A model generated the notes under the pieces. That model was not told where the DNA came from. It was given only the letters and a program-made list of their open reading frames with translations, and made no database searches. Both the position numbers and the translations under genes were made by a program. From the IMG/VR virus record IMGVR_UViG_3300024999_000051: DNA of 57,639 bases. One strand, given 5' to 3'. Within the stretch, counting starts at the first letter, position 1. Every line of letters begins with the position of its first letter. This document shows positions 1-57,639 of the stretch, piece by piece. This stretch comes from an uncultured virus (IMG/VR IMGVR_UViG_3300024999_000051). Lineage: Duplodnaviria > Heunggongvirae > Uroviricota > Caudoviricetes.

Positions 1-152
1 TTATGATATTTGAAAAATCTTTCAAATTCTTTTAGTTGATATTTCTTAGATCCACCTACAGCCATTTTTTCATCTAGGACAGCACATAATTCTTTGTAGT
101 TTTTGATTATGTTAGATGTTAAGATATATTCTCTAAGTTTAGGTATGTTCAT
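1..152 (-). CDS. Partial phage protein (N-terminus MNIPKLREYILTSNIIKNYKELCAVLDEK...), runs off the left edge
   Basis: Manual translation: ATG at 152-150 with upstream AGAAGGAG RBS on the minus strand; frame open to position 1. Confidence 0.7.
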   Translation of the reverse strand, partial: MNIPKLREYILTSNIIKNYKELCAVLDEKMAVGGSKKYQLKEFERFFKYH

Positions 153-182
153 TTTTGTTTTGCTCCTTCTTATTTTATTTAA

Positions 183-223
183 TAAATTTCTTAAGGGTTT
201 ATATTAAACCCTTAAGAAATTTA
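183..223. repeat. Perfect 19-bp inverted repeat (terminator or operator)
   Basis: TAAATTTCTTAAGGGTTTA-tat-TAAACCCTTAAGAAATTTA between two minus-strand genes. Confidence 0.75.
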
Positions 224-233
224 ATTTGTATAG

Positions 234-752
234 TTACATCATTTCGTTTTCAGTGCAATCATTTAATATTTTAAATATATAATCAGTTTTATTTTTCATC
301 TCATTGTTTATTATCCTTCCTATAATACTTCTATAAATTCCTAGTGCTTCACTAGCTTTATTCATACTATTATATACGGTTTTTTCTTTACTATATTTAT
401 GTACCACTTCTATTTTATGTACATCTTCATGCAATTGGTTCTGTTCGTCTCTTGTAATAAATTTACATGTATCAATTGAATATATTTTTATATCTTTATT
501 TAATAAGTCTTTATCTAAACTATAAATATGATCTTTATCTTCAATCCATCTATTATAGTTTTCTAGTGTCTGTATATCTTTATAGAACGTGTATTCATTC
601 AACCAATCATTAGATACAGTAACACCGGAGCCACCATAGTATTCGTATTTATCCTTTAGAGGGTTATAACATCTATTAAGCATGTTTCTCCATAATGTTT
701 TTACCTTTTGTGGAATGTTTTCCTTTGATGATTTCCCAAATTTACAATACAA
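234..752 (-). CDS. HNH-related homing-endonuclease-like protein with C-terminal NUMOD1-type HTH
   Basis: WRNMLNRCYN..YYGGSGVTVSNDWL motif typical of phage HNH-type nucleases; C-terminal YNSMNKASEALGI. Confidence 0.65.
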   Translation of the reverse strand: MYCKFGKSSKENIPQKVKTLWRNMLNRCYNPLKDKYEYYGGSGVTVSNDWLNEYTFYKDIQTLENYNRWIEDKDHIYSLDKDLLNKDIKIYSIDTCKFITRDEQNQLHEDVHKIEVVHKYSKEKTVYNSMNKASEALGIYRSIIGRIINNEMKNKTDYIFKILNDCTENEMM

Positions 753-922
753 TATTTATCATTACTCCTTTATTATTTTATTTTTATATTAAATGAATGG
801 ATAGAATTAATCACGCTATGTATGGCCGGATCTATAGATAGTAATAGCAAAAATTATAATTATTATAATAGTTCGCTCAACTTCTTTCTTTAATAAATTA
901 TTTTATATTTGCACCACTTATC

Positions 923-951
923 ATTATATCATTTTGGGAAAGGTATGTCAA
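923..951 (-). promoter_or_regulatory. Sigma-A promoter, leftward
   Basis: Minus strand TTGACA-17 nt-TATAAT with extended -10 TG. Confidence 0.8.
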
Positions 952-2695
952 TTATTATTTTATGGTTTGTTTTTGGTGTGATATGCGCCAGGATTGATTG
1001 TAAGAGGGTTTAAGGGATTAGTTGTGGGATGCTGTAGGTGTTTAGATATTAGGTCGTAGTTGTTTTGTGTCAAGTAATTTTACTTTACAGTGTTTATTAT
1101 TATATTATGATATGTTTATAATAGATTATTATAAGTTTAGTATATTCTCATATAATAGTATTAGTATATGATTAATTTATAACTATATTATAAATGCTTA
1201 TGATTATATGTTCATATTAGATTATTACAATATTAGATTATTATCATATAGTAATATTGAATTGTGTCTGAATTGTGAATCCTTTAGATAAGTAAAGTAG
1301 TAAGTGTTCAAGGATTTCTGCAATGTTATGCAAAACGATATTGATACGTATTTGATGCGCATAGTAAGTAATCAACATCAAGGCCCAATAATATCATCAT
1401 TCACCCACATTTTCCCGATCAATTCAATTCGACATTTCATTACCGAGTGCAGCCGGATCAATGCCAGGACATTATCTGTATTCTATCCTCTTCTATCCAT
1501 TATCATTCCCTTTCAATTTCCTCTCTAAATTTGCCCTTCTAAGCTCTCCAAACATCCCGACCGACACATTATAACCCTCAATAATCCTCGAATGTAACAC
1601 ATCCCTCTTTTGTCACATTCAGAAAATAGTAACAATCCGCTTGTATCAAGGGTTTCAGGGTTTGTGTGTTAGGCCGGATTGATTTGTTTCAGTTGGTCAT
1701 AAGTATAGACTATAGACAATTTTCTATGCCATGCTTCACTATGCAATATTCATGCCAATTATCTAGGTATAGGGGCATAGATTACAAATTATGTTTCGAC
1801 ATGGTTCGACATTATGTGCAGAGTACTTCTTGTTCCATCGAAAAGTTGAAAATCGAATTGGAATAAAACTAAAAATTAAAATCATTAAATCTCACCAATC
1901 TCCCTTCGTATTTTCTTCGCAAAAACATAATCAACACAACAATTTCCACTCATATAAATCAATATTCAAAATCACAAAACTCATCAAAAGTTAAATAAAT
2001 TTACAAAATAAATCATAATAATTTCATAAAATCTATCTATTTTTTCTATAATAATAAATAAATCCTTAACATCATACAAACCCTAATTTACAACAATTTC
2101 TGGCACATTCTATTACATAAAATAACACAAATAATTCCACAAAAATCATCTATAAAATCACATCTAATATTCCTCAATTACAAAATTCATTTCAATCCAA
2201 TCGAACAAATTACAAAAACAATAATCACAATAAATGCATCCATAAAAATTAAAATATCCATCTAATAAAACCTCCATAAAATCCTTATACAACAGCACTT
2301 ATATCTATTATACTATATTCCTTCCTAAGACGGGGGTATATTTTACATATTCAGTCGATACAATTATCTCTCATATATGACCATCTAAAAATTGGTGAAA
2401 ATATTTTTAACAATCCATATCAAATTATAATCATATAAAATAAAATAAAACCACATCAAGTCCATTCAATAAAAATTTACCAGAACACTCAATTCCAATA
2501 ATCCTTACATCCTTACTCTAACAACCATTACACCAAATCACACGGACAAAGTGCTATACTAATAATGCACTTCATCCATACAAATCTCTGTAACACTACT
2601 CTAACTATGCTTTCAAGGATTTGAAAAATAATTCCTTTGGTAAATTTTTATTACTATAAAGTTTCTAATAATTTATAAACGCTAAAATAAAATTC

Positions 2696-2724
2696 TTGCA
2701 ATATTATTTATTATATGATATACT
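2696..2724 (+). promoter_or_regulatory. Sigma-A promoter, rightward
   Basis: TTGCAA-17 nt-TATACT with TG extension. Confidence 0.7.
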
Positions 2725-2775
2725 GTTCACAGGTACAAATCTGTACAAAATTATTATCTAGAAAGGAGTAACAAA

Positions 2776-2904
2776 ATGAATAATGAAATACACCACACTA
2801 CAGGTTATATGCTAATAATAATCTTTGCAATAATTATGCTCACAACAATTCCAATTAGTGAATTATTAGCTAGAAAAATAAATGAATATAAAGATAAAAA
2901 TTAA
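2776..2904 (+). CDS. 42-aa single-TM membrane peptide (MNNEIHHTTGYMLIIIFAIIMLTTIPISELLARK...)
   Basis: GAAAGGAG RBS, ATG 2776, hydrophobic stretch; below ORF-track cutoff. Confidence 0.6.
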   Translation: MNNEIHHTTGYMLIIIFAIIMLTTIPISELLARKINEYKDKN

Positions 2905-3223
2905 ACAGAGGAGAGGAATAATAATGAACAATCTTAACCAATTCTCTAACTATAAATCACAACTCAAATCCATACCAAACATTTATCCCATAGTTCAATC
3001 CCTAAACCAAATCCTAAACAATATATTCTGTACATATTCATTTCCAAAAGGTAAAACTAAATGGAGAGAAATCAGTTCAACAATCCCTAATACATTCAGA
3101 CAAAACATATCCCTAGAAATTTATCATGTAGAGTCTGGTCATGGAATTGATCAAGTTAGATTAGCAGTTAAGAGTGAGATGGAAAAGTATATTGAGTATT
3201 TGATTTGTATGGATAATAATTAA
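2882..3223 (+). CDS. Hypothetical protein (true start probably the internal MNNLNQ ATG)
   Basis: ORF track; GAGGAGAGG RBS before the internal ATG. Confidence 0.6.
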   Translation: MNIKIKIKQRRGIIMNNLNQFSNYKSQLKSIPNIYPIVQSLNQILNNIFCTYSFPKGKTKWREISSTIPNTFRQNISLEIYHVESGHGIDQVRLAVKSEMEKYIEYLICMDNN

Positions 3224-3273
3224 TTTGTAATTGCTAATAAATAAATCTTTTAAAAATATATAAATAAAATAGT

Positions 3274-3302
3274 TTGACATGATATTCTACTTATGGTATA
3301 CT
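3274..3302 (+). promoter_or_regulatory. Sigma-A promoter
   Basis: TTGACA-17 nt-TATACT with TG extension. Confidence 0.8.
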
Positions 3303-3388
3303 TATCAAGTAAGAAATAACTATGAAATAAATTCAGAAAGGAGATTCTATTGCAGATACAAATTAATATAATTGGTTTTACATAATAC

Positions 3389-3447
3389 AAATATTAAATT
3401 AAATAATCAAATCCTAAATATTGAGCGTTAGCGAAATATTTAGAAAG
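3389..3447. repeat. ~59-bp element with a near-identical inverted copy at 21544-21603
   Basis: Direct comparison of this segment with the reverse complement of 21544-21603. Confidence 0.85.
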
Positions 3448-3596
3448 GTAATCTTTTGGCACAAAAGTTACCGCACGTTCTCTTCGTTCCTAATGATATA
3501 TCACAAAATAATTTATTTAAATCCAAATAGAATATCCACATAATTTTTCTTAACAGTAGATACCCTGAAACCCTTATATAGCAACACTTTTTAAGT

Positions 3597-3661
3597 TTTT
3601 ATATATCTAAAAGTTTCCCTATTATATATATTAATATAGGGAAACTTTTAGATATATAAAA
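3597..3661. repeat. Perfect 26-bp-arm palindrome with AT-only loop
   Basis: TTTTATATATCTAAAAGTTTCCCTAT-13 nt-ATAGGGAAACTTTTAGATATATAAAA. Confidence 0.85.
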
Positions 3662-3719
3662 TAACATGTAATGCTTACTACAAAAGGATTTTAGATAAAA
3701 AATTAAGGAGATTTATTTA

Positions 3720-4834
3720 ATGAGTAATCAAACTGAAAAACCTAAAATCAAAATTGGTATTATTGAAACATGTCAATTAGTTGAAATATTTGGCACACAA
3801 AAGAATAAAGAATATTATTCTACAAAACATATGCTTTCTCCTTCTAGTAAAAAATCTATATTAGAAAAAGCTTCTCGTTACTGCAAAATAACCGATCTTA
3901 GCAATGGTAAATTTCAAATATCAAAAGTATATACTACACCTAAACCTGCAACACTTAAGAAACTTCAATCAGGAATATATCAACATATGACTCCTCTAAT
4001 ATTACTTAAGATTTTAAATGGTCATGATGAAAATAATAAAGTAATATTTCCTCTCTTAGATTGGGCATTGCATATAGATATGATAAATCAAAATTATAAA
4101 CCAATGAAGTATAATCAATTTAATACCAGTGAATATTTAGATATTGATATACCCATAGTAAATGAATTCTTTGAAAAAGTTGATGAGAATATTAGATATT
4201 ACATAGAAAACTGTCTGGAATATCTTCGCAAAGCTGATGTATTAGTTTGGTATAAGGTTCCAATGCTTAGAAAAAGAGTTGTAGAAAGATTAGATTCTAA
4301 TAATAAAGATATAAATATTAAATGCTCATACATAGATGTTAGGGCTACAGATGAAGAAATTAAGTTTATTATTGATTCTTCAGAACTAATACGTTCTTTG
4401 TTTGGTATAAAAATAAGTCTGAATGTTTTTATGGAAGAAAAGCTGGAAATTATAGAAAAGAACTTCAAAATATACTAATCCAAAAAGATATTCTTTATTC
4501 GTATGATAGTTATGAAGTTTATTATACTAATACACAAAGATGCAAAAAGTTATTAAAAGAATTTATTTTTACTACTCAAGATGAATTGGTTAAAAACTTT
4601 AATAAATTCTTTATTGAAAACATTGTATTAACAAATGCAGAGAAAAGACAATTTAATGAGGTGGTGAAACAATATCGTTTAGATGAAAATTATATAACTG
4701 ACTTTAAAATATTATCAGAATTAACTTTAGACATTACACAAGAATCTGTTTACAAAGAGGTATCCACAGACAACTCAGAGGAAAAAGAACAAAGACGTAA
4801 AGATGATTTTAATATCAAAATAATACATAAATAA
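3720..4834 (+). CDS. Hypothetical (possibly replication-related) protein; ORFs 3720-4478 and 4586-4834 joined by a -1 frameshift near A5 at 4409-4413
   Basis: Second frame is open from ~4376 into ORF 4586 (KNKSECFYGRKAGNYRKELQ...); AAGGAG RBS at the start. Confidence 0.6.
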
Positions 4835-4849
4835 TTTATTAGAGAAGGA

Positions 4850-6667
4850 ATGATATATTTGGAATTTAATAAAAATCAGTTAAAAGCAATTAATCATTAT
4901 AAAGGAAATTGTTGTACATTAGCTTCTGCCGGAAGCGGAAAGACCACAGTTCTAGTCAATAGAATAGTAAATCTTATTAAAAACCATAAAGTTAATCCGA
5001 GTAAAATTCTTGCTATTACTTTTAGTAAAAAGGCTGCCAATAATATGATTGAAAGATTAAATAAACTCATTCCAAATAATAGAGTTAATATCTATACTTT
5101 TCATGCTTTAGGTTTTAGTATTTTAAAAGAAAAAGGATATTATAATGAACTCTTTAAAGATTGGGAGAAATTAAAACTAATTAATGACATATGTATAAAA
5201 ATGCTAAAACTAGAATCTGATGAATTAGATGTTCCTACAAGAGATATTATTAGCTTTATAGCATATCAAAAGAATAATCTTATAAGGCCAACTGATACAT
5301 ATATAGAAAATACGATTAGTCCCTATGATGAAAAAACTATGAGAAAAATATATACACTATATGAGAAGCAAAAAACAAAAATAGATTTTGAAGATATGTT
5401 AATAAATTCTTATGATGTTCTTAAAGAAGGTAAATATAATGTACCATATGAATTTATCTTAGGGGATGAATTTCAGGACACTAATAAGGTTCAATATGAA
5501 ATGCTTAAATTACTAAACATTCATGATAATCTTTTTGTAGTAGGAGATGCTTTGCAAAATATTTTCGAATGGCGTGGATCTAATAATAATTATATAGTCA
5601 ATTTTTATAGGGATTGGTCGAATGCTACAATAATCAATTTAAATACTAATTATCGAAGTTCAGATAATATAGTTAAATTTTCAAATAGTCTGGTTAAAAA
5701 TACAATTGAAACAACGCATAAATATTATATAGAGTCTAAAGCATATAATGAAGAATATAAAAATCCAATTATAACTGAATATTCAAATGAATTTGAAGAA
5801 TCTATGGAGGTCTGTAAACAAATAAATCAATTGATTTCAGATAAACAATATAAATATGGAGATATTGCAATATTAACCAGAACAAATTTTCAAATGCAAT
5901 CTATTGAAAGATCATTATACAATAGTAAAATTCCTTATGATATTGTTGATGGGAATAAGTTTTATGAATTAAAAGAAATTAGAGATATGATTAATTATCT
6001 AAGATTAATTAGTGACACATCTAATGATGAAGCATTTCTAAAAATATTTAATGTTCCTAATAGGTATTTGGGTGAAAAATTTATTAGAGAAGTTGAAAAG
6101 TATGCTAAAAAACATAAAACATCTTTATTCAATAGTATGCAAAAATTTCCACAAAGTACAGATTGGCATTTTAAGAAGGGTATTAATCAATTACGTGACA
6201 TAATATGTGCAGTTCAAGATTTGCAAAACCATTATACTGTTGGTGGTTGCATTCAAGTTATTAGAGATAAGTTAAAATATGATAAATATATATCTAAAGA
6301 CAACAGTGACAATAATGATCAAAATGAAAAGATAGAAAATCTTGATGCTTTTGTAAATAGTGCTAATAAATACAATAAGATAATTGATTTTCTAAATGAT
6401 ATTGATAGTATTATTAATTCTAAAGAAGAAAGTAATGATAAGGTATTAATGATGACCATACATAAATCCAAAGGATTAGAATTTCCAGTCGTTTTTGTAG
6501 TAGGAGTTAGTAATGGATTGTTACCACATGCCAAATCCAATAATATTAATGAAGAAAAACGCTTATTATATGTTGCATTGACAAGATCAGAGAAAGAGTT
6601 GTTTATCTCTTCACCAAAATATTATAATAATAAATATTTAGGCACAAGTGACTTTTTAAATTATTAA
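4850..6667 (+). CDS. UvrD/PcrA-family SF1 DNA helicase
   Basis: ASAGSGKT, DEFQD, VGDALQNIFEWRG, NYRS, MTIHKSKGLEF, YVALTR motifs. Confidence 0.95.
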   Translation: MIYLEFNKNQLKAINHYKGNCCTLASAGSGKTTVLVNRIVNLIKNHKVNPSKILAITFSKKAANNMIERLNKLIPNNRVNIYTFHALGFSILKEKGYYNELFKDWEKLKLINDICIKMLKLESDELDVPTRDIISFIAYQKNNLIRPTDTYIENTISPYDEKTMRKIYTLYEKQKTKIDFEDMLINSYDVLKEGKYNVPYEFILGDEFQDTNKVQYEMLKLLNIHDNLFVVGDALQNIFEWRGSNNNYIVNFYRDWSNATIINLNTNYRSSDNIVKFSNSLVKNTIETTHKYYIESKAYNEEYKNPIITEYSNEFEESMEVCKQINQLISDKQYKYGDIAILTRTNFQMQSIERSLYNSKIPYDIVDGNKFYELKEIRDMINYLRLISDTSNDEAFLKIFNVPNRYLGEKFIREVEKYAKKHKTSLFNSMQKFPQSTDWHFKKGINQLRDIICAVQDLQNHYTVGGCIQVIRDKLKYDKYISKDNSDNNDQNEKIENLDAFVNSANKYNKIIDFLNDIDSIINSKEESNDKVLMMTIHKSKGLEFPVVFVVGVSNGLLPHAKSNNINEEKRLLYVALTRSEKELFISSPKYYNNKYLGTSDFLNY

Positions 6668-6701
6668 ATAATTAAAACACATAAGAAAGAAGGAATATAT
6701 A

Positions 6702-7235
6702 ATGAATAATGTTAATGATTTAATGCCTATGGAGTTTAACTTGGAGCAACTACTTTATGATTACAATTTGCCAGCGGAACATGAAAAGTTTCAAGAGTTA
6801 ATAAAATCCTTTATCAAAGATGTTAATTTAATAGTTGCTGATGTTGTCTATGGAATAAATATTGAAGATTTGAAATCAGATAAAGTTAAAGCAATATTAT
6901 TAAAAGGCAAAGGTCAGAAAGAGGAAATAATTGAATTATCATCAGAACATACTTTTAAAAGTATCTATGAATACTTTGGTGTAAATGGATTTGATGATAT
7001 AGATTATTATACATTTGGTCAAGGATATACTGCTGTTTGGAAGAATGAACAAAATGATATTACTTGTATGGAAATTACTGTTTATGCAGGTGCTTCATTT
7101 CCTATATTTATTAATAGTCAAGTAATTATCATTTATGAAAACGAGGAAGAAAAATCAGATAATGTAAATGTTAATGAAGTTAAAAAATATTTCAATACAG
7201 ATGGTTCTTTCTGGGCATTAATGAAATCTTATTGA
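6702..7235 (+). CDS. Hypothetical protein
   Basis: ORF with AAGGA RBS, co-oriented with neighbours. Confidence 0.7.
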   Translation: MNNVNDLMPMEFNLEQLLYDYNLPAEHEKFQELIKSFIKDVNLIVADVVYGINIEDLKSDKVKAILLKGKGQKEEIIELSSEHTFKSIYEYFGVNGFDDIDYYTFGQGYTAVWKNEQNDITCMEITVYAGASFPIFINSQVIIIYENEEEKSDNVNVNEVKKYFNTDGSFWALMKSY

Positions 7236-7262
7236 TGTTGTAAATCAATATATAATATCTTA

Positions 7263-7291
7263 TTGACACAGCATATATAGTATGTTATACT
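7263..7291 (+). promoter_or_regulatory. Sigma-A promoter followed by hairpin leader (ATAGGTAAGGG/CCCTTACCTAT)
   Basis: TTGACA-17 nt-TATACT with TG extension. Confidence 0.8.
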
Positions 7292-7377
7292 ACATAGGTA
7301 AGGGGCGGTACAAATACAAGCCTCAGTCACAATATCCCTTACCTATACCCTATTATACAAAAGAGGTGAAATAATAA

Positions 7378-7560
7378 ATGGACAATGATTGGTTATCACC
7401 ATTTGTAAATAAGTTAATTATTAAAAATCAACCCTTACCAGATGAATTTAACTGTCCCAAATGCAATTTTAAGCCACGCTATTTACATGGTGGAGAAGAA
7501 AATTATGAAGTACAATGCCCACAGTGTAATCATGAATACGAAGTTGAATTTGATGTATAA
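7378..7560 (+). CDS. Small zinc-ribbon protein
   Basis: CPKC...CPQC; GAGGTG RBS. Confidence 0.7.
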   Translation: MDNDWLSPFVNKLIIKNQPLPDEFNCPKCNFKPRYLHGGEENYEVQCPQCNHEYEVEFDV

Positions 7561-7574
7561 GGAGGTAAACAACA

Positions 7575-7858
7575 ATGAAACTAGAACATATAAATATCAT
7601 CGACTCTATCCAATTCGCAGTAGATAAAATATGCAAACAGGTATATGGTCACGACATAGATTCTCCTCCTAAATTTATAGTTAGTCAATATGATAAAAAT
7701 TAGATAAAGAAGGATATAGTATAGGACATGAAATTATTATGACTGTAGAACATATGAAATGGAAACGCTCTGTAACTATATTCCCTAGATTAGATTATAA
7801 ATATGGTTATGAGTCTTTGAAAGATGAGATGAAAGGTTTGTATAATTCTACAATGTGA
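7575..7858 (+). CDS. Hypothetical ~94-aa protein broken by a frameshift at A5 7695-7699
   Basis: AAGGAGGT RBS; MKLEHINIIDSIQF...QYDK continues in the -1 frame as KLDKEGYSIGHE...NSTM*. Confidence 0.55.
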
Positions 7859-7874
7859 AGGAGGTAAATAATAA

Positions 7875-8081
7875 ATGGAATACATAATCATAGATAATCT
7901 AGTAAAAGTAACAATAGGACTATCCCTAATAACCACCAGTGGAGTCCTAATAATCGCTTTATTAAAAGTATGGGAGAAAGTATTTGATTTAGGTTTACAA
8001 ATGTTTAATATGAAAAAGGAGTTTATTGACTTTGTTAATAAAAAGTATAGGGCAAAATATGTTAAAACAAAGATGGAGTAA
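7875..8081 (+). CDS. Small membrane protein
   Basis: AAGGAGGT RBS; N-terminal hydrophobic helix. Confidence 0.65.
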   Translation: MEYIIIDNLVKVTIGLSLITTSGVLIIALLKVWEKVFDLGLQMFNMKKEFIDFVNKKYRAKYVKTKME

Positions 8082-8110
8082 AAGAATGTTGAAGTAATAA
8101 ATAATATTAT

Positions 8111-8139
8111 TTGCATTGTTGTGGGAAGTGTGATATAAT
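8111..8139 (+). promoter_or_regulatory. Sigma-A promoter
   Basis: TTGCAT-17 nt-TATAAT with TG extension. Confidence 0.7.
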
Positions 8140-8165
8140 ATATAAACAGAGAGGAGGTTGAAATA

Positions 8166-8339
8166 ATGAATATAGGTTTTCATATTGAGTGTAAAAATTG
8201 TCACAGCAATTATACTTCAATTGAACATACTGAAAAATTTAATATGTGGTATGATGATAGTTACACAGAACATTGGGTTCATTTAGTTTGTGAAGAATGT
8301 GATAATAAGAAGTTAATGTGTAGTTACAATACATATTGA
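8166..8339 (+). CDS. 57-aa zinc-ribbon protein (MNIGFHIECKNC...VCEEC...)
   Basis: GAGGAGGT RBS, two CxxC pairs; below ORF-track cutoff. Confidence 0.7.
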   Translation: MNIGFHIECKNCHSNYTSIEHTEKFNMWYDDSYTEHWVHLVCEECDNKKLMCSYNTY

Positions 8340-8788
8340 ATTTTATAAATATTAAAATAATATTAAAGATAAAGAGTGGTGAAAAAGAAATTCTTAAATA
8401 CATAGGACAATACTATATTTTCCATGAAACCAATACAGATGGTAAAAAGTCAAAAAATAAGGATGATAATTATCTTAAATCTAAAAATAATCAAATATAT
8501 CGGTACTCAGACAAAACTTTAGCAATCCTTCTTCCATCTGGTTCATCATCAGTAAATAATCTACTTCCAAAATTTGAAGCAGAAGGAATAAAAGTATGGA
8601 ATATAATAAGTCCAGATGTGTGCGAAGAGGCAATATTAGGTTTCGCAGAGGAAGATATACATAAAGTACATAATATCATGAAATTCATGAAAATGGGTAG
8701 TAAGGATCAACTAAAAGAACACAATGAGCGAATAAGGAGAAAAGCAGAAAGAGATAAGGAAAAATTAGAACTCAAAGAAGGAATATAA
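8336..8788 (+). CDS. Hypothetical protein (start uncertain)
   Basis: ORF track. Confidence 0.65.
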   Translation: MNFINIKIILKIKSGEKEILKYIGQYYIFHETNTDGKKSKNKDDNYLKSKNNQIYRYSDKTLAILLPSGSSSVNNLLPKFEAEGIKVWNIISPDVCEEAILGFAEEDIHKVHNIMKFMKMGSKDQLKEHNERIRRKAERDKEKLELKEGI

Positions 8789-9019
8789 TATATAAATAAA
8801 TATTATTTGTATAAAGCGTAATATAGAAAATGTGAAATTATAGACCCTATAAGGCGTTTAATTATCCGACCTATACAATTACCCTAATAATAAGTATAAG
8901 TAGCTTAGAGCATATTTACAAACTCTACAAGTCGCTTGTAGCAAGGGTTTGATTCCGAAATTTTTTCTATAAACGGTCAGGTATAAAAGTAAAATAAACA
9001 AAAGAAAGAGGTAATTAAA

Positions 9020-9469
9020 ATGCAACAAATATTACTCAATGGAAAAATGTATTTAGATGAGAATGATCAATCCAGAATGAATTATATTATCCAAAATACT
9101 GAATCATTTAAACAAACATCCATAACAGACATTCTAGATACAATACATAATTCAAAAAATGCAATCAAGAAACTAATTAGAGTAGTTGGTAAGGTGTATA
9201 GCAATGGTAACATTAACAATAATGATAATAATAATCAAGTTATTGAATCATTTCATTGTTTTGAAGGATTATATATTAAAGAAGAAACAAAATATGTAGA
9301 GTCATATTATGTAGGTAATTATCCATTAGAACAAAAATTATATGAATGGGCAGAGAATAATGCTAATTTAGAGATACTGATAGAGGATTATACAAATTCT
9401 ATTGGTGAATTTATTAATAATAGTGGTACTACGGAGGATATTTATCATGATACAGCAAGAGCGATGTAA
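9020..9469 (+). CDS. Hypothetical protein
   Basis: GAGGT RBS. Confidence 0.7.
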   Translation: MQQILLNGKMYLDENDQSRMNYIIQNTESFKQTSITDILDTIHNSKNAIKKLIRVVGKVYSNGNINNNDNNNQVIESFHCFEGLYIKEETKYVESYYVGNYPLEQKLYEWAENNANLEILIEDYTNSIGEFINNSGTTEDIYHDTARAM

Positions 9470-9653
9470 AGAGAAGGAGGATAGTAATGATTTAGATCAA
9501 TATATTTCAGAAAATTGTGGAATTTGCGGAGAAGGATTAATTAGATTGGAAGATATATGGACAGATTTAGATTCAGGCAATTATTGTTGCGAAGATTGTG
9601 CTAAATATCATAAATTAAACACTGTAAAATGTAAGGAGATGGAAATAAATTAA
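9402..9653 (+). CDS. Small Cys-rich protein; likely true start ATG 9487 with one T missing
   Basis: CGICGE...YCCEDC; the AAGGAGG RBS points to ATG 9487, which is one base out of frame. Confidence 0.5.
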   Translation: MVNLLIIVVLRRIFIMIQQERCKEKEDSNDLDQYISENCGICGEGLIRLEDIWTDLDSGNYCCEDCAKYHKLNTVKCKEMEIN

Positions 9654-9702
9654 ACTTATAGAAAAAGCATTAGAGATAGAAAATTATAATAGAAATCTTG
9701 AT

Positions 9703-9915
9703 ATGATTATTTCTGGTTCGTGTCCAAAAGAATATGGTATATCTAATGGTAATTTAATTTCTTGTAAAGAAAATTCAAGTTGTGAAGAAGGTTGGCATAG
9801 AGAGTGGACTACTACATTAACTGAAGAAGAATATTATAATTATCTCAAAGAAATCAGCCCATTGTCAAATGAAGATTTTGATAAGTTTTACTATAAAAAT
9901 AATATAATAGTTTAA
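9703..9915 (+). CDS. Hypothetical protein
   Basis: ORF track; frame extends upstream to an ATT near an AAGGAG RBS. Confidence 0.5.
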   Translation: MIISGSCPKEYGISNGNLISCKENSSCEEGWHREWTTTLTEEEYYNYLKEISPLSNEDFDKFYYKNNIIV

Positions 9916-9952
9916 AAGGTGAGTTTTAACGTGTTTTAGAAAACCAACCAAC

Positions 9953-10471
9953 GTGACTAAATACTGTTTTGATGCGTTGGTTGGAAATAGAAAAAGGAGG
10001 AATAAAATGCTTTTATGTTTGAATTGTTACAAAGTTTATAATCAGAAAACAATAAAGAATAATATGTGCAAAGTTAAAGAGTGCTATGGAGATGTAGTAG
10101 AAGTTGATGAATTATTTGTACCAGTAATTGCTGAGTTAAATAGGAAGGGATATAGGACTAGATATTGCTGTAGCGGGCATTACGCAGATGAATATTCAAG
10201 TAGTTACATATTTTTTGCAGAAGATTATGTGTTTCCAAGTTTACCAAAAAGTTATATGTATGATCAAGATTTAAATCCTTGGGCATATTTGAATACAAAT
10301 GGACAGCAGAGTAAAAGTAAAAGAAATACTATTCGGTGTGATTTTTATGGTAACAAAAATAAAAGTTTTAATGAATTGAGTAAAGATATTTTTAATAATG
10401 CTATTAATGTGTTGGAGTGGGCAGAAGGGTTAGAAGAGTTTAATATGAAAGATGGAGGAATAAGTAATTGA
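9953..10471 (+). CDS. Cys-rich hypothetical protein (likely start MLLCLNC)
   Basis: AAGGAGG RBS before internal ATG; LNRKGYRTRYCCSGH motif. Confidence 0.7.
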   Translation: MTKYCFDALVGNRKRRNKMLLCLNCYKVYNQKTIKNNMCKVKECYGDVVEVDELFVPVIAELNRKGYRTRYCCSGHYADEYSSSYIFFAEDYVFPSLPKSYMYDQDLNPWAYLNTNGQQSKSKRNTIRCDFYGNKNKSFNELSKDIFNNAINVLEWAEGLEEFNMKDGGISN

Positions 10472-12747
10472 TTAACAGCGATGTACAATTATTTTGGGCA
10501 AATGATGAGAATGGTGATATTGCAATTATATTTGATATGGTTGAAGAAGATAGGAATAAGAAATACACTTGTCCTGTTTGTGGATCTGATGTTAAACCTG
10601 TTGCTTTAGAAGGTAAAACAAAAGATGGTAAAGTAGCACAAGTATCTTCTCACTTCTCTCATTTTGATGCTAGTAAATGTAACAGCGAAAGTGCAGTACA
10701 TTGGTGGTTTAAAAATAAGATATTGCTCAACGGAGATAATTTTATTATTAAGACAGATGTTGAAAATGAATACAAATGCAAAGAAGTGTTGATTGAACAA
10801 TTTTATAGAACTGAGTTTGGTATTTATAGACCAGATATAACTATCATTACTGAATGTGATAAGACAATTTATTTTGAGATGAATTATACTAACAAAAAGA
10901 AAATAGAAGATTATATGGATAAGTGGTTAGAGTTAGGCAATCCAGTTGTAGAAGTTGATATTAAGATGCTTATGGAAGCAAGTTTCAACAAAAGTACATA
11001 CGAATTCAGAGCTTTATTTTATGAAGGAAAATGTTTTAATACAAAGAAGAATGATTTGTATTATGATACTATCGGACAATTAAAAGAAAGAATATGTAAA
11101 AACAATATTATTGATAATGAAATAAGAGAAAGAATTAGAAAGCTTGATTGGTTTTGGATGGAAACGATAAATTATAAAAGAGGAGAAACTAATATTGAGC
11201 AGTTGGTAGATTATATTGATTATTCTGAACAAGACGAAAAGGATTTAATTTTTATAATACTATCTAAGAAAAGATGTGTGTCGATATATGAGGATTATAT
11301 AAATTATAAGGTTGAATTGTTTGAGAAGTTGGCAAATAATTATATAGGCAGATTGGAAGATGGTATTTATAAGGAATATTTTTTAATTAGTAAAATTAAA
11401 GTTGGTAGAAAAAATAAAAATATTATTTACAATACTATTCAATTGAATAATAATTATTATAAAAATTTATGCCTAGATTTTGAAGTAATTAAATATACAA
11501 AAGAGCAATATTATGAATCTTCAGTTGAAAATGTAGATAATATTATTGAGTTAATACCATATCATAATAAAATTAAGGATATTTATTTGAAAATTAAAAG
11601 TAATTATTTAGATAAATTAAATAATGATGTAATTTATTATATAGATAAACAATATGATGATCTCTATTTATCTATAACACAAAGTAACAACATTAATGAT
11701 AATTTTCTATATAAGATAACTTTAAAAGATTGGTATACAACTTATTCATCCATATATGTTAGTTTAGATCATATTAGATGTGAGTGTAATAATAAAAAGA
11801 AGGAAATTAAATTAGACATTATAGATGATAAAAATTATAACAAAAGTGTAGAGTTTATATCTAATATTATGTGTGATGGGATAGACCTATATAATCAAAA
11901 TTTGATTGAGAAAGAAGAGAAGAAACTTAAAGAAAAAATAGAAATGGAAATAAAAAATAAAATATATGAACAAAAGGCTTTATTAGAAATTAAAGAAAAT
12001 AGACAAAATTTTTCAAAGCAACTATTAAATATTTCTAATATTTTTGAAAATCATAAAGAAAAAATAGTTAATTATTGTTTAGATTATATATTGGATAATA
12101 AATACGATAATTTACTATATTTTAAAGATTATAGAGATTTGGAATTTATTATATATAGTGATTCATATTTACATGACCCAGAGGGGATTAAAAAATATTA
12201 CTATAATAATGACTTTGATTTATCCTTAAAAAAATCAAATTGTAAACTTATTAAAATAGAAAGATATTTAGATAATAAAATTTATATAACTGAAATAAAT
12301 AATGATTATGAAATAGATAATAATTTACAAAAACCAGAATATAAATTTACAAAATTATTTAATAAGGAATTAAATTTATCATTTAAATATATTGGGAAAA
12401 ATACAAAAAGTTTACTTAGATATGATTTTTTGAATGCAGAAAAACAAATTAAAGAAATTTTAAAAAATGTATCTGAATTAAAATATAGTTTTCCAATACA
12501 TAATTCTGATTTGTATTGTAATAAAATATATGATATTCCTGAAATTACAGACGAAGAAATAAATAAGAAAATATTTAAAGTTCTTTATCCTATTGTTTGT
12601 CTATCAGAAAAGAATAATGATGATATTTTAAAAATACAGTTAAATTCAGATTTTACAATAGAAAATGGCAACAAAAAACCTTGGTTGATAAAAGGGTTTG
12701 TAGAAAGTCTTAGTAAAATTGGAGTTAAAGCATTTAACATAATTTAA
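10468..12747 (+). CDS. Large protein with N-terminal CoiA-like Zn-finger plus PD-(D/E)XK nuclease domain
   Basis: YTCPVC..HFSH..ESAVH and RPDI...YFEM motifs. Confidence 0.6.
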   Translation: MINSDVQLFWANDENGDIAIIFDMVEEDRNKKYTCPVCGSDVKPVALEGKTKDGKVAQVSSHFSHFDASKCNSESAVHWWFKNKILLNGDNFIIKTDVENEYKCKEVLIEQFYRTEFGIYRPDITIITECDKTIYFEMNYTNKKKIEDYMDKWLELGNPVVEVDIKMLMEASFNKSTYEFRALFYEGKCFNTKKNDLYYDTIGQLKERICKNNIIDNEIRERIRKLDWFWMETINYKRGETNIEQLVDYIDYSEQDEKDLIFIILSKKRCVSIYEDYINYKVELFEKLANNYIGRLEDGIYKEYFLISKIKVGRKNKNIIYNTIQLNNNYYKNLCLDFEVIKYTKEQYYESSVENVDNIIELIPYHNKIKDIYLKIKSNYLDKLNNDVIYYIDKQYDDLYLSITQSNNINDNFLYKITLKDWYTTYSSIYVSLDHIRCECNNKKKEIKLDIIDDKNYNKSVEFISNIMCDGIDLYNQNLIEKEEKKLKEKIEMEIKNKIYEQKALLEIKENRQNFSKQLLNISNIFENHKEKIVNYCLDYILDNKYDNLLYFKDYRDLEFIIYSDSYLHDPEGIKKYYYNNDFDLSLKKSNCKLIKIERYLDNKIYITEINNDYEIDNNLQKPEYKFTKLFNKELNLSFKYIGKNTKSLLRYDFLNAEKQIKEILKNVSELKYSFPIHNSDLYCNKIYDIPEITDEEINKKIFKVLYPIVCLSEKNNDDILKIQLNSDFTIENGNKKPWLIKGFVESLSKIGVKAFNII

Positions 12748-12762
12748 GGAGGAGGTATTAAT

Positions 12763-15561
12763 TTGATTAAGCAACAGCAGTTTTATGTATTCCGTATTAA
12801 ATCTTCTAGGTTGAAAGAATACAAATACAACGTAGATTTAACCATAGAACAAGCAAGGAAGAATAAAGAGTTAATATCTCTTGGTAACAGTGAACTGATT
12901 AGGCAAATCAAGAACCACAAGGAGGTAGATACTAAAAAACTTCAGGAATTAAACAAAATAAAGAAAAACATTAAGTTTCAAAAATCATCAGATGCAAATA
13001 TTAAAGCATTGGGGAATATCCAAAAACAAATTGATGATATATTATTTATTCCAGAAGTAATTGTAACAAATATAAACTCAAATAGTCAATATAAGAATAT
13101 GTATGCTGATACTATAACTGTGAATGGGAAGGTTTTTAGGAGATTCATGTGTGGTAGTGGTCATTCCCGAAATAGCAAGGTTATTTTTGTAGAAGAAGAA
13201 ACTATCAATAGAATTAAACCTATATTAGAAAATGGGTATGACAATGAAAAAGACTTCAGTGCAAATAAATTTAATGCCTATTTTGCCCTCTACAGCAGTA
13301 GCACATACAAAGTAAGAAACTTAAATTTCTGTGTTGTAAAAGATTTAGAAGTAAATATTAAGAGAAAAGTGGATTTTGTATTTCAGGATGAAGAAAAAAC
13401 ATGGGTAGAAGAGTTAGATAATCATTCTATAGATTTAAAACCTCATGACGGAGAAGGTATTTTAACTATTAGAGGTGCAAAGATTTGGGCAGAGGATCTA
13501 GAAATTAAAGATTACATTCCAGGATTTTTCGGGATTAGAAATTCGTTTATTAAAGGGATGTTAATTTCCTACCCCGTGGATGAGTACACTAATGAAATAT
13601 CAGGCACATGTAAATTTGTAGATGCATGGGGGACTGAAAGAAATTCTAATGATTATGATATTTTTCTCACGACTAGTCAACTAAAATTATGGAAGAATTA
13701 TAAGTCACTTGAGGAATTTACTAAAAACTGTGAAGATAATAATTTGTCTTGGGGAGTATGTCATGTTGCTCCCCAACGCAACAATAATTATTGTTTGACA
13801 AACTACCAATATTTACAGACATTAGATATGAAAGATGATGATATTACAGAACTTTGTAAATTCAATGTAGATTGGTTTAATGATATTTTAGGTGGAGATT
13901 CTATAAAAACAGCTTTGTATTTATTAGGTAAAGGTGTTGAAAAAATAGCAAATATAGATGATATTCACAATACCATTGTGAAAGCTATTTTATTAAACAA
14001 TACCTTATCTAAAGACATATATATACAAACTAAAATAATGAGTAGTATAAGAAAAAAGATTCAACACTCATATGCTGGAAAAGTTCTTGTTCAAGGAGGA
14101 TACCAAACTATGTTGGCAGATCCATTTAGTTTATGTCAAAACATATTTGGTGAAAAACCAGAAGATTGTACTGGATTACTTAATGAAGGAGAACATTATT
14201 CAGCATATTGGAATAGTAAAAATGTAACAAGTGTTGATGCGTGTAGAAGTCCTCTTACCCATTACTCAGAACATAATATATTAAATCTTCAAAATCATAA
14301 TGCGGTTAATCATTGGTATAGATATCAAACAACTGGAATTATTTATCCAACACTAGGATTAGACACAATTCGTCACGCAGATTCAGATTTCGACCTAGAT
14401 TTGGTATTTACTTCCAATAGTTCAGTATTTCTAAGATGCGCTCATAAAGACACTTTGCCTATTACATATGAAAAGAAAACTGCTCCAATTGACAAACTTA
14501 CAGAAGATGCAATGTTTCAAGCAGATTTATTGAGTTTTAGCAATGATATAGGTACTATTACTAATTATTCTACAGATATGTATACTATGTTAGAGAACTT
14601 TCACAAAGGAGGTAAATCTCATGATACAATATTAGAAAGATTAAAAATAACTCGTATGCTTCAAGGAAATGCAATAGATAAGTCTAAAGGGGTGCAAGTG
14701 CAAGACTTCCCTAAAGATTGGATTACTTATCAAACAATAAGATATAAAGATGAATTAGATGAAGATGGCAATATAATTGAAGGCAAAGAGAAAGATACAC
14801 CAGAATCAATTAAAGAAAAGAAATTCCTAAATAAATTAGTAATTCATAAGAAACCATATTTTCAAGGTTGGATATATTCAAAATATAGGAAGAAGTATTT
14901 AGAATATATAGATAAGGCTAATTTGTATTGTAAAGTAATTTTTAAATTATCATTAGATCAATTAAAAGAAAAGAGAAGAAAAACTAAGGAAGAAAATGAT
15001 TACATGAAGTTTCATTATCATAATTTACCTCTTAGTATATCTCCAAGTGTGATGAATAAATTGTGTTGGCACATGGAGTCTGCTTGTAAAGATATAAAAA
15101 CAGAGGTTAATGTAGGTAATAACGCAGACATTGTAGAAGTATTAAAAGATAAAGATATAGAGAAAAATGATGTGATATTTTCAAAAGTTTTGAAATTGTA
15201 TAAAGATTTTTGTGGAAAAAAGAGAATTCATGAGAAAACTAAACAAAGATCATATACAAAAGATAAATATGATGAAGAATCTTATGATGATTTACAAACA
15301 TTTTACAAACAAATATATAGAGAAGCGTATAAAATATGTTCAAATACCTCAGAATTAATAAACTATGCTACAGAAATTACCTATGAATTATATCCAAAAG
15401 ACAAGAAAGATTTCTTGTGGGATGTATTTGGAAAAGATGTTTTAGTAAATATAGAAAAGAATAAACAAGATAAGGTTTTTATACCTGTATTAGACGATAA
15501 TGGTACAATCGAATATTTAGGAGATAAGTTTAAATTACAGGAGGTTGTATATGATATTTAA
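12763..15561 (+). CDS. yonO: YonO-like single-subunit DNA-dependent RNA polymerase (RdRP/double-psi-barrel family)
   Basis: HDGEG, IRNSFIKG, CRSP, DSDFDLD, IGTITN and AIDKSKG motifs; SPbeta-like position before HU and late genes. Confidence 0.85.
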   Translation: MIKQQQFYVFRIKSSRLKEYKYNVDLTIEQARKNKELISLGNSELIRQIKNHKEVDTKKLQELNKIKKNIKFQKSSDANIKALGNIQKQIDDILFIPEVIVTNINSNSQYKNMYADTITVNGKVFRRFMCGSGHSRNSKVIFVEEETINRIKPILENGYDNEKDFSANKFNAYFALYSSSTYKVRNLNFCVVKDLEVNIKRKVDFVFQDEEKTWVEELDNHSIDLKPHDGEGILTIRGAKIWAEDLEIKDYIPGFFGIRNSFIKGMLISYPVDEYTNEISGTCKFVDAWGTERNSNDYDIFLTTSQLKLWKNYKSLEEFTKNCEDNNLSWGVCHVAPQRNNNYCLTNYQYLQTLDMKDDDITELCKFNVDWFNDILGGDSIKTALYLLGKGVEKIANIDDIHNTIVKAILLNNTLSKDIYIQTKIMSSIRKKIQHSYAGKVLVQGGYQTMLADPFSLCQNIFGEKPEDCTGLLNEGEHYSAYWNSKNVTSVDACRSPLTHYSEHNILNLQNHNAVNHWYRYQTTGIIYPTLGLDTIRHADSDFDLDLVFTSNSSVFLRCAHKDTLPITYEKKTAPIDKLTEDAMFQADLLSFSNDIGTITNYSTDMYTMLENFHKGGKSHDTILERLKITRMLQGNAIDKSKGVQVQDFPKDWITYQTIRYKDELDEDGNIIEGKEKDTPESIKEKKFLNKLVIHKKPYFQGWIYSKYRKKYLEYIDKANLYCKVIFKLSLDQLKEKRRKTKEENDYMKFHYHNLPLSISPSVMNKLCWHMESACKDIKTEVNVGNNADIVEVLKDKDIEKNDVIFSKVLKLYKDFCGKKRIHEKTKQRSYTKDKYDEESYDDLQTFYKQIYREAYKICSNTSELINYATEITYELYPKDKKDFLWDVFGKDVLVNIEKNKQDKVFIPVLDDNGTIEYLGDKFKLQEVVYDI

Positions 15562-16414
15562 TGAGTTAGAATATGCTAAAAAAATGCTTGTAAAAGGTTT
15601 TATAGGTGATAGATATACGATGGAGTTAAAAATATTGGCAAAATATTATAATAAGAAAGATGGATTAAAAACAGATGCTATTAAAGCAAAATTGAAAGAT
15701 TTTTGTATAAAATATTTACCAAAGTATAATGAAGTATTACATCTAGAAATGATAACTAAGGCATCAAAGTATGGAGTTCAAAAGAAGAATACTTTGATGA
15801 AGATACCTCCTATCCCTATAACTAAAAGTGAACTTGATAAGATAGAATCGCTTAATGATATAAAATTAGAAACTATTGCTTTTACTGCTTTAGTATTAAG
15901 CAAGATAGATAAATATAGGCCAAAAAAGAAAAATAATAAGAAGAATGAATATCATTGTAATAACTTACAAGAGATGTTTATAAACTCAAAGGTTAGAAGT
16001 GATAAAGAGCAGAGAGAAGATTATATAAGAAGATTATCAGAGACAGAATTATTTGATTTAACTGTATTTGCAACATTAAAAATTAATTTTGTAGATGAAT
16101 CAGAAGAACCTGAATTAAGAATTTGTAAATATGAGAATTTTGTTTTAGAGTATTTAAGTTATAAAGGTGAAAATGTTGAAGATTGTATAGTATGTTGTAC
16201 TCCTTTCTTGCCGACAAATAATTTTCAGCGATATTGTAAAATATGTGCAAAAGATATTGAGAAAGAAAATCATAAAGATAGAAATCGTGAACATATGCGA
16301 AAAAAACGTTCTGTGGACGAAGGAGAAAACCCTGCAAATGCAAGTGAGGCAAGCGTTTTAAGTATCCAATGCGAATCCGTATATATGAATATAATAGAAA
16401 CGCAAACACAGTAA
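15545..16414 (+). CDS. Hypothetical protein overlapping the RNAP stop, C-terminal Zn-finger
   Basis: CIVC..YCKIC; overlap suggests translational coupling. Confidence 0.75.
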   Translation: MYMIFNELEYAKKMLVKGFIGDRYTMELKILAKYYNKKDGLKTDAIKAKLKDFCIKYLPKYNEVLHLEMITKASKYGVQKKNTLMKIPPIPITKSELDKIESLNDIKLETIAFTALVLSKIDKYRPKKKNNKKNEYHCNNLQEMFINSKVRSDKEQREDYIRRLSETELFDLTVFATLKINFVDESEEPELRICKYENFVLEYLSYKGENVEDCIVCCTPFLPTNNFQRYCKICAKDIEKENHKDRNREHMRKKRSVDEGENPANASEASVLSIQCESVYMNIIETQTQ

Positions 16415-16527
16415 TGGTTTGAGCAATAATTTATCTATTATATTTATAATTTATAAGGTGTGGTCGATCACTTTGTAAATTATTGCAGAAATAAAAATAA
16501 ATAACTCCAAAGGAGTCCTTATAACAC

Positions 16528-16806
16528 TTGGAAAGAATAAGTCGCGATGAAATGTACTATCTCATAGAAAAGGGAGTTTTAACTCAAATAAAGAATGGTG
16601 GATATAAAGAATATTCAGGTGATAAAAAATTAGTTGTCACAGGAAAATTCGGAAGTGGCAGAGGAAAACAAAGATATGCCCCACCAACATTGCTTTATAA
16701 ACTAGCAAATTTAAAATCTAAAGAATTAGTAGATATGGATAAAGTTAAAGATAACCAAAAGTATTTGTTTAGTGACAATAGTAGTAACAGTGAATGTGTC
16801 TTATGA
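16528..16806 (+). CDS. Hypothetical protein
   Basis: AAGGAG RBS, TTG start. Confidence 0.65.
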   Translation: MERISRDEMYYLIEKGVLTQIKNGGYKEYSGDKKLVVTGKFGSGRGKQRYAPPTLLYKLANLKSKELVDMDKVKDNQKYLFSDNSSNSECVL

Positions 16807-16848
16807 CACTAATTATAAAATAATAAGGACAGGTGGTATCAAATAATA

Positions 16849-18099
16849 TTGCAGAAAAAGTGTTCTAGTGACACCAATTGCCTGATGCAATATTCAAAAG
16901 AAATATTTGAACAATTTGATAAAATATATATTGTGGGATATGTGCTTCGGGAATTAGAGAGAAATAAACATAGTCAAAATGAAGAAAAGAAATATCTTTC
17001 TAGAAGAGCATGTAGAGATATTGAAGCAAATAGGGATAAAGTAATTTATTTTGTTAGTGAAAATGAATATGACATGCCTGAATGCTTTGATAAAGATATA
17101 GTCGATAATAGAATTATATCAAATATTAGGGAATTATGTGCAAAAGATAATGAAATAATTGCATTAAGTAATGATATTCTATTTAAATTTACTTGTGAAT
17201 CTATTGATATTATTTGTGAAAAATTTGGTAATAAAAGTGAAAATAATTTAGAAAGATACAATGGAATTAGAGAAGTATTTTTAACTGAAAGAGATTATGT
17301 AAGAGTAAGAGATAGTGAAATAAATCAATTAGATTGCTTTCCTAATGAATATATTATTATCAATAATACAACAAAAGATGAGCAATATTTGTATATGTGG
17401 AATGAACAATATCTTGAGGAAGTTAAGGTAAAACCAATAACTAACAAATATCTTAGCACAAAGGATGCAGTTGTTCATTATGATCTTTATCAAAAAGCTT
17501 TTATACATATGCTTCAGAACGAAAATGTAAAAATTATGATTACTGACAGTATTTACGGAGCTGGGAAATCTTACATTATGTTACATTGGGCATTACAACA
17601 ATTAGGAAGCAATAATAATGGTAGATATAGTAAAATGTATTTTGTGAAAAGTGATTCACCACCTGATAATAGAAAACCATATCCTGCAATCCCAGGAGGT
17701 ATACTAGAAAAAAGTGAAGGAATTCTTGGAGTTTTATGTGACACTACATCTGAAGATAGTATTAGTGAATTTATGAATAGAAATAGCAAAATTGAAGTTT
17801 TACCAATTCAATTTGCAAAATCTCGTAGTTTACGTAATTCAATTCTATTTATTACAGAAGCGCAAGACTTTACTCCTTCAGAGATGGAAAGATTACTTTC
17901 TAGGATTGGAGAGGATACTGTTGTTTTATTAGATGGGTCTACAAGGCAGATTGATAATAGATATTGCAAACACAGAAATGGATTAACCGTTGCTAGTGAA
18001 AACTTTAAGGATAAATCAATATCCGCACAGGTAAATATGATAGAAGATTTCAGAAGTGAAATTAGTAAAATGGTTAGTGAAATGGATTGGCATGATTAA
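16849..18099 (+). CDS. phoH: PIN-PhoH (PhoH2-like) protein
   Basis: N-terminal PIN (DTN, VLRELE, DNRI, SND); Walker A GAGKS; EAQD, SRIGE, QID. Confidence 0.85.
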   Translation: MQKKCSSDTNCLMQYSKEIFEQFDKIYIVGYVLRELERNKHSQNEEKKYLSRRACRDIEANRDKVIYFVSENEYDMPECFDKDIVDNRIISNIRELCAKDNEIIALSNDILFKFTCESIDIICEKFGNKSENNLERYNGIREVFLTERDYVRVRDSEINQLDCFPNEYIIINNTTKDEQYLYMWNEQYLEEVKVKPITNKYLSTKDAVVHYDLYQKAFIHMLQNENVKIMITDSIYGAGKSYIMLHWALQQLGSNNNGRYSKMYFVKSDSPPDNRKPYPAIPGGILEKSEGILGVLCDTTSEDSISEFMNRNSKIEVLPIQFAKSRSLRNSILFITEAQDFTPSEMERLLSRIGEDTVVLLDGSTRQIDNRYCKHRNGLTVASENFKDKSISAQVNMIEDFRSEISKMVSEMDWHD

Positions 18100-18388
18100 C
18101 TCCCTCAGTCTGTATTACTGTACGGAGTCATAAGGTATAGAGTGTTTTTTCTATCACCTTTTTAAATTAATTCAAGGAGGGCAGTCATTATATTAATGGA
18201 TTTTGGTTAGGTAGAAAAGTCAAATCATTGAAGAGAGGTCTTTGTATTTAATAAAAAAGTACAATGCACCAATATTAACGACATAATCTAAAACTCACAA
18301 GGTTTTATATTAAAAATTAAAATAAATTTCTCATAATAAATTATAACAAAAATAAAAATTTAAAATAAAAGGGGATATATTAAAAAAT

Positions 18389-18673
18389 ATGAATAAAAAT
18401 GAATTAATTTCCGCAATTTCTGAGGCAACAAATCAATCCAAGAAGGACACAGAGGCATTTCTAACAGCATTCACATCCACTGTCATTGCAGAAGTTGCAA
18501 AAGGTTCTAAGGTACAGCTCGTAGGTTTCGGAAACTGGGAGAAACAAGCTACCAAAGGTAAAGAGGGTACTATTCAATTTGGAGAACGTAAAGGACAAAA
18601 ATGGACTTCTGAGGACTCTTATCGCGTTAGTTTCAGTGCAGGAAAATTGTTTAAAGAAGCTGTAAAAGCGTAA
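18389..18673 (+). CDS. hup: HU histone-like DNA-binding protein
   Basis: MNKNELISAI...VQLVGFG...FSAGKLFKEAV; yonN-like position. Confidence 0.9.
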   Translation: MNKNELISAISEATNQSKKDTEAFLTAFTSTVIAEVAKGSKVQLVGFGNWEKQATKGKEGTIQFGERKGQKWTSEDSYRVSFSAGKLFKEAVKA

Positions 18674-18845
18674 TTAATTATTAAACATTTAATCTTGTGT
18701 CGCACAGTAAGTCCTTATATTTAATAGATATCGTTAGATATAAGGCAAAGCGATACATTACAATATTGAGCGTAAGGCAAATTCTTTAATACAAATGATA
18801 TATTCATAATGTAAAATAAAATTAAAAGGTGGAATTTATTAATAT

Positions 18846-19019
18846 ATGGCAAATTTAAATAATCAATATTGTGAATCCTGTGTAAAAGCGAGCGTCTGTG
18901 AATGGTCCCAAAAACTATATAAATTAGAGGGGACGGAACGTAAACCAGGAATTTTAGATATTACAATTAATGGTTGTGATCAGTATTTGTCTTTAGATGG
19001 TGAAACTGAAGAAGATTGA
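18846..19019 (+). CDS. 57-aa Cys-containing protein (MANLNNQYCESC...)
   Basis: AAGGTGG RBS; manual translation. Confidence 0.6.
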   Translation: MANLNNQYCESCVKASVCEWSQKLYKLEGTERKPGILDITINGCDQYLSLDGETEED

Positions 19020-19249
19020 TAACTATTTTAATTAAAAAAGTTTTATTTCATTATCAACGAATAAATATTACAGAGTAAGATATAAAGTAATCTCTTTATT
19101 GTCTACCGTCTAACAAGTAAAACACCTACAAACCCTTAGAGAGAATGGATAAAGTTATCATCATAATTATTCTCCATTCTCTCACAACTCTATTATATTC
19201 TCATAAGAGATTCAGTTTCCAATTATATTAATCATAATATAATATAATA

Positions 19250-19552
19250 TGGCATTGTGTCTACTGCTTAATATCGTAGCTTGAAGAAATGGTGTGACAT
19301 CATTAACTTTAGGATTGGAGTTAAGTATCTTGATAACGATTATAGTATTGTGATTAATAAATAGTAATCTTTGGCAGTCTCAATTTAATTTTATTTTGAG
19401 AAGAGTAAGTCCAAAATGGCTTTATTGCCGATTAGATTCCCCCTCATCACTCATTGTTTGTTCTCTATGCGTTAATCACAGTTTATTTAAACTTTAGTGA
19501 TAGAGACAAATGGCATACTGCAATGAGACTGATGAAATATGAGTATGCCAAA
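19250..19552 (+). ncRNA. Candidate multi-helix structured ncRNA
   Basis: Nested helices TGTGATTAA/TTAATCACA, AATCTTTGGCAG/TTGCCGATTAGATT, TCTCAA/TTGAGA, TGGCATACT/AGTATGCCA in an ORF-free gap; strand assumed. Confidence 0.4.
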
Positions 19553-19620
19553 TTACAAATAAGGTGAGTTTATAGGGGTGGACTCACCTTCATATTTAAA
19601 ATATTAGAGGTGAGATAAAA

Positions 19621-19746
19621 ATGGATGTAATACTAAGCGAAATTCTAAATGAACTCAAACAAATAAAAGAATTACTAGCCCCACATGACTGTAGTGCTAG
19701 TAACGATTCTAAGACATACAAACTTACTCCCTATGAAAAGGAATAA
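19621..19746 (+). CDS. 41-aa peptide (MDVILSEILNELKQIKELL...)
   Basis: GAGGTG RBS; manual translation. Confidence 0.5.
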   Translation: MDVILSEILNELKQIKELLAPHDCSASNDSKTYKLTPYEKE

Positions 19747-19786
19747 CAAAGAAGAAAATACAAATTGAAAGAAGGAAATAATAAAT

Positions 19787-20464
19787 ATGTCTAATTCACA
19801 AAACATTAATTCGACAACTTCACTAAAAGAGTCCTTTAGGATTCTAAATGTATTAGACCAACACACATCTTCCCTCCTGTCTTATATTTCCAACAAATCA
19901 AATTCATTAAAAGTAGAGGAAATACACTTAAAGTCAAAAGTAACAGAAAATCAAGATGAAACAATTGATCAAACTACAGAGCGTCAATATAATTGTTCTG
20001 TAACTGATATTTCTCATTTAATTTTTCAACTTATTAGTCAAAAACTAACCCTATCTCTAGCTATAGAAAATGCGAAGAAAAATTTATTACTTGATTGGAA
20101 GGAAAATGGAGAGCATTTAACATTAGATACAGGTATATTGTTTGCGAAAAAGAGCAGAGAATTGTCTAATAGTCTTAAATATTTACTTGATTTAAAACCA
20201 TCTGAAGCAAAGTCAACTGGTTCGGACTTCATCTTTAATGCAGAACTAAATCAGGTACAATACAAATTCCCAATAGAAAAGAAAGTATCTTTAGATTTTG
20301 ATAGAAATGAGATTAATACTTTGTATAAACAAACAATGAATACTGCTAACACATTGTCGATTCAGATAGAAAAGGCCATGATGCAAGATATTGTGGAGTT
20401 TGTTCCTGTTTATGATATTTTGTCGTCAACATCTGAAATTGTGGAAGAGTATTTATCAATTTAA
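19787..20464 (+). CDS. Alpha-helical/coiled-coil hypothetical protein, putative partner of the downstream ncRNA
   Basis: AAGGA RBS; helical periodicity (SLKESFRILN..LSLAIENAKK..TANTLSIQIEKAM). Confidence 0.75.
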   Translation: MSNSQNINSTTSLKESFRILNVLDQHTSSLLSYISNKSNSLKVEEIHLKSKVTENQDETIDQTTERQYNCSVTDISHLIFQLISQKLTLSLAIENAKKNLLLDWKENGEHLTLDTGILFAKKSRELSNSLKYLLDLKPSEAKSTGSDFIFNAELNQVQYKFPIEKKVSLDFDRNEINTLYKQTMNTANTLSIQIEKAMMQDIVEFVPVYDILSSTSEIVEEYLSI

Positions 20465-20517
20465 CAATGACAATTAATAAGAGAATTGCCTAACCACAAT
20501 TCTCTTATTAAAAACAA

Positions 20518-20939
20518 CTAACCAAAAGCAAAGCAAGATATAGACTATTTCGTATACATCTGAAATTAGATGTTAAATCTTATTTCAAAATTAAAGCTCA
20601 AATAATGCAAGATTGTGTAGATTTACTTTACATAACTTATACATTTGAAACATGAATAATAAACAGGTTTTACTTAATAGTAAAAACAAGAAATCGCTAA
20701 TCATTTTCGCAAAACATAAATTCACTATTCACAAATTCGATATTACATTAATACATTATTCATTAGCACAATAATCGCTTTCGCTAATCACACTCAAATA
20801 ATAAAAATTTAGAAGAAATTCTAAAACTGATTTAAATATAAAAGTGGTAATATCTCATTAGAGGTATTGATAATATAATAGTATGAATCAAAAGAAATTA
20901 ATTAATAAATAGTCTTATTTTGCAATGCTTTTTGGTTAG
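20518..20939 (+). ncRNA. Candidate ~420-nt ncRNA with terminal closing stem and central heptamer array
   Basis: 20518-20550 pairs with 20907-20939; several internal hairpins; ~15 units like WAWTCRC/T at 20691-20797; no ORF. Confidence 0.6.
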
Positions 20940-21222
20940 ATATAATAAATTATGTGGATACATTGAAGAATTACGAAAAGTTATGACTCAATGTTGAAAT
21001 AGCAGGAGAAGTTACGTAAGGTTATTTTCCTGCAAGAATTCAAATAAGACAACTGCGATTAATTTAGTTGTTGCCTTCATATCAGATAAGATGGTAATAA
21101 TGTTATAAAGACTAAATCCATCTATTATTTTAAATTACTGAATAGGTTTTGCACAATATAACCTAGATAAAAATTGTGCATTTACAATACTTTAAAAACT
21201 GCATTTCCTAGGTATTAAATAT

Positions 21223-21297
21223 GGACGATTAGCTTAACAGGAAAAGCGTGGGTTTGAAAAACCTAAGTTCGATGTTCGATCCATCGGTTGTCCACCA
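21223..21297 (+). tRNA. tRNA-Phe (GAA) with encoded CCA
   Basis: Cloverleaf: acceptor GGACGAT/GTTGTCC, D GCTT/AAGC, anticodon stem TGGGT/ACCTA with loop TTGAAAA, T arm CGATG-TTCGATC-CATCG, ACCA end. Confidence 0.85.
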
Positions 21298-21488
21298 AAT
21301 TATTATTATATTATTTATTCTCTATAAAGGAGATGATTAATAAAACAATGAAAGAAACTAATATATATGATTCAATTAATGAAGATACAACATGTCCTTT
21401 ATGTTTTAAAGGGAGGTTCTGGCTAAAATTTTATTGTGGTAAGACAATATTATGGTGTGCTGATTGTGGACACTGGATTATAATTTGA
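21288..21488 (+). CDS. Small zinc-ribbon protein (true start likely downstream of the tRNA)
   Basis: CPLC...CADC; AAGGAG RBS near 21327. Confidence 0.55.
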   Translation: MSTKLLLYYLFSIKEMINKTMKETNIYDSINEDTTCPLCFKGRFWLKFYCGKTILWCADCGHWIII

Positions 21489-21543
21489 TTTGTAAAGAAT
21501 AATAACTATAACGAGAGCAATGTATCGGAACAAGCGTGTTCCT

Positions 21544-21603
21544 CTTTCTAAATATTTCGCTATCGCTTCAATATTTAGGATTTGATTATTTAATTTAATA
21601 TTT
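21544..21603. repeat. Inverted copy of the 3389-3447 element
   Basis: About 2 differences over ~60 bp. Confidence 0.85.
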
Positions 21604-21627
21604 TAAATTTAAAGGAGGCATTTAATT

Positions 21628-21933
21628 ATGCAAAAAGTTAATTTTAGATATAGTGATACAAATTTTATATCTTATCTTATTACATTAGGATATAAATATA
21701 ATAACATTGAAATTACAAAAGATAAAGATTATGGAATTAAAGTTTTTATTCACTTTATTGGAGAAAAAGAAGAATTAATTAATCTTTATAACAATTTTAT
21801 AAATGATAATGCAAATATAAATGTTTTATCTTTCTCGAAAAACAGAAAACAAATCTCAAAAATCATTAGAGCAGAAATAGCAAAGTATGAGGCAACCCAA
21901 CCTGAGAAGAACGGGGTTACGAGTAATAACTAA
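21628..21933 (+). CDS. Hypothetical protein
   Basis: AAGGAGG RBS. Confidence 0.7.
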   Translation: MQKVNFRYSDTNFISYLITLGYKYNNIEITKDKDYGIKVFIHFIGEKEELINLYNNFINDNANINVLSFSKNRKQISKIIRAEIAKYEATQPEKNGVTSNN

Positions 21934-22083
21934 GAAGAGCAAACGTCTGAAAGTGTTATTATAACTTAATTTAAAAATAATTTTATGCATTATTAGGTAT
22001 CAATTCGGCATCTACATACCGACTTACTGAAAAGCTTGCTGTGTAGGTGTTTTTAGTGATTCCATAAAGGAGGGCATTTAAAT

Positions 22084-22671
22084 ATGTCAGAAATGAAAGA
22101 TTTTGTTAACGATATAAATAGCGAATTTGTAAATATGGTAGGTGGGTCTTACGCATCAATAAAAACTGGTGAAATATTTACACAAAAGGAATTAGATAAA
22201 CTTGTAAAAAGTAAAGTTGAAGCATTTAATATTGAAAGATTTAAAGAATCTGTTGCTTGTGGAGTACCACTTGATCAAGTTCTAATGAAGAAAAGGCCAC
22301 CTAAAAAGGAAACAAAAACAACTTATGAAGGTGGAGATTTTAATATTGTTTATCGTTTTAAATTAGAGGAGTTGATAAATATGCAATTAGAAGTAAATGA
22401 GAAACTTGTATATTACATATTAAGAGATTTTACAGTATTCCCTTCTAATTCTATTATGATAAATGATAAAGTTCCAACATTTGAAGAATTAGAACCTATT
22501 CTTGGATTAAAAGAAAGAACAATTAGGAAAGCAGTAAAAGCTCTTGAATTAAAAGGATTGTTTAAATTAAAACAATCTGGACATAAGAAAGTAATTTATG
22601 TGAATCCAGAATATTATGCCACGGGTAAGAATTTAGATATAGATACGGTAAAGATGTTTGATTTGATGTAA
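22084..22671 (+). CDS. Winged-HTH protein, RepL-like C-terminus
   Basis: EELEPILGLKERTIRKAVKALELKGL...IYVNPEY. Confidence 0.6.
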   Translation: MSEMKDFVNDINSEFVNMVGGSYASIKTGEIFTQKELDKLVKSKVEAFNIERFKESVACGVPLDQVLMKKRPPKKETKTTYEGGDFNIVYRFKLEELINMQLEVNEKLVYYILRDFTVFPSNSIMINDKVPTFEELEPILGLKERTIRKAVKALELKGLFKLKQSGHKKVIYVNPEYYATGKNLDIDTVKMFDLM

Positions 22672-22807
22672 TTGGTTAATAAACAATAAAAGGAGGTTCA
22701 TTTAAGTATGGGCAAGAAGAAAATAATTGGTGAAACTCTATGAAAATAACAGACTTAAAATCCAATGAAGGTGGTCTACATTATTATAATAAAGGATACT
22801 TAATGTA

Positions 22808-23365
22808 ATGGATTGGATAGTAAATAAAGAAGTTACATTTCAAGATCAAAATGGCTATAGATTTATTATAGATGTTGACAGATTAGAGTTTGGTTCGATG
22901 GAATCGTATGTTTATAAAAATATGGGTTCTTTGGAACCTTATCACAGTGGACAATGTTGGGATTGTATTCAACCTACTTCTTCAGAAGAATTTGATGAGT
23001 TAATTATAAATAATCTTATCTTTGGAGAAGCATGGAGAGATAGTATAATTGTTTTAAATAATGATTATGCATATTTTAAAATTCACCCTTGTAATTTTTG
23101 CAAATACAAAGGTAATGTTGATTGTATTTTAATATTTGATATTGCTTTTGCTAGAAAATGTGAGATCAAAATAGCTATAGAAGTAGAAAATACTTCACCA
23201 GTTAAATGGAATAAATTAAAATTCTGTAAAGAAAATGATATAACTTTAATTGAAGTTAAGGCAAAAGATATTAATAATGTAACTTTGCGTGAAAATAAAA
23301 TTATTTATGGATATGTTTTACACAGGGGAGATTCAATGGGAACTAATGGTTTAAAATATATTTAA
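22808..23365 (+). CDS. Putative PD-(D/E)XK nuclease
   Basis: FDIAF...IAIEVENT motif. Confidence 0.5.
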   Translation: MDWIVNKEVTFQDQNGYRFIIDVDRLEFGSMESYVYKNMGSLEPYHSGQCWDCIQPTSSEEFDELIINNLIFGEAWRDSIIVLNNDYAYFKIHPCNFCKYKGNVDCILIFDIAFARKCEIKIAIEVENTSPVKWNKLKFCKENDITLIEVKAKDINNVTLRENKIIYGYVLHRGDSMGTNGLKYI

Positions 23366-23435
23366 TAAAGTCCTATTTGATGATAATAATAAACAGAAAA
23401 TAATAAAAATAAATAAAAGGTGGTATCATTTCTTA

Positions 23436-24647
23436 TTGGATAAAACATTATTAGAAATATGCTATAAAAAATATAATAAAGAAACACAAATGAGTTGGTC
23501 TGAGATAGCTAAATTGTATTACAAGGGTAGTAATGGTGAAACTGGAACAGGAGAAGGATTAAGAAGTAAATTCAAGAAATATCGTAAAGCAAATGGAACA
23601 TTAAAAGCAAAAGATATTATTAATGGTATTATTATTGGTAATGGTGATGGTGATAGAGATGATCCATTTATTAAAGATAAGAAACTTTCTTCTCTTGATT
23701 TAAAAGAAATAGAGTTAAAGAAGGAAAGAGTACGACTCGGAGATCAAAGAAGCAAGTTAAATACTTTAATAAGGCAATCTGCTAGAAGCGATGGATTGAA
23801 AGAATTATTAGAATCAAGTATTAAGAATGGAAAATTTAATGATTTTGAATTTACTATTCCTAAACATCAATATGGTGAAGACAACGAAATGATAATTCCT
23901 ATCTCTGACAGTCATTACGCTCTATCAATTGATAATGAATTTGAAAAATATAATACAGATGTTTTTCTTGAAAGATTAGCAAATTACACAATGCAAATAT
24001 TAGATATTAAAAAGACACACAAAATAAATACTTGTCATATAGCGTTTTTAGGAGATTTGATTTCAGGAGTCCACATGAATATTATAAGATATTCTAATCA
24101 AGAAAATGTTGTTAGTCAAGTACAAAATTTCTCAGAATATATGGTTAAATTTTTAGATAAATTAAGTCAACACTTTGAGAATATGAATATTTACTTTGTG
24201 ACGGGAAATCATGCTAGAAACTTTCAAGATAAGAAAGAATCTATTGATAGTGAAAGATATGAGAATTTTATTATTTGGTATTTAAAAGCAAGAATGTCTA
24301 ATCATAAAAATATTGTTTTTCATGATTCTATTCTTGACAATACAATTGCTACTGGTAAGATTAAAGGCCATAGTTGTTTCTTTACGCATGGAGATAAAGA
24401 TACACCTTCTAGAATAGTTGAAAAATTAACATTAATGATTGGAGAAATACCAAAGTTAGTGTATTTTGGTCATTCCCATCATTTTAGTATTGATACAATT
24501 CAAAAAGTAAAAACAATCATGTCTGGAAGTTTTTGTGTCAACGATTCGTATTGTACGGGAATTAGAGTAATAGGAGAGCCTAGTCAAACAGTAAGTATTA
24601 TTGATGATAGTGGTTTGAAGTGTGTTTATGATTGCAAATTAAATTAA
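23436..24647 (+). CDS. Calcineurin-like metallophosphoesterase (yonJ-like position)
   Basis: DSH, GDLI, GNH, THGD, GHSHH motifs. Confidence 0.85.
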   Translation: MDKTLLEICYKKYNKETQMSWSEIAKLYYKGSNGETGTGEGLRSKFKKYRKANGTLKAKDIINGIIIGNGDGDRDDPFIKDKKLSSLDLKEIELKKERVRLGDQRSKLNTLIRQSARSDGLKELLESSIKNGKFNDFEFTIPKHQYGEDNEMIIPISDSHYALSIDNEFEKYNTDVFLERLANYTMQILDIKKTHKINTCHIAFLGDLISGVHMNIIRYSNQENVVSQVQNFSEYMVKFLDKLSQHFENMNIYFVTGNHARNFQDKKESIDSERYENFIIWYLKARMSNHKNIVFHDSILDNTIATGKIKGHSCFFTHGDKDTPSRIVEKLTLMIGEIPKLVYFGHSHHFSIDTIQKVKTIMSGSFCVNDSYCTGIRVIGEPSQTVSIIDDSGLKCVYDCKLN

Positions 24648-24682
24648 TAAATAATAATTGAAAGGTTAAAAGGTACATTCTT

Positions 24683-25177
24683 ATGGAATTTAGCAAAATC
24701 AAGTTCAAAGAAATTATTAATGAAACAACAAATGAAACTTCATACCAAATCAACGACAAATTTGTCACAAAAGAAGTATATGATTCAATGGAACAAGATG
24801 AATATCTATATATTTTACCCCCACTCCCTAAAATGAATGGTTCTCCTGAAAATAGCAATATTTCCAAACCTAGTAATGTCACTAATATTAATAAATATAG
24901 TTCGAATGATTCTGAATATAATTCTGATAATGAAGAATGTGATTGCCCTCAATGTCAAGAATTGTTAGATATAATCTATACAATTAGAGAAATGGATGAT
25001 TATGAAGCAAAGGAATTATTAACTAATTACATAGACGCGATAAAAACAAAAACTGGTTTAGAAACATCTACTGAAATATATAGTCAACTTGGAAATGGAA
25101 TGATTAAGGTTTCTGCTCAGTTGGATGTACAATTGGATAATTTTATGAGTCAATTTGACGTAATTGAAGAAGAATAG
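24683..25177 (+). CDS. Acidic hypothetical protein
   Basis: ORF track; CDCPQC. Confidence 0.7.
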   Translation: MEFSKIKFKEIINETTNETSYQINDKFVTKEVYDSMEQDEYLYILPPLPKMNGSPENSNISKPSNVTNINKYSSNDSEYNSDNEECDCPQCQELLDIIYTIREMDDYEAKELLTNYIDAIKTKTGLETSTEIYSQLGNGMIKVSAQLDVQLDNFMSQFDVIEEE

Positions 25178-25246
25178 AAGTTTATGGTTTATTAGATTAA
25201 GGATTAAACAATATTAAAAATAAAATATAAAGGCAGGAATAAAACA

Positions 25247-25657
25247 ATGAGAGTATTTAATGCAGAATCAGGATGGGATAAAGCTGAACAGAAATGGATT
25301 CAAATTTTGACGATTGATGGACAGGAAGTTGACTTGGAAACTTATGCTATGGAATTAGATAAAGAATCTAATGATAATGAAGAAGGCGTAATTGCTTATT
25401 CTTGTGATGATTATCAAGATGATAATGAAGAGGAAGACAATGATGAACACGATGAAGACTGTATGTGTGAAGATTGTTTAGAAGATAGGAAAAATATTTA
25501 TCTTGCTGAAGCTGTAAAATTCTTGTTTGAGAATAAATTATGCCCTAAACATGTTTTTGAATTGCTTGGAGATATTTATGATAAAGCAAATTATGAAGGA
25601 TATGAAGAGGGATATGAGGATGCGAAATTAGATATGAGAGAGTTTTTGGAGGATTAG
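25247..25657 (+). CDS. Acidic hypothetical protein
   Basis: ORF track; CMCEDC. Confidence 0.7.
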   Translation: MRVFNAESGWDKAEQKWIQILTIDGQEVDLETYAMELDKESNDNEEGVIAYSCDDYQDDNEEEDNDEHDEDCMCEDCLEDRKNIYLAEAVKFLFENKLCPKHVFELLGDIYDKANYEGYEEGYEDAKLDMREFLED

Positions 25658-25808
25658 ATTAGGATTAGTAAATATAACTCTATAGGTTATATTGTTGGTT
25701 TATAACTCAGATAGTAGACATCAATAATTTGATGTCTATTTTTGTGCGTTAAAACACAAACAAAGATAGATTGGGATTAATTACCCCAATTGAAAGAGTG
25801 GGTTCCTT

Positions 25809-26921
25809 ATGCCCATTCTTCTTTGTTTTATAAAAATAAGGGGAAATACACTAATAAGGAGTGAAGAAATGAAAAAATTAATGTCTCATACATATGAATA
25901 TGTATATAATTATTTCAAAGAAAGAGGATGCAAACTTCTAAGTAAAGAATATATAAATAATAGAACACCACTAGATTATATTTGTTTGTGTGGAAATCCA
26001 AGTAAAGTTTCTTTTAAAAATTTTAAAGGTGGAAATAGATGTAAAAAATGTATAAAAAATAATCCCACAAGAAAGAATTGGAATGCTTTTATGAAAACAA
26101 TGGAATTTGTTGAAGGATTTTTTAATAAAATGCATTGTAAATTATTATCTACCACATTTAATAATGATAAAGATAAGTTAAAATTTATTTGTTCTTGTGG
26201 TAAAGAAGATACGATTACCTTTGGAGCGTTTAAAAGAGGTTTGAGGTGCAAAGTTTGTTCAAATAATAAAAGTAGTAAAAATTTATCATATACCATTGAA
26301 TTTATTGATTATTACTTTACATATTTAGATATGAAGCTTTTATCAAATATATATGATAATGCTCAAACTGAGTTAAAATATGTTTGCACTTGTGGAAACG
26401 TGGCGCATACTAATTTCGCAAGAATAACTATGGGTAGTAGATGTGAAAAGTGTGCTATCAGTAGAAGAAGCGGTGAAAATTGTCATATGTATGACGAAGG
26501 ACAAACTCCTCTTGTTATACATTTGCGAGATAGAATAGGACAATGGAAAAGGGAATCTATGAAATTATCAAATTACAAATGTATAATCACTGGGAAAAGT
26601 TTTGATGTAGTTCATCATTTATATGGATTTAATATAATATTAAAAGAGACAATGAATATATTAAATTTAAAATATTATGATGAAATAAATAAATACACAA
26701 AAGAAGAATTAATTAATATTGAAAATATATGTTTTGAATTACATTATAAGCATGGTTTAGGGGTTTGTCTAGTTTTGCCAATGCATAAATTATTTCATTC
26801 CAGAGATTTATATGGAATAGGAGATAATACGCCAGAAGAGTTTGAAGAATTTAAAGTAAGATTAAAATCAGGAGAATTTAATGATTATTTATTAGAAAAT
26901 AATTTAACTTTGATAATTTAA
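25809..26921 (+). CDS. Free-standing Zn-finger-repeat HNH-like endonuclease (likely start ATG 25869)
   Basis: Repeated CxCG..RCxxC; C-terminal HHLY..H..FH..YG.G.NT domain shared with 29357. Confidence 0.7.
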   Translation: MPILLCFIKIRGNTLIRSEEMKKLMSHTYEYVYNYFKERGCKLLSKEYINNRTPLDYICLCGNPSKVSFKNFKGGNRCKKCIKNNPTRKNWNAFMKTMEFVEGFFNKMHCKLLSTTFNNDKDKLKFICSCGKEDTITFGAFKRGLRCKVCSNNKSSKNLSYTIEFIDYYFTYLDMKLLSNIYDNAQTELKYVCTCGNVAHTNFARITMGSRCEKCAISRRSGENCHMYDEGQTPLVIHLRDRIGQWKRESMKLSNYKCIITGKSFDVVHHLYGFNIILKETMNILNLKYYDEINKYTKEELINIENICFELHYKHGLGVCLVLPMHKLFHSRDLYGIGDNTPEEFEEFKVRLKSGEFNDYLLENNLTLII

Positions 26922-27051
26922 TATTTTTACAGTAGATAGAGGGCATCAGTGAGTTGATGCTCTTACTTGTATTGTAAAGGTACAATACAAATAAAAATTA
27001 CTGACTTTAATATTTAGAGTTTAGTCAGTGCTCTAGAAAGGATGATAAAAA

Positions 27052-27909
27052 ATGTATCAAGAGAAAATGGTGGTCTGTCTCAAAAACAATGGTAAAATCC
27101 TTAGAGAAAAAGAGGGAATAATTCAAATTCCATTTGGTTCAGAGTATTCTATTTACATCAAGAATCTTGAATCAAGAAAAGCAAAAGTTAAGATATCTAT
27201 AGATGGAGTAGATGTACTTAATGGTCAGTCATTATTAATTAATCCAAATGAGACAACTGAATTAGAAGGATTTTTGAATGATTGTATCGCAAAGAATAAA
27301 TTTAAATTTATTCCTAAGACAAAAGAAATTTCTGAATATCGTGGAGATAAAATTGAAGATGGATTGATTAGAGTGGAATTTTGGTATGAAAAATTAAAAC
27401 CAATAACTCAACATATTAATCAAGTGTTTAATCCTAATCCTAATCCTTGGTGGGTTACATATAAGCAGCCAACTTATGATATTAGTCCTACTTGGACAAC
27501 TAATACAAATTTAAATTGCAGTAATAGCACTAATATAGTTAATAAATCAATGCAAATGGATTGTTTAAGATCATTTGATAATAATGTTTGTCAAACAAGT
27601 CTTACATCAAACTGTTCTACTTCAGATATTACTGCTCAAAATTGTTCTTCATTGAATAGTATTAAAAGTTTTGATGATGGAATTACTGTAAAAGGCGAAG
27701 AAATTTCACAACAATTTAAGTATGGTAATATTGGTGTATTGGAAGAAAACTCCCATGTGATTATTTTAAGATTAGTTGGATTCAATGATATTGGAGATAA
27801 AGTTGAGAAAGTTGTTACTGTAAGAGATAAGTTGCAATGTAGGATTTGTGGGAAAGTTAGTGGATCTAGTGGTAAATTTTGTGATAGATGTGGGAGTTAT
27901 TTGGAGTGA
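27052..27909 (+). CDS. Hypothetical protein with C-terminal zinc ribbon
   Basis: CRICG...FCDRCG; flanked by ~70-bp direct repeats. Confidence 0.75.
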   Translation: MYQEKMVVCLKNNGKILREKEGIIQIPFGSEYSIYIKNLESRKAKVKISIDGVDVLNGQSLLINPNETTELEGFLNDCIAKNKFKFIPKTKEISEYRGDKIEDGLIRVEFWYEKLKPITQHINQVFNPNPNPWWVTYKQPTYDISPTWTTNTNLNCSNSTNIVNKSMQMDCLRSFDNNVCQTSLTSNCSTSDITAQNCSSLNSIKSFDDGITVKGEEISQQFKYGNIGVLEENSHVIILRLVGFNDIGDKVEKVVTVRDKLQCRICGKVSGSSGKFCDRCGSYLE

Positions 27910-28029
27910 TATAATTTATATAATTAAATAATATTTTTACAGTAGATAAGGAGCATCATTTATTTGGTGCTTCTCTTTGTGTTGTAAAGATACAATGCAA
28001 ATTTATGATTGAAATGAGGTGAAGTAAAA

Positions 28030-28233
28030 ATGACAGAACAGAATAAAAAAGAAAATAAGGATGAAGAAAGATATGTATTTATATATAATCCAGAACAAGC
28101 TTCATTCTATATGGAAAATGGAGTTATGGCAAAATCAACAGGAATTCATCCTAAAACAAAAAGAGTTTGGTTTAAATTTGGGTTTGATGATAGTTCAGAT
28201 GTGTATGGGCAGTGGTGTGTTAGAAATAGATGA
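28030..28233 (+). CDS. Small protein, paralog of 50395-50583
   Basis: ERYVFIYNPEQASFYMENGVMAKSTGIHPKTKRVW. Confidence 0.8.
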   Translation: MTEQNKKENKDEERYVFIYNPEQASFYMENGVMAKSTGIHPKTKRVWFKFGFDDSSDVYGQWCVRNR

Positions 28234-28276
28234 TTATTTATGATTGACAAAATAAAAATGAAAGTGGGAATTTAGA

Positions 28277-29077
28277 GTGGAAAATAATAATCAATTAATA
28301 ACAATAAATTACAATGGAGAAAATCAAACAGTATTAGGAAGAGAATTACATGATTTTTTAGAGGTAAAAACTCAATATAAAGACTGGTTCCCAAGAATGT
28401 GTGAGTATGGATTTGTCGAAAATGAAGATTTCAACTTGCTCAAAAATGAGCAAGTTCAAATAGAAGGCAATAGAAGCGTTTCAAGGGTAATAACAGATCA
28501 TCAAATGACAGTTGAAATGGCAAAAGAAATTTCTATGATTCAAAGAAGTGATAAAGGCAAATTAGCTAGGCAATATTTCATAGAGTTAGAAAAGAAATGG
28601 AATTCTCCTGAAGCAATTATGGCTAGGGCTTTAACTATGGCAAATAAGACAATAGATAATTTGAAATTACATACTTCCTTATTGGAAGCAAAAATAGAAG
28701 AACAAGCTCCTAAAGTAGAATTAGCAGATAGATTATTTATTTGTGATGCTGAAGTTAATATTGGAGAAGTAGCAAAATTATTTAATGAAAAAATAAGAAA
28801 AGGTAAATCAATTGGGCGGGATAGATTATTTGAGATTCTTCGTGAGGAGCATGTTCTTATGACATATGGAGCAGAAAAGAATAATCCTCAACAAAAGTAT
28901 ATTGACAATGGATGTATGGTTTTAAAAACTAGCACATTTGATAATGGACATGGTAAAACAAAATTATCATCTACAACTAAAGTTACTCCAAAAGGGATAA
29001 ATTGGTTATGGAATTTTCTTATTAAAAAGGGATATATAATGATTGATGATGTTTTGGTTAATGGTGATGAGGATTAG
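28277..29077 (+). CDS. AntA/AntB plus KilA-C antirepressor
   Basis: GRELHDFLEVKTQYKDWF, MAKEISM, ARQYFI, TTKVTPKG. Confidence 0.85.
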   Translation: MENNNQLITINYNGENQTVLGRELHDFLEVKTQYKDWFPRMCEYGFVENEDFNLLKNEQVQIEGNRSVSRVITDHQMTVEMAKEISMIQRSDKGKLARQYFIELEKKWNSPEAIMARALTMANKTIDNLKLHTSLLEAKIEEQAPKVELADRLFICDAEVNIGEVAKLFNEKIRKGKSIGRDRLFEILREEHVLMTYGAEKNNPQQKYIDNGCMVLKTSTFDNGHGKTKLSSTTKVTPKGINWLWNFLIKKGYIMIDDVLVNGDED

Positions 29078-29356
29078 ATTAAAATAATAAATAAAGTTTC
29101 CTAAGTTATAAGACGCTTGAGCAATCAGGCGTTTTCTGTGTGGATGGAAATAATAATAATACAAATTATTATAATGTTTTGTGGGTAAGTCGATATCTCA
29201 AGCAGGAATGTTTGAGATATTTGTTATTCACTGAAACATGTGGATTGGGGTAGATAATAATTCAGAGTCATGACTGAGTTTCTGTGCGTCTACCCTTTTA
29301 TATCTTTTAGTAAATAAGCACAGAAATAATATTGCACAGAAAGAAGGAATTAGATT

Positions 29357-30907
29357 ATGTTGTTAACAAAAGAGGTAGAGGTAATCCTCCATGCAAGCAC
29401 CACTAAACATTATGAATTATCAGGCTATAAAATTCCAAGAGTAAAGGTTAAAAACAAATACGTTGTTAAAAAAGGTACTACAATAATAATTAAAGTTGAA
29501 GATCTATTGCCTTTATCTAATGTAATAGTGGAGTATGAATGCGATTATTGCGAAAGGCCAAAACAAATAGCGTATTGTGATTATACTAGAAAAAATACAA
29601 AAAATGATAAAGATTGCTGTATAGATTGTTTAGGGAAATATAAATCGGAGATTTCTAAAGAATTGTGGAAAGAAAAATTACAATTAGAAGTTAAAATATG
29701 TAGTAAGTGTAAAAGAGAGTTTCCTAAAACTACTGAATATTTTCGTCATGATTGCCATATTTGTGATAGGGAGTTACCTATTAATAGAGATTTTTATGAT
29801 ATAGATGATAGATGTTTAGATGGATATAGGGGAATTTGCCGTGAGTGCAATGGAGAAGATTTTTATCCAGAAATAAAAGCAGAACCTTGGAGTCAGCAAG
29901 ATATTGATATCATAATTGAATATTACGAAGAAAAATTTACTAAAGATATTCAATATATGTTAACTACTACTAGAACTGAAAAAGCAATACTACATATGGC
30001 ATCTAAGTTGGATTTGAGGAAAAATGATAACTATATAAGAGATTATAAAAAAATAAAATATAAAATAATAGATAATAAACTATATAAATTGTGTAAATGC
30101 TGTGAGGAATACTTACCAGTAGACAGAGTATATTTTCCTGACGACAAAACATGTACTGATAATTTAAGAAACGTATGTAGAATGTGTATAGGAAATAAAT
30201 ATTTATTTGATTCAAATGTCCATATATGGACTCAAGATGAGATAAATATAATACTTAATAATTATGCCAATATGACAAATACAGAAATAAAAGATATTCA
30301 TTTTCCAAGTTTGACAAATGGAAAGATAATGAGCAAAGGTAATAGTTTAAATCTTTATAAATCACAAGAAACATTAGATAGAATGTTTATAGAACTTGGT
30401 AAAATGACATCAAATAGATTATTATTACTTGAAAAATGGAAAGGTGAAGATAATCCTCAATACGATAGTCAAAGATTCGGCAATCTAAATCCTAATTACA
30501 AAGATGGAATTAGTGCTTTATCGCAAGAATTGAGAAGGAATATTAAACAGTGGAAGTTAGATAGTATGGAAAATGCTAATTATAAATGCTTTCTGTCAGG
30601 AGATAGATTTGATGATATTCATCACTTATATAGTTTTGGCAGTATAGTTCAGGATACCTTAAATGAAACTGGGATACAATTGTATGAGAATATTTCTTCT
30701 TATACACAAGAAGAATTGCAAAAATTAATTGATAAATGTTTGGAAATACATTATCGTTACCCTCTGGGGATATGTATGCAAAAGAAATACCACATACAAT
30801 TCCATGTCGAATTTGGATATGGAAACAATACACCTGAACAATTTTATCAATTCATTGAAAATTATTATGATGGAAAATATAAAGACTTAGAAGAAGTTAG
30901 TTATTAA
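29357..30907 (+). CDS. Free-standing Zn-finger-repeat HNH-like endonuclease
   Basis: Multiple CxxC; C-terminal domain homologous to that of 25809. Confidence 0.7.
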   Translation: MLLTKEVEVILHASTTKHYELSGYKIPRVKVKNKYVVKKGTTIIIKVEDLLPLSNVIVEYECDYCERPKQIAYCDYTRKNTKNDKDCCIDCLGKYKSEISKELWKEKLQLEVKICSKCKREFPKTTEYFRHDCHICDRELPINRDFYDIDDRCLDGYRGICRECNGEDFYPEIKAEPWSQQDIDIIIEYYEEKFTKDIQYMLTTTRTEKAILHMASKLDLRKNDNYIRDYKKIKYKIIDNKLYKLCKCCEEYLPVDRVYFPDDKTCTDNLRNVCRMCIGNKYLFDSNVHIWTQDEINIILNNYANMTNTEIKDIHFPSLTNGKIMSKGNSLNLYKSQETLDRMFIELGKMTSNRLLLLEKWKGEDNPQYDSQRFGNLNPNYKDGISALSQELRRNIKQWKLDSMENANYKCFLSGDRFDDIHHLYSFGSIVQDTLNETGIQLYENISSYTQEELQKLIDKCLEIHYRYPLGICMQKKYHIQFHVEFGYGNNTPEQFYQFIENYYDGKYKDLEEVSY

Positions 30908-30943
30908 CTAACTTCTTTCCCAATTAAGTTAGGAGATTAAATT

Positions 30944-31804
30944 ATGGCAACACAAAAACCAAAAACAAAAGTAAAAATTAAGCGTAATGAAATAACTTGC
31001 ACAAAATGCGGATTGATTAAAACTTCAAATATAAGTAATTATTTCAAAACCGAAAATCCTTTATACAATGAATTTTTTCCAACGTGTAAAGATTGCATTT
31101 ATGAAGAATACAATTTAATGCTCACAAAAGGATCGAATATGCGAGAAGCAACAATTAAAATATGTGAAATGTTGGATCGTCCATTTATCAATGACGTATT
31201 TTTCTCAACATATGATAATCAAAAAGACAGCAAGAAATTTCTTGGTTTATTCCTAAAAAATTCATCTATGCAACAATGGAGAAAACAAGGTCTTTTAAGA
31301 TATAAAGACAGTATATTTGAAACAATAACATCAAATGTAAATAGCAATTCAGAAGAATTATTAGATTTATATAATAATAAAGAAGATAAAAAATATAGTA
31401 AACAATGGGTTGGGGACTATACACAATCAGATATTGAGTATTTGGATAATTATTTAAGGGGATTGCATACAGATTTTAAAATAGTAACAGAAAACCATAA
31501 AGATTATGCAAAAAAAATAGCAAAAGCAAGTTTACATATGGACAGATGTTTCCAAGATATGTTATTAAATATACCTCAATCTGATAAAAGATATAAAGAT
31601 GCAAGAGAAACGTTCGATACATTATCAAAGTCTGCACAATTTTCTGAACAAACTAGGGGGCAAAATGATGTAAGTTTAGGTTGTTTTGGAGTTTTATTTG
31701 AAAGAGTAGAACAAAAAAAATGGATACCTCTACATGTTCCTTTAGAAAAAGATGATTATGATAAAATGATTGAATATTTCTCAACCATTAATAAGTCCAT
31801 TTAA
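30944..31804 (+). CDS. Probable terminase small subunit (yonG-like position)
   Basis: Directly precedes TerL; N-terminal CxxC. Confidence 0.55.
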   Translation: MATQKPKTKVKIKRNEITCTKCGLIKTSNISNYFKTENPLYNEFFPTCKDCIYEEYNLMLTKGSNMREATIKICEMLDRPFINDVFFSTYDNQKDSKKFLGLFLKNSSMQQWRKQGLLRYKDSIFETITSNVNSNSEELLDLYNNKEDKKYSKQWVGDYTQSDIEYLDNYLRGLHTDFKIVTENHKDYAKKIAKASLHMDRCFQDMLLNIPQSDKRYKDARETFDTLSKSAQFSEQTRGQNDVSLGCFGVLFERVEQKKWIPLHVPLEKDDYDKMIEYFSTINKSI

Positions 31805-31815
31805 GGAGAAATATT

Positions 31816-33549
31816 ATGGCAATACACACTAATTTTAGCAAGAAAAGTAGAAAAGAAAAAGAAGGTTCATTTGATAATTTTGACAGTTCTTATAGTCATG
31901 ATCCAATTAATGAAGAAAATATAAATATTGATGCGTGGTGTGAATTCATTTCCTATTACAGATATCATGTAGATGAGTTTGCTACTGAGATTTTGCAATT
32001 GAAGTTGTATCCATTCCAACGTCTTATATTAAGAGCTATGTCTAGGTATCAAAACTCAATGTTTATTGCTTGTAGAGGTTTGGGCAAAAGCTACCTTACA
32101 GCCGTATTTTTTATCTGTATTTCAATACTCTACCCGAATATTAAGCTGGGAATTGCGAGTGGAAATGGACAGCAAGCCCGTAACGTAATTATCCAAAAAA
32201 TAAAAGGTGAATTAATAAAGAATGAAAATATTGCAAGAGAAATAAACTTTCCAATTAAAACGGGGTCGGACGATTGCGTTGTCAATTTTAAGAATGGATC
32301 AGAAATTAGAGCAATAGTTTTAGCACAAAATCAAGGGGGAGATTCAGCTCGCTCGTGGAGATTTTCATACATTTTAATCGATGAGGCAAAATTAGTTCAA
32401 GATAAAATCACAGAAGAAATCCTAATTCCGATGACAAAAACTAAAAGACAAGCAGCCATCCATCATAATATGCCAGAAAAAGGAAAGGTTATTTTTATAT
32501 CATCTGCTCATTTAAAAATAACGGATCTATATAAAAGATTTAGATATCATTACAATAAAATGATAGAAGGTTCAAAAGATTATTATGTTTGTACTTTACC
32601 TTATCAGGTAGGTGTTCAGGCAGGAATATTTGAAGAAGATGATATATTAAAAGAATTAGATAAACCAACAATGTCAAAGGATAAATTTGATTATGAATAT
32701 AACGCAGTATTTGTTGGATCAAGTGGTGAAAGTTATTATCCTTATGAATTATCAGACCTTTGTAGAGTATTGGAAAAATGTGAAATCGAACAACCAAAAA
32801 AATCTAATTCTGAATATATTATAGTACATGACGTAGCTATTAGTTCAAGAAATAATTCCGACAATGCTTGTACTCATGTAATCAAATTAAAACCACGTAT
32901 AAATGGCACATATATAAAAGAGATTGTTTATACAAAAACTTATAATGGGGCAACTCTTCCTGAACAAATGCAATCTTTAAGAGAATTGGTTCATATAAAA
33001 TTTCCCAATACTATTAAATTAGTTGTAGATGTTAGAGGAAACGGAGAACCATTACCATCTTTATTTTATGAAACATGGGAACATGTAGATGAAAAAACGA
33101 AACAAATTATTGAATATCCTCCTTTAGTATTAGAAGATGATGAAAAAGGGAGAAGCATTAAGGGAGCTATCCCATTAATTAGAGGGATAGCAGCAACAAA
33201 TACTTTAAATAATACAATGTATACTTATATGAAAGCATGTTTTGAAAACAAGTCTATAAGATTATTGTTGCCATCTGAAGAAGTAGACATTCTATATAAA
33301 AATAATGACATTACAGAAGAACAATATTTAAGTTTTATACAAACAGATTTACTTATTCAAGAATTAAGCAATATTAAACAGGATACAAATGATAATAACA
33401 ATATTACATATGATAAGATTATTAAAACACATAAAAGGGATAGGGCAACGAGTTTAGCTTACGGATTATTAATAGTTAACGAAATGGAAGAAGCAAACAG
33501 AAAAGATAATACAGACTCAGATTTTGATTTCGTATTCTCGTATTCATAA
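31816..33549 (+). CDS. terL: Terminase large subunit
   Basis: LYPFQ, ACRGLGKS (Walker A), ILIDEA (Walker B), ISSA, HDVA and KRDRA nuclease motifs. Confidence 0.9.
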   Translation: MAIHTNFSKKSRKEKEGSFDNFDSSYSHDPINEENINIDAWCEFISYYRYHVDEFATEILQLKLYPFQRLILRAMSRYQNSMFIACRGLGKSYLTAVFFICISILYPNIKLGIASGNGQQARNVIIQKIKGELIKNENIAREINFPIKTGSDDCVVNFKNGSEIRAIVLAQNQGGDSARSWRFSYILIDEAKLVQDKITEEILIPMTKTKRQAAIHHNMPEKGKVIFISSAHLKITDLYKRFRYHYNKMIEGSKDYYVCTLPYQVGVQAGIFEEDDILKELDKPTMSKDKFDYEYNAVFVGSSGESYYPYELSDLCRVLEKCEIEQPKKSNSEYIIVHDVAISSRNNSDNACTHVIKLKPRINGTYIKEIVYTKTYNGATLPEQMQSLRELVHIKFPNTIKLVVDVRGNGEPLPSLFYETWEHVDEKTKQIIEYPPLVLEDDEKGRSIKGAIPLIRGIAATNTLNNTMYTYMKACFENKSIRLLLPSEEVDILYKNNDITEEQYLSFIQTDLLIQELSNIKQDTNDNNNITYDKIIKTHKRDRATSLAYGLLIVNEMEEANRKDNTDSDFDFVFSYS

Positions 33550-33587
33550 TATCAAACAAATCCCTAAAGAAAGGAGGTATCTCCAAT

Positions 33588-35228
33588 TTGACAAAAAAAA
33601 TAACCCCAACAGAATCAAACATCTCCTCCCAATCCGATTCTCCATCTTCAACTCAATTCTCAAATGAAATAGAATTAAACTCATTATCTTATAATTCATA
33701 TTCATTTTCAACAGGAAGACTAGATACAGATAATATCCCCATGAGTGATTTAAAACAATATGTCAAATATCCAATGATATATAATGAAATATTGAGAACT
33801 ATATCAAGACAATCCTATAGTTTAAATGGATTATATGGGCAAAGTATAGATCGGATGATAGCACTTCCTACATTATCTTATATTACTACATTAAGAAATA
33901 AAACTCCACAAATGAAAGATAATAAAACAAAGTTTAACACTTTACTTAAAATATTAAATATAGATCGTACAACAAGGGATATTTTAAGACATTTGTTTAT
34001 TGACGGTTCATATGTTGGAGTTTTGAGAGACACAACTTCGAGTAATAAAAATTTAGATACAGGTTCAATGACAGTAGAATCTCTTGATAGATTAGAAGGT
34101 TTGTCATTGGATGATAATTTTATGATTCAACCACTTGATTTAGATTATTGTAAGATAATTGGGTTTCAAAATAATGTTAGTATTGCTGCATTTGATATGA
34201 TTTATTTTGATCAATTTAAATATGGTGGATTATTAAATGAGATTAAGAATTATCCACGTAATTTTGTAAAAGCTTATATGGACTATAAGAAGGATGCTAG
34301 TAAAAGATGGTTTATTTTAGATTATAGAAAAACTATTGCTTTAAAAGCAAAAGCTAATGAAATCGATACATGGGGGATTCCATTTGGCATCTCAGCGTTT
34401 ACGGATATGAAATCAAGTCAAGATTATGATGATAGTCAATATCAATTAATTAGTGAATTAGCTAGTAGTATTTATTACATCATTCTCCCAGAGGGCGAAA
34501 AAAAAGGATCTTCTAGTCTAAATTCAACCCAACAAAAAGAAGTTATTGAAGCATTCAAGGGTGCAGTTAAAGTAAATACAAGTGGAAATGTTGCAAAAAT
34601 CTCAACTCTCAGCCTCGCTCCTGGAACAGAAATAAGTAGACTTAGTAAAGATTCTTCTTTAATAAAAGATACTTTAAGCGACGAGAATATGAAGAAAATA
34701 GCAACCGGATTAGGTATTGCTAGTTCTGCTTTAAATGCCGAAAGCAATAGTGCTAATCTGGGAAGTTTACAAATTAATTTAGATTTACTATCTGCTCAAG
34801 TATTTCAATATATTAATGAAATAGCAAGAGAAGAAACTAGAGTTATTAATGAACATTTAAATATTTTGCCAAACAGTTACATAGATATAAAATTTCTTCC
34901 AATTACATGGTTAAACAAGAAAGATGTTTATGATAAGGCAAAAGATTTGTATTTAACAGCAGGAGGAAGTAGAAAATTCTATATTGCTGCTAGTGGATTT
35001 GATCCAGAGGACTACCTTAGTATTTGTGACGAAGAAATTGAAGCTGGTTTTGATGAGCGATATCCTCCTCATATTACTAGTTATACAGCCACTGATAGTG
35101 CTGATACAGCAAATGAAGATGGCAATTTAGGAGGAAGACCTACAAAGGATAATTCAGAATTAAAAGAATCAGGTTTAATAACAAAAAACTTAAAAAGTAA
35201 CGAACAAAGAGTTGAGAACAAAAAATAA
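33588..35228 (+). CDS. Portal protein
   Basis: Position after TerL, size, WGIP and C-terminal GGRP. Confidence 0.75.
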   Translation: MTKKITPTESNISSQSDSPSSTQFSNEIELNSLSYNSYSFSTGRLDTDNIPMSDLKQYVKYPMIYNEILRTISRQSYSLNGLYGQSIDRMIALPTLSYITTLRNKTPQMKDNKTKFNTLLKILNIDRTTRDILRHLFIDGSYVGVLRDTTSSNKNLDTGSMTVESLDRLEGLSLDDNFMIQPLDLDYCKIIGFQNNVSIAAFDMIYFDQFKYGGLLNEIKNYPRNFVKAYMDYKKDASKRWFILDYRKTIALKAKANEIDTWGIPFGISAFTDMKSSQDYDDSQYQLISELASSIYYIILPEGEKKGSSSLNSTQQKEVIEAFKGAVKVNTSGNVAKISTLSLAPGTEISRLSKDSSLIKDTLSDENMKKIATGLGIASSALNAESNSANLGSLQINLDLLSAQVFQYINEIAREETRVINEHLNILPNSYIDIKFLPITWLNKKDVYDKAKDLYLTAGGSRKFYIAASGFDPEDYLSICDEEIEAGFDERYPPHITSYTATDSADTANEDGNLGGRPTKDNSELKESGLITKNLKSNEQRVENKK

Positions 35229-35254
35229 TTTAAATAATAAAAAGTTGAAAGGAG

Positions 35255-36925
35255 GTGATATGTTTTGTGAATAATTCAATCATAAACTCTGATAATACAT
35301 ATATAGAAATTTGTGAAATGTCCGAAGAAGATGTTGCAGGAAGAGCAAAAATTCGTATGTCTAGTCATTTTATCCACCCAGAAGCAGGTAAGTGGAATAA
35401 GAATGGAATCACATGGCTTGAACAATATACTCAAGATAATATAAAATCTGCTATAGGAATGAATTATGTGGTGTCTTGGGCAGATGAGGAAAATCAAATT
35501 CCTTCAGGACACGGAGAAATGAGTTTTGATGAAGATGGCAATGTTAAATTTGAAGGCGTTGTTGTCGGAAGTGTATTAGATGCTTATGTTTGTGATGTAG
35601 AAATTGATGGACAAATAAAAAAGGTAATGATGACAGAAGGATATATTAATTCACAAAGATACAGTCTTTTTGTAAAATGGTTAAAAGAAGAAATTAAAAA
35701 TGGCAAAGTTTATGGTTCTATTGAGATAAATGGAAAAGGAAAATCTAAAAATATTGTATATCTTGATGGAAACAAGAATATCGATGGAACTTTAAAAATG
35801 GGCCGTTGTCCCACAGTTTTTGATTTTTCTGGACTGGCAATATTGTCAAGTTTAGAAAATCAGGCTGATGATGACTCAATTGTTTTTGAGGTTAATTCTA
35901 AACAGGATGATCTTGATATAAATAATAATCCAACATCAGAAACAGGAAAGGAGGACAATATATTGCCAGATGATAACAATATTCCAAATAACGCATCAAT
36001 CGAAATAAACGAATTAGATATCAATGATCTTGCAACCTTAATTCAAAATGCATTTAATAGAAAATTCACTATTGAAAATTCAGATTCAGAAAATGATTAC
36101 CATTATTATTATATTCATAAGTTTTATCCAACTAATTCAACTTTTGTAATGAAAAGTTATAGTTGTACAGGGGAATATTATGGAAGCTCTTATACAGTGG
36201 AAAATTCTAAGGTTATTATTGGCAACATTATTAAAGTCGAAGAAGGGTGGAAACCAGTTGATGGTGAACAGTTTGTCGAAGTTAATAATACGCTGATTAA
36301 TATATTAAATAATCAAACGAAGGAGGAAAATAAAAAAATGGATGAAAAAATTGTATTAGAACTTAATCAAAAAATCGAAGATAAAATTAATGAAATTAAT
36401 ACTCTTACGAATTCCCTAGAACAAAAAGGAGTAGAAATTAATTCATTAACTAAATCTTTGGAGGAAAAAGCAACAGAAATTAATGCTCTAGTTGAAAAAA
36501 CACAAGAACTAGATAATAAAGTAGTTGAACTAAACACCAGTATTGTAGAGGTTAATAAATTACTTGAATCTGAAAAAGCAGAAAAAGAATCTCTTACTGT
36601 CGAAGTAAATTCTTTTAGAGAAGAAAAAATTAAAGCAGATTCAGAAGCAAAAATTGCAGAAGTCAATGCTTATTTTGAAACAGAAATTACTAAGAATGGT
36701 TTTGAAGAAAGCGAAGTTAATTCTTTGAAAACTTTTGTAGAAGCAATTGATTTAGAAGGATTAAAGAAAGCAGAAGCAGAACTTTGTGCAAAGAAATTTA
36801 AAGAAATGATTGCATCTCAAGATAACACTGATGTTGAAACTAACACTAAGAATGATATGTTCATTTCAATTAAAGAGAAAGAAATGAAAAAAGTTCCTGG
36901 TAGTATCCCATCTTTCTTTAACTAA
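35255..36925 (+). CDS. Prohead protease-scaffold fusion (yonD-like; likely start GTG 35267)
   Basis: NKNG, GSIEI, FSGLAIL protease-like N-terminus; EIN/EVN coiled-coil C-terminus. Confidence 0.75.
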   Translation: MICFVNNSIINSDNTYIEICEMSEEDVAGRAKIRMSSHFIHPEAGKWNKNGITWLEQYTQDNIKSAIGMNYVVSWADEENQIPSGHGEMSFDEDGNVKFEGVVVGSVLDAYVCDVEIDGQIKKVMMTEGYINSQRYSLFVKWLKEEIKNGKVYGSIEINGKGKSKNIVYLDGNKNIDGTLKMGRCPTVFDFSGLAILSSLENQADDDSIVFEVNSKQDDLDINNNPTSETGKEDNILPDDNNIPNNASIEINELDINDLATLIQNAFNRKFTIENSDSENDYHYYYIHKFYPTNSTFVMKSYSCTGEYYGSSYTVENSKVIIGNIIKVEEGWKPVDGEQFVEVNNTLINILNNQTKEENKKMDEKIVLELNQKIEDKINEINTLTNSLEQKGVEINSLTKSLEEKATEINALVEKTQELDNKVVELNTSIVEVNKLLESEKAEKESLTVEVNSFREEKIKADSEAKIAEVNAYFETEITKNGFEESEVNSLKTFVEAIDLEGLKKAEAELCAKKFKEMIASQDNTDVETNTKNDMFISIKEKEMKKVPGSIPSFFN

Positions 36926-37043
36926 GTTTTAGAAAGTAAAGATAAATATACAGTTAATGTCAACAATATGTAATAATGGTTAATTAATTGTAAGTTAGTG
37001 GTAAAATTAATAACAAAAATAAAAAGAAATGAGGTAATTAATA

Positions 37044-37565
37044 ATGAGTTTATTTAAATTCCATGATTCAAATTTTCTTAATGTATCCAACAAACCTAAT
37101 GTAAAGGCAATTGCAGATACATATAATGGTTATCAGTTCAATGTTACATCTGATGTTCAGGTATTAGTTCCAGATTTAGCTACAGCAAAATTAGGTGATA
37201 TTTATGTTATGTGCAATATCATTGATAAGCCTGAAATCATCAATACAGATTCCTATAAAGTTGTTGCAAATGAGTATATTCGTGCATTTAGACTTAAAGA
37301 CATGGTAGGACTTCAACTTGATATGAGTGCTGATTTAGTTACTGATGCTTTTGCAGATGTTGCAGTTGGTGCTTTTGTCATTGGACGTTCTGTAGCAGAT
37401 ACTACAAATGTAATGAAATGGACAAAAACAGCAGATCCTTCTGCGTATGAGGTTTATCTTAAAGTAATTAAGAAAACTACTTTTGGTGCGTTTACTATTG
37501 ATGCAGGTGGTGGAACTGTTGCTGGTGGTTATGTTGTAGAAGTAATGGCAAACGATAATCTGTAA
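37044..37565 (+). CDS. Probable capsid decoration protein
   Basis: Position between scaffold and major capsid genes. Confidence 0.55.
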   Translation: MSLFKFHDSNFLNVSNKPNVKAIADTYNGYQFNVTSDVQVLVPDLATAKLGDIYVMCNIIDKPEIINTDSYKVVANEYIRAFRLKDMVGLQLDMSADLVTDAFADVAVGAFVIGRSVADTTNVMKWTKTADPSAYEVYLKVIKKTTFGAFTIDAGGGTVAGGYVVEVMANDNL

Positions 37566-37684
37566 GTTATGAGATTATAGATTATTGTATGTGCTATTTG
37601 TAATGAATATATAATATTTTTTGATTAATGTCAAATAATTTAATTGTAATAAATAATTAATAAGAAAGAAAAGAGGTATTAACA

Positions 37685-39056
37685 ATGAGTTTTGGAATAG
37701 ATTTTACAAATTTTCAAGCAAATGCAGAACAAGTGGAAATTAATAAAAACGTTAAGAATATGTTACCGAATATTGTTAAAAACGAGAATGTGGAGATTTT
37801 CACCAATATTTTATATGGTAAAGATGTATCTAAGTATGGTAAAAAAGTTGATACGGTAATGGATAAGATTAAGATGTTAGCAACTGCTGCTAATGATGGT
37901 AATTCTCAAGCTACAACAGAATTGAACGCAATTCGGACTATTACTATTCAACAACCTCTTGAAAAAAGACTGGCAATCAATAGTGCAATGGGGACAGTTA
38001 CAAAAGTTGGATTTAATGAAGAAATGCATTATGAAGTATATGAGATGCAAGGTCAAAAATCAAGAATCCAAGCATCTTCTGGTTCTTTTGTATTCCCAAC
38101 TGTTAAGAAAAGAACTGGTATTATGACCACTCAAACTTCTACTGGTGGAGTGCTAGTTGATTATAGAGAGTTACAATCTGGAGCTACAGATGGATTTGCA
38201 ATGGCAAATGAACAAGTCGTTACAGATTTAACAAATCAAATGGTTCTCTCTCACATCAATGCTCTGAGAGCAGGAATTACTGCTGCTACCACTTTAAAGA
38301 ACTACAGCGAGGGGATTACTAAGACTAATGTTGAAAATACAAGAAAATTAGCAAAACGTTTTGGTACTTCTGTAACAATTATGGGAGATTACAGTGCAGT
38401 AAATAAACTTGGGGATCTTGCTAATTTTAGTGTTGTGGCTGCTGGCACAGAATTTAGATTCCCTGAATCCGTAATGGAAGAAGTAATGAAAACTGGTCTT
38501 ATTAAAGTGTATAAAGGAAGTATAGTAGTTGAATTGCCAAATTCTTACAATATGATCGATCTTAATACTGCTGGAGATTTTTATGCTCCTCAATTACCTA
38601 CAACTGATTTATGGTTTTTGCCACAAGGTATTATGAGTCCTTTACAAATAGGTCTTAAAGGTAATTTAACTTCCATGGAAGGCACAGACCTAAATTCTAG
38701 GAGTCGTGCCATTCGTTATGATTGGGAATTCGGTGAATAATTGCCGACTTAGACAGAAATGTTTAATGTAAAAATCGCGGTATTAAGCTGGAACCCTGAA
38801 ATGGGAATCAGAACCGAAGGCTAATCTAAGATTAGTCAGGGGCAACGCATAGGAAGTGAATAAATATAATCTTCCCACGAGTCCGCGACACCTTATCAAG
38901 TTTTTCTTGAAGGTGAAAAGATATGCTGAACTTATACGAAGAAAAAGTATAAGAACTACAGGATAAAAAGCTTGTAGGGTAACAAAATTGAATTATTTGG
39001 TTCCTGAATATATTCCAATGGTTGGATATATTTATGACTCTGCTTTAGCTGAGTAA
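37685..39056 (+). CDS. Major capsid protein, spliced: exon 1 37685-38734, exon 2 38991-39056 (371 aa)
   Basis: Position and size; splicing gives ...RYDWEFG|NYLVPEYIPMVGYIYDSALAE*. Confidence 0.8.
38735..38990 (+). ncRNA. Group I intron, 256 nt, no internal ORF
   Basis: Exon ends in U, intron ends in G; P1 TCGGT/GCCGA with U-G; P10 AATAATT/AATTATT; core AAGCTGGAAC, AATCAG, GCAACGCATAG, AAGATATGCTGAAC; P3 TCGCGG/CCGCGA. Confidence 0.9.
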
Positions 39057-39193
39057 TATTAAACAAATTTTATAAAAGGTAGGTATTAATTAAGATTGCA
39101 AGCCTAATTAATTACTGATAAGAGTGGTTTTCCTAGACCACTCTTCTTTTATTTTATAAAAAATTAGGGAGTGATTCTAAGGAGGAATTAAAA

Positions 39194-40825
39194 TTGGCAA
39201 CAAAACTTACATATCAAATCATTAAAAACTATATAAATAGCGAAGAAACAGGAAATGGTTGTAGTCTAAAAACTACAGAAGAAGAATTTAATCAAGCGAA
39301 GATAGATCAAAACAAAAATAGTTCACATGTAGTAATATTTATGAAATGTAAATGTGGAAATAATATTGAGAAATCTTATGATAATTTTAAATACTCTAAG
39401 AAGCAATGTAATAAATGCTCTGGATTAGAAAGAAGGACTAATGAAGAAGTTAAATATTTCATAGAAATAGAATCTCAATCAAATTGCAAGTTATTATCAG
39501 AATATACTATTGCAACTGATTTATTAGATTTAGAATGTGGTTGTGGAAGGCCATTTAAGAAAAGTTGGAATAAGTTTTATAGTTGTAATCAAAGAACATG
39601 TAATGAGTGTAGCAATAAATTATCAGGAGAAAAACATAAAATACCTTATAAAGATATAAAGCATTATATAGAGATTGAAAGTAATAGTGGTTGTGAGTTA
39701 ATAACAACTGAAGATGAATATGTAAACACACATCTAGATATTGATATTAAATGCAAATGTGAAAACCCTTTTACTACATCTTTTAAGCAATTTAAAGGAG
39801 AACAATCTAAAAAGCAACATTGTGATGATTGTGGCAATAAAGCAAGAGGAGAAAAACTGAGTAAACCATATATAGAAGTTAAAAATACTATAGCAATCAA
39901 TGGTTGCGAATTATTAACTACTATTGAAAATTATGAAAATTCTAATTCTCTTTTGGAAATCAAATGTAATTGTGGTAAACCATTTGAAACAACATACAAG
40001 ATGTTTTCAAGGAAAATTGGTGCAAAAGACAAATGTGATGATTGTGCATTAATTAATTTTAAAAAATTAAATAAAATACCTTATAACGAAGTATATGATT
40101 TATTTAAAATTGAGAATTGTATATTATTAACTTCCGAGCAAGAATATTATACTACTCCAGATGATGACAATAAATTAAGTTATAAATGTTCTTGCGGAAA
40201 TAATAAACCATCTTTTATTTCTTTAGCTCACTTTAAAGGTGGTGAGAGGTGTAGAAGTTGCTTAAGACAGAGAGTTAAAGATACCAATCTCAAAAATAAT
40301 GGAGTAGAGTATCCTATGCAAAATCCAGAAATAAAAGAAAGAAATAGGCAATCTTTATATAAAAATGGAACTGCAAGATGTAGTAGGCAACAAAAATACA
40401 TACACAATCTTATAGGAGGAAAACTCAATTACCCATTTAAAGGATCTTCTCTTGATGTAGCATTTCCAGATGAAATGATTTATCTAGAATATGATGGTTC
40501 TGGGCATAGAATGAGTGTAACACTTGGAACATTTACAGAAAAAGAATTCATAAAAAGAGAAAGAAATAGAACCTATGGGTTACTACGTTCTGGTTGGAAA
40601 GAAATTAGAATCATTAGTGAAAAAGATGACCTAATCCCATCAGACCAAAAACTTCTAGAAATTCTATTATACGCACGTACATACCTCAATCAAAATCATC
40701 ATTATATTAAATTCGACATTGACAATTCAAAAATAATTAATTCTCAAGGTGAATTTGATTATGATTTTGGCGAACTAAGAAGAATCAAATCAACTGATAT
40801 TATAGAAATTCAAGTAGCAATATAA
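39194..40825 (+). CDS. Free-standing endonuclease: Zn-finger repeats plus Vsr/PD-(D/E)XK-like C-terminus
   Basis: Five CxCG..CxxC repeats; LDVAF..YLEYDGSGH..GWKEIRI. Confidence 0.75.
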   Translation: MATKLTYQIIKNYINSEETGNGCSLKTTEEEFNQAKIDQNKNSSHVVIFMKCKCGNNIEKSYDNFKYSKKQCNKCSGLERRTNEEVKYFIEIESQSNCKLLSEYTIATDLLDLECGCGRPFKKSWNKFYSCNQRTCNECSNKLSGEKHKIPYKDIKHYIEIESNSGCELITTEDEYVNTHLDIDIKCKCENPFTTSFKQFKGEQSKKQHCDDCGNKARGEKLSKPYIEVKNTIAINGCELLTTIENYENSNSLLEIKCNCGKPFETTYKMFSRKIGAKDKCDDCALINFKKLNKIPYNEVYDLFKIENCILLTSEQEYYTTPDDDNKLSYKCSCGNNKPSFISLAHFKGGERCRSCLRQRVKDTNLKNNGVEYPMQNPEIKERNRQSLYKNGTARCSRQQKYIHNLIGGKLNYPFKGSSLDVAFPDEMIYLEYDGSGHRMSVTLGTFTEKEFIKRERNRTYGLLRSGWKEIRIISEKDDLIPSDQKLLEILLYARTYLNQNHHYIKFDIDNSKIINSQGEFDYDFGELRRIKSTDIIEIQVAI

Positions 40826-40881
40826 ATACAAATAAAAACAAAACAAAATAATAGAGGGTAAAATGGAGGGAATAAATAATT

Positions 40882-41367
40882 ATGGCAATTGATATGAATA
40901 GTAGGTCAAAGGTACAAAACTTATGTGATTGGAATGTCTCATGGGAGAGGTTTTCCATGGACGGAGATGAATTCATAAAAGCAAATCAGACAGTGTATAT
41001 TCCAAATATGGAGATTGAAACACAGGTGCAAAACAACAATCTATTTTTTGTTGGATCAGGGAATGGAGATCACAGTAGGGTTTATATTCATAATCCAGAA
41101 ATGAGAGAACATCTTGGTTTTGACAACAAAGAAGAAAAGCGAACTCAACTAATTCTAAGTGATGAAAAATGCAAAGAAATATTTGATTATAAAACTTTCA
41201 GCACTTTCAAAAAACATGTAACTGAAAATATCATTACAAATCAAGAAAAATCAAAAATAGTTAATTATGCTAAGAAAAATAAGATAAATAATTATGATCA
41301 GATACAGTATTTAATTGAATTCACAGGTCTTTCATTTAAAACTGATAAAAATGATGATAAAGAATAA
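40882..41367 (+). CDS. Hypothetical virion-module protein
   Basis: GGAGG RBS; position after capsid gene. Confidence 0.65.
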   Translation: MAIDMNSRSKVQNLCDWNVSWERFSMDGDEFIKANQTVYIPNMEIETQVQNNNLFFVGSGNGDHSRVYIHNPEMREHLGFDNKEEKRTQLILSDEKCKEIFDYKTFSTFKKHVTENIITNQEKSKIVNYAKKNKINNYDQIQYLIEFTGLSFKTDKNDDKE

Positions 41368-41396
41368 ATATAATAAATCATTGGAGGTGATATAGT

Positions 41397-42077
41397 TTGG
41401 GAACTTTACTCCAGAAAATATATGATAAATTTTTCATAAAAGTATCTGATGTGGATTTCACTTATAAGCAAGATTTAGTTTATGAGTTTTTTGAAACTGC
41501 TGTGGGGTATAGCTACAAAACTACACCACATGATTTGAGTTATACTTTGTATTCTAATAATGCAGTTTTAATAATTTATGATGTAATAGAAAATAGTGGA
41601 GATATAACTCTTCAAATTAACTCTGATACATATACAATTGCTTTATTAAATACTGATACAAAATTTCAAATAGCAACAAAAATAAAGTCTACTATTGAAG
41701 TAAATTATACAGTAGTATTAGATGATATTGAAAATCCTATGTTAACAATCACTAAACCACTTACAGATAATATTGTGGTAACATTTACTAATACAGATAA
41801 TACCAATTTAAATCTAATAATTAGTAAAACATATGATGGCATAATGAATAATGACTTAGATATAGATGAGATTGAATTAATTTCATTAAATATGAAAAAA
41901 GCATATTTAGATTATTTATTAAAACCATTATCTCGATTAAAAAAGCAAATTGGAACCAAAGATTTTAATCGTTTGGAAAGTAAAGTAGAAGAATTAAAAG
42001 TTTATTCATTAATGTTAAGTAATTTAAAGGAAGAGATTAAAGATTTTAGACAAGAATTTAATTCCTATTTAAATTAG
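41397..42077 (+). CDS. Probable head-tail adaptor
   Basis: Position; IYDKF..GTKDF. Confidence 0.5.
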   Translation: MGTLLQKIYDKFFIKVSDVDFTYKQDLVYEFFETAVGYSYKTTPHDLSYTLYSNNAVLIIYDVIENSGDITLQINSDTYTIALLNTDTKFQIATKIKSTIEVNYTVVLDDIENPMLTITKPLTDNIVVTFTNTDNTNLNLIISKTYDGIMNNDLDIDEIELISLNMKKAYLDYLLKPLSRLKKQIGTKDFNRLESKVEELKVYSLMLSNLKEEIKDFRQEFNSYLN

Positions 42078-42087
42078 GTGGTAAAAA

Positions 42088-42309
42088 ATGAATAATAACA
42101 ATAAGAAAATATTAATTAAAACTCCAAATTGCGAAATGAGCTTAGAAGATTTATGTAAGAAAGAATATTTAAAAATAAACAATCTTATGCATATGATTGA
42201 GAAACAATTTGATATTTCTTTGCATGATTATCCTGAACTTAGAGGTGAGATTCTAGACATAAGCAATTTTATTAAGAGAATACCCTACTTACAAAGGGAA
42301 ATTATGTAA
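42088..42309 (+). CDS. Hypothetical protein
   Basis: AGGTGG RBS. Confidence 0.65.
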   Translation: MNNNNKKILIKTPNCEMSLEDLCKKEYLKINNLMHMIEKQFDISLHDYPELRGEILDISNFIKRIPYLQREIM

Positions 42310-42372
42310 TTAAATAATATAAGTCATAATGATAAAAATCATAACAAAATAATCAAAAAGGAGGAAAGAAAA

Positions 42373-43179
42373 ATGGGATATAGTGATTCTGAATTTAGTA
42401 GAATATCTCAAAGTGAAGAAGCAACTATAGATGGCGTAACTGCTGGAACAGTATTAGCTTCAAAAGCAATTGTTGCAGGGACAAATAAAAATGTTGATGT
42501 GTTGGCAATTGCAGATTTAAAATTGGGAGCTGGAGCAGGAACTTCTGTAACTGCTAATGCTACACAAATTAATTCTTTGATTAATTTTCCTGGAACCATG
42601 TCAACAGCAGTAATTGATTTTAACGCGACTGGTGAACCTGCAATGAAAGTAGTCATAAATGGTGTTGATTATCAAGAAGCAGATGTAGCTGTAGTAACAA
42701 CAGGTGTCTGGACTAATGGTGCAAGTGCTGCAAACTCTGCTACAAGTTTGGTTGCTGCAATTAATGGTGATACAAGAGCAACAGTTCCTTTTACAGCATT
42801 TTTATCTGCTGATGGTGCAAGTGTAATTCTCACATGGGATGCTATAGGCGTTGCAGGAAATGTAACTATTACTACTACAAGTGCAGCGAACTGTACTGTG
42901 GAAAATTCAGTTGGTGGAACTGCATCTGGTATAAAACAAATGGTTGTTGTAGATCGCATTGTTACTGCACAAGATGTATTAGCACTTGAAACTAATATAC
43001 CTTTGCCATTTGTGCCAACTAAAATATTAGTTAATTATTTTGATGCAGATGGAATTTTGCTTGGTACAATTACAGATAAGGCATCCATCCAAGCAAATCC
43101 AAATCGTGTTCGTGTACTACAAGCTGGTGCAACTCATTTGGCTGCTACTAATGTAATTCAGGTAATGGCTGTAGAATAG
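42373..43179 (+). CDS. Ala/Thr/Gly-rich structural protein (head fibre or decoration?)
   Basis: Composition and position; AAGGAGG RBS. Confidence 0.55.
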   Translation: MGYSDSEFSRISQSEEATIDGVTAGTVLASKAIVAGTNKNVDVLAIADLKLGAGAGTSVTANATQINSLINFPGTMSTAVIDFNATGEPAMKVVINGVDYQEADVAVVTTGVWTNGASAANSATSLVAAINGDTRATVPFTAFLSADGASVILTWDAIGVAGNVTITTTSAANCTVENSVGGTASGIKQMVVVDRIVTAQDVLALETNIPLPFVPTKILVNYFDADGILLGTITDKASIQANPNRVRVLQAGATHLAATNVIQVMAVE

Positions 43180-43226
43180 TAGAATACATGTAAGAAAATA
43201 AATAAAATTTAGAGGAGGAATTAATA

Positions 43227-43496
43227 ATGGCAACAAACTTTATTGGTCGTTCATTGACGGCAAATATTCTCGAACAAAATGTGGAATTAAATATGTCTTT
43301 TATTAATCTTATTGTAAATGATTCAGCAAATGTGATTACTTTGGCCTTTGACGTAACCGCAACAACTAACATAATGATTTTAAAAGCAGGAGAAGTAAGA
43401 AAAAATATTGCAGTACCTTTTGGTAAATTGTACTACAAAGCTACTGCCGATGCTTCTGCTTTAAGAATTGAAGGATTGGCAAAAGCAGAATTCTAA
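43227..43496 (+). CDS. Small virion-associated protein
   Basis: GAGGAGG RBS. Confidence 0.6.
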   Translation: MATNFIGRSLTANILEQNVELNMSFINLIVNDSANVITLAFDVTATTNIMILKAGEVRKNIAVPFGKLYYKATADASALRIEGLAKAEF

Positions 43497-43568
43497 TTTG
43501 TAATTTGAGTAGAGAGTCTATTAATAATATGATTCTCTACTTCATTTAATTGTGACAGGTTGTGAAAT

Positions 43569-44741
43569 ATGGATGTAAGAAAAAAATGGATAAGTAGTGA
43601 CTCAAATTATTCTTCAAAAGAAGAAATTGTATCAGACGTAAAAGAAAATTTTGATATTCGTAGATATTATAGCGCAGAAGGCAAAAGTGTAACAATCGAC
43701 AACACCACAACACAAGTAATAATCCAATCACATTTAAATCCTTTAAATGAAGGTAAATATGATAAGAAAATTCATATGCCAATTGAAACAGTTGTTAATA
43801 CTGGATCAATAGTTGAATGGGAAGAAGATAAATGGATTATTGTAAGCAATATTGACAATTTACAAGCATATCAAACTGCAAGTATGGTTAAATCCAACAA
43901 CACATTAAAATTCTACGATAAAAATTCAATTTTAAATGAGATCCCATGCATAATCTCAAAAGGTTCAATCTCCCTAGATGAACAAAAAATAATATCAACA
44001 TTAGATTCAGAAATTGCAGTACAAATAAGCAATACGTCTATTACTAGACAAATTGAGATGAATGATGTGTTTAAAATTGGATTGAGGTCATCTTGGCAGG
44101 TTACAAATATTGATGATATTACTGTGAATGGGTTATTGATTTTGAGAATGGTTTATAGTGAGGTTGAACCTCTTGTTCATACTTTTAATATTACTATTCA
44201 AAATAGTGATGCCACATTATATGTAGATGATACTTTAACATTAAATATTATATGTACTGATAATGGAGTACAAGTTCTCTCCCCTACTATAATTTATTTA
44301 TCAAGTAATATAAATATTGCAACTGTAGTAAACGGAGTAATCACTTGTATTAGTGAAGGGACAGCAATTATATCTGCAACATACAATGGTGTTTCAGATA
44401 GTATCAACTTAACTGTTCAAAATGAAGTGATTGCTGACAATTATACTATTGATATTACTGGATTAACAACAGTCAAACTTGGAAATAGTATTACATTGAC
44501 TTCAAATGTATTTAATAATGGTATAGTTGATTTGAGCAAGAGTGTTGTATGGAATTTGAGTAATCAGGATTTGTCAAGTAATATTTATTTGAGTATTGTG
44601 AGTTATGATGGAAGTAGTGTTACTTTGAAAGCAACTAGTAATAGTGCTTATATTAATAAATATGTTGTTGTTAGGGCGAGTAAGAGTGATGATTTGAGTG
44701 TGTTTGACGAACATTTATTGCAGATTAAGAGTTTGTTTTAA
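43569..44741 (+). CDS. Neck/head-closure protein with Ig-like (Big_2) C-terminal domains
   Basis: SSNINIATVVNGVIT..GTAIISATYNG. Confidence 0.65.
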   Translation: MDVRKKWISSDSNYSSKEEIVSDVKENFDIRRYYSAEGKSVTIDNTTTQVIIQSHLNPLNEGKYDKKIHMPIETVVNTGSIVEWEEDKWIIVSNIDNLQAYQTASMVKSNNTLKFYDKNSILNEIPCIISKGSISLDEQKIISTLDSEIAVQISNTSITRQIEMNDVFKIGLRSSWQVTNIDDITVNGLLILRMVYSEVEPLVHTFNITIQNSDATLYVDDTLTLNIICTDNGVQVLSPTIIYLSSNINIATVVNGVITCISEGTAIISATYNGVSDSINLTVQNEVIADNYTIDITGLTTVKLGNSITLTSNVFNNGIVDLSKSVVWNLSNQDLSSNIYLSIVSYDGSSVTLKATSNSAYINKYVVVRASKSDDLSVFDEHLLQIKSLF

Positions 44742-44755
44742 TTAAATTAATATTT

Positions 44756-46150
44756 TTGGAGGATATGTCATGTCGTGAGACACACCGCTATCCTTCTTTT
44801 TCTATGTTTAAAAGTAGAAATAAGGAGGATCAAATGGGATTAATTAGTAAAACAGCAATGACAAAATGGATGCACAATAATAAAATAAGGTATGAAGAAA
44901 GAGGATATGTTTTTACAAAATATAAAGATGAACTTGAAGTTAATATTAAAGATTTAAGTAATAGTAGTCATGTTTTAGTAAATGTTAAATGTGATTGTGG
45001 TAATTGTAAGAATCCATATTTAAAACCTATGACATGGGTGAATTATTTAACTAATGTTCATAAAGATAATAAATATTATTGTAATGAATGTGCTAAAAAA
45101 TTATATGGTGGAGTAAATATACAAAAATCAAAATTGAAAAATAGTATATCTTTTAAACAATGGTGTATCGAAAATAATCGTCAGGATATATTAGATCGGT
45201 GGGATTATGAATTAAACAATTGCAAACCTAGTGAAATAAGTTTTGGAACTCAAAAAAGATATTATTTTAAATGTCTAAGAAACTTACACAATAGCGAATT
45301 AAAAAATATAAAAAGTTTTACTAGTGGTCAAAATGGATCAATGGATTGTAATGCTTGTAATTCTATTGCACAATGGGGTATAGATAATTTAGGTGAAGAT
45401 TTTCTTGATAAATATTGGGATTATGAAAAGAATATAGTTTCCCCTTGGGATATCGATAAATGTTCTAATAAACATAAAATATTTATAAAATGTCAAGAAA
45501 AATATTATCATGAAAGTTATGAAGTATCACCAGATAATTTTACTAATAGTAGCAGATGTCCTTATTGTAATAATCGTAATGGTAAAATTCATAAATTAGA
45601 TTCTCTTGGAACAATATACCCAGATGTATTTAAATTTTGGTCAGATAAAAATGAAAACTCTCCATATGAATATGCTCCTATGAGTCATCAATATGTTTGG
45701 TGGAAATGTCCAGATGAAAAACATGAAGATTATTATAGACTAATATCTTCTTCATCAATTCGTGATTTTAGATGTCCAGAATGCCAATGTTCAACAGGTG
45801 AGATTGAAGTTGGTAAGAAATTATTGAATAAAGAAATTTACTATATCCCACAAAAAACATTTGATGGTCTGATTGGTCTAGGTGGAGGTTTATTATCTTA
45901 TGACTTTTATATTCCTAAAATAAATCTTTTAATTGAGTATCAAGGTGAAATGCACGAAAGATTTGTCAGAGGAATACATAAATCAATTAAAGACTTTGAA
46001 AAACAAGTAGAACATGATAGACGAAAAAAAGAATACGCAGAACAAAACAAATATAATTTTCTCGAAATATGGTATCAGGATTTTGATAATATAGAAGAGA
46101 TTCTTACAAAAGAATTAAATCTATTAGAGGAAGTGATGCTTATGATCTAG
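44756..46150 (+). CDS. Free-standing Zn-ribbon plus PD-(D/E)XK endonuclease (likely start ATG 44834)
   Basis: WDYE/WWKC repeats; SYDFY..LIEYQGEMH..DRRKK..LEIWY. Confidence 0.75.
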   Translation: MEDMSCRETHRYPSFSMFKSRNKEDQMGLISKTAMTKWMHNNKIRYEERGYVFTKYKDELEVNIKDLSNSSHVLVNVKCDCGNCKNPYLKPMTWVNYLTNVHKDNKYYCNECAKKLYGGVNIQKSKLKNSISFKQWCIENNRQDILDRWDYELNNCKPSEISFGTQKRYYFKCLRNLHNSELKNIKSFTSGQNGSMDCNACNSIAQWGIDNLGEDFLDKYWDYEKNIVSPWDIDKCSNKHKIFIKCQEKYYHESYEVSPDNFTNSSRCPYCNNRNGKIHKLDSLGTIYPDVFKFWSDKNENSPYEYAPMSHQYVWWKCPDEKHEDYYRLISSSSIRDFRCPECQCSTGEIEVGKKLLNKEIYYIPQKTFDGLIGLGGGLLSYDFYIPKINLLIEYQGEMHERFVRGIHKSIKDFEKQVEHDRRKKEYAEQNKYNFLEIWYQDFDNIEEILTKELNLLEEVMLMI

Positions 46151-46221
46151 TGTTTGTTAAGAATGTTGGAGAAACAGTAGTTAGTAGTGGATTTAGGATT
46201 CAGGTAAAGAGTTTGTTTTAG
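46150..46221 (+). pseudogene. Orphan duplicate of the 3' end of the 43569 gene
   Basis: Reads VFVKNVGETVVSSGFRIQVKSLF* versus ..LQIKSLF* at 44741. Confidence 0.65.
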
Positions 46222-46336
46222 GGTGGTGATTGGGTAATTAATATAAATATTTTCAGTCTAGAGGTGGTGTATTGAAATAGAAAAATCTTTCAAATTTAAA
46301 CATATAGAAAATAATCTTGTAAAGTTATTATCTCTA

Positions 46337-46774
46337 TTGCTTGGTAGTCAAAATATCTCAAAATATATTTATCATTTAGTAGATGACCCTTTATCTGAAT
46401 CTGACGTAACAGAAGACTTAATGGTAAATGGAAATATAATATTAACTCTATTTGATGAAACAGTATTAACAAATTCTCAGGTTAAAGTATTCTTAAATCC
46501 ATTTAATGGTTCTCTTAAATCAATGCCACTTTCTGACATAGTTTTTACTTTAGACATAATTGTACCAAATCTCTATTGGAAGTTAAATGGTATGGGACAA
46601 TTGAGACCATACAGAATAAGTGATGAATTTGCACAATTAGTTGACGGACAAAAGGTTGCTGGCTTAGGAGAAGTAAATATTACTAATTTCAAAGCATACA
46701 AAGTTAATGAAACTTACTCTGGATTAACTTTATTTATTGAAGTTAATTCTTCAACTTTAAAAGGACTGAGATAA
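46337..46774 (+). CDS. Probable tail terminator/completion protein (frame extends upstream to ~46270)
   Basis: LRPYRI motif; position before tail tube. Confidence 0.55.
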   Translation: MLGSQNISKYIYHLVDDPLSESDVTEDLMVNGNIILTLFDETVLTNSQVKVFLNPFNGSLKSMPLSDIVFTLDIIVPNLYWKLNGMGQLRPYRISDEFAQLVDGQKVAGLGEVNITNFKAYKVNETYSGLTLFIEVNSSTLKGLR

Positions 46775-47512
46775 ATGGCAGAACTTAAATATATTTTTGC
46801 TCAACCTGATTATGTGGAGGGAATTGATAAAGATAATCCAATATGTATTTATCCAGTCAGATTAAAAGATTATGATAAATTTAGTGAAGTATCACATCTT
46901 TTACACATATCTAAGAATCATTTTGAAAATATAGAATATCCTTTGTTGCTATTAATTTTTAGCAGTTTGCCACATTTGCAATTAACACAAGAAGAATTAG
47001 TAAAAAAATTAGAAGATATTTTTTCCATTACAACTAGACAAGATGTTAAATTTATATCAAATGGACAAATAGAAGGATTTATAATAGGTAACTCTAATAT
47101 TATCACAATTTATAATTATGAAGAAATTAGGAATATAATTCTAAAACAAAATCTAATACATGAACAAAAAATATATAAAACAAAAATTATGAATGATTGG
47201 GCACAAAAAGCTTTAAAAGCAAAACAAAAAAACGCTTCTAAAATTTTAATGGAAGATATAATTACCACTGTTTCAGTTGGTACTGGTAAAAATTATTCAG
47301 ATTTGGAGAATTATACAATCTATCAGATTTATTCTGATTTTTATAGGTTAAGAAAAATGGTAGAGTATGATACAAATGTTCAATTTAAGTGTGTTGGTGC
47401 AGATTTAAAACTTGATGATTATGCTGAGGATTTAGACATTTTTCATAATCCTTATGATGATTTATTTGTTAGTTCAGATAAATTAGGTGGATTAAATAAA
47501 GCACTGAAATAA
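46775..47512 (+). CDS. Tail-module protein
   Basis: Position; YTIYQI motif. Confidence 0.55.
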   Translation: MAELKYIFAQPDYVEGIDKDNPICIYPVRLKDYDKFSEVSHLLHISKNHFENIEYPLLLLIFSSLPHLQLTQEELVKKLEDIFSITTRQDVKFISNGQIEGFIIGNSNIITIYNYEEIRNIILKQNLIHEQKIYKTKIMNDWAQKALKAKQKNASKILMEDIITTVSVGTGKNYSDLENYTIYQIYSDFYRLRKMVEYDTNVQFKCVGADLKLDDYAEDLDIFHNPYDDLFVSSDKLGGLNKALK

Positions 47513-47529
47513 AAAGGGGGAATTATACA

Positions 47530-48303
47530 ATGTCAAAAAAATTAGTTTGCGACGTATTTGATGCGGTTATGATCGATAATGTGGATGGTAGTGTTGCTGG
47601 AACAACTACATTACAAAGTGCAAATATTGATATAGCTGTTTCTGAAGTTGAAATTAGAGCAGGTAAAGGAAATTCTTTACAGGCCACTCTCCACGTACAA
47701 CGTGATATTAGTGTAGATTTAACAGATATTGAGTGGAAACCTGAATGGATTGCTAAACAGCTTGGCACATCTGTTACTACTGGTGCAGGGGTTGGTTATG
47801 CTATGCCAAAATGGTATGAAGTAGTTGATTTAGATGGTACAGGAGCCGGAACTGCTTTGGGTTTTACTCTTGAAAAAGAGCCTTTAGCATCTGCTAGTGG
47901 ACTATCTATTTATAACGAAGATGGAGCAATTATTGCGGTTACTACTAATTATACCATTGCCGCAAAAGTTGTAACAGTTGTTACTGCTGGTGTTGAGGTT
48001 GGTGATTTATATGAAGTGAGAACATATAAATATACTACTCCTGTTACTACTCAAACACTTACAATGGAAAGTGATAAATTTTCTCATGGTGTTACATTAG
48101 TTCTTTCTACTTTTGAAACAGATGAAAACGAATCCAATCCATTTGAATTGCAATATCAATTTACAAACGCTATTCCTAATGGTAGTTTCCAAATTCAGAC
48201 ATCATCTGAGAAAAAGGCGGCAACACAGAATTTGAAATTAAAGGTTATTAAACCAGCTACGACTACTGTTGTTGGAAAATTGCTTAGAATTCCTTTGTCT
48301 TAG
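47530..48303 (+). CDS. Major tail tube protein
   Basis: Beta/Thr-rich, EIRAGKGN; position. Confidence 0.7.
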   Translation: MSKKLVCDVFDAVMIDNVDGSVAGTTTLQSANIDIAVSEVEIRAGKGNSLQATLHVQRDISVDLTDIEWKPEWIAKQLGTSVTTGAGVGYAMPKWYEVVDLDGTGAGTALGFTLEKEPLASASGLSIYNEDGAIIAVTTNYTIAAKVVTVVTAGVEVGDLYEVRTYKYTTPVTTQTLTMESDKFSHGVTLVLSTFETDENESNPFELQYQFTNAIPNGSFQIQTSSEKKAATQNLKLKVIKPATTTVVGKLLRIPLS

Positions 48304-48430
48304 TTGAGCAATAAATAATTACATATGGTTTCTTATAGGTTTGCGCGAGTTTATGAGAGTAATTAAAAGAGACTACGATTCTGATAAGTAGTCTCTTTTC
48401 CCATTTATTCCTTTAAATCAGAAAGAGGAG

Positions 48431-50113
48431 ATGTTGAAAATGTTAATGACAAAAGAAATTGAAATAACAATCGTAGCTTTCACAGTAAAATATTATAAGA
48501 ATTTAGGATATAAAATACCAACAACTATTAATGATAAAGGCAAAGAGAAATTCATATTAAATAGTAAAATAATAGTAAAGATAGAAGATTTACCACTTGG
48601 AAGTCATGAAAAAGTTCATGTAAAATGTGACTTATGCGGAAAAGATATATATCCTCATTATGATATGTATAACCGTTCGGTAAAAAAATATAAAGAAAAC
48701 AATATTGATTCATGCGACGAGTGCAAAAGCGAAAAAACAAAACTTATGCAAATTGTTAGAAATAAAACCATGTTAAATGAAAATGGACATGGATATTGGT
48801 GTGATAAAGATAATTTAATTAAAGAGTTTAATAAATACTATAAACAATATGGTACATTCTCTGAAATGAATAAAAACAGTTACGGGACTTCTATAATAAA
48901 TGGATTACAAAAACATGATGAAAATATTACATCAATGGCATTGCAATTGGGTTATTCAATTCAAGATTTTGGTAGAATCCCGTATGGATGGTATGATGAT
49001 TTTGATATTTTTAAAGAGGATATGATTGATCTTATTAATAAATATGGTAGGTTTCCAACTTCATTAGAAATTCAAAAATGTTTAAGAATTGGTTCATTAG
49101 TAATTAAAAAACATGGTGGCATGCAAGAAATAAAAAATAAATTAAATTACGATAGAGACAATAATCTTTTAGATGATAATAATTATCACAACGCATCATC
49201 CTATGAATATATAATTGCACAATTTTTAATACATAATACCAATATAAAATATGATAGAAATGTAATTATTTCATTAGAAGATGGTAAATTTAACTGTGAT
49301 TTTAGAACTATTATTGATGATAATATTGAAAATAATTATCTTTGGATAGAAGCATGGGGAGGTTATGGAGAAAGTAAATTTAAAGGAGAATATGATAAGA
49401 CTCACAATATAAAAATGAACATTTATAACAAATATAGTTACAAACTCATTAGTCTATATCCAAAAGATTTTGCCAACAAATCATATGAAGAAATACAAAA
49501 TATGCTCCGTGAAAAATTCAAACCTTATATGGATTTAAAATTCAAATATATAGACAATAAATTATTAAATACTAGTACATATAAAAATAGAACAGATAAT
49601 GAGATTCTAGAAGAATTTATGAGTTATTCTAGTGATGGATTTTACTTCCCATCTGATAAAAATGTGCAAAAATTAAATAGTAAATTGTATACAGAAGTTT
49701 ACAAAAGATTTGGAAATTTTAGCAAAATGGCAGAAAAATTTAATATGAGAGACAGGTTAAACTTCAAACCCAATGGATATTGGTCAGAAGAACGGTTGTT
49801 GGATTATTTAATTAAAATTCATAATAAATATGGTAAATTTTTATCAATGGCAAAAGTTAAAGAAAATAAAGAAGTATGTGATATTTGTAAAGAATTATAC
49901 AGTGGGTTTGATAAAGTGTCAAAATATGGTGGTAAGATCCTTATGGAATTAAAATTTTTACATATTTATTTAAATAAAATTAATGATTATGATTTATTAT
50001 ATTTAAATAAAATAATTAAAGGGACAATTAGTATCAAGCCACAACACCAACTCCTAGCAAAACAAATCCTAGAAAAATACAATAACCAACAATTAATTAT
50101 AAGTAATAGCTAA
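48431..50113 (+). CDS. Free-standing endonuclease-like protein (GYW repeats, PD-(D/E)XK-like core)
   Basis: N-terminus shared with 29357 and 44834; CDFR..WIEAWG. Confidence 0.6.
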   Translation: MLKMLMTKEIEITIVAFTVKYYKNLGYKIPTTINDKGKEKFILNSKIIVKIEDLPLGSHEKVHVKCDLCGKDIYPHYDMYNRSVKKYKENNIDSCDECKSEKTKLMQIVRNKTMLNENGHGYWCDKDNLIKEFNKYYKQYGTFSEMNKNSYGTSIINGLQKHDENITSMALQLGYSIQDFGRIPYGWYDDFDIFKEDMIDLINKYGRFPTSLEIQKCLRIGSLVIKKHGGMQEIKNKLNYDRDNNLLDDNNYHNASSYEYIIAQFLIHNTNIKYDRNVIISLEDGKFNCDFRTIIDDNIENNYLWIEAWGGYGESKFKGEYDKTHNIKMNIYNKYSYKLISLYPKDFANKSYEEIQNMLREKFKPYMDLKFKYIDNKLLNTSTYKNRTDNEILEEFMSYSSDGFYFPSDKNVQKLNSKLYTEVYKRFGNFSKMAEKFNMRDRLNFKPNGYWSEERLLDYLIKIHNKYGKFLSMAKVKENKEVCDICKELYSGFDKVSKYGGKILMELKFLHIYLNKINDYDLLYLNKIIKGTISIKPQHQLLAKQILEKYNNQQLIISNS

Positions 50114-50144
50114 ACTTATAATTACCCATCACAACATCAAAATA

Positions 50145-50192
50145 AGAGGAAAGACAGACAAAACCAAATTGTCTTTCTTTCCTCATTTTTTT
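50145..50192 (+). terminator. Intrinsic terminator
   Basis: GAGGAAAGA..GACAA/TTGTC..TCTTTCCTC followed by a T-tract. Confidence 0.6.
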
Positions 50193-50394
50193 TACTATTT
50201 CCATCCAAACCATCCAAATCCAAATAAATCACTGATTTTATACTAAATATCAACTTTTATCGGATATTTTGGCTTACGAAAGTCGCTTGTAGCAATGGAT
50301 ATTTTGCAAAAGATTGAATCTCATTCTTTAATTAGAATGAGATTTTATGTGTTGCAAAGTTGTGATGCAAATATATAAGTGAAAGGAGGAAATT

Positions 50395-50583
50395 ATGTTG
50401 ACGGAAAAAGAACAAGAAAGATTTGTTTATATTTACAATCCTACCCAAGCATCGTTCTATATGGAAAATGGAATTATGGCAAAATCAACAGGAGTGCATC
50501 CAGAAACAAAAAGAGTTTGGTACAAGTTTAGTTTTTCTGAGAGCACAAATGTCTATGACGCATGGTGTAGTAGAAAGAAATAA
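50395..50583 (+). CDS. Small protein, paralog of 28030-28233
   Basis: ERFVYIYNPTQASFYMENGIMAKSTGVHPETKRVW. Confidence 0.8.
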   Translation: MLTEKEQERFVYIYNPTQASFYMENGIMAKSTGVHPETKRVWYKFSFSESTNVYDAWCSRKK

Positions 50584-50640
50584 TTATGAGTGAACTAATA
50601 ATAAACGTAATAAAATTAAATGTGAAAGAAGGAATTTTTA

Positions 50641-51519
50641 ATGAAAAAGAATAATAATAGCAAAAACAATGAGTTGATGATTAAAGGCAAAACTAAAGTA
50701 TGTGGTATTGAGGTTCATAATATTTATGGTGGGTTTAGTGGTAATCAAAAAGTTATGTTAGCAAAAACAGTTGCAATTATTCATGATAGGGAATTAAAGC
50801 ATGTAAATGAATTAATAAATAAGAATCTAAAAAACGAATATTTTAAAGTTGGAATTGATTATATTGATTTGAAAAAGTCGGTCGGTTCAAACGACTCACT
50901 TTTAGAGTTAGGATTTAATAGACAATCTATAGCTAACGCAAAAAATATATACCTTTTATCTCAACAAGGATACACGACTTTATTAAAATTACTTGATTCG
51001 GAATTAGCAATGGAACAATATAAAATAGTTGTTAGAGATTATTTTAAGTTGAGAGAGTATAAAGAATCTATACTATATCTTACTCAAGCAGAATTAGATC
51101 AATTAGTTGTTAGAAAAGATGGGATCATTAGGCGTAATAGAGAAACAAAGTCTATATCAACATTTATCCAAAATGGTGAATTACCAAATAATCGAAAATC
51201 ATATTCTTCTGTTACGAATACTACATATGATATTTTATTTGGCATGTACGCAAAAGAAATAAAGGAATATTTAAATTTAAAACAACAAGATAATCTCAGA
51301 GATTTCCTTTCAACTCCAGACTTATCAGTAATTAGAGAGATTGAAGATGAAATACATTGGATGTGTAAGAAAGGTTATACTTGGAGAGAAATTTATAGGG
51401 ATTTAGTAAAAGAATATCCTGATCAAATTGAACCAGTTAAAGCAGAGAAGTCTATTAAAGAGTTAAAGAAAGCAAAGAAATTTGCTATAGATAGTAATGA
51501 GTTTAAGAAGTTGACTTAG
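50641..51519 (+). CDS. ORF6N-domain antirepressor-like protein
   Basis: VMLAKTVAIIHDRELKHVNELIN..IYLLSQQGY. Confidence 0.7.
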   Translation: MKKNNNSKNNELMIKGKTKVCGIEVHNIYGGFSGNQKVMLAKTVAIIHDRELKHVNELINKNLKNEYFKVGIDYIDLKKSVGSNDSLLELGFNRQSIANAKNIYLLSQQGYTTLLKLLDSELAMEQYKIVVRDYFKLREYKESILYLTQAELDQLVVRKDGIIRRNRETKSISTFIQNGELPNNRKSYSSVTNTTYDILFGMYAKEIKEYLNLKQQDNLRDFLSTPDLSVIREIEDEIHWMCKKGYTWREIYRDLVKEYPDQIEPVKAEKSIKELKKAKKFAIDSNEFKKLT

Positions 51520-51654
51520 GTTTGAATTAATAGGGTTAATTAATAAAATATAATATAACAAAGGCATGACTGAATTATCGGTTGTGTCTTTGTTTGTATT
51601 TGTGATGATTTGAGTAATTGGAATTAATATAAAATTGAATTAAGGAAATTAGGA

Positions 51655-52104
51655 GTGAGAGATATAGGAAATCAAGTTTTAATAACTTTAGATAAAAACA
51701 CATTAGATGAATATAACAAATATTACTTTGCTAAATATCCAAGAAGAAAAGTTGCACCAATCAAGAAACCTATTCCTCCTTCATTAAATGAATATATTTC
51801 TATGATTAGAATGGCTCAGAATACACTTAAAGGTAAATATAAGGAATTTTCTATTTGGTTGGCAGAACATTATAAAATAAATAATCTCAATTTAGATAAT
51901 GCAATTATTACATATACATTTTACTTCAAAACTCATATAAGACACGATTTTGATAACCTTATGTTAACTCCTAAATTCTTGAACGATGGATTAGTTGAAG
52001 CAGGAGTTTTTAAGGATGACTGTGGAGAGTTTTTGAAGTTAGAATTTGATCCATTTCAATATGATAAGTTAAATCCTCGCGTGGAAATGATTTTAGAATG
52101 GTAA
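51655..52104 (+). CDS. rusA: RusA-family Holliday junction resolvase
   Basis: PPSLN, DFDN..K..DGL..GVFKDD, PRVE. Confidence 0.8.
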   Translation: MRDIGNQVLITLDKNTLDEYNKYYFAKYPRRKVAPIKKPIPPSLNEYISMIRMAQNTLKGKYKEFSIWLAEHYKINNLNLDNAIITYTFYFKTHIRHDFDNLMLTPKFLNDGLVEAGVFKDDCGEFLKLEFDPFQYDKLNPRVEMILEW

Positions 52105-52322
52105 TAAAATAAATTTAATCAATTATAGAACTCAGGCACTTCATTTATATGAGAATGAGGTGCTTTTTGTTGTGTGATTGATTATTTTGATTGATTTGCA
52201 CAGATAAGTGGGATAGAATCTGCAGTTCGATAAGGGATAATTTGCCTTAATTTATCCTTTCCTCTTAATTCTCTTTTTTGGATTAAGGCAGTAATTAAAG
52301 AAACGAAAGGCGGTAATAAAAG

Positions 52323-53210
52323 ATGTTAGAGAATATTGAATTAAAAAAGACTAATAAAATGTTTGAGGAATTGTTCAGGTATAATAAGAAATCAGGAATA
52401 TACATGATAACAAATATAATTAATGATAAAAAATATATTGGACAGTCTAGAAATCTATGGAAACGTATTAGAGAGGGACACGTTGGTAAATTGAGAACAA
52501 ATTTACATTATAATATTCAGAACGCTTGGAATAAATATGGGGAAGATAATTTCAAATTTGAGATTATAGAAGAATGTGTGAACAACAGTGAGTTAAAAAC
52601 AAGAGAACAATATTGGATGGATTATTATAAAAGTTATAATAAGGATGTTGGTTACAATATTAGAGGAAAAGCAGACAATAATCATGGTTATTTAGAATCA
52701 GAAGAATTAAAGAAAATAAAAAGTGAGCGAATGAAAGGTGAAAACAATTATATGTATGGGAAAACTCATACTGATGAAGTAAAAAGAATTATAGCTTTAA
52801 ACACAATGAAAAAAGTATACCAATTAGATTTAAGTGGAAATCTTTTAAATACATTTGAAAGTTCAACTGAAGCAAGTAATGTTTTAGGTTTATGCGCTGA
52901 AAATATAAGAGCATCTCGTCAAGAAGTAAATGCAACTTATTCTGGATACATATGGTTAGGAGAAGAACAATATAACTCACCAAATAGGGACGATATTATT
53001 CAGAGGAGAATAATAAAAAATAACGGAAGACGTAAAGCAGTATATCAGATAGATTTAAATAATAATATTATTAATGAATATAAAGGTGTACGAGAAGCAC
53101 AAAGAATGACAAATATTTTTAATATTGGAAGTGTTGTCATTGGGAGGTTAAAAACAGCAGGTGGGTTTAAGTGGATTTATAAAGAAGATTATAAAAATGT
53201 AAGTGCTTAA
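52323..53210 (+). CDS. GIY-YIG homing endonuclease with NUMOD3/NUMOD1 modules
   Basis: SGIYMITN..KYIGQS, GYNI, MYGKTHT, TAGGFKW. Confidence 0.9.
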   Translation: MLENIELKKTNKMFEELFRYNKKSGIYMITNIINDKKYIGQSRNLWKRIREGHVGKLRTNLHYNIQNAWNKYGEDNFKFEIIEECVNNSELKTREQYWMDYYKSYNKDVGYNIRGKADNNHGYLESEELKKIKSERMKGENNYMYGKTHTDEVKRIIALNTMKKVYQLDLSGNLLNTFESSTEASNVLGLCAENIRASRQEVNATYSGYIWLGEEQYNSPNRDDIIQRRIIKNNGRRKAVYQIDLNNNIINEYKGVREAQRMTNIFNIGSVVIGRLKTAGGFKWIYKEDYKNVSA

Positions 53211-53230
53211 TAGACAATAAAATAAAAAGG

Positions 53231-54298
53231 ATGGTGATAATTATTCCTAGAGAAACATTTAAAAAACAAATAACTTCTCCAGAACTAACAGCACAATTTA
53301 ATCCTGAAAATGTAAAATTGGTTAATAGATTTCTAAAATACAAAAACACCTCAAAGAGCGATGGTACTGTAACTGGCTATACATCGGACTTGAATATCTT
53401 TTTCACTTGGAATTTATTGGAAAATGATAACAAGTTATTTACGGATATGAAGAAAATTGAGTTTGCAGATTTCTTTAGTTATGGAGTAGAAGAATTACAT
53501 TGGAGTGCTAATAGATTTAGTAGAATTAGGTCTGCTTTGAGTTCATTGTCAGAGTTCATTGAAAGATTTTATGATGAAACATATGTTAATTATCGTAATA
53601 TTGTGCTAAAAGCAGTAGATTTAATGCCAAAGTCTCCTGTTAGAGAAAAGACAATCCTATCCGAAGAACAGATTGATTATTTATTGGATCATTTGAAAAA
53701 CACATTAAAAAGACCACAAGAGGCATGTCTTTTGGCATTAGCTATTAGTTCAGGAGCAAGAGTTAGCGAATTACTTAGGTTTAAAACATCTATTATTGAT
53801 GAAAATAATATTGCATGGGACTTATTTTTAGAAACCTTAAAGCCAATAAAAACGAAAGGTTTTACAAAACAAGGCAAACCACTAATAAAATACATAGTGA
53901 AAGATATATTTCTACCATATTACAATGATTGGTTAATTGAAAGAGAAAAAGTTATGAAGAAATATAATATGGATCATGACTCTATTTTTATAACAAGAGA
54001 TGGCAAACCTGCAACAATACATACTATTAGGGGTTGGATTGAAAAGTGGGATGATTTTATGGAAGATTCGATATATTTCCACAATTTTCGACATTATACA
54101 GTCACATATTTAACAAAAATAGGTTTAGAATCCGATTTTATTATTGAAATTATGGGATGGTCGTCAAGTGAAATGTATCGAATTTACAATGATTTAACAG
54201 CAAAAGATAGACAATGGAAAGGTTTAGATAAACTTAAAGCTCATTTAGATAATAAAGAAGTTATTGAAGAAGAGGATAAAGTTGAAGAAGATAAATAA
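53231..54298 (+). CDS. Tyrosine recombinase (yomM-like position)
   Basis: SGARVSEL, KTKG, HNFRH, MGW..RIY catalytic set. Confidence 0.9.
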   Translation: MVIIIPRETFKKQITSPELTAQFNPENVKLVNRFLKYKNTSKSDGTVTGYTSDLNIFFTWNLLENDNKLFTDMKKIEFADFFSYGVEELHWSANRFSRIRSALSSLSEFIERFYDETYVNYRNIVLKAVDLMPKSPVREKTILSEEQIDYLLDHLKNTLKRPQEACLLALAISSGARVSELLRFKTSIIDENNIAWDLFLETLKPIKTKGFTKQGKPLIKYIVKDIFLPYYNDWLIEREKVMKKYNMDHDSIFITRDGKPATIHTIRGWIEKWDDFMEDSIYFHNFRHYTVTYLTKIGLESDFIIEIMGWSSSEMYRIYNDLTAKDRQWKGLDKLKAHLDNKEVIEEEDKVEEDK

Positions 54299-54653
54299 AT
54301 TATAAAAATAATAGGGATTAAAATTACAAATTAATCCCTCCTCCTTCCACCCAACCCATCATCCCCAACAAAATAAAAGGACATTTTCATAGGATATTTA
54401 ACATCATGAAAGTGGCCTGTAGCAAGGGTTTTAGGATTTATAAGATTCCATAAATATAATAATTTAAAAATAATTTAAGATAGATTAAAACACCTTGAGA
54501 TAATTAAGGTGTTTTTTGATGTGTCTTAAATATGACACAAAATTAGCAGGATAGACTGATCATCGAAAAACACAAGCCTTAGTGTTTCCTGCTTTTCTTT
54601 ATTAAATTAAGGCAAAATAAAATATACACAATATTGAAAGGCGGTATTAAACA

Positions 54654-56780
54654 ATGAAAATTAAATTAATTATGGACAAAGTAAATTATCAAACTAAACC
54701 CAGTACAGACATTGGAGCAATTATCAACAGAATGAAAATCGAAAACGTAAAAGAGTATTCTATTGAAGAAATTAAGAAAAGTGTATTAGATGGTAAAACT
54801 ATTAGACCATCCTATTGTGGAGGGCAAGAAACAGATTGGATATCACAGCAAGTATTTATGATTGATATTGATAATAAACCTGTAAAGCCTAAGAAAATGT
54901 CTGATAATGATTATGAAATATTAACAGAACAATATCTTAAAGAAAATCATAGAACATATGAAGAAATAATTGAACATTGTAAAGAGATAAATATAATACC
55001 AAATTTCATTTATACTTCTTTTAATCATAAAGAAAACCACCATAAAATGAGATTAGTATTTGTACTAGATAAAGTTATAACTGATGAAAATACAGCAAAA
55101 AGAATATTGTTATATTTAATGGAATCTATAGGGGAAGTAGATGAAACATGTAAGAATCTTAATAGAATATTCTTTGCAGGTAAAAATATAGTATTTGATT
55201 CTGGTAATATATTAAATAGTAATTATATTATAGAGTTATCTAAAGATATTGTATTAGAGGATTCTAAACCTATAAAGGTTAAAAGTAATAAAATAAATAA
55301 TAATAATAAAAGTAATAATAAGGGTAAAAGTCTTATGGAAAAGTATCCTAAACTCTATAATAAAGATTATAAGATTAAGGATATTGTGAGAGGGTTAAGG
55401 GTGACTAATATATATACTTATAGAAGTTACTCCTTTAATTTAATAGTCACCCTTTCTCAACGGTTCGGAAACCCCTCTCGCGCCAAGGTTTTAGGCAATC
55501 CCAAACCTTCTTCCTCCATAAAAGAGAGATATAATATTAAAGCATTGATAAATAGGGAAGCAGAATATTTACAAACTAGTTTAAATTGCGATCCTATAGT
55601 TTTTGATAATAAGGAAGATTTTTGGTATCACATTTATTATAACATTAATATGGCTGAATTATTAGAGTTTAAATATCCTTCATCAGTTAAATGTCTATTT
55701 CACAAAGATAGTAATCCGAGTGCAAGTATATTTCAAACCAATGAAGGAAAATGGCTTTATAAATGTCATAGTGGCAAATGTGGAGTATCCATGAATACCA
55801 AACAATTGATTGAAAAACTAGGTGGTTTTAAGAGTGAATATAGAGCAATAGAATTTATAAAGACTATCTTTAATTTATCTATTAAAGAAACTCAATGGAG
55901 TATTGAACAAAAGACAAATCTTGATTTAATTATTAATACTATGAATTTAAATAAGTTTATGGATTTATGTCCTCAAACAGATAAAAATATAAGATATGTT
56001 AAAGAATTATTTTTAGTAATGGCAGGTATCGCACAGAATAATATTTATGGTGAAAATTATATGAACTCAGATGGAGATGCTGTATTCTTTGTTTCATTAG
56101 GAGAATTGGCTAGAATTACTAAAACGGCAGCAAACAATCTAAAAAGAATAAGTCAAAGACTTGCTGTTTTAACTTATCACGATTTAATAAGAAAATTAGA
56201 TGATGATAAAATTCCTCCAAAAATGCTTGCTAAAGCCCAAGCAATTGCTATAGCAAATAAAACAACACAGAGAGTAAGTTTTTATTCTATCCCCTCATGG
56301 GTATTTGATCAACTTAACAATATTGAATCCCAAGGAGTTAAATGGAAACAAAATGGATATACAGTAAAAGGTACTTCATATGAGATGTTTTATAGAACAG
56401 AAGGGTTAAAAGTTGCTCAAAATATTTACCCTCAATACAAAAAGGTTGCTTCTAAAGATATTGATTATAAAACAGGAGAAATTATAGAATCTGTTAAAGA
56501 CAGAACAACAACTAAGAAAAGTGATGAAAGAGTTGAAAATATCGTTTCTGTGGTTGAGAAATTAGTGGGAGAAAATAATTATACAACTGAAAAAGAAATT
56601 GTATTATATTTATCTGAAGAGTATAAATGGGAAGTCACCGAAATTCAGTTGCGTAAAATGAGAGGTGAGCTAGAAAAGTTAGGATACATAAGGATTAGAG
56701 CAAATAAAGAGTTAAAAGAAAGATATTCTGTTCAGAGTAATGGGTATCCAGTGATTATTTGTAAAGATGAGAAGAATTAA
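54654..56780 (+). CDS. AEP-type primase/replication protein with CHC2-like Zn finger
   Basis: FMIDID, YTSFNH..KMRLVF; CLFHKD..PSA..YKCHSGKC. Confidence 0.7.
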   Translation: MKIKLIMDKVNYQTKPSTDIGAIINRMKIENVKEYSIEEIKKSVLDGKTIRPSYCGGQETDWISQQVFMIDIDNKPVKPKKMSDNDYEILTEQYLKENHRTYEEIIEHCKEINIIPNFIYTSFNHKENHHKMRLVFVLDKVITDENTAKRILLYLMESIGEVDETCKNLNRIFFAGKNIVFDSGNILNSNYIIELSKDIVLEDSKPIKVKSNKINNNNKSNNKGKSLMEKYPKLYNKDYKIKDIVRGLRVTNIYTYRSYSFNLIVTLSQRFGNPSRAKVLGNPKPSSSIKERYNIKALINREAEYLQTSLNCDPIVFDNKEDFWYHIYYNINMAELLEFKYPSSVKCLFHKDSNPSASIFQTNEGKWLYKCHSGKCGVSMNTKQLIEKLGGFKSEYRAIEFIKTIFNLSIKETQWSIEQKTNLDLIINTMNLNKFMDLCPQTDKNIRYVKELFLVMAGIAQNNIYGENYMNSDGDAVFFVSLGELARITKTAANNLKRISQRLAVLTYHDLIRKLDDDKIPPKMLAKAQAIAIANKTTQRVSFYSIPSWVFDQLNNIESQGVKWKQNGYTVKGTSYEMFYRTEGLKVAQNIYPQYKKVASKDIDYKTGEIIESVKDRTTTKKSDERVENIVSVVEKLVGENNYTTEKEIVLYLSEEYKWEVTEIQLRKMRGELEKLGYIRIRANKELKERYSVQSNGYPVIICKDEKN

Positions 56781-56953
56781 AAATTTATTTTTATCTATCT
56801 TTAATATATCATAACAAAAATCCAATCTCAATTAATCTACAATCAAATCACACGCACTACAATCGTATGTGTTGAGTCAGAATTGATTGTTGATATATTT
56901 GTATGGGTCTGAATAATTTTGAGTTATTAGATGGATTAAATTAATAAAAGAAA

Positions 56954-56979
56954 AGAGACTCTAGTGGATTAGAGTCTCT
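56954..56979. terminator. Terminator hairpin between convergent genes
   Basis: AGAGACTCTA/TAGAGTCTCT with an A-rich left flank. Confidence 0.65.
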
Positions 56980-57005
56980 ATAATAACACAATATTTACTT
57001 ATTAG

Positions 57006-57639
57006 TTATTGCACAAACTCGACTTCATGTAATCTATACATTTCTTTTACTAATACATTCACCTCATTTTCGTACAATTTACACGCAATGGCAAATAATT
57101 CATCAATTTTACCTATTGTTTCTATGTATTCTAATTTATTTCTAAGTTGTGGAGTATGAGTTTTATTGTAAGAATTTAGTCTAGCATCTAATGATAGATG
57201 ATTTTTTAGTTCGTAAGTTTTATATAACTCTTTCCACCTATCGTGAAAATTACTACATTTCATAACAACTCTATTAAGTATTTGTCTTTTATCAGCAAGT
57301 GTCATATCATCGATTAATCCCTTAATAATATCGCCTTTGTGACCTATATCAATTTTTTGTTCTTCAATAAGTTTATTTTGAGAATTTACAATTGCCAAAG
57401 TTGACTTAAACAATAATTTAATATGATCATCTGCAAATGGTAAATATGTATCAATAAATTGTTTTTCGTCAGCAACGAATCCTCCTGTCTTACGAATTGT
57501 AGGAAGAACATCATGAGTAACCCATCTTTTATATTCTTTTGCTTCTGACTTTCTACTTTTTAATATGAGTGAATATAATCCAGGTTCGCTGATTATGATC
57601 ATTTCTTGATCTCCTCCATGGGTACTGACAATGTCAGTG
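57006..57639 (-). CDS. BRO-N domain antirepressor-like protein, 5' end outside window
   Basis: IISEPGLYSLILKSRK..AK..KRWVTHDVLPTIRKTG; frame open to the window edge. Confidence 0.85.
   Translation of the reverse strand, partial: TDIVSTHGGDQEMIIISEPGLYSLILKSRKSEAKEYKRWVTHDVLPTIRKTGGFVADEKQFIDTYLPFADDHIKLLFKSTLAIVNSQNKLIEEQKIDIGHKGDIIKGLIDDMTLADKRQILNRVVMKCSNFHDRWKELYKTYELKNHLSLDARLNSYNKTHTPQLRNKLEYIETIGKIDELFAIACKLYENEVNVLVKEMYRLHEVEFVQ

Follow-up and report, generated by a model that had tools for sequence, protein, structure and literature searches.

The window analyzed here is the whole stretch of 57,639 nucleotides from an uncultured virus; it is AT-rich (about 27% GC), and its source is a large tailed phage. 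Homing endonuclease genes are numerous in the window, which also codes for a helicase, the terminase large subunit, a portal protein, and virion proteins. The locus under study consists of a gene for a 225-aa protein (p225) and an RNA element, and its surroundings hold genes for a PhoH/PIN protein, an HU-like protein, and an exonuclease. The locus is present at 100% identity in another viral record, which shares 72% of the words of the window, and a related viral record, 178,304 bp in length, is classed as complete. The features of the locus, with the basis of each in parentheses, are as follows.

19787 to 20464, + strand: p225 gene, a 225-aa ORF (ORF list)
20474 to 20511, + strand: hairpin P0 of 15 bp, located after the stop codon and before the RNA; its loop, CUAACCACA, is invariant (perfect inverted repeat)
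20518 to 20550, + strand: 5' arm of the closing helix P1 (inverted repeat, MFE fold, and helix scoring)
20556 to 20587, + strand: H-type pseudoknot just inside the P1 5' arm (pseudoknot search)
20591 to 20725, − strand: short ORF after the p225 gene (ORF list)
20613 to 20636, + strand: hairpin H2 (MFE fold; consensus fold columns 198 to 220)
20652 to 20774, + strand: short ORF after the p225 gene (ORF list)
20668 to 20686, + strand: hairpin H3 (MFE fold; consensus fold columns 261 to 279)
20691 to 20797, + strand: unpaired center (periodicity test, unpaired probability, and composition)
20807 to 20824, + strand: hairpin H4 (MFE fold; folds in relatives too)
20848 to 20869, + strand: hairpin H5 (MFE fold; folds in relatives too)
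20907 to 20939, + strand: 3' arm of P1 (inverted repeat, MFE fold, and helix scoring)
20919 to 20946: sigma-70-like promoter match (TTTGCA, 16 nt, TATAAT), overlapping the P1 3' arm (promoter scan, consensus match only)
21223 to 21297: tRNA-Phe gene, downstream of the RNA element (tRNA search)

The only ORFs between the p225 gene and the tRNA-Phe gene are two short ones (40 and 44 aa), and alignment showed that both are frame-broken by single-base indels in relatives, thereby indicating that they are not conserved. A first-pass annotation made from the sequence alone had described this region as free of ORFs.

The RNA element occupies positions 20518 to 20939 and is present as a single copy. 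A helix of about 30 bp closes it around hairpins, a pseudoknot on the 5' side, and an unpaired center that is poor in G. The MFE of a 441-nt stretch was −81.4 kcal/mol, compared with −54.3 ± 4.5 kcal/mol for 100 dinucleotide shuffles (z = −6.0), none of which folded as well, and the reverse strand of the element folded less well (z = −3.8). With 30 pairs formed between its two arms and this fold score, the closing stem of about 30 bp noticed in the first-pass annotation is real, and the short hairpins which had been placed around an unstructured center are present in the MFE fold. The P1 5' arm occurs once in the window, where the number of occurrences expected by chance is 0. In the pseudoknot, which is absent from the first-pass description, stem S1 pairs positions 20556 to 20560 with 20569 to 20573 and stem S2 pairs 20561 to 20566 with 20582 to 20587. 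The stem of H2 differs in sequence at four other loci (L035, L030, L004, and L034) and still folds there. Outside the closing helix, the pairs of P0 covary among relatives, for example, at alignment columns 50/82 and 52/80. P0 was considered as a standard terminator and rejected because the + strand has no U-run. At the other end of the element, the promoter match within the P1 3' arm could drive transcription downstream, judging from its fit to the consensus.

To examine the element in other viruses, we used a profile-based scan, which gave 73 viral loci whose p225 relatives reach as low as about 25% identity. We discarded duplicates as well as loci whose downstream sequence was shorter than 560 nt and added close relatives, leaving 59 downstream regions. 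All 59 distinct p225-family loci carried a helix-closed element of 380 to 522 nt downstream of the gene. In 52 of them, the helix scored at least 45, started no more than 200 nt from the stop codon, and enclosed 380 to 522 nt; the helices were scored by a simple local-helix scorer, which gave 30.2 ± 7.5 in cross-locus controls (maximum, 65; n = 177). Another four loci showed a weaker helix at the same place together with nhmmer homology (E = 1e−26 to 1e−52). At the remaining three, the helix lay 186 to 313 nt further downstream, with scores of 73, 65, and 64. At locus L073, a 93-aa ORF overlaps most of the interval between gene and element. One apparent relative of p225 with 23% identity (L011) proved spurious, lying inside a 1384-aa ORF. 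In close relatives, whose proteins share 84 to 88% identity with p225, the element again follows the gene directly. By blastn, the 52 loci whose helix scored at least 45 formed 20 mutually dissimilar groups, all of which share one arrangement: a long P1 with an H-type pseudoknot just inside its 5' strand, variable hairpins, a C-rich and G-poor center, further hairpins, and the 3' strand of P1.

Next, we examined on which strand this fold belongs. The helix was better on the strand of the gene in 46 of the 52 loci and worse in five, and G-U pairs numbered 261 on the gene's strand versus 72 on the opposite strand. Because the G-U counts favor the gene's strand, the fold belongs to the + sense single strand, that is, to a transcript. 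Covariation was found in both P1 and the pseudoknot. Compensatory changes were present at 20 of the 48 consensus pairs in one lineage, mostly in P1, in which alignment columns 104/550 show an A-U, G-U, and G-C series among relatives. In other lineages, the pseudoknot has the same layout at the same position and covaries. For its alignment, 23 of the 52 loci were found by the pseudoknot search, and four rows misaligned by MAFFT (L076 and three of the group of the window) were dropped, leaving 19 sequences from four lineages. Among these 19 sequences, 90.3% of the cells were paired and 6 of the 13 pairs were changed on both sides, a count which leans toward structure since the rows were picked with a pseudoknot finder. 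The covariation score was 0.326, compared with 0.123 in shuffles (0 of 500 as high) and at most 0.099 in slid controls.

These results bear on the possibility that the element acts as DNA, as an iteron replication origin, a packaging site, or a MITE. The region is AT-rich and noncoding and has inverted repeats and recurring short words, all of which would suit such a reading, and a weak replication-initiator-like wHTH protein is encoded nearby at 22084 to 22671 (PHROG E = 5e−05). However, the strand bias of the helix and of its G-U pairs argues against it, and a covarying pseudoknot would be meaningless in duplex DNA. The 7.5-nt spacing within the center, described below, is out of phase with the DNA helix. 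In addition, the element is single-copy in all five viral records, including the complete 178,304-bp genome, and the wHTH gene is not a recurrent neighbor of the p225/RNA loci. An iteron origin was rejected on the strand-asymmetric pairing, the covarying pseudoknot, and the inconstant initiator-like neighbor, and a MITE was rejected on the copy number in the records and the window and on the constant position relative to the p225 gene. We consider a role at the DNA level highly improbable.

The element was then compared with known RNA classes. A search of the whole window against Rfam at the gathering score returned the tRNA only, and a search of positions 20300 to 21400 at E ≤ 10 returned the tRNA together with chance-level matches far below the gathering score. 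At 20 distant loci, the element had no Rfam match at the gathering score, and at eight loci searched at E ≤ 1, no match overlapped it. The first-pass annotation had recognized no named family, in agreement with these searches of the window and the distant loci, and the element is a member of a large structured-RNA family outside Rfam 15. A tmRNA was rejected: ARAGORN found none in the window, a tRNA-like domain is missing, the ORFs in the center are not conserved, and a 7.5-nt period is not codon-like. A literature search found no description of the RNA or the protein, either of which might appear there under another name. In three small metatranscriptome runs made from the same samples, words sampled from the locus were next to absent.

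The linkage was also examined in the opposite direction, from RNA to protein, and IMG/VR was used for both directions. A 14-base pseudoknot pattern was too short, with the gene found at 4 of 80 loci and the others presumably matched by chance, and was replaced by a 28-nt pattern, for which IMG/VR held 100 matching stretches. All 80 matches retrieved from these 100 had a p225-family ORF on the same strand ending 55 to 144 nt upstream; this count covers only lineages with that pseudoknot sequence, and the set partly overlaps that of the protein-to-RNA test. Among 27 loci anchored on PhoH, p225 and the element were both present in the same nine and neither was present elsewhere. A phage whose PhoH is 94% identical has neither of them. 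Gain and loss of the p225 gene and of the element go together in a mosaic region. In our judgment, positions 20518 to 20939 hold a new phage RNA which is obligately linked to one protein gene.

The two partners have not always diverged at the same pace. At locus L017, identity was 43% for the protein and 86% for the RNA, and at L004, it was 88% for the protein and 59% for the RNA, with a different P1 sequence. This decoupling indicates that RNA and protein recombine independently, yet they remain adjacent; any recognition between them must therefore rest on shared features alone. Other genes are less constant around the pair. PhoH, RNA ligase (near seven p225/RNA loci), tRNA genes, and an SPFH protein were the recurrent neighbors, and no protein family besides p225, these neighbors included, recurred in more than 9 of 51 p225/RNA loci. 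The tRNA genes lie close by in the window and at 8 of the 20 distant loci; none of seven close relatives had a tRNA in the flanks analyzed, and so the link to tRNA-Phe is not general.

The element might instead act in cis, as a 3' untranslated region of p225 mRNA whose helix and pseudoknot would set its stability or processing and hence the dosage of p225. The element lies on the gene's strand, and the gap between P0 and P1 in the window is too small for a promoter. The P1 5' arm begins 1 to 29 nt past the stop codon in 38 of the 59 loci, so that termination and helix formation could interfere with each other. Nevertheless, an element of 380 to 520 nt with a covarying pseudoknot, a helix of about 40 bp, and an unpaired, periodic core of 100 nt with conserved sequence far exceeds the needs of known 3' stabilizers. 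The three loci with a displaced element and the ORF interposed at L073 also speak against this role, and conservation is highest in the center, which points to a trans-acting surface. A purely cis-acting function is thus improbable in our judgment, although less so than a role at the DNA level.

The center was analyzed separately from the rest of the element. Its 107 nt (20691 to 20797) comprise 42 A, 24 C, 6 G, and 35 T and hold about 14 C-containing motifs such as UCGC, UCAC, UCAU, and ACAU. The C clusters begin every 7, 6, 7, 8, 7, 8, 8, 8, 7, 6, 9, 6, and 7 nt. The C signal accordingly peaked at a period of 7.5 nt, with a power equaled by none of 2,000 dinucleotide-preserving shuffles. Tandem Repeats Finder at a minimum score of 30 reported no array at 20691 to 20797, and the center is therefore not a repeat of one unit. 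The tandem heptamer array proposed at first thus needs to be restated: the regular spacing and a C-purine-pyrimidine core are there, and a common unit sequence is not. A ToxI-like tandem-repeat RNA was rejected on the same result, with head-to-tail copies of one unit missing. The motifs were also compared by eye with T-loop mimics and with pairing to anticodon loops, and a consistent fit was missing. Nor is the center an ORF, because the period is not a multiple of three and indels break the frames.

These properties extend to the family. Periodicity at 7.25 to 8.25 nt had a z score of 10.3 across the family, a level reached by none of 200 nulls; it was clear in the group of the window, L054, and L084 and blurred in GC-rich lineages. 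Regularly spaced short motifs in unpaired RNA, a feature of the TRAP/CsrA type, are therefore present both in the window and in the family. The center was more unpaired than the remainder of the element in 51 of 52 loci (0.50 versus 0.37). Over the 52 loci, it contained 27% C and 13% G, compared with 16% C and 20% G elsewhere, and CGC, CGT, and TCG were enriched. It is also the part whose sequence is best conserved across distant lineages, with nhmmer matches in L054, L084, and L102. The proposal that homologs of the 225-aa protein would be trailed by a stem-closed periodic element was borne out in 59 of 59 loci, the element being C-rich and G-poor in its center.

In addition to the RNA, we examined the protein. 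The p225 family comprises 478 clusters (50% identity, E ≤ 0.001), nearly all of 200 to 230 aa. It corresponded to no Pfam, PHROG, or NCBIfam family, including a Pfam search at E ≤ 0.01 over 62 members, and p225 had no sequence match in the PDB at E ≤ 1. Neither tblastn of three family members against 50,697 deposited phage records nor blastn of the locus against deposited phage records gave a match. The family members are all metagenomic and are labeled "hypothetical protein," except for one JGI label of translation initiation factor 1. An AF2 model of p225 (pLDDT, 96.3) has four long helices together with beta strands. Described at first as a helical protein, p225 keeps its helices in this model, but the label overlooks the strands, including a long beta-hairpin (residues 139 to 167) which bears the most conserved motif. 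Foldseek searches against PDB and BFVD returned nothing at E ≤ 0.001, with rows for TolC at TM-scores near 0.2. One fold match stood out, to the uncharacterized Corynebacterium protein 3kdq (chain 3kdq_A; Z = 10.4; rmsd, 4.4; 150 of 152 residues aligned), and DUF7873 was found on 26% of one atlas cluster (score, 0.88).

The protein of about 25 kDa is acidic, with a pI of 5.10 (family median, 5.22; range, 4.56 to 6.77; n = 62). A three-copy model of the p225 homo-oligomer scored 0.42, compared with 0.00 for the best control. Of 30 proteins with structures solved as homo-pairs, 20 attained this mark, and of 23 with single-chain structures, 1 did so; the mark was calibrated on two copies, whereas the p225 model has three. 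The runs had at least 87% of the contacts in common, and the partner pLDDT was at least 79. The earlier suggestion that p225 oligomerizes on the array is matched by this model as far as self-association goes, and the three copies form a closed trimer in it rather than a ring of many subunits. The nearly invariant residues K14, H47, K97, D114, N151, Q156, Y159, Y161, and S191 are polar, aromatic, or basic, and residues 150 to 158 at the tip of the hairpin, which include N151 and Q156, lie outside the modeled interface.

Most likely, p225 and the RNA work together as a previously undescribed RNA-protein module, and we tentatively favor the explanation that they form a ribonucleoprotein. The RNA would arise from the same strand, and most likely from the same transcript, as the p225 gene. 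P1 would bring its ends together and, by analogy with the RNase III stalks of rRNA and phages, probably act as a double-stranded stalk at which processing frees the RNA; the upstream mRNA would then end in the hairpin P0. A homo-oligomer of p225 would bind the RNA, reading the periodic motifs via the conserved beta-hairpin and a basic patch, and protein and RNA would act as one ribonucleoprotein in phage RNA metabolism. We favor this explanation because the linkage is total both ways (59/59 and 80/80), the RNA lies at a short, fixed distance from the gene, and p225 is modeled as an oligomer. It is favored also because the near-invariant residues are of the kinds named above, with the hairpin tip outside the modeled interface, and because a period of 7 to 8 nt suits one motif per subunit of about 25 kDa, by analogy with TRAP and viral nucleoproteins.

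Several results count against it. The acidity of p225 is unusual for an RNA-coating protein, and the closed trimer, if the model is correct, would be a mismatch with about 14 motifs. At locus L007, the RNA lacks the part matching 20607 to 20785, which is most of the array, and the protein gene is intact; this result counts against direct coating. The independent recombination of RNA and protein counts against a ribonucleoprotein as well.

The acidity and the recombination would be easier to accommodate if the element were a stand-alone stable RNA or a decoy, excised from the shared transcript and acting without contact with p225. In this case, p225 would act in the same pathway, and the two genes would therefore be kept together. 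A stand-alone RNA could self-assemble as GOLLD and ROOL do; the element resembles them in its large size, its ornate fold, and its phage setting, often near tRNA genes (8 of 20 distant loci). As a decoy, the element could titrate, through its unpaired C-rich array, an RNA-binding factor of the host or a defense nuclease that cuts mRNA; ACA, UACAU, and UCGC-type words are cleavage words of some MazF-type nucleases, and such words are present in the array. On the other hand, two-way linkage at a fixed short distance is tighter than the sharing of a pathway usually produces, GOLLD and ROOL are not known to have such a partner gene, and monomeric nucleases would have no need of a 7.5-nt period. 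We regard action without p225 as rather unlikely, but as the strongest competitor of the ribonucleoprotein.

If the ribonucleoprotein explanation is extended, p225 and its RNA may represent a new class of viral ribonucleoprotein, in which an acidic homo-oligomer of about 25-kDa subunits wraps, or is wrapped by, a stem-closed RNA lasso and reads one C-purine-pyrimidine motif per subunit at a spacing of 7 to 8 nt. Its place would be in the tRNA and RNA-repair islands of large phages, where it would serve to steer the RNA metabolism of host or phage or to overcome an RNA-targeting defense. This wider proposal is possible but more doubtful than the ribonucleoprotein itself. Few large, intricately folded RNAs without an assigned function are known from bacteria and phages, and new biology has followed from each of them. 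The dedicated and universally linked protein gene sets this RNA apart from the known phage examples and offers an experimental handle. The 478-cluster protein family, unnamed in the libraries searched, gains an annotation, and the picture of phage tRNA islands is extended to more than tRNAs. Reading of the array by the oligomer, if it occurs, would add a new case of RNA recognition with one motif per subunit.

Finally, we compared the system with known ones. RNase III processing stalks flank rRNAs and occur in phage early transcripts, and P1 resembles them as a helix of 30 to 45 bp with internal loops that joins ends within a longer transcript. This likeness accounts for P1 only; the cargo RNA is new. 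ToxIN is similar in that a protein gene is coupled to a repetitive noncoding RNA, and phage RNA decoys (pseudo-ToxI) have precedent. However, the repeats of ToxI are exact, 36 nt long, arranged in tandem, and located upstream of the toxin gene, whereas the element has no tandem repeat and lies downstream of its gene inside a large fold, and p225 has no nuclease family match. TRAP with the trp leader and CsrA with CsrB and CsrC share with the element many regularly spaced unpaired motifs and, encoded alongside, an oligomeric candidate reader. TRAP reads GAG/UAG at 5 to 6 nt and CsrA reads GGA in hairpin loops; in contrast, the motif here is C-purine-pyrimidine at about 7.5 nt, and p225 is acidic, of about 25 kDa, and unrelated in sequence.

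For both Ro60 (Rsr), which binds Y RNA, and SmpB, which binds tmRNA, the gene of the dedicated protein neighbors that of the RNA, and a long helix joins the two RNA ends. The present locus is alike in having a gene beside a stem-closed RNA, with RNA ligase and tRNA genes near, and the element shares with tmRNA the order of a long helix, a pseudoknot, a single-stranded stretch, and further helices. It differs in that p225 has no sequence match to Ro60 or SmpB and no clear structural match beyond 3kdq, and the element has neither the Rfam match, the tRNA-like domain, nor the ORF in the center that would make it a tmRNA or Y RNA. GOLLD and ROOL are large ornate phage and prophage RNAs of hundreds of nucleotides with multiple helices and pseudoknots, often found near tRNA genes. 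Neither of them is known to have a dedicated partner protein gene or a long unpaired periodic center. The element is comparable to GOLLD and ROOL in size, multihelix fold, pseudoknot, and phage setting, often beside tRNA genes, and it is set apart from them by lying outside Rfam, by its long unpaired periodic center, and by its obligate upstream protein gene.

A natural variant of the family RNA, the structured element just downstream of the gene for the 225-aa protein p225, is carried by the related viral locus L007 (4258-4590; L007, L015, and L044 are one and the same contig). The variant is without the part matching window 20607-20785, where two hairpins and the greater part of the periodic centre lie. 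P0 (the hairpin between the p225 stop codon and the RNA), the closing helix P1, the pseudoknot, and the 3' hairpins were all retained, and an intact protein gene adjoins this RNA.

The invariant loop of P0 (CUAACCACAA, window 20490-20499) is a near-repeat of the 10 nt that open the 5' arm of P1. Because of this near-repetition, the loop is complementary at 9 of 10 positions to the stretch that ends the 3' arm of P1 (20930-20939), and the two segments could form an alternative pairing or switch. When read by eye, locus L004 showed matching changes in both segments.

A further hairpin was found beyond the RNA:
Window 21143-21185, hairpin with the conserved loop ATAACCTAGATAAAA, just upstream of the tRNA-Phe gene
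In L004, its stem was rewritten compensatorily and its loop retained. In L031 and L016, homology picks up again at this same stretch.

Several protein-coding features were also noted in the window:
19621-19746, 41-aa ORF shortly before the start of the 225-aa gene
10468-15561, two large ORFs of 759 and 932 aa
234-752, 25809-26921, 29357-30907, 39194-40825, 44756-46150, 48431-50113, and 52323-53210, HNH, GIY-YIG, and other homing-endonuclease-like genes
53231-54298, integrase-like gene
The 41-aa ORF is conserved at 61 to 95% identity in some module-carrying relatives (L008, L030, L034, and L037) and was not detected in others. Neither large ORF had a Pfam match, and the sole matches of the 932-aa ORF were to PHROGs whose function is unknown (phrog_8308, E 9e-109). 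The homing-endonuclease-like genes are unusually numerous, and this load, together with the integrase-like gene, fits the strong mosaicism among the related contigs.

Known RNA families were also matched near family loci. About 70 nt downstream of the L084 family RNA, the F. prausnitzii HDV-like ribozyme gave a hit that stays below threshold (3685-3747; 33.5 bits against a gathering score of 44, E 0.014). In addition, the family locus L054 has a HEARO (IscB-associated) RNA in its tRNA-rich flanks (4042-4272, 135.9 bits), and L108, likewise a family locus with tRNA-rich flanks, has an abiF RNA motif there (4322-4358, 42.4 bits).

What the first reader, a model, noticed from the sequence alone, without database searches (positions are those of the whole stretch)
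25758..54653. Family of three-way-junction leaders with palindromic loops and RBS-directed pseudoknots before inserted genes
Seen: at 25758-25860, 39072-39185, 52205-52312 and 54545-54645 the layout is P1-UAG-P2-YGAW-AA-P3-P1' with different stem sequences. P2 loops are self-complementary (TAATTA, TTGCAA, CTGCAG, TGATCA). P3 loops (TTCCTTAT, TTTCCTAG, TGCCTTAAT, GCCTTA) complement a downstream word that recurs at the RBS (ATAAGG, TAGGGAG/TAAGGAG, TAAGGC/AAGGCGG). Variants at 29248-29342 (GTCATGAC; TTTCTGTGC vs GCACAGAAA twice), 44758-44796 and 48329-48423 (TTCTGAT vs ATCAGAA). They precede six endonuclease genes and the primase. Inference: an undescribed cis-regulatory RNA restraining toxic gene translation, perhaps switched by kissing-loop dimerisation.
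Basis: partly seen in the sequence, partly recalled or inferred. Interest (0 to 1): 0.75.

Follow-up and report, generated by a model that had tools for sequence, protein, structure and literature searches.

The report
Folded leader RNA before phage endonuclease genes
Four genes of this uncultured phage, three of them selfish DNA-cutting enzymes, are each preceded by a three-armed folded RNA, common in uncultured phages, with one loop that matches the gene's ribosome landing site and a decoy copy just before it, so it most likely tunes how much protein is made.

Summary
At 25758, 39072, 52209 and 54545 the sense strand folds as P1-UA-P2-GAHA(A)-P3-P1'. A covariance model built only from 57 metagenomic relatives plus copies A and B picks up all four and nothing else in the window at E below 0.4.

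Covariation is strong:
- A-type, 59 distinct sequences: 92% of cells paired against 63% when shuffled.
- D-type, 9 sequences: 96% against 80%, including the pseudoknot.

The P3 loop is an anti-Shine-Dalgarno sequence. It matches, gene by gene, both an upstream decoy word and the real SD. The SD usually sits in the loop of a further hairpin, P4.

The sites at 29248, 44758 and 48329 use similar logic but the model does not recognise them.

Downstream genes were nucleases in 31 of 50 cases, and also integrases, a primase-like gene and unknowns.

Nothing matched in Rfam 15 and my paper searches found no description. A 2023 catalogue lists unnamed candidate RNAs before HNH genes that I could not compare. 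Earlier reports of this scan describe, on other DNA, what reads as the same kind of leader.

Most likely role: cis translational control. The direction of the effect and the trigger are unknown.

The parts
25758..25828 (+). Leader A three-way junction (P1 25758-66/25820-28; UAG; P2 25770-90 with loop AUUAAUUAC; P3 25795-25819 with anti-SD loop UCCUUAU)
   Evidence: The minimum-free-energy fold gives this junction. R2 scores it 84.1 bits. A 96%-identical variant, L038, keeps pairing in P3 through G-U to A-U and G-C to G-U changes, one side each.
25836..25863 (+). Leader A decoy word AUAAGG (25836-41), then hairpin P4 (CACU/AGUG, 25849-63) showing the SD word AUAAGGA (25854-60); start codon at 25869
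25869..26921 (+). HNH-type homing endonuclease gene behind leader A
   Evidence: phrog_559, E 9e-23
39072..39152 (+). Leader B three-way junction (P1 39072-78/39146-52; UAG 39080-82; long P2 with UUGCAA apex; P3 39120-45). It starts 16 nt after the stop codon of the capsid-like gene.
   Evidence: Descriptor hit. R2 scores it 43.5 bits, with P1 and P2 misaligned because P2 is long. P3 plus the U-run also scores as terminator-like.
39164..39190 (+). Leader B word 1 UUAGGGAG (39164-71) and hairpin P4 (39172-90) with the SD AAGGA in its loop; start codon UUG at 39194
39194..40825 (+). HNH homing endonuclease gene behind leader B
   Evidence: phrog_559, E 5e-33
52209..52267 (+). Leader C junction (UAG 52214-16; P2 GAAU/GUUC around CUGCA; P3 52232-60 with loop UUUGCCUUAAU; weak P1)
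   Evidence: R2 scores it 22.4 bits, E 0.004. Descriptor hit.
52282..52313 (+). Leader C decoy word AUUAAGGCA (52282-90) and SD word AAAGGCGG (52306-13); ATG at 52323
52323..53210 (+). GIY-YIG homing endonuclease gene behind leader C
   Evidence: Pfam GIY-YIG, NUMOD1 and NUMOD3
54545..54593 (+). Leader D junction (P1 AGCAGGA/UCCUGCU; invariant core UAGACUGAUCAUCGAA 54552-67; P3 54568-87 with loop AAGCCUUA)
   Evidence: R2 scores it 21.6 bits, E 0.006. Nine distinct relatives give 96% paired cells, with 12 of 17 pairs changed on both sides.
54608..54648 (+). Leader D decoy word UAAGGC (54608-13) and hairpin P4 (AAUAUUG/CGGUAUU, 54630-48) with the SD AAAGG in its loop; ATG at 54654
54654..56780 (+). 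708-aa gene behind leader D; primase-like only as a lead
   Evidence: No named family in Pfam, NCBIfam or PDB sequences; only phrog_25531 of unknown function. Nearest protein-atlas clusters carry the DnaG zinc ribbon, RepB primase or Prim-Pol.
29248..29342 (+). Analogue E: P1 GGGGUAGA/UCUACCC, P2 with UCAUGA apex, single-stranded UUUCUGUGC (29279-87) complementary to GCACAGAAA at 29318-26 and 29334-42
   Evidence: R2 gives only 8.7 bits, E 9.9.
44758..44833 (+). Analogue F: a 16-bp hairpin pairs the SD AAGGAGGAU with AUCCUUCUU; the upstream GGAGGAUA could compete for that strand
   Evidence: R2 does not find it.
48329..48423 (+). Analogue G: three-way fold whose P3 loop UUCUGAU is complementary to AUCAGAA next to the SD
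   Evidence: R2 does not find it.

Best explanation
These are copies of a widespread, uncatalogued cis-acting mRNA leader that controls translation initiation of the gene behind it.

A three-way junction (P1, P2, P3) holds a conserved core (GA-UAG, P2, YGAHA) and presents the P3 loop as an anti-Shine-Dalgarno sequence. That loop has two mutually exclusive partners downstream:
- an SD-like decoy word 5-20 nt after P1';
- the true SD, which usually sits in the loop of a small hairpin (P4) just before the start codon.

Loop with SD (a loop-loop kiss) would block the 30S subunit. Loop with decoy (a pseudoknot) would leave the SD free. The two pairings are nearly equal in predicted energy, so the leader would set a low or switchable level of initiation. 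That suits enzymes needed in small amounts: homing endonucleases, integrases, a primase-like protein.

Shown: the fold, its covariation, the gene-specific match of the loop to both words, and the enrichment of P4.

Inferred: the effect on translation, its direction, and any trigger. The conserved junction and the palindromic P2 loop are the likely input site.
For: **Family membership.** Model R2 was built from 57 metagenomic relatives plus three window rows: A, a misaligned B and a reverse-strand row of A. It finds A, B, C and D as the only convincing hits in 57.6 kb on both strands: 84, 43.5, 22.4 and 21.6 bits, with the next real hit at 14.

**Covariation, A-type.** 59 distinct sequences and 24 pairs. 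92.4% of cells are paired against 62.7% when shuffled (0 of 500 shuffles reach it). Slid controls give 42-56%. 22 of 24 pairs change on both sides.

**Covariation, D-type.** 9 sequences and 17 pairs including the pseudoknot. 96% of cells are paired against 79.6% shuffled, with slid controls at 35-48%. P1 and P3 are 100% paired; loop with word 1 is 88.9%.

**Three-way co-variation of loop, decoy and SD.** GCCUUA goes with UAAGGC and AAGGCGG. UCCUUA goes with UAAGGA and AAGGAGA. UUCCCG goes with CGGGAA and GGGAGG.

**Cognate against non-cognate duplex energy.**
- Loop with the upstream word: -7.68 against -3.84 kcal/mol, Mann-Whitney p 5e-26.
- Loop with the SD region: -7.06 against -4.81 kcal/mol, p 1e-14.
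- n = 67 cognate and 784 non-cognate pairs. The sequences are related, so these p values are not exact.

**Words.** Of 68 members, 52 have an upstream word of 5 nt or more, 60 have an SD word of 4 nt or more, and 45 have both.

**P4.** A stem of at least 5 bp encloses the SD in 38 of 63 members. The figure is 5 of 32 for other genes of the window and 29% for flank shuffles.

**RNA level, sense strand.** 117 G-U cells against 33 A-C cells.

**Interchangeable subtypes.** The orthologous primase-like gene carries a D-type leader in close relatives and an A-type leader in a more distant one. There, 10 nt of the loop pair with the SD and another 6 with the decoy (L398).
Against: - No expression or probing data exist. 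No RNA run is listed for this DNA.
- The decoy is as good a partner as the SD or better: stronger in 39 of 67, equal in 6, weaker in 22. It is also transcribed first, so the leader could be constitutively open. In that case it would act as a stabiliser, insulator or enhancer rather than a brake.
- P4 is only about twofold enriched and is absent in about 40% of members at the 5-bp level.
- The word counts rest on a crude start-codon guess.
- Some members show little loop-to-word match: L117, L123, and window B only with a bulge.
- The A-type set was collected with a pattern that fixes the P2 loop and junction, so conservation of those parts is partly built in.
- Alignment A7 was fitted to the model's structure, which favours pairing.
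Confidence: 0.62

Rival explanations
1. Transcription punctuation. P3 plus the U-rich P1' is an intrinsic terminator or insulator that shields the inserted gene from upstream transcription. The rest is incidental.
For: P3 of A (25794-25820) and of B (39120-39145) pass the terminator-like scan. B and L042 start right after the stop codon of the upstream gene.
Against: Only 17 of 60 A-type members have at least 5 T in the 8 nt after P3, and 28 of 60 after P1'. L075 and GC-rich members have no U-run. A, C and D already follow a separate terminator hairpin. Termination explains neither P1 and P2 covariation nor the loop-to-word match.
Confidence: 0.1
2. Sensor RNA. The conserved junction and P2 loop bind a small molecule, ion or protein, possibly the encoded nuclease or a phage regulator. 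That binding decides whether the loop takes the decoy or the SD.
For: The junction is conserved amid freely varying helices. UAGACUGAUCAUCGAA is invariant in 9 of 9 D-type members, but it was the search pattern, so this is built in; independently, 6 of 6 distinct leaders before orthologues of the 708-aa gene carry it. UAG is present in 56 of 60 rows and UGAA/UGAC in 58 of 60. There are two near-isoenergetic states.
Against: The downstream genes share no metabolic theme. Junction strands are short. A- and D-type P2 differ entirely. No Rfam riboswitch matches. Nothing was tested.
Confidence: 0.15
3. Processing element. The junction is a self-cleaving ribozyme or an RNase site that frees the mRNA from upstream context and leaves a structured, stable 5' end. 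This would resemble the lariat-capping ribozyme before endonuclease genes in eukaryotic twin-ribozyme introns, or engineered ribozyme insulators (the latter comparison is recalled).
For: Its position is immediately upstream of nuclease genes, after stop codons or terminators. It has a compact junction with a pseudoknot and a small conserved core. The GIR1 precedent appears in the abstract of PMC2219692 (listing).
Against: No hammerhead, twister, pistol, hatchet or GIR1 match even at E 10. Very few nucleotides are conserved across A- and D-types. The anti-SD logic needs no cleavage.
Confidence: 0.06
4. DNA-level element. On this view the hairpins and repeated words are protein-binding sites, recombination sites or promoter parts of a mobile cassette, and not an RNA.
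For: The P2 apexes are DNA palindromes. The words are short direct repeats, with one inverted copy in the P3 loop. Window intergenic regions carry other repeated cassettes. I-TevI is cited as an autorepressor in the reference list of PMC3014915.
Against: G-U pairs outnumber A-C by 117 to 33. The helices co-vary while their sequences differ completely between copies, so no single protein could read them. The element always lies on the sense strand 20-75 nt before a start codon. The words overlap the SD.
Confidence: 0.05

Closest known systems
RBS-sequestering RNA structures of T-even phage homing endonuclease genes (I-TevI, I-TevII, I-TevIII, Aeh1 mobE, T4 segB)
   Same: These are cis RNA structures at the translation start of intron-encoded or free-standing endonuclease genes that lower initiation from read-through transcripts (passages of PMC3014915). 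Window site F (44758-44833) is of exactly this simple kind.
   Different: Those are single local hairpins that pair the SD or AUG within a stem, some with a late promoter inside. Here a covarying three-way junction presents an anti-SD loop. The SD sits in a hairpin loop, a decoy SD competes for the anti-SD, and P2 has a palindromic loop. The family spans many unrelated phages and nuclease families.
Pseudoknot or kissing-loop SD control in riboswitch expression platforms (e.g. cobalamin, preQ1, SAM-II; recalled)
   Same: A loop or tail pairs with the SD region to gate 30S access.
   Different: No Rfam riboswitch matches. No ligand is implied by the gene context. The decoy-word arrangement is not part of those classes, as far as I recall.
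HIV-1 dimerisation initiation site and other palindromic kissing loops (recalled)
   Same: The A-type P2 loop is 9 nt: two bases, a 6-nt palindrome (UAAUUA), then one base. 58 of 60 aligned rows have this form, but the search pattern fixed it. B, C and D have UUGCAA, CUGCAG and UGAUCA.
   Different: Dimerisation is untested. One member has the non-palindromic CUGAUCC (L401). An all-A-U palindrome would kiss weakly.
Candidate structured RNAs of Fremin, Bhatt and Kyrpides 2023 (PMC10690425)
   Same: This is a catalogue from the same kind of viral contigs. Its supplementary table mmc8 lists unnamed candidates within 25 bp upstream of HNH, NUMOD4 or GIY-YIG genes, for example DNAVirus_1007 with 350 HNHc genes, which is also on its 'Palindromic' sheet.
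   Different: No structure, name or mechanism is given in the abstract or section 2.4, which I read. The alignment files could not be read, so identity with this family is open.

Membership tests
T-even type RBS-sequestering hairpin (I-TevI, mobE) | SD and/or start codon base-paired within a local stem | tested here: not met
   In A, B and D the SD lies in the loop of P4, not in a stem. Site F alone meets this feature.
T-even type RBS-sequestering hairpin (I-TevI, mobE) | Late promoter inside the structure, so that late transcripts escape it | tested here: inconclusive
   A, B and L042 share TATAAAAA after P1'. Other members have nothing comparable, and the promoter scan is at chance level.
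Intrinsic terminator | G+C-rich hairpin directly followed by a U-run | tested here: not met
   Met by A and B, but by only 17 of 60 family members after P3.
Any Rfam 15 family (riboswitches, ribozymes, HEARO, GIR1, leaders) | Covariance-model match | tested here: not met
   The only match at gathering score is a tRNA. At E up to 10 across 25000-57639 there are four chance-level hits, the best being the L20 leader at 20.6 bits against a gathering score of 58.7.
Palindromic kissing-loop dimer (DIS-like) | 6-nt self-complementary sequence in an apical loop | tested here: met
   A UAAUUA, B UUGCAA, C CUGCAG, D UGAUCA. The exception is L401, with CUGAUCC.
Palindromic kissing-loop dimer (DIS-like) | RNA forms dimers through that loop | not testable with these tools
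   This needs native gels or scattering measurements.
This leader family (model R2) | P1-UA-P2-GAHA-P3-P1' scored by the family model | tested here: met
   A 84.1, B 43.5, C 22.4 and D 21.6 bits. E scores 8.7 bits; F and G are not found.
This leader family (model R2) | P3 loop complementary to an upstream word and to the SD | tested here: met
   A, C and D have both. B has an exact match only to AGGAA at the SD. Across the family, 45 of 68 members have both.

The most novel reading that the evidence does not exclude
The leader is a two-state RNA switch. Its anti-SD loop toggles between a decoy SD (on) and the real SD shown on a hairpin loop (off). The palindromic P2 loop makes the choice depend on the RNA's own concentration through kissing-loop dimerisation. 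That would be copy-number feedback, letting selfish nuclease genes cap their own dose in any genome they invade.
Probability: 0.15. Interest if true: 0.85.

Novelty: new variant of a known kind. Interest (0 to 1): 0.68.

Why it matters
Homing endonucleases must be made, but only sparingly, in whatever gene neighbourhood they land. A portable, self-contained leader that travels with nuclease genes of unrelated families would explain how their dose is set.

I found the leader in 57 of 59 metagenome loci searched with the model and in several viral contigs. That would add a common structured RNA class to phage biology.

The anti-SD, decoy SD and displayed SD form a compact design that can be tested directly with compensatory mutations. 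It could also serve as an expression-tuning part.

The leader also marks cassette boundaries, which helps in annotating mobile genes in uncultured phages.

Tried and rejected
- **Single-copy model.** Model R1, built from copy A alone, found B (E 1e-4) but not C or D. This was superseded by R2.
- **MAFFT alignments.** Alignments of the four copies, of A with B and of 45 members misplace the 3' half, so I did not use them for pair counts.
- **BLAST of the leaders.** Searching the seven leader regions against 35 related loci found only identical copies.
- **Loose descriptor.** It is not above shuffles.
- **Genome-contig scan.** Of 120 loci, none was a convincing member. Host range in cultured genomes is therefore unknown.
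- **Cultured phages.** blastn of a member gave only weak partial hits. R2 on the Staphylococcus, Streptococcus and Lactococcus phage stretches gave at most 23 bits, on terminator-like or RBS-like sequence. R2 on the whole records of phages c-st, 949 and phiL47 gave nothing; SAP23 gave only those weak hits.
- **Sequencing runs.** No RNA holder is listed.
- **Intervening sequence 38735-38990.** Rfam's group I intron model does not match it.
- **The 17 unannotated downstream proteins and the 708-aa protein.** Pfam, NCBIfam and PDB sequence scans gave nothing above cut-offs.
- **16S pairing idea.** I considered that the D-type P2 loop UGAUC pairs with the 16S 3' tail (recalled sequence). I dropped it because the A-, B- and C-type loops do not fit.
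- **Promoter idea.** I considered GAUAG as a -10 promoter element and dropped it. No -35 element lies at a constant distance, and P1 co-varies across it.

Full report
**What the window is**

The genes run on the + strand. They include a terminase 63% identical to that of Clostridium phage c-st (SPbeta YonF-like), a portal, structural genes, a tyrosine integrase and one tRNA. No whole genome is held for the window. The nearest record, G001, shares 72% of the sampled words.

Six genes behind the listed sites match endonuclease PHROGs: 25869, 29357, 39194, 44834, 48431 and 52323. The seventh is the 708-aa protein at 54654. It has no named family in Pfam, PHROGs, NCBIfam or PDB sequences. Its nearest protein-atlas clusters carry the DnaG zinc ribbon, RepB primase or Prim-Pol, so 'primase' is a lead only.

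**Checking the observation**

It is better written as P1, UA, P2 (closed by a G-Y pair), GAHA(A), P3, P1'.

- P2 apexes are UAAUUA, UUGCAA, CUGCAG and UGAUCA.
- P3 loops are complementary to a word shortly after P1' and again to the SD.
- D's P2 is only 2 bp. C's P1 is weak.

A loose descriptor of my own is not above chance on the window: 7 hits against a mean of 4.1 in 30 shuffles. The window alone therefore could not settle the matter.

**Relatives**

- *Before a homologous endonuclease.* A homing endonuclease 42% identical to that behind A, on an unrelated viral contig (L042), has the same junction with different helices. Its loop GCCUCACA matches UGUGAG and the SD GUGAGG.
- *Before orthologues of the 708-aa gene.* Of nine distinct upstream regions, six carry a D-type leader.
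- *D-type scan.* A scan for the invariant D core found 27 loci. Fourteen of them (9 distinct) are leaders. The other 13 look like chance matches in coding or GC-rich DNA.
- *D-type pair counts.* On the MAFFT alignment of the nine, 96% of 151 cells pair against 79.6% shuffled, with 0 of 500 shuffles as high and slid controls at 35-48%. Twelve of 17 pairs change on both sides. P1 and P3 are 100% paired. The loop-to-word-1 pseudoknot is 88.9% paired, with one row misregistered by MAFFT.
- *Triple co-variation.* The variable loop base changes together with both the decoy and the SD: GCCUUA with UAAGGC and AAGGCGG; UCCUUA with UAAGGA and AAGGAGA; UUCCCG with CGGGAA and GGGAGG.
- *A-type scans.* A pattern fixing only the A-type junction and P2 loop found 110 viral loci. 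Seventy-one were distinct, and 17 had a 6-bp P2; one or two of those are doubtful. A tighter pattern found 76 metagenome loci: 66 distinct, 60 parsed as full junctions, 3 plainly chance.
- *A-type pair counts.* The matches were aligned to a single-sequence model. The 59 distinct rows give 92.4% paired cells against 62.7% shuffled, slid controls of 42-56%, and 22 of 24 pairs changed on both sides. That alignment is fitted to the structure, so the controls matter more than the raw percentage.

**One family**

Model R2, built from that alignment, was run over the whole window with filters off. The alignment holds three window rows (A, a misaligned B and a reverse-strand row of A) but neither C nor D. 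The scores were:

| Site | Bits | E-value |
|---|---|---|
| A | 84.1 | 1.2e-18 |
| B | 43.5 | 1.8e-08 |
| C | 22.4 | 0.004 |
| D | 21.6 | 0.006 |

There was also a reverse-strand echo of A. Everything else scored 14 bits or less, at E 0.4 or more.

- E scores 8.7 bits. F and G are not found. They share the logic: E has a 9-nt anti-word with two exact copies of its complement, G has a loop against the SD flank, and F is a plain SD hairpin. They are analogues, not demonstrable members.
- In a relative with 70% terminase identity (G005), the orthologue of the 708-aa gene carries an A-type leader. Its long loop pairs 10 nt with the SD and another 6 nt with the decoy (L398). The subtypes are therefore interchangeable.
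- A fifth copy lies just beyond the window's end in G001.

**Downstream half**

- Of 68 distinct members, 52 have an upstream word of 5 nt or more, 60 have an SD word of 4 nt or more, and 45 have both. Start codons were guessed crudely, which lowers these counts.
- Predicted duplex energies are gene-specific:

| Pairing | Cognate (kcal/mol) | Non-cognate (kcal/mol) | Mann-Whitney p |
|---|---|---|---|
| Loop with upstream word | -7.68 | -3.84 | 5e-26 |
| Loop with SD region | -7.06 | -4.81 | 1e-14 |

- Relatedness inflates these p values. The decoy is the stronger partner in 39 of 67, equal in 6 and weaker in 22.
The SD usually sits in the loop of a small hairpin whose arms differ freely between members. 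A stem of at least 5 bp occurs in 38 of 63 members, against 5 of 32 other window genes and 29% of flank shuffles.
- G-U cells outnumber A-C cells 117 to 33, so the pairing is read on the sense-strand RNA.

**What follows the leader**

Of 50 distinct downstream proteins of at least 60 aa:
- 31 match nuclease PHROGs (HNH of several families, GIY-YIG, endonuclease VII-like);
- 2 are integrases;
- 17 match nothing, and also nothing in Pfam above cut-offs.

**How it most likely works**

The loop, decoy and SD co-vary as a triple, so both pairings are under selection, and they exclude each other. I read this as translational control.
- A kiss between the P3 loop and the SD in P4 would block the 30S subunit.
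- The decoy competes for the loop and frees the SD.

Whether the leader is mainly a brake, a set-point or a switch is not shown, nor is what flips it. The junction core and the palindromic P2 loop are the obvious input site.

A terminator role fits A and B but not the family: only 17 of 60 have the U-run. Ribozyme, sensor and DNA-level readings are kept as rivals.

**Compared with what is known**

- Rfam 15 has no match.
- The closest documented systems are the RBS-sequestering hairpins of I-TevI, I-TevII, I-TevIII, mobE and segB (passages of PMC3014915). The purpose is the same but the architecture is different.
- Five paper searches found no description.
- Fremin et al. 2023 list unnamed candidate RNAs just upstream of HNH genes. 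I read the abstract, section 2.4 and rows of one supplementary table. Their alignments were not readable, so overlap is possible.
- Five earlier reports of this scan describe, on other DNA, what reads as the same kind of leader, with the same reading. I tested that reading independently here; no stored stretch resembles copy A.

**Verdict**

This is a real, widespread, structurally new leader. Its purpose is probably familiar, and the mechanism needs bench work.

Noticed in passing
window 38735-38990: A 256-nt intervening sequence splits the capsid-like gene. Exon 1 ends at U38734. Exon 2 (38991-39056) encodes the last 21 residues, colinear with an uninterrupted homologue in L033. The ends (U before the intron, G as its last base) follow group I intron habit (recalled), but Rfam's intron models do not match. 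The free-standing endonuclease with leader B lies right behind it.
   Followed up: partly
window 26922-27000, 27930-28005, 50300-50365, 54470-54540, 25700-25757: A repeated intergenic cassette. It has a box TTTACAnnAGAT(A/T), a terminator hairpin with a T-run, and then a covarying hairpin (UGUG...CACA, many G-U pairs) directly before the next gene or before the leader. It may be a 5' stabiliser or part of a promoter.
   Followed up: no
window about 1640, 8930, 50285, 54415: The motif CGCTTGTAGCAAGGGTTT, or a close variant, recurs in four intergenic regions.
   Followed up: no
window 25190-25246: The start region of gene 25247 resembles the 3' half of leader D (UUAAGGA ... AAAGGCAGG ... ACAAUG), but no junction lies upstream. 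It is either a remnant or a stand-alone pair of SD-like words.
   Followed up: partly
window 19532-19602: Another leader-like fold (R2 14 bits). The 3' strand of its long hairpin, ACUCACCUU, could pair either with its own 5' strand or with the SD GAGGUGAG of a small ORF.
   Followed up: no
L415 (record G001, just beyond the window's 3' end): A fifth family copy (R2 30.7 bits). Its loop CAAACUCCA matches UGGAGU and the SD UGGAGG, and it lies before another endonuclease-like gene.
   Followed up: partly
L014, L015, L033, L034, L022, L023: The terminase matches of several relatives stop at residue 413 or start at residue 85. This suggests that introns or inserted genes split the terminase gene in those phages.
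   Followed up: no
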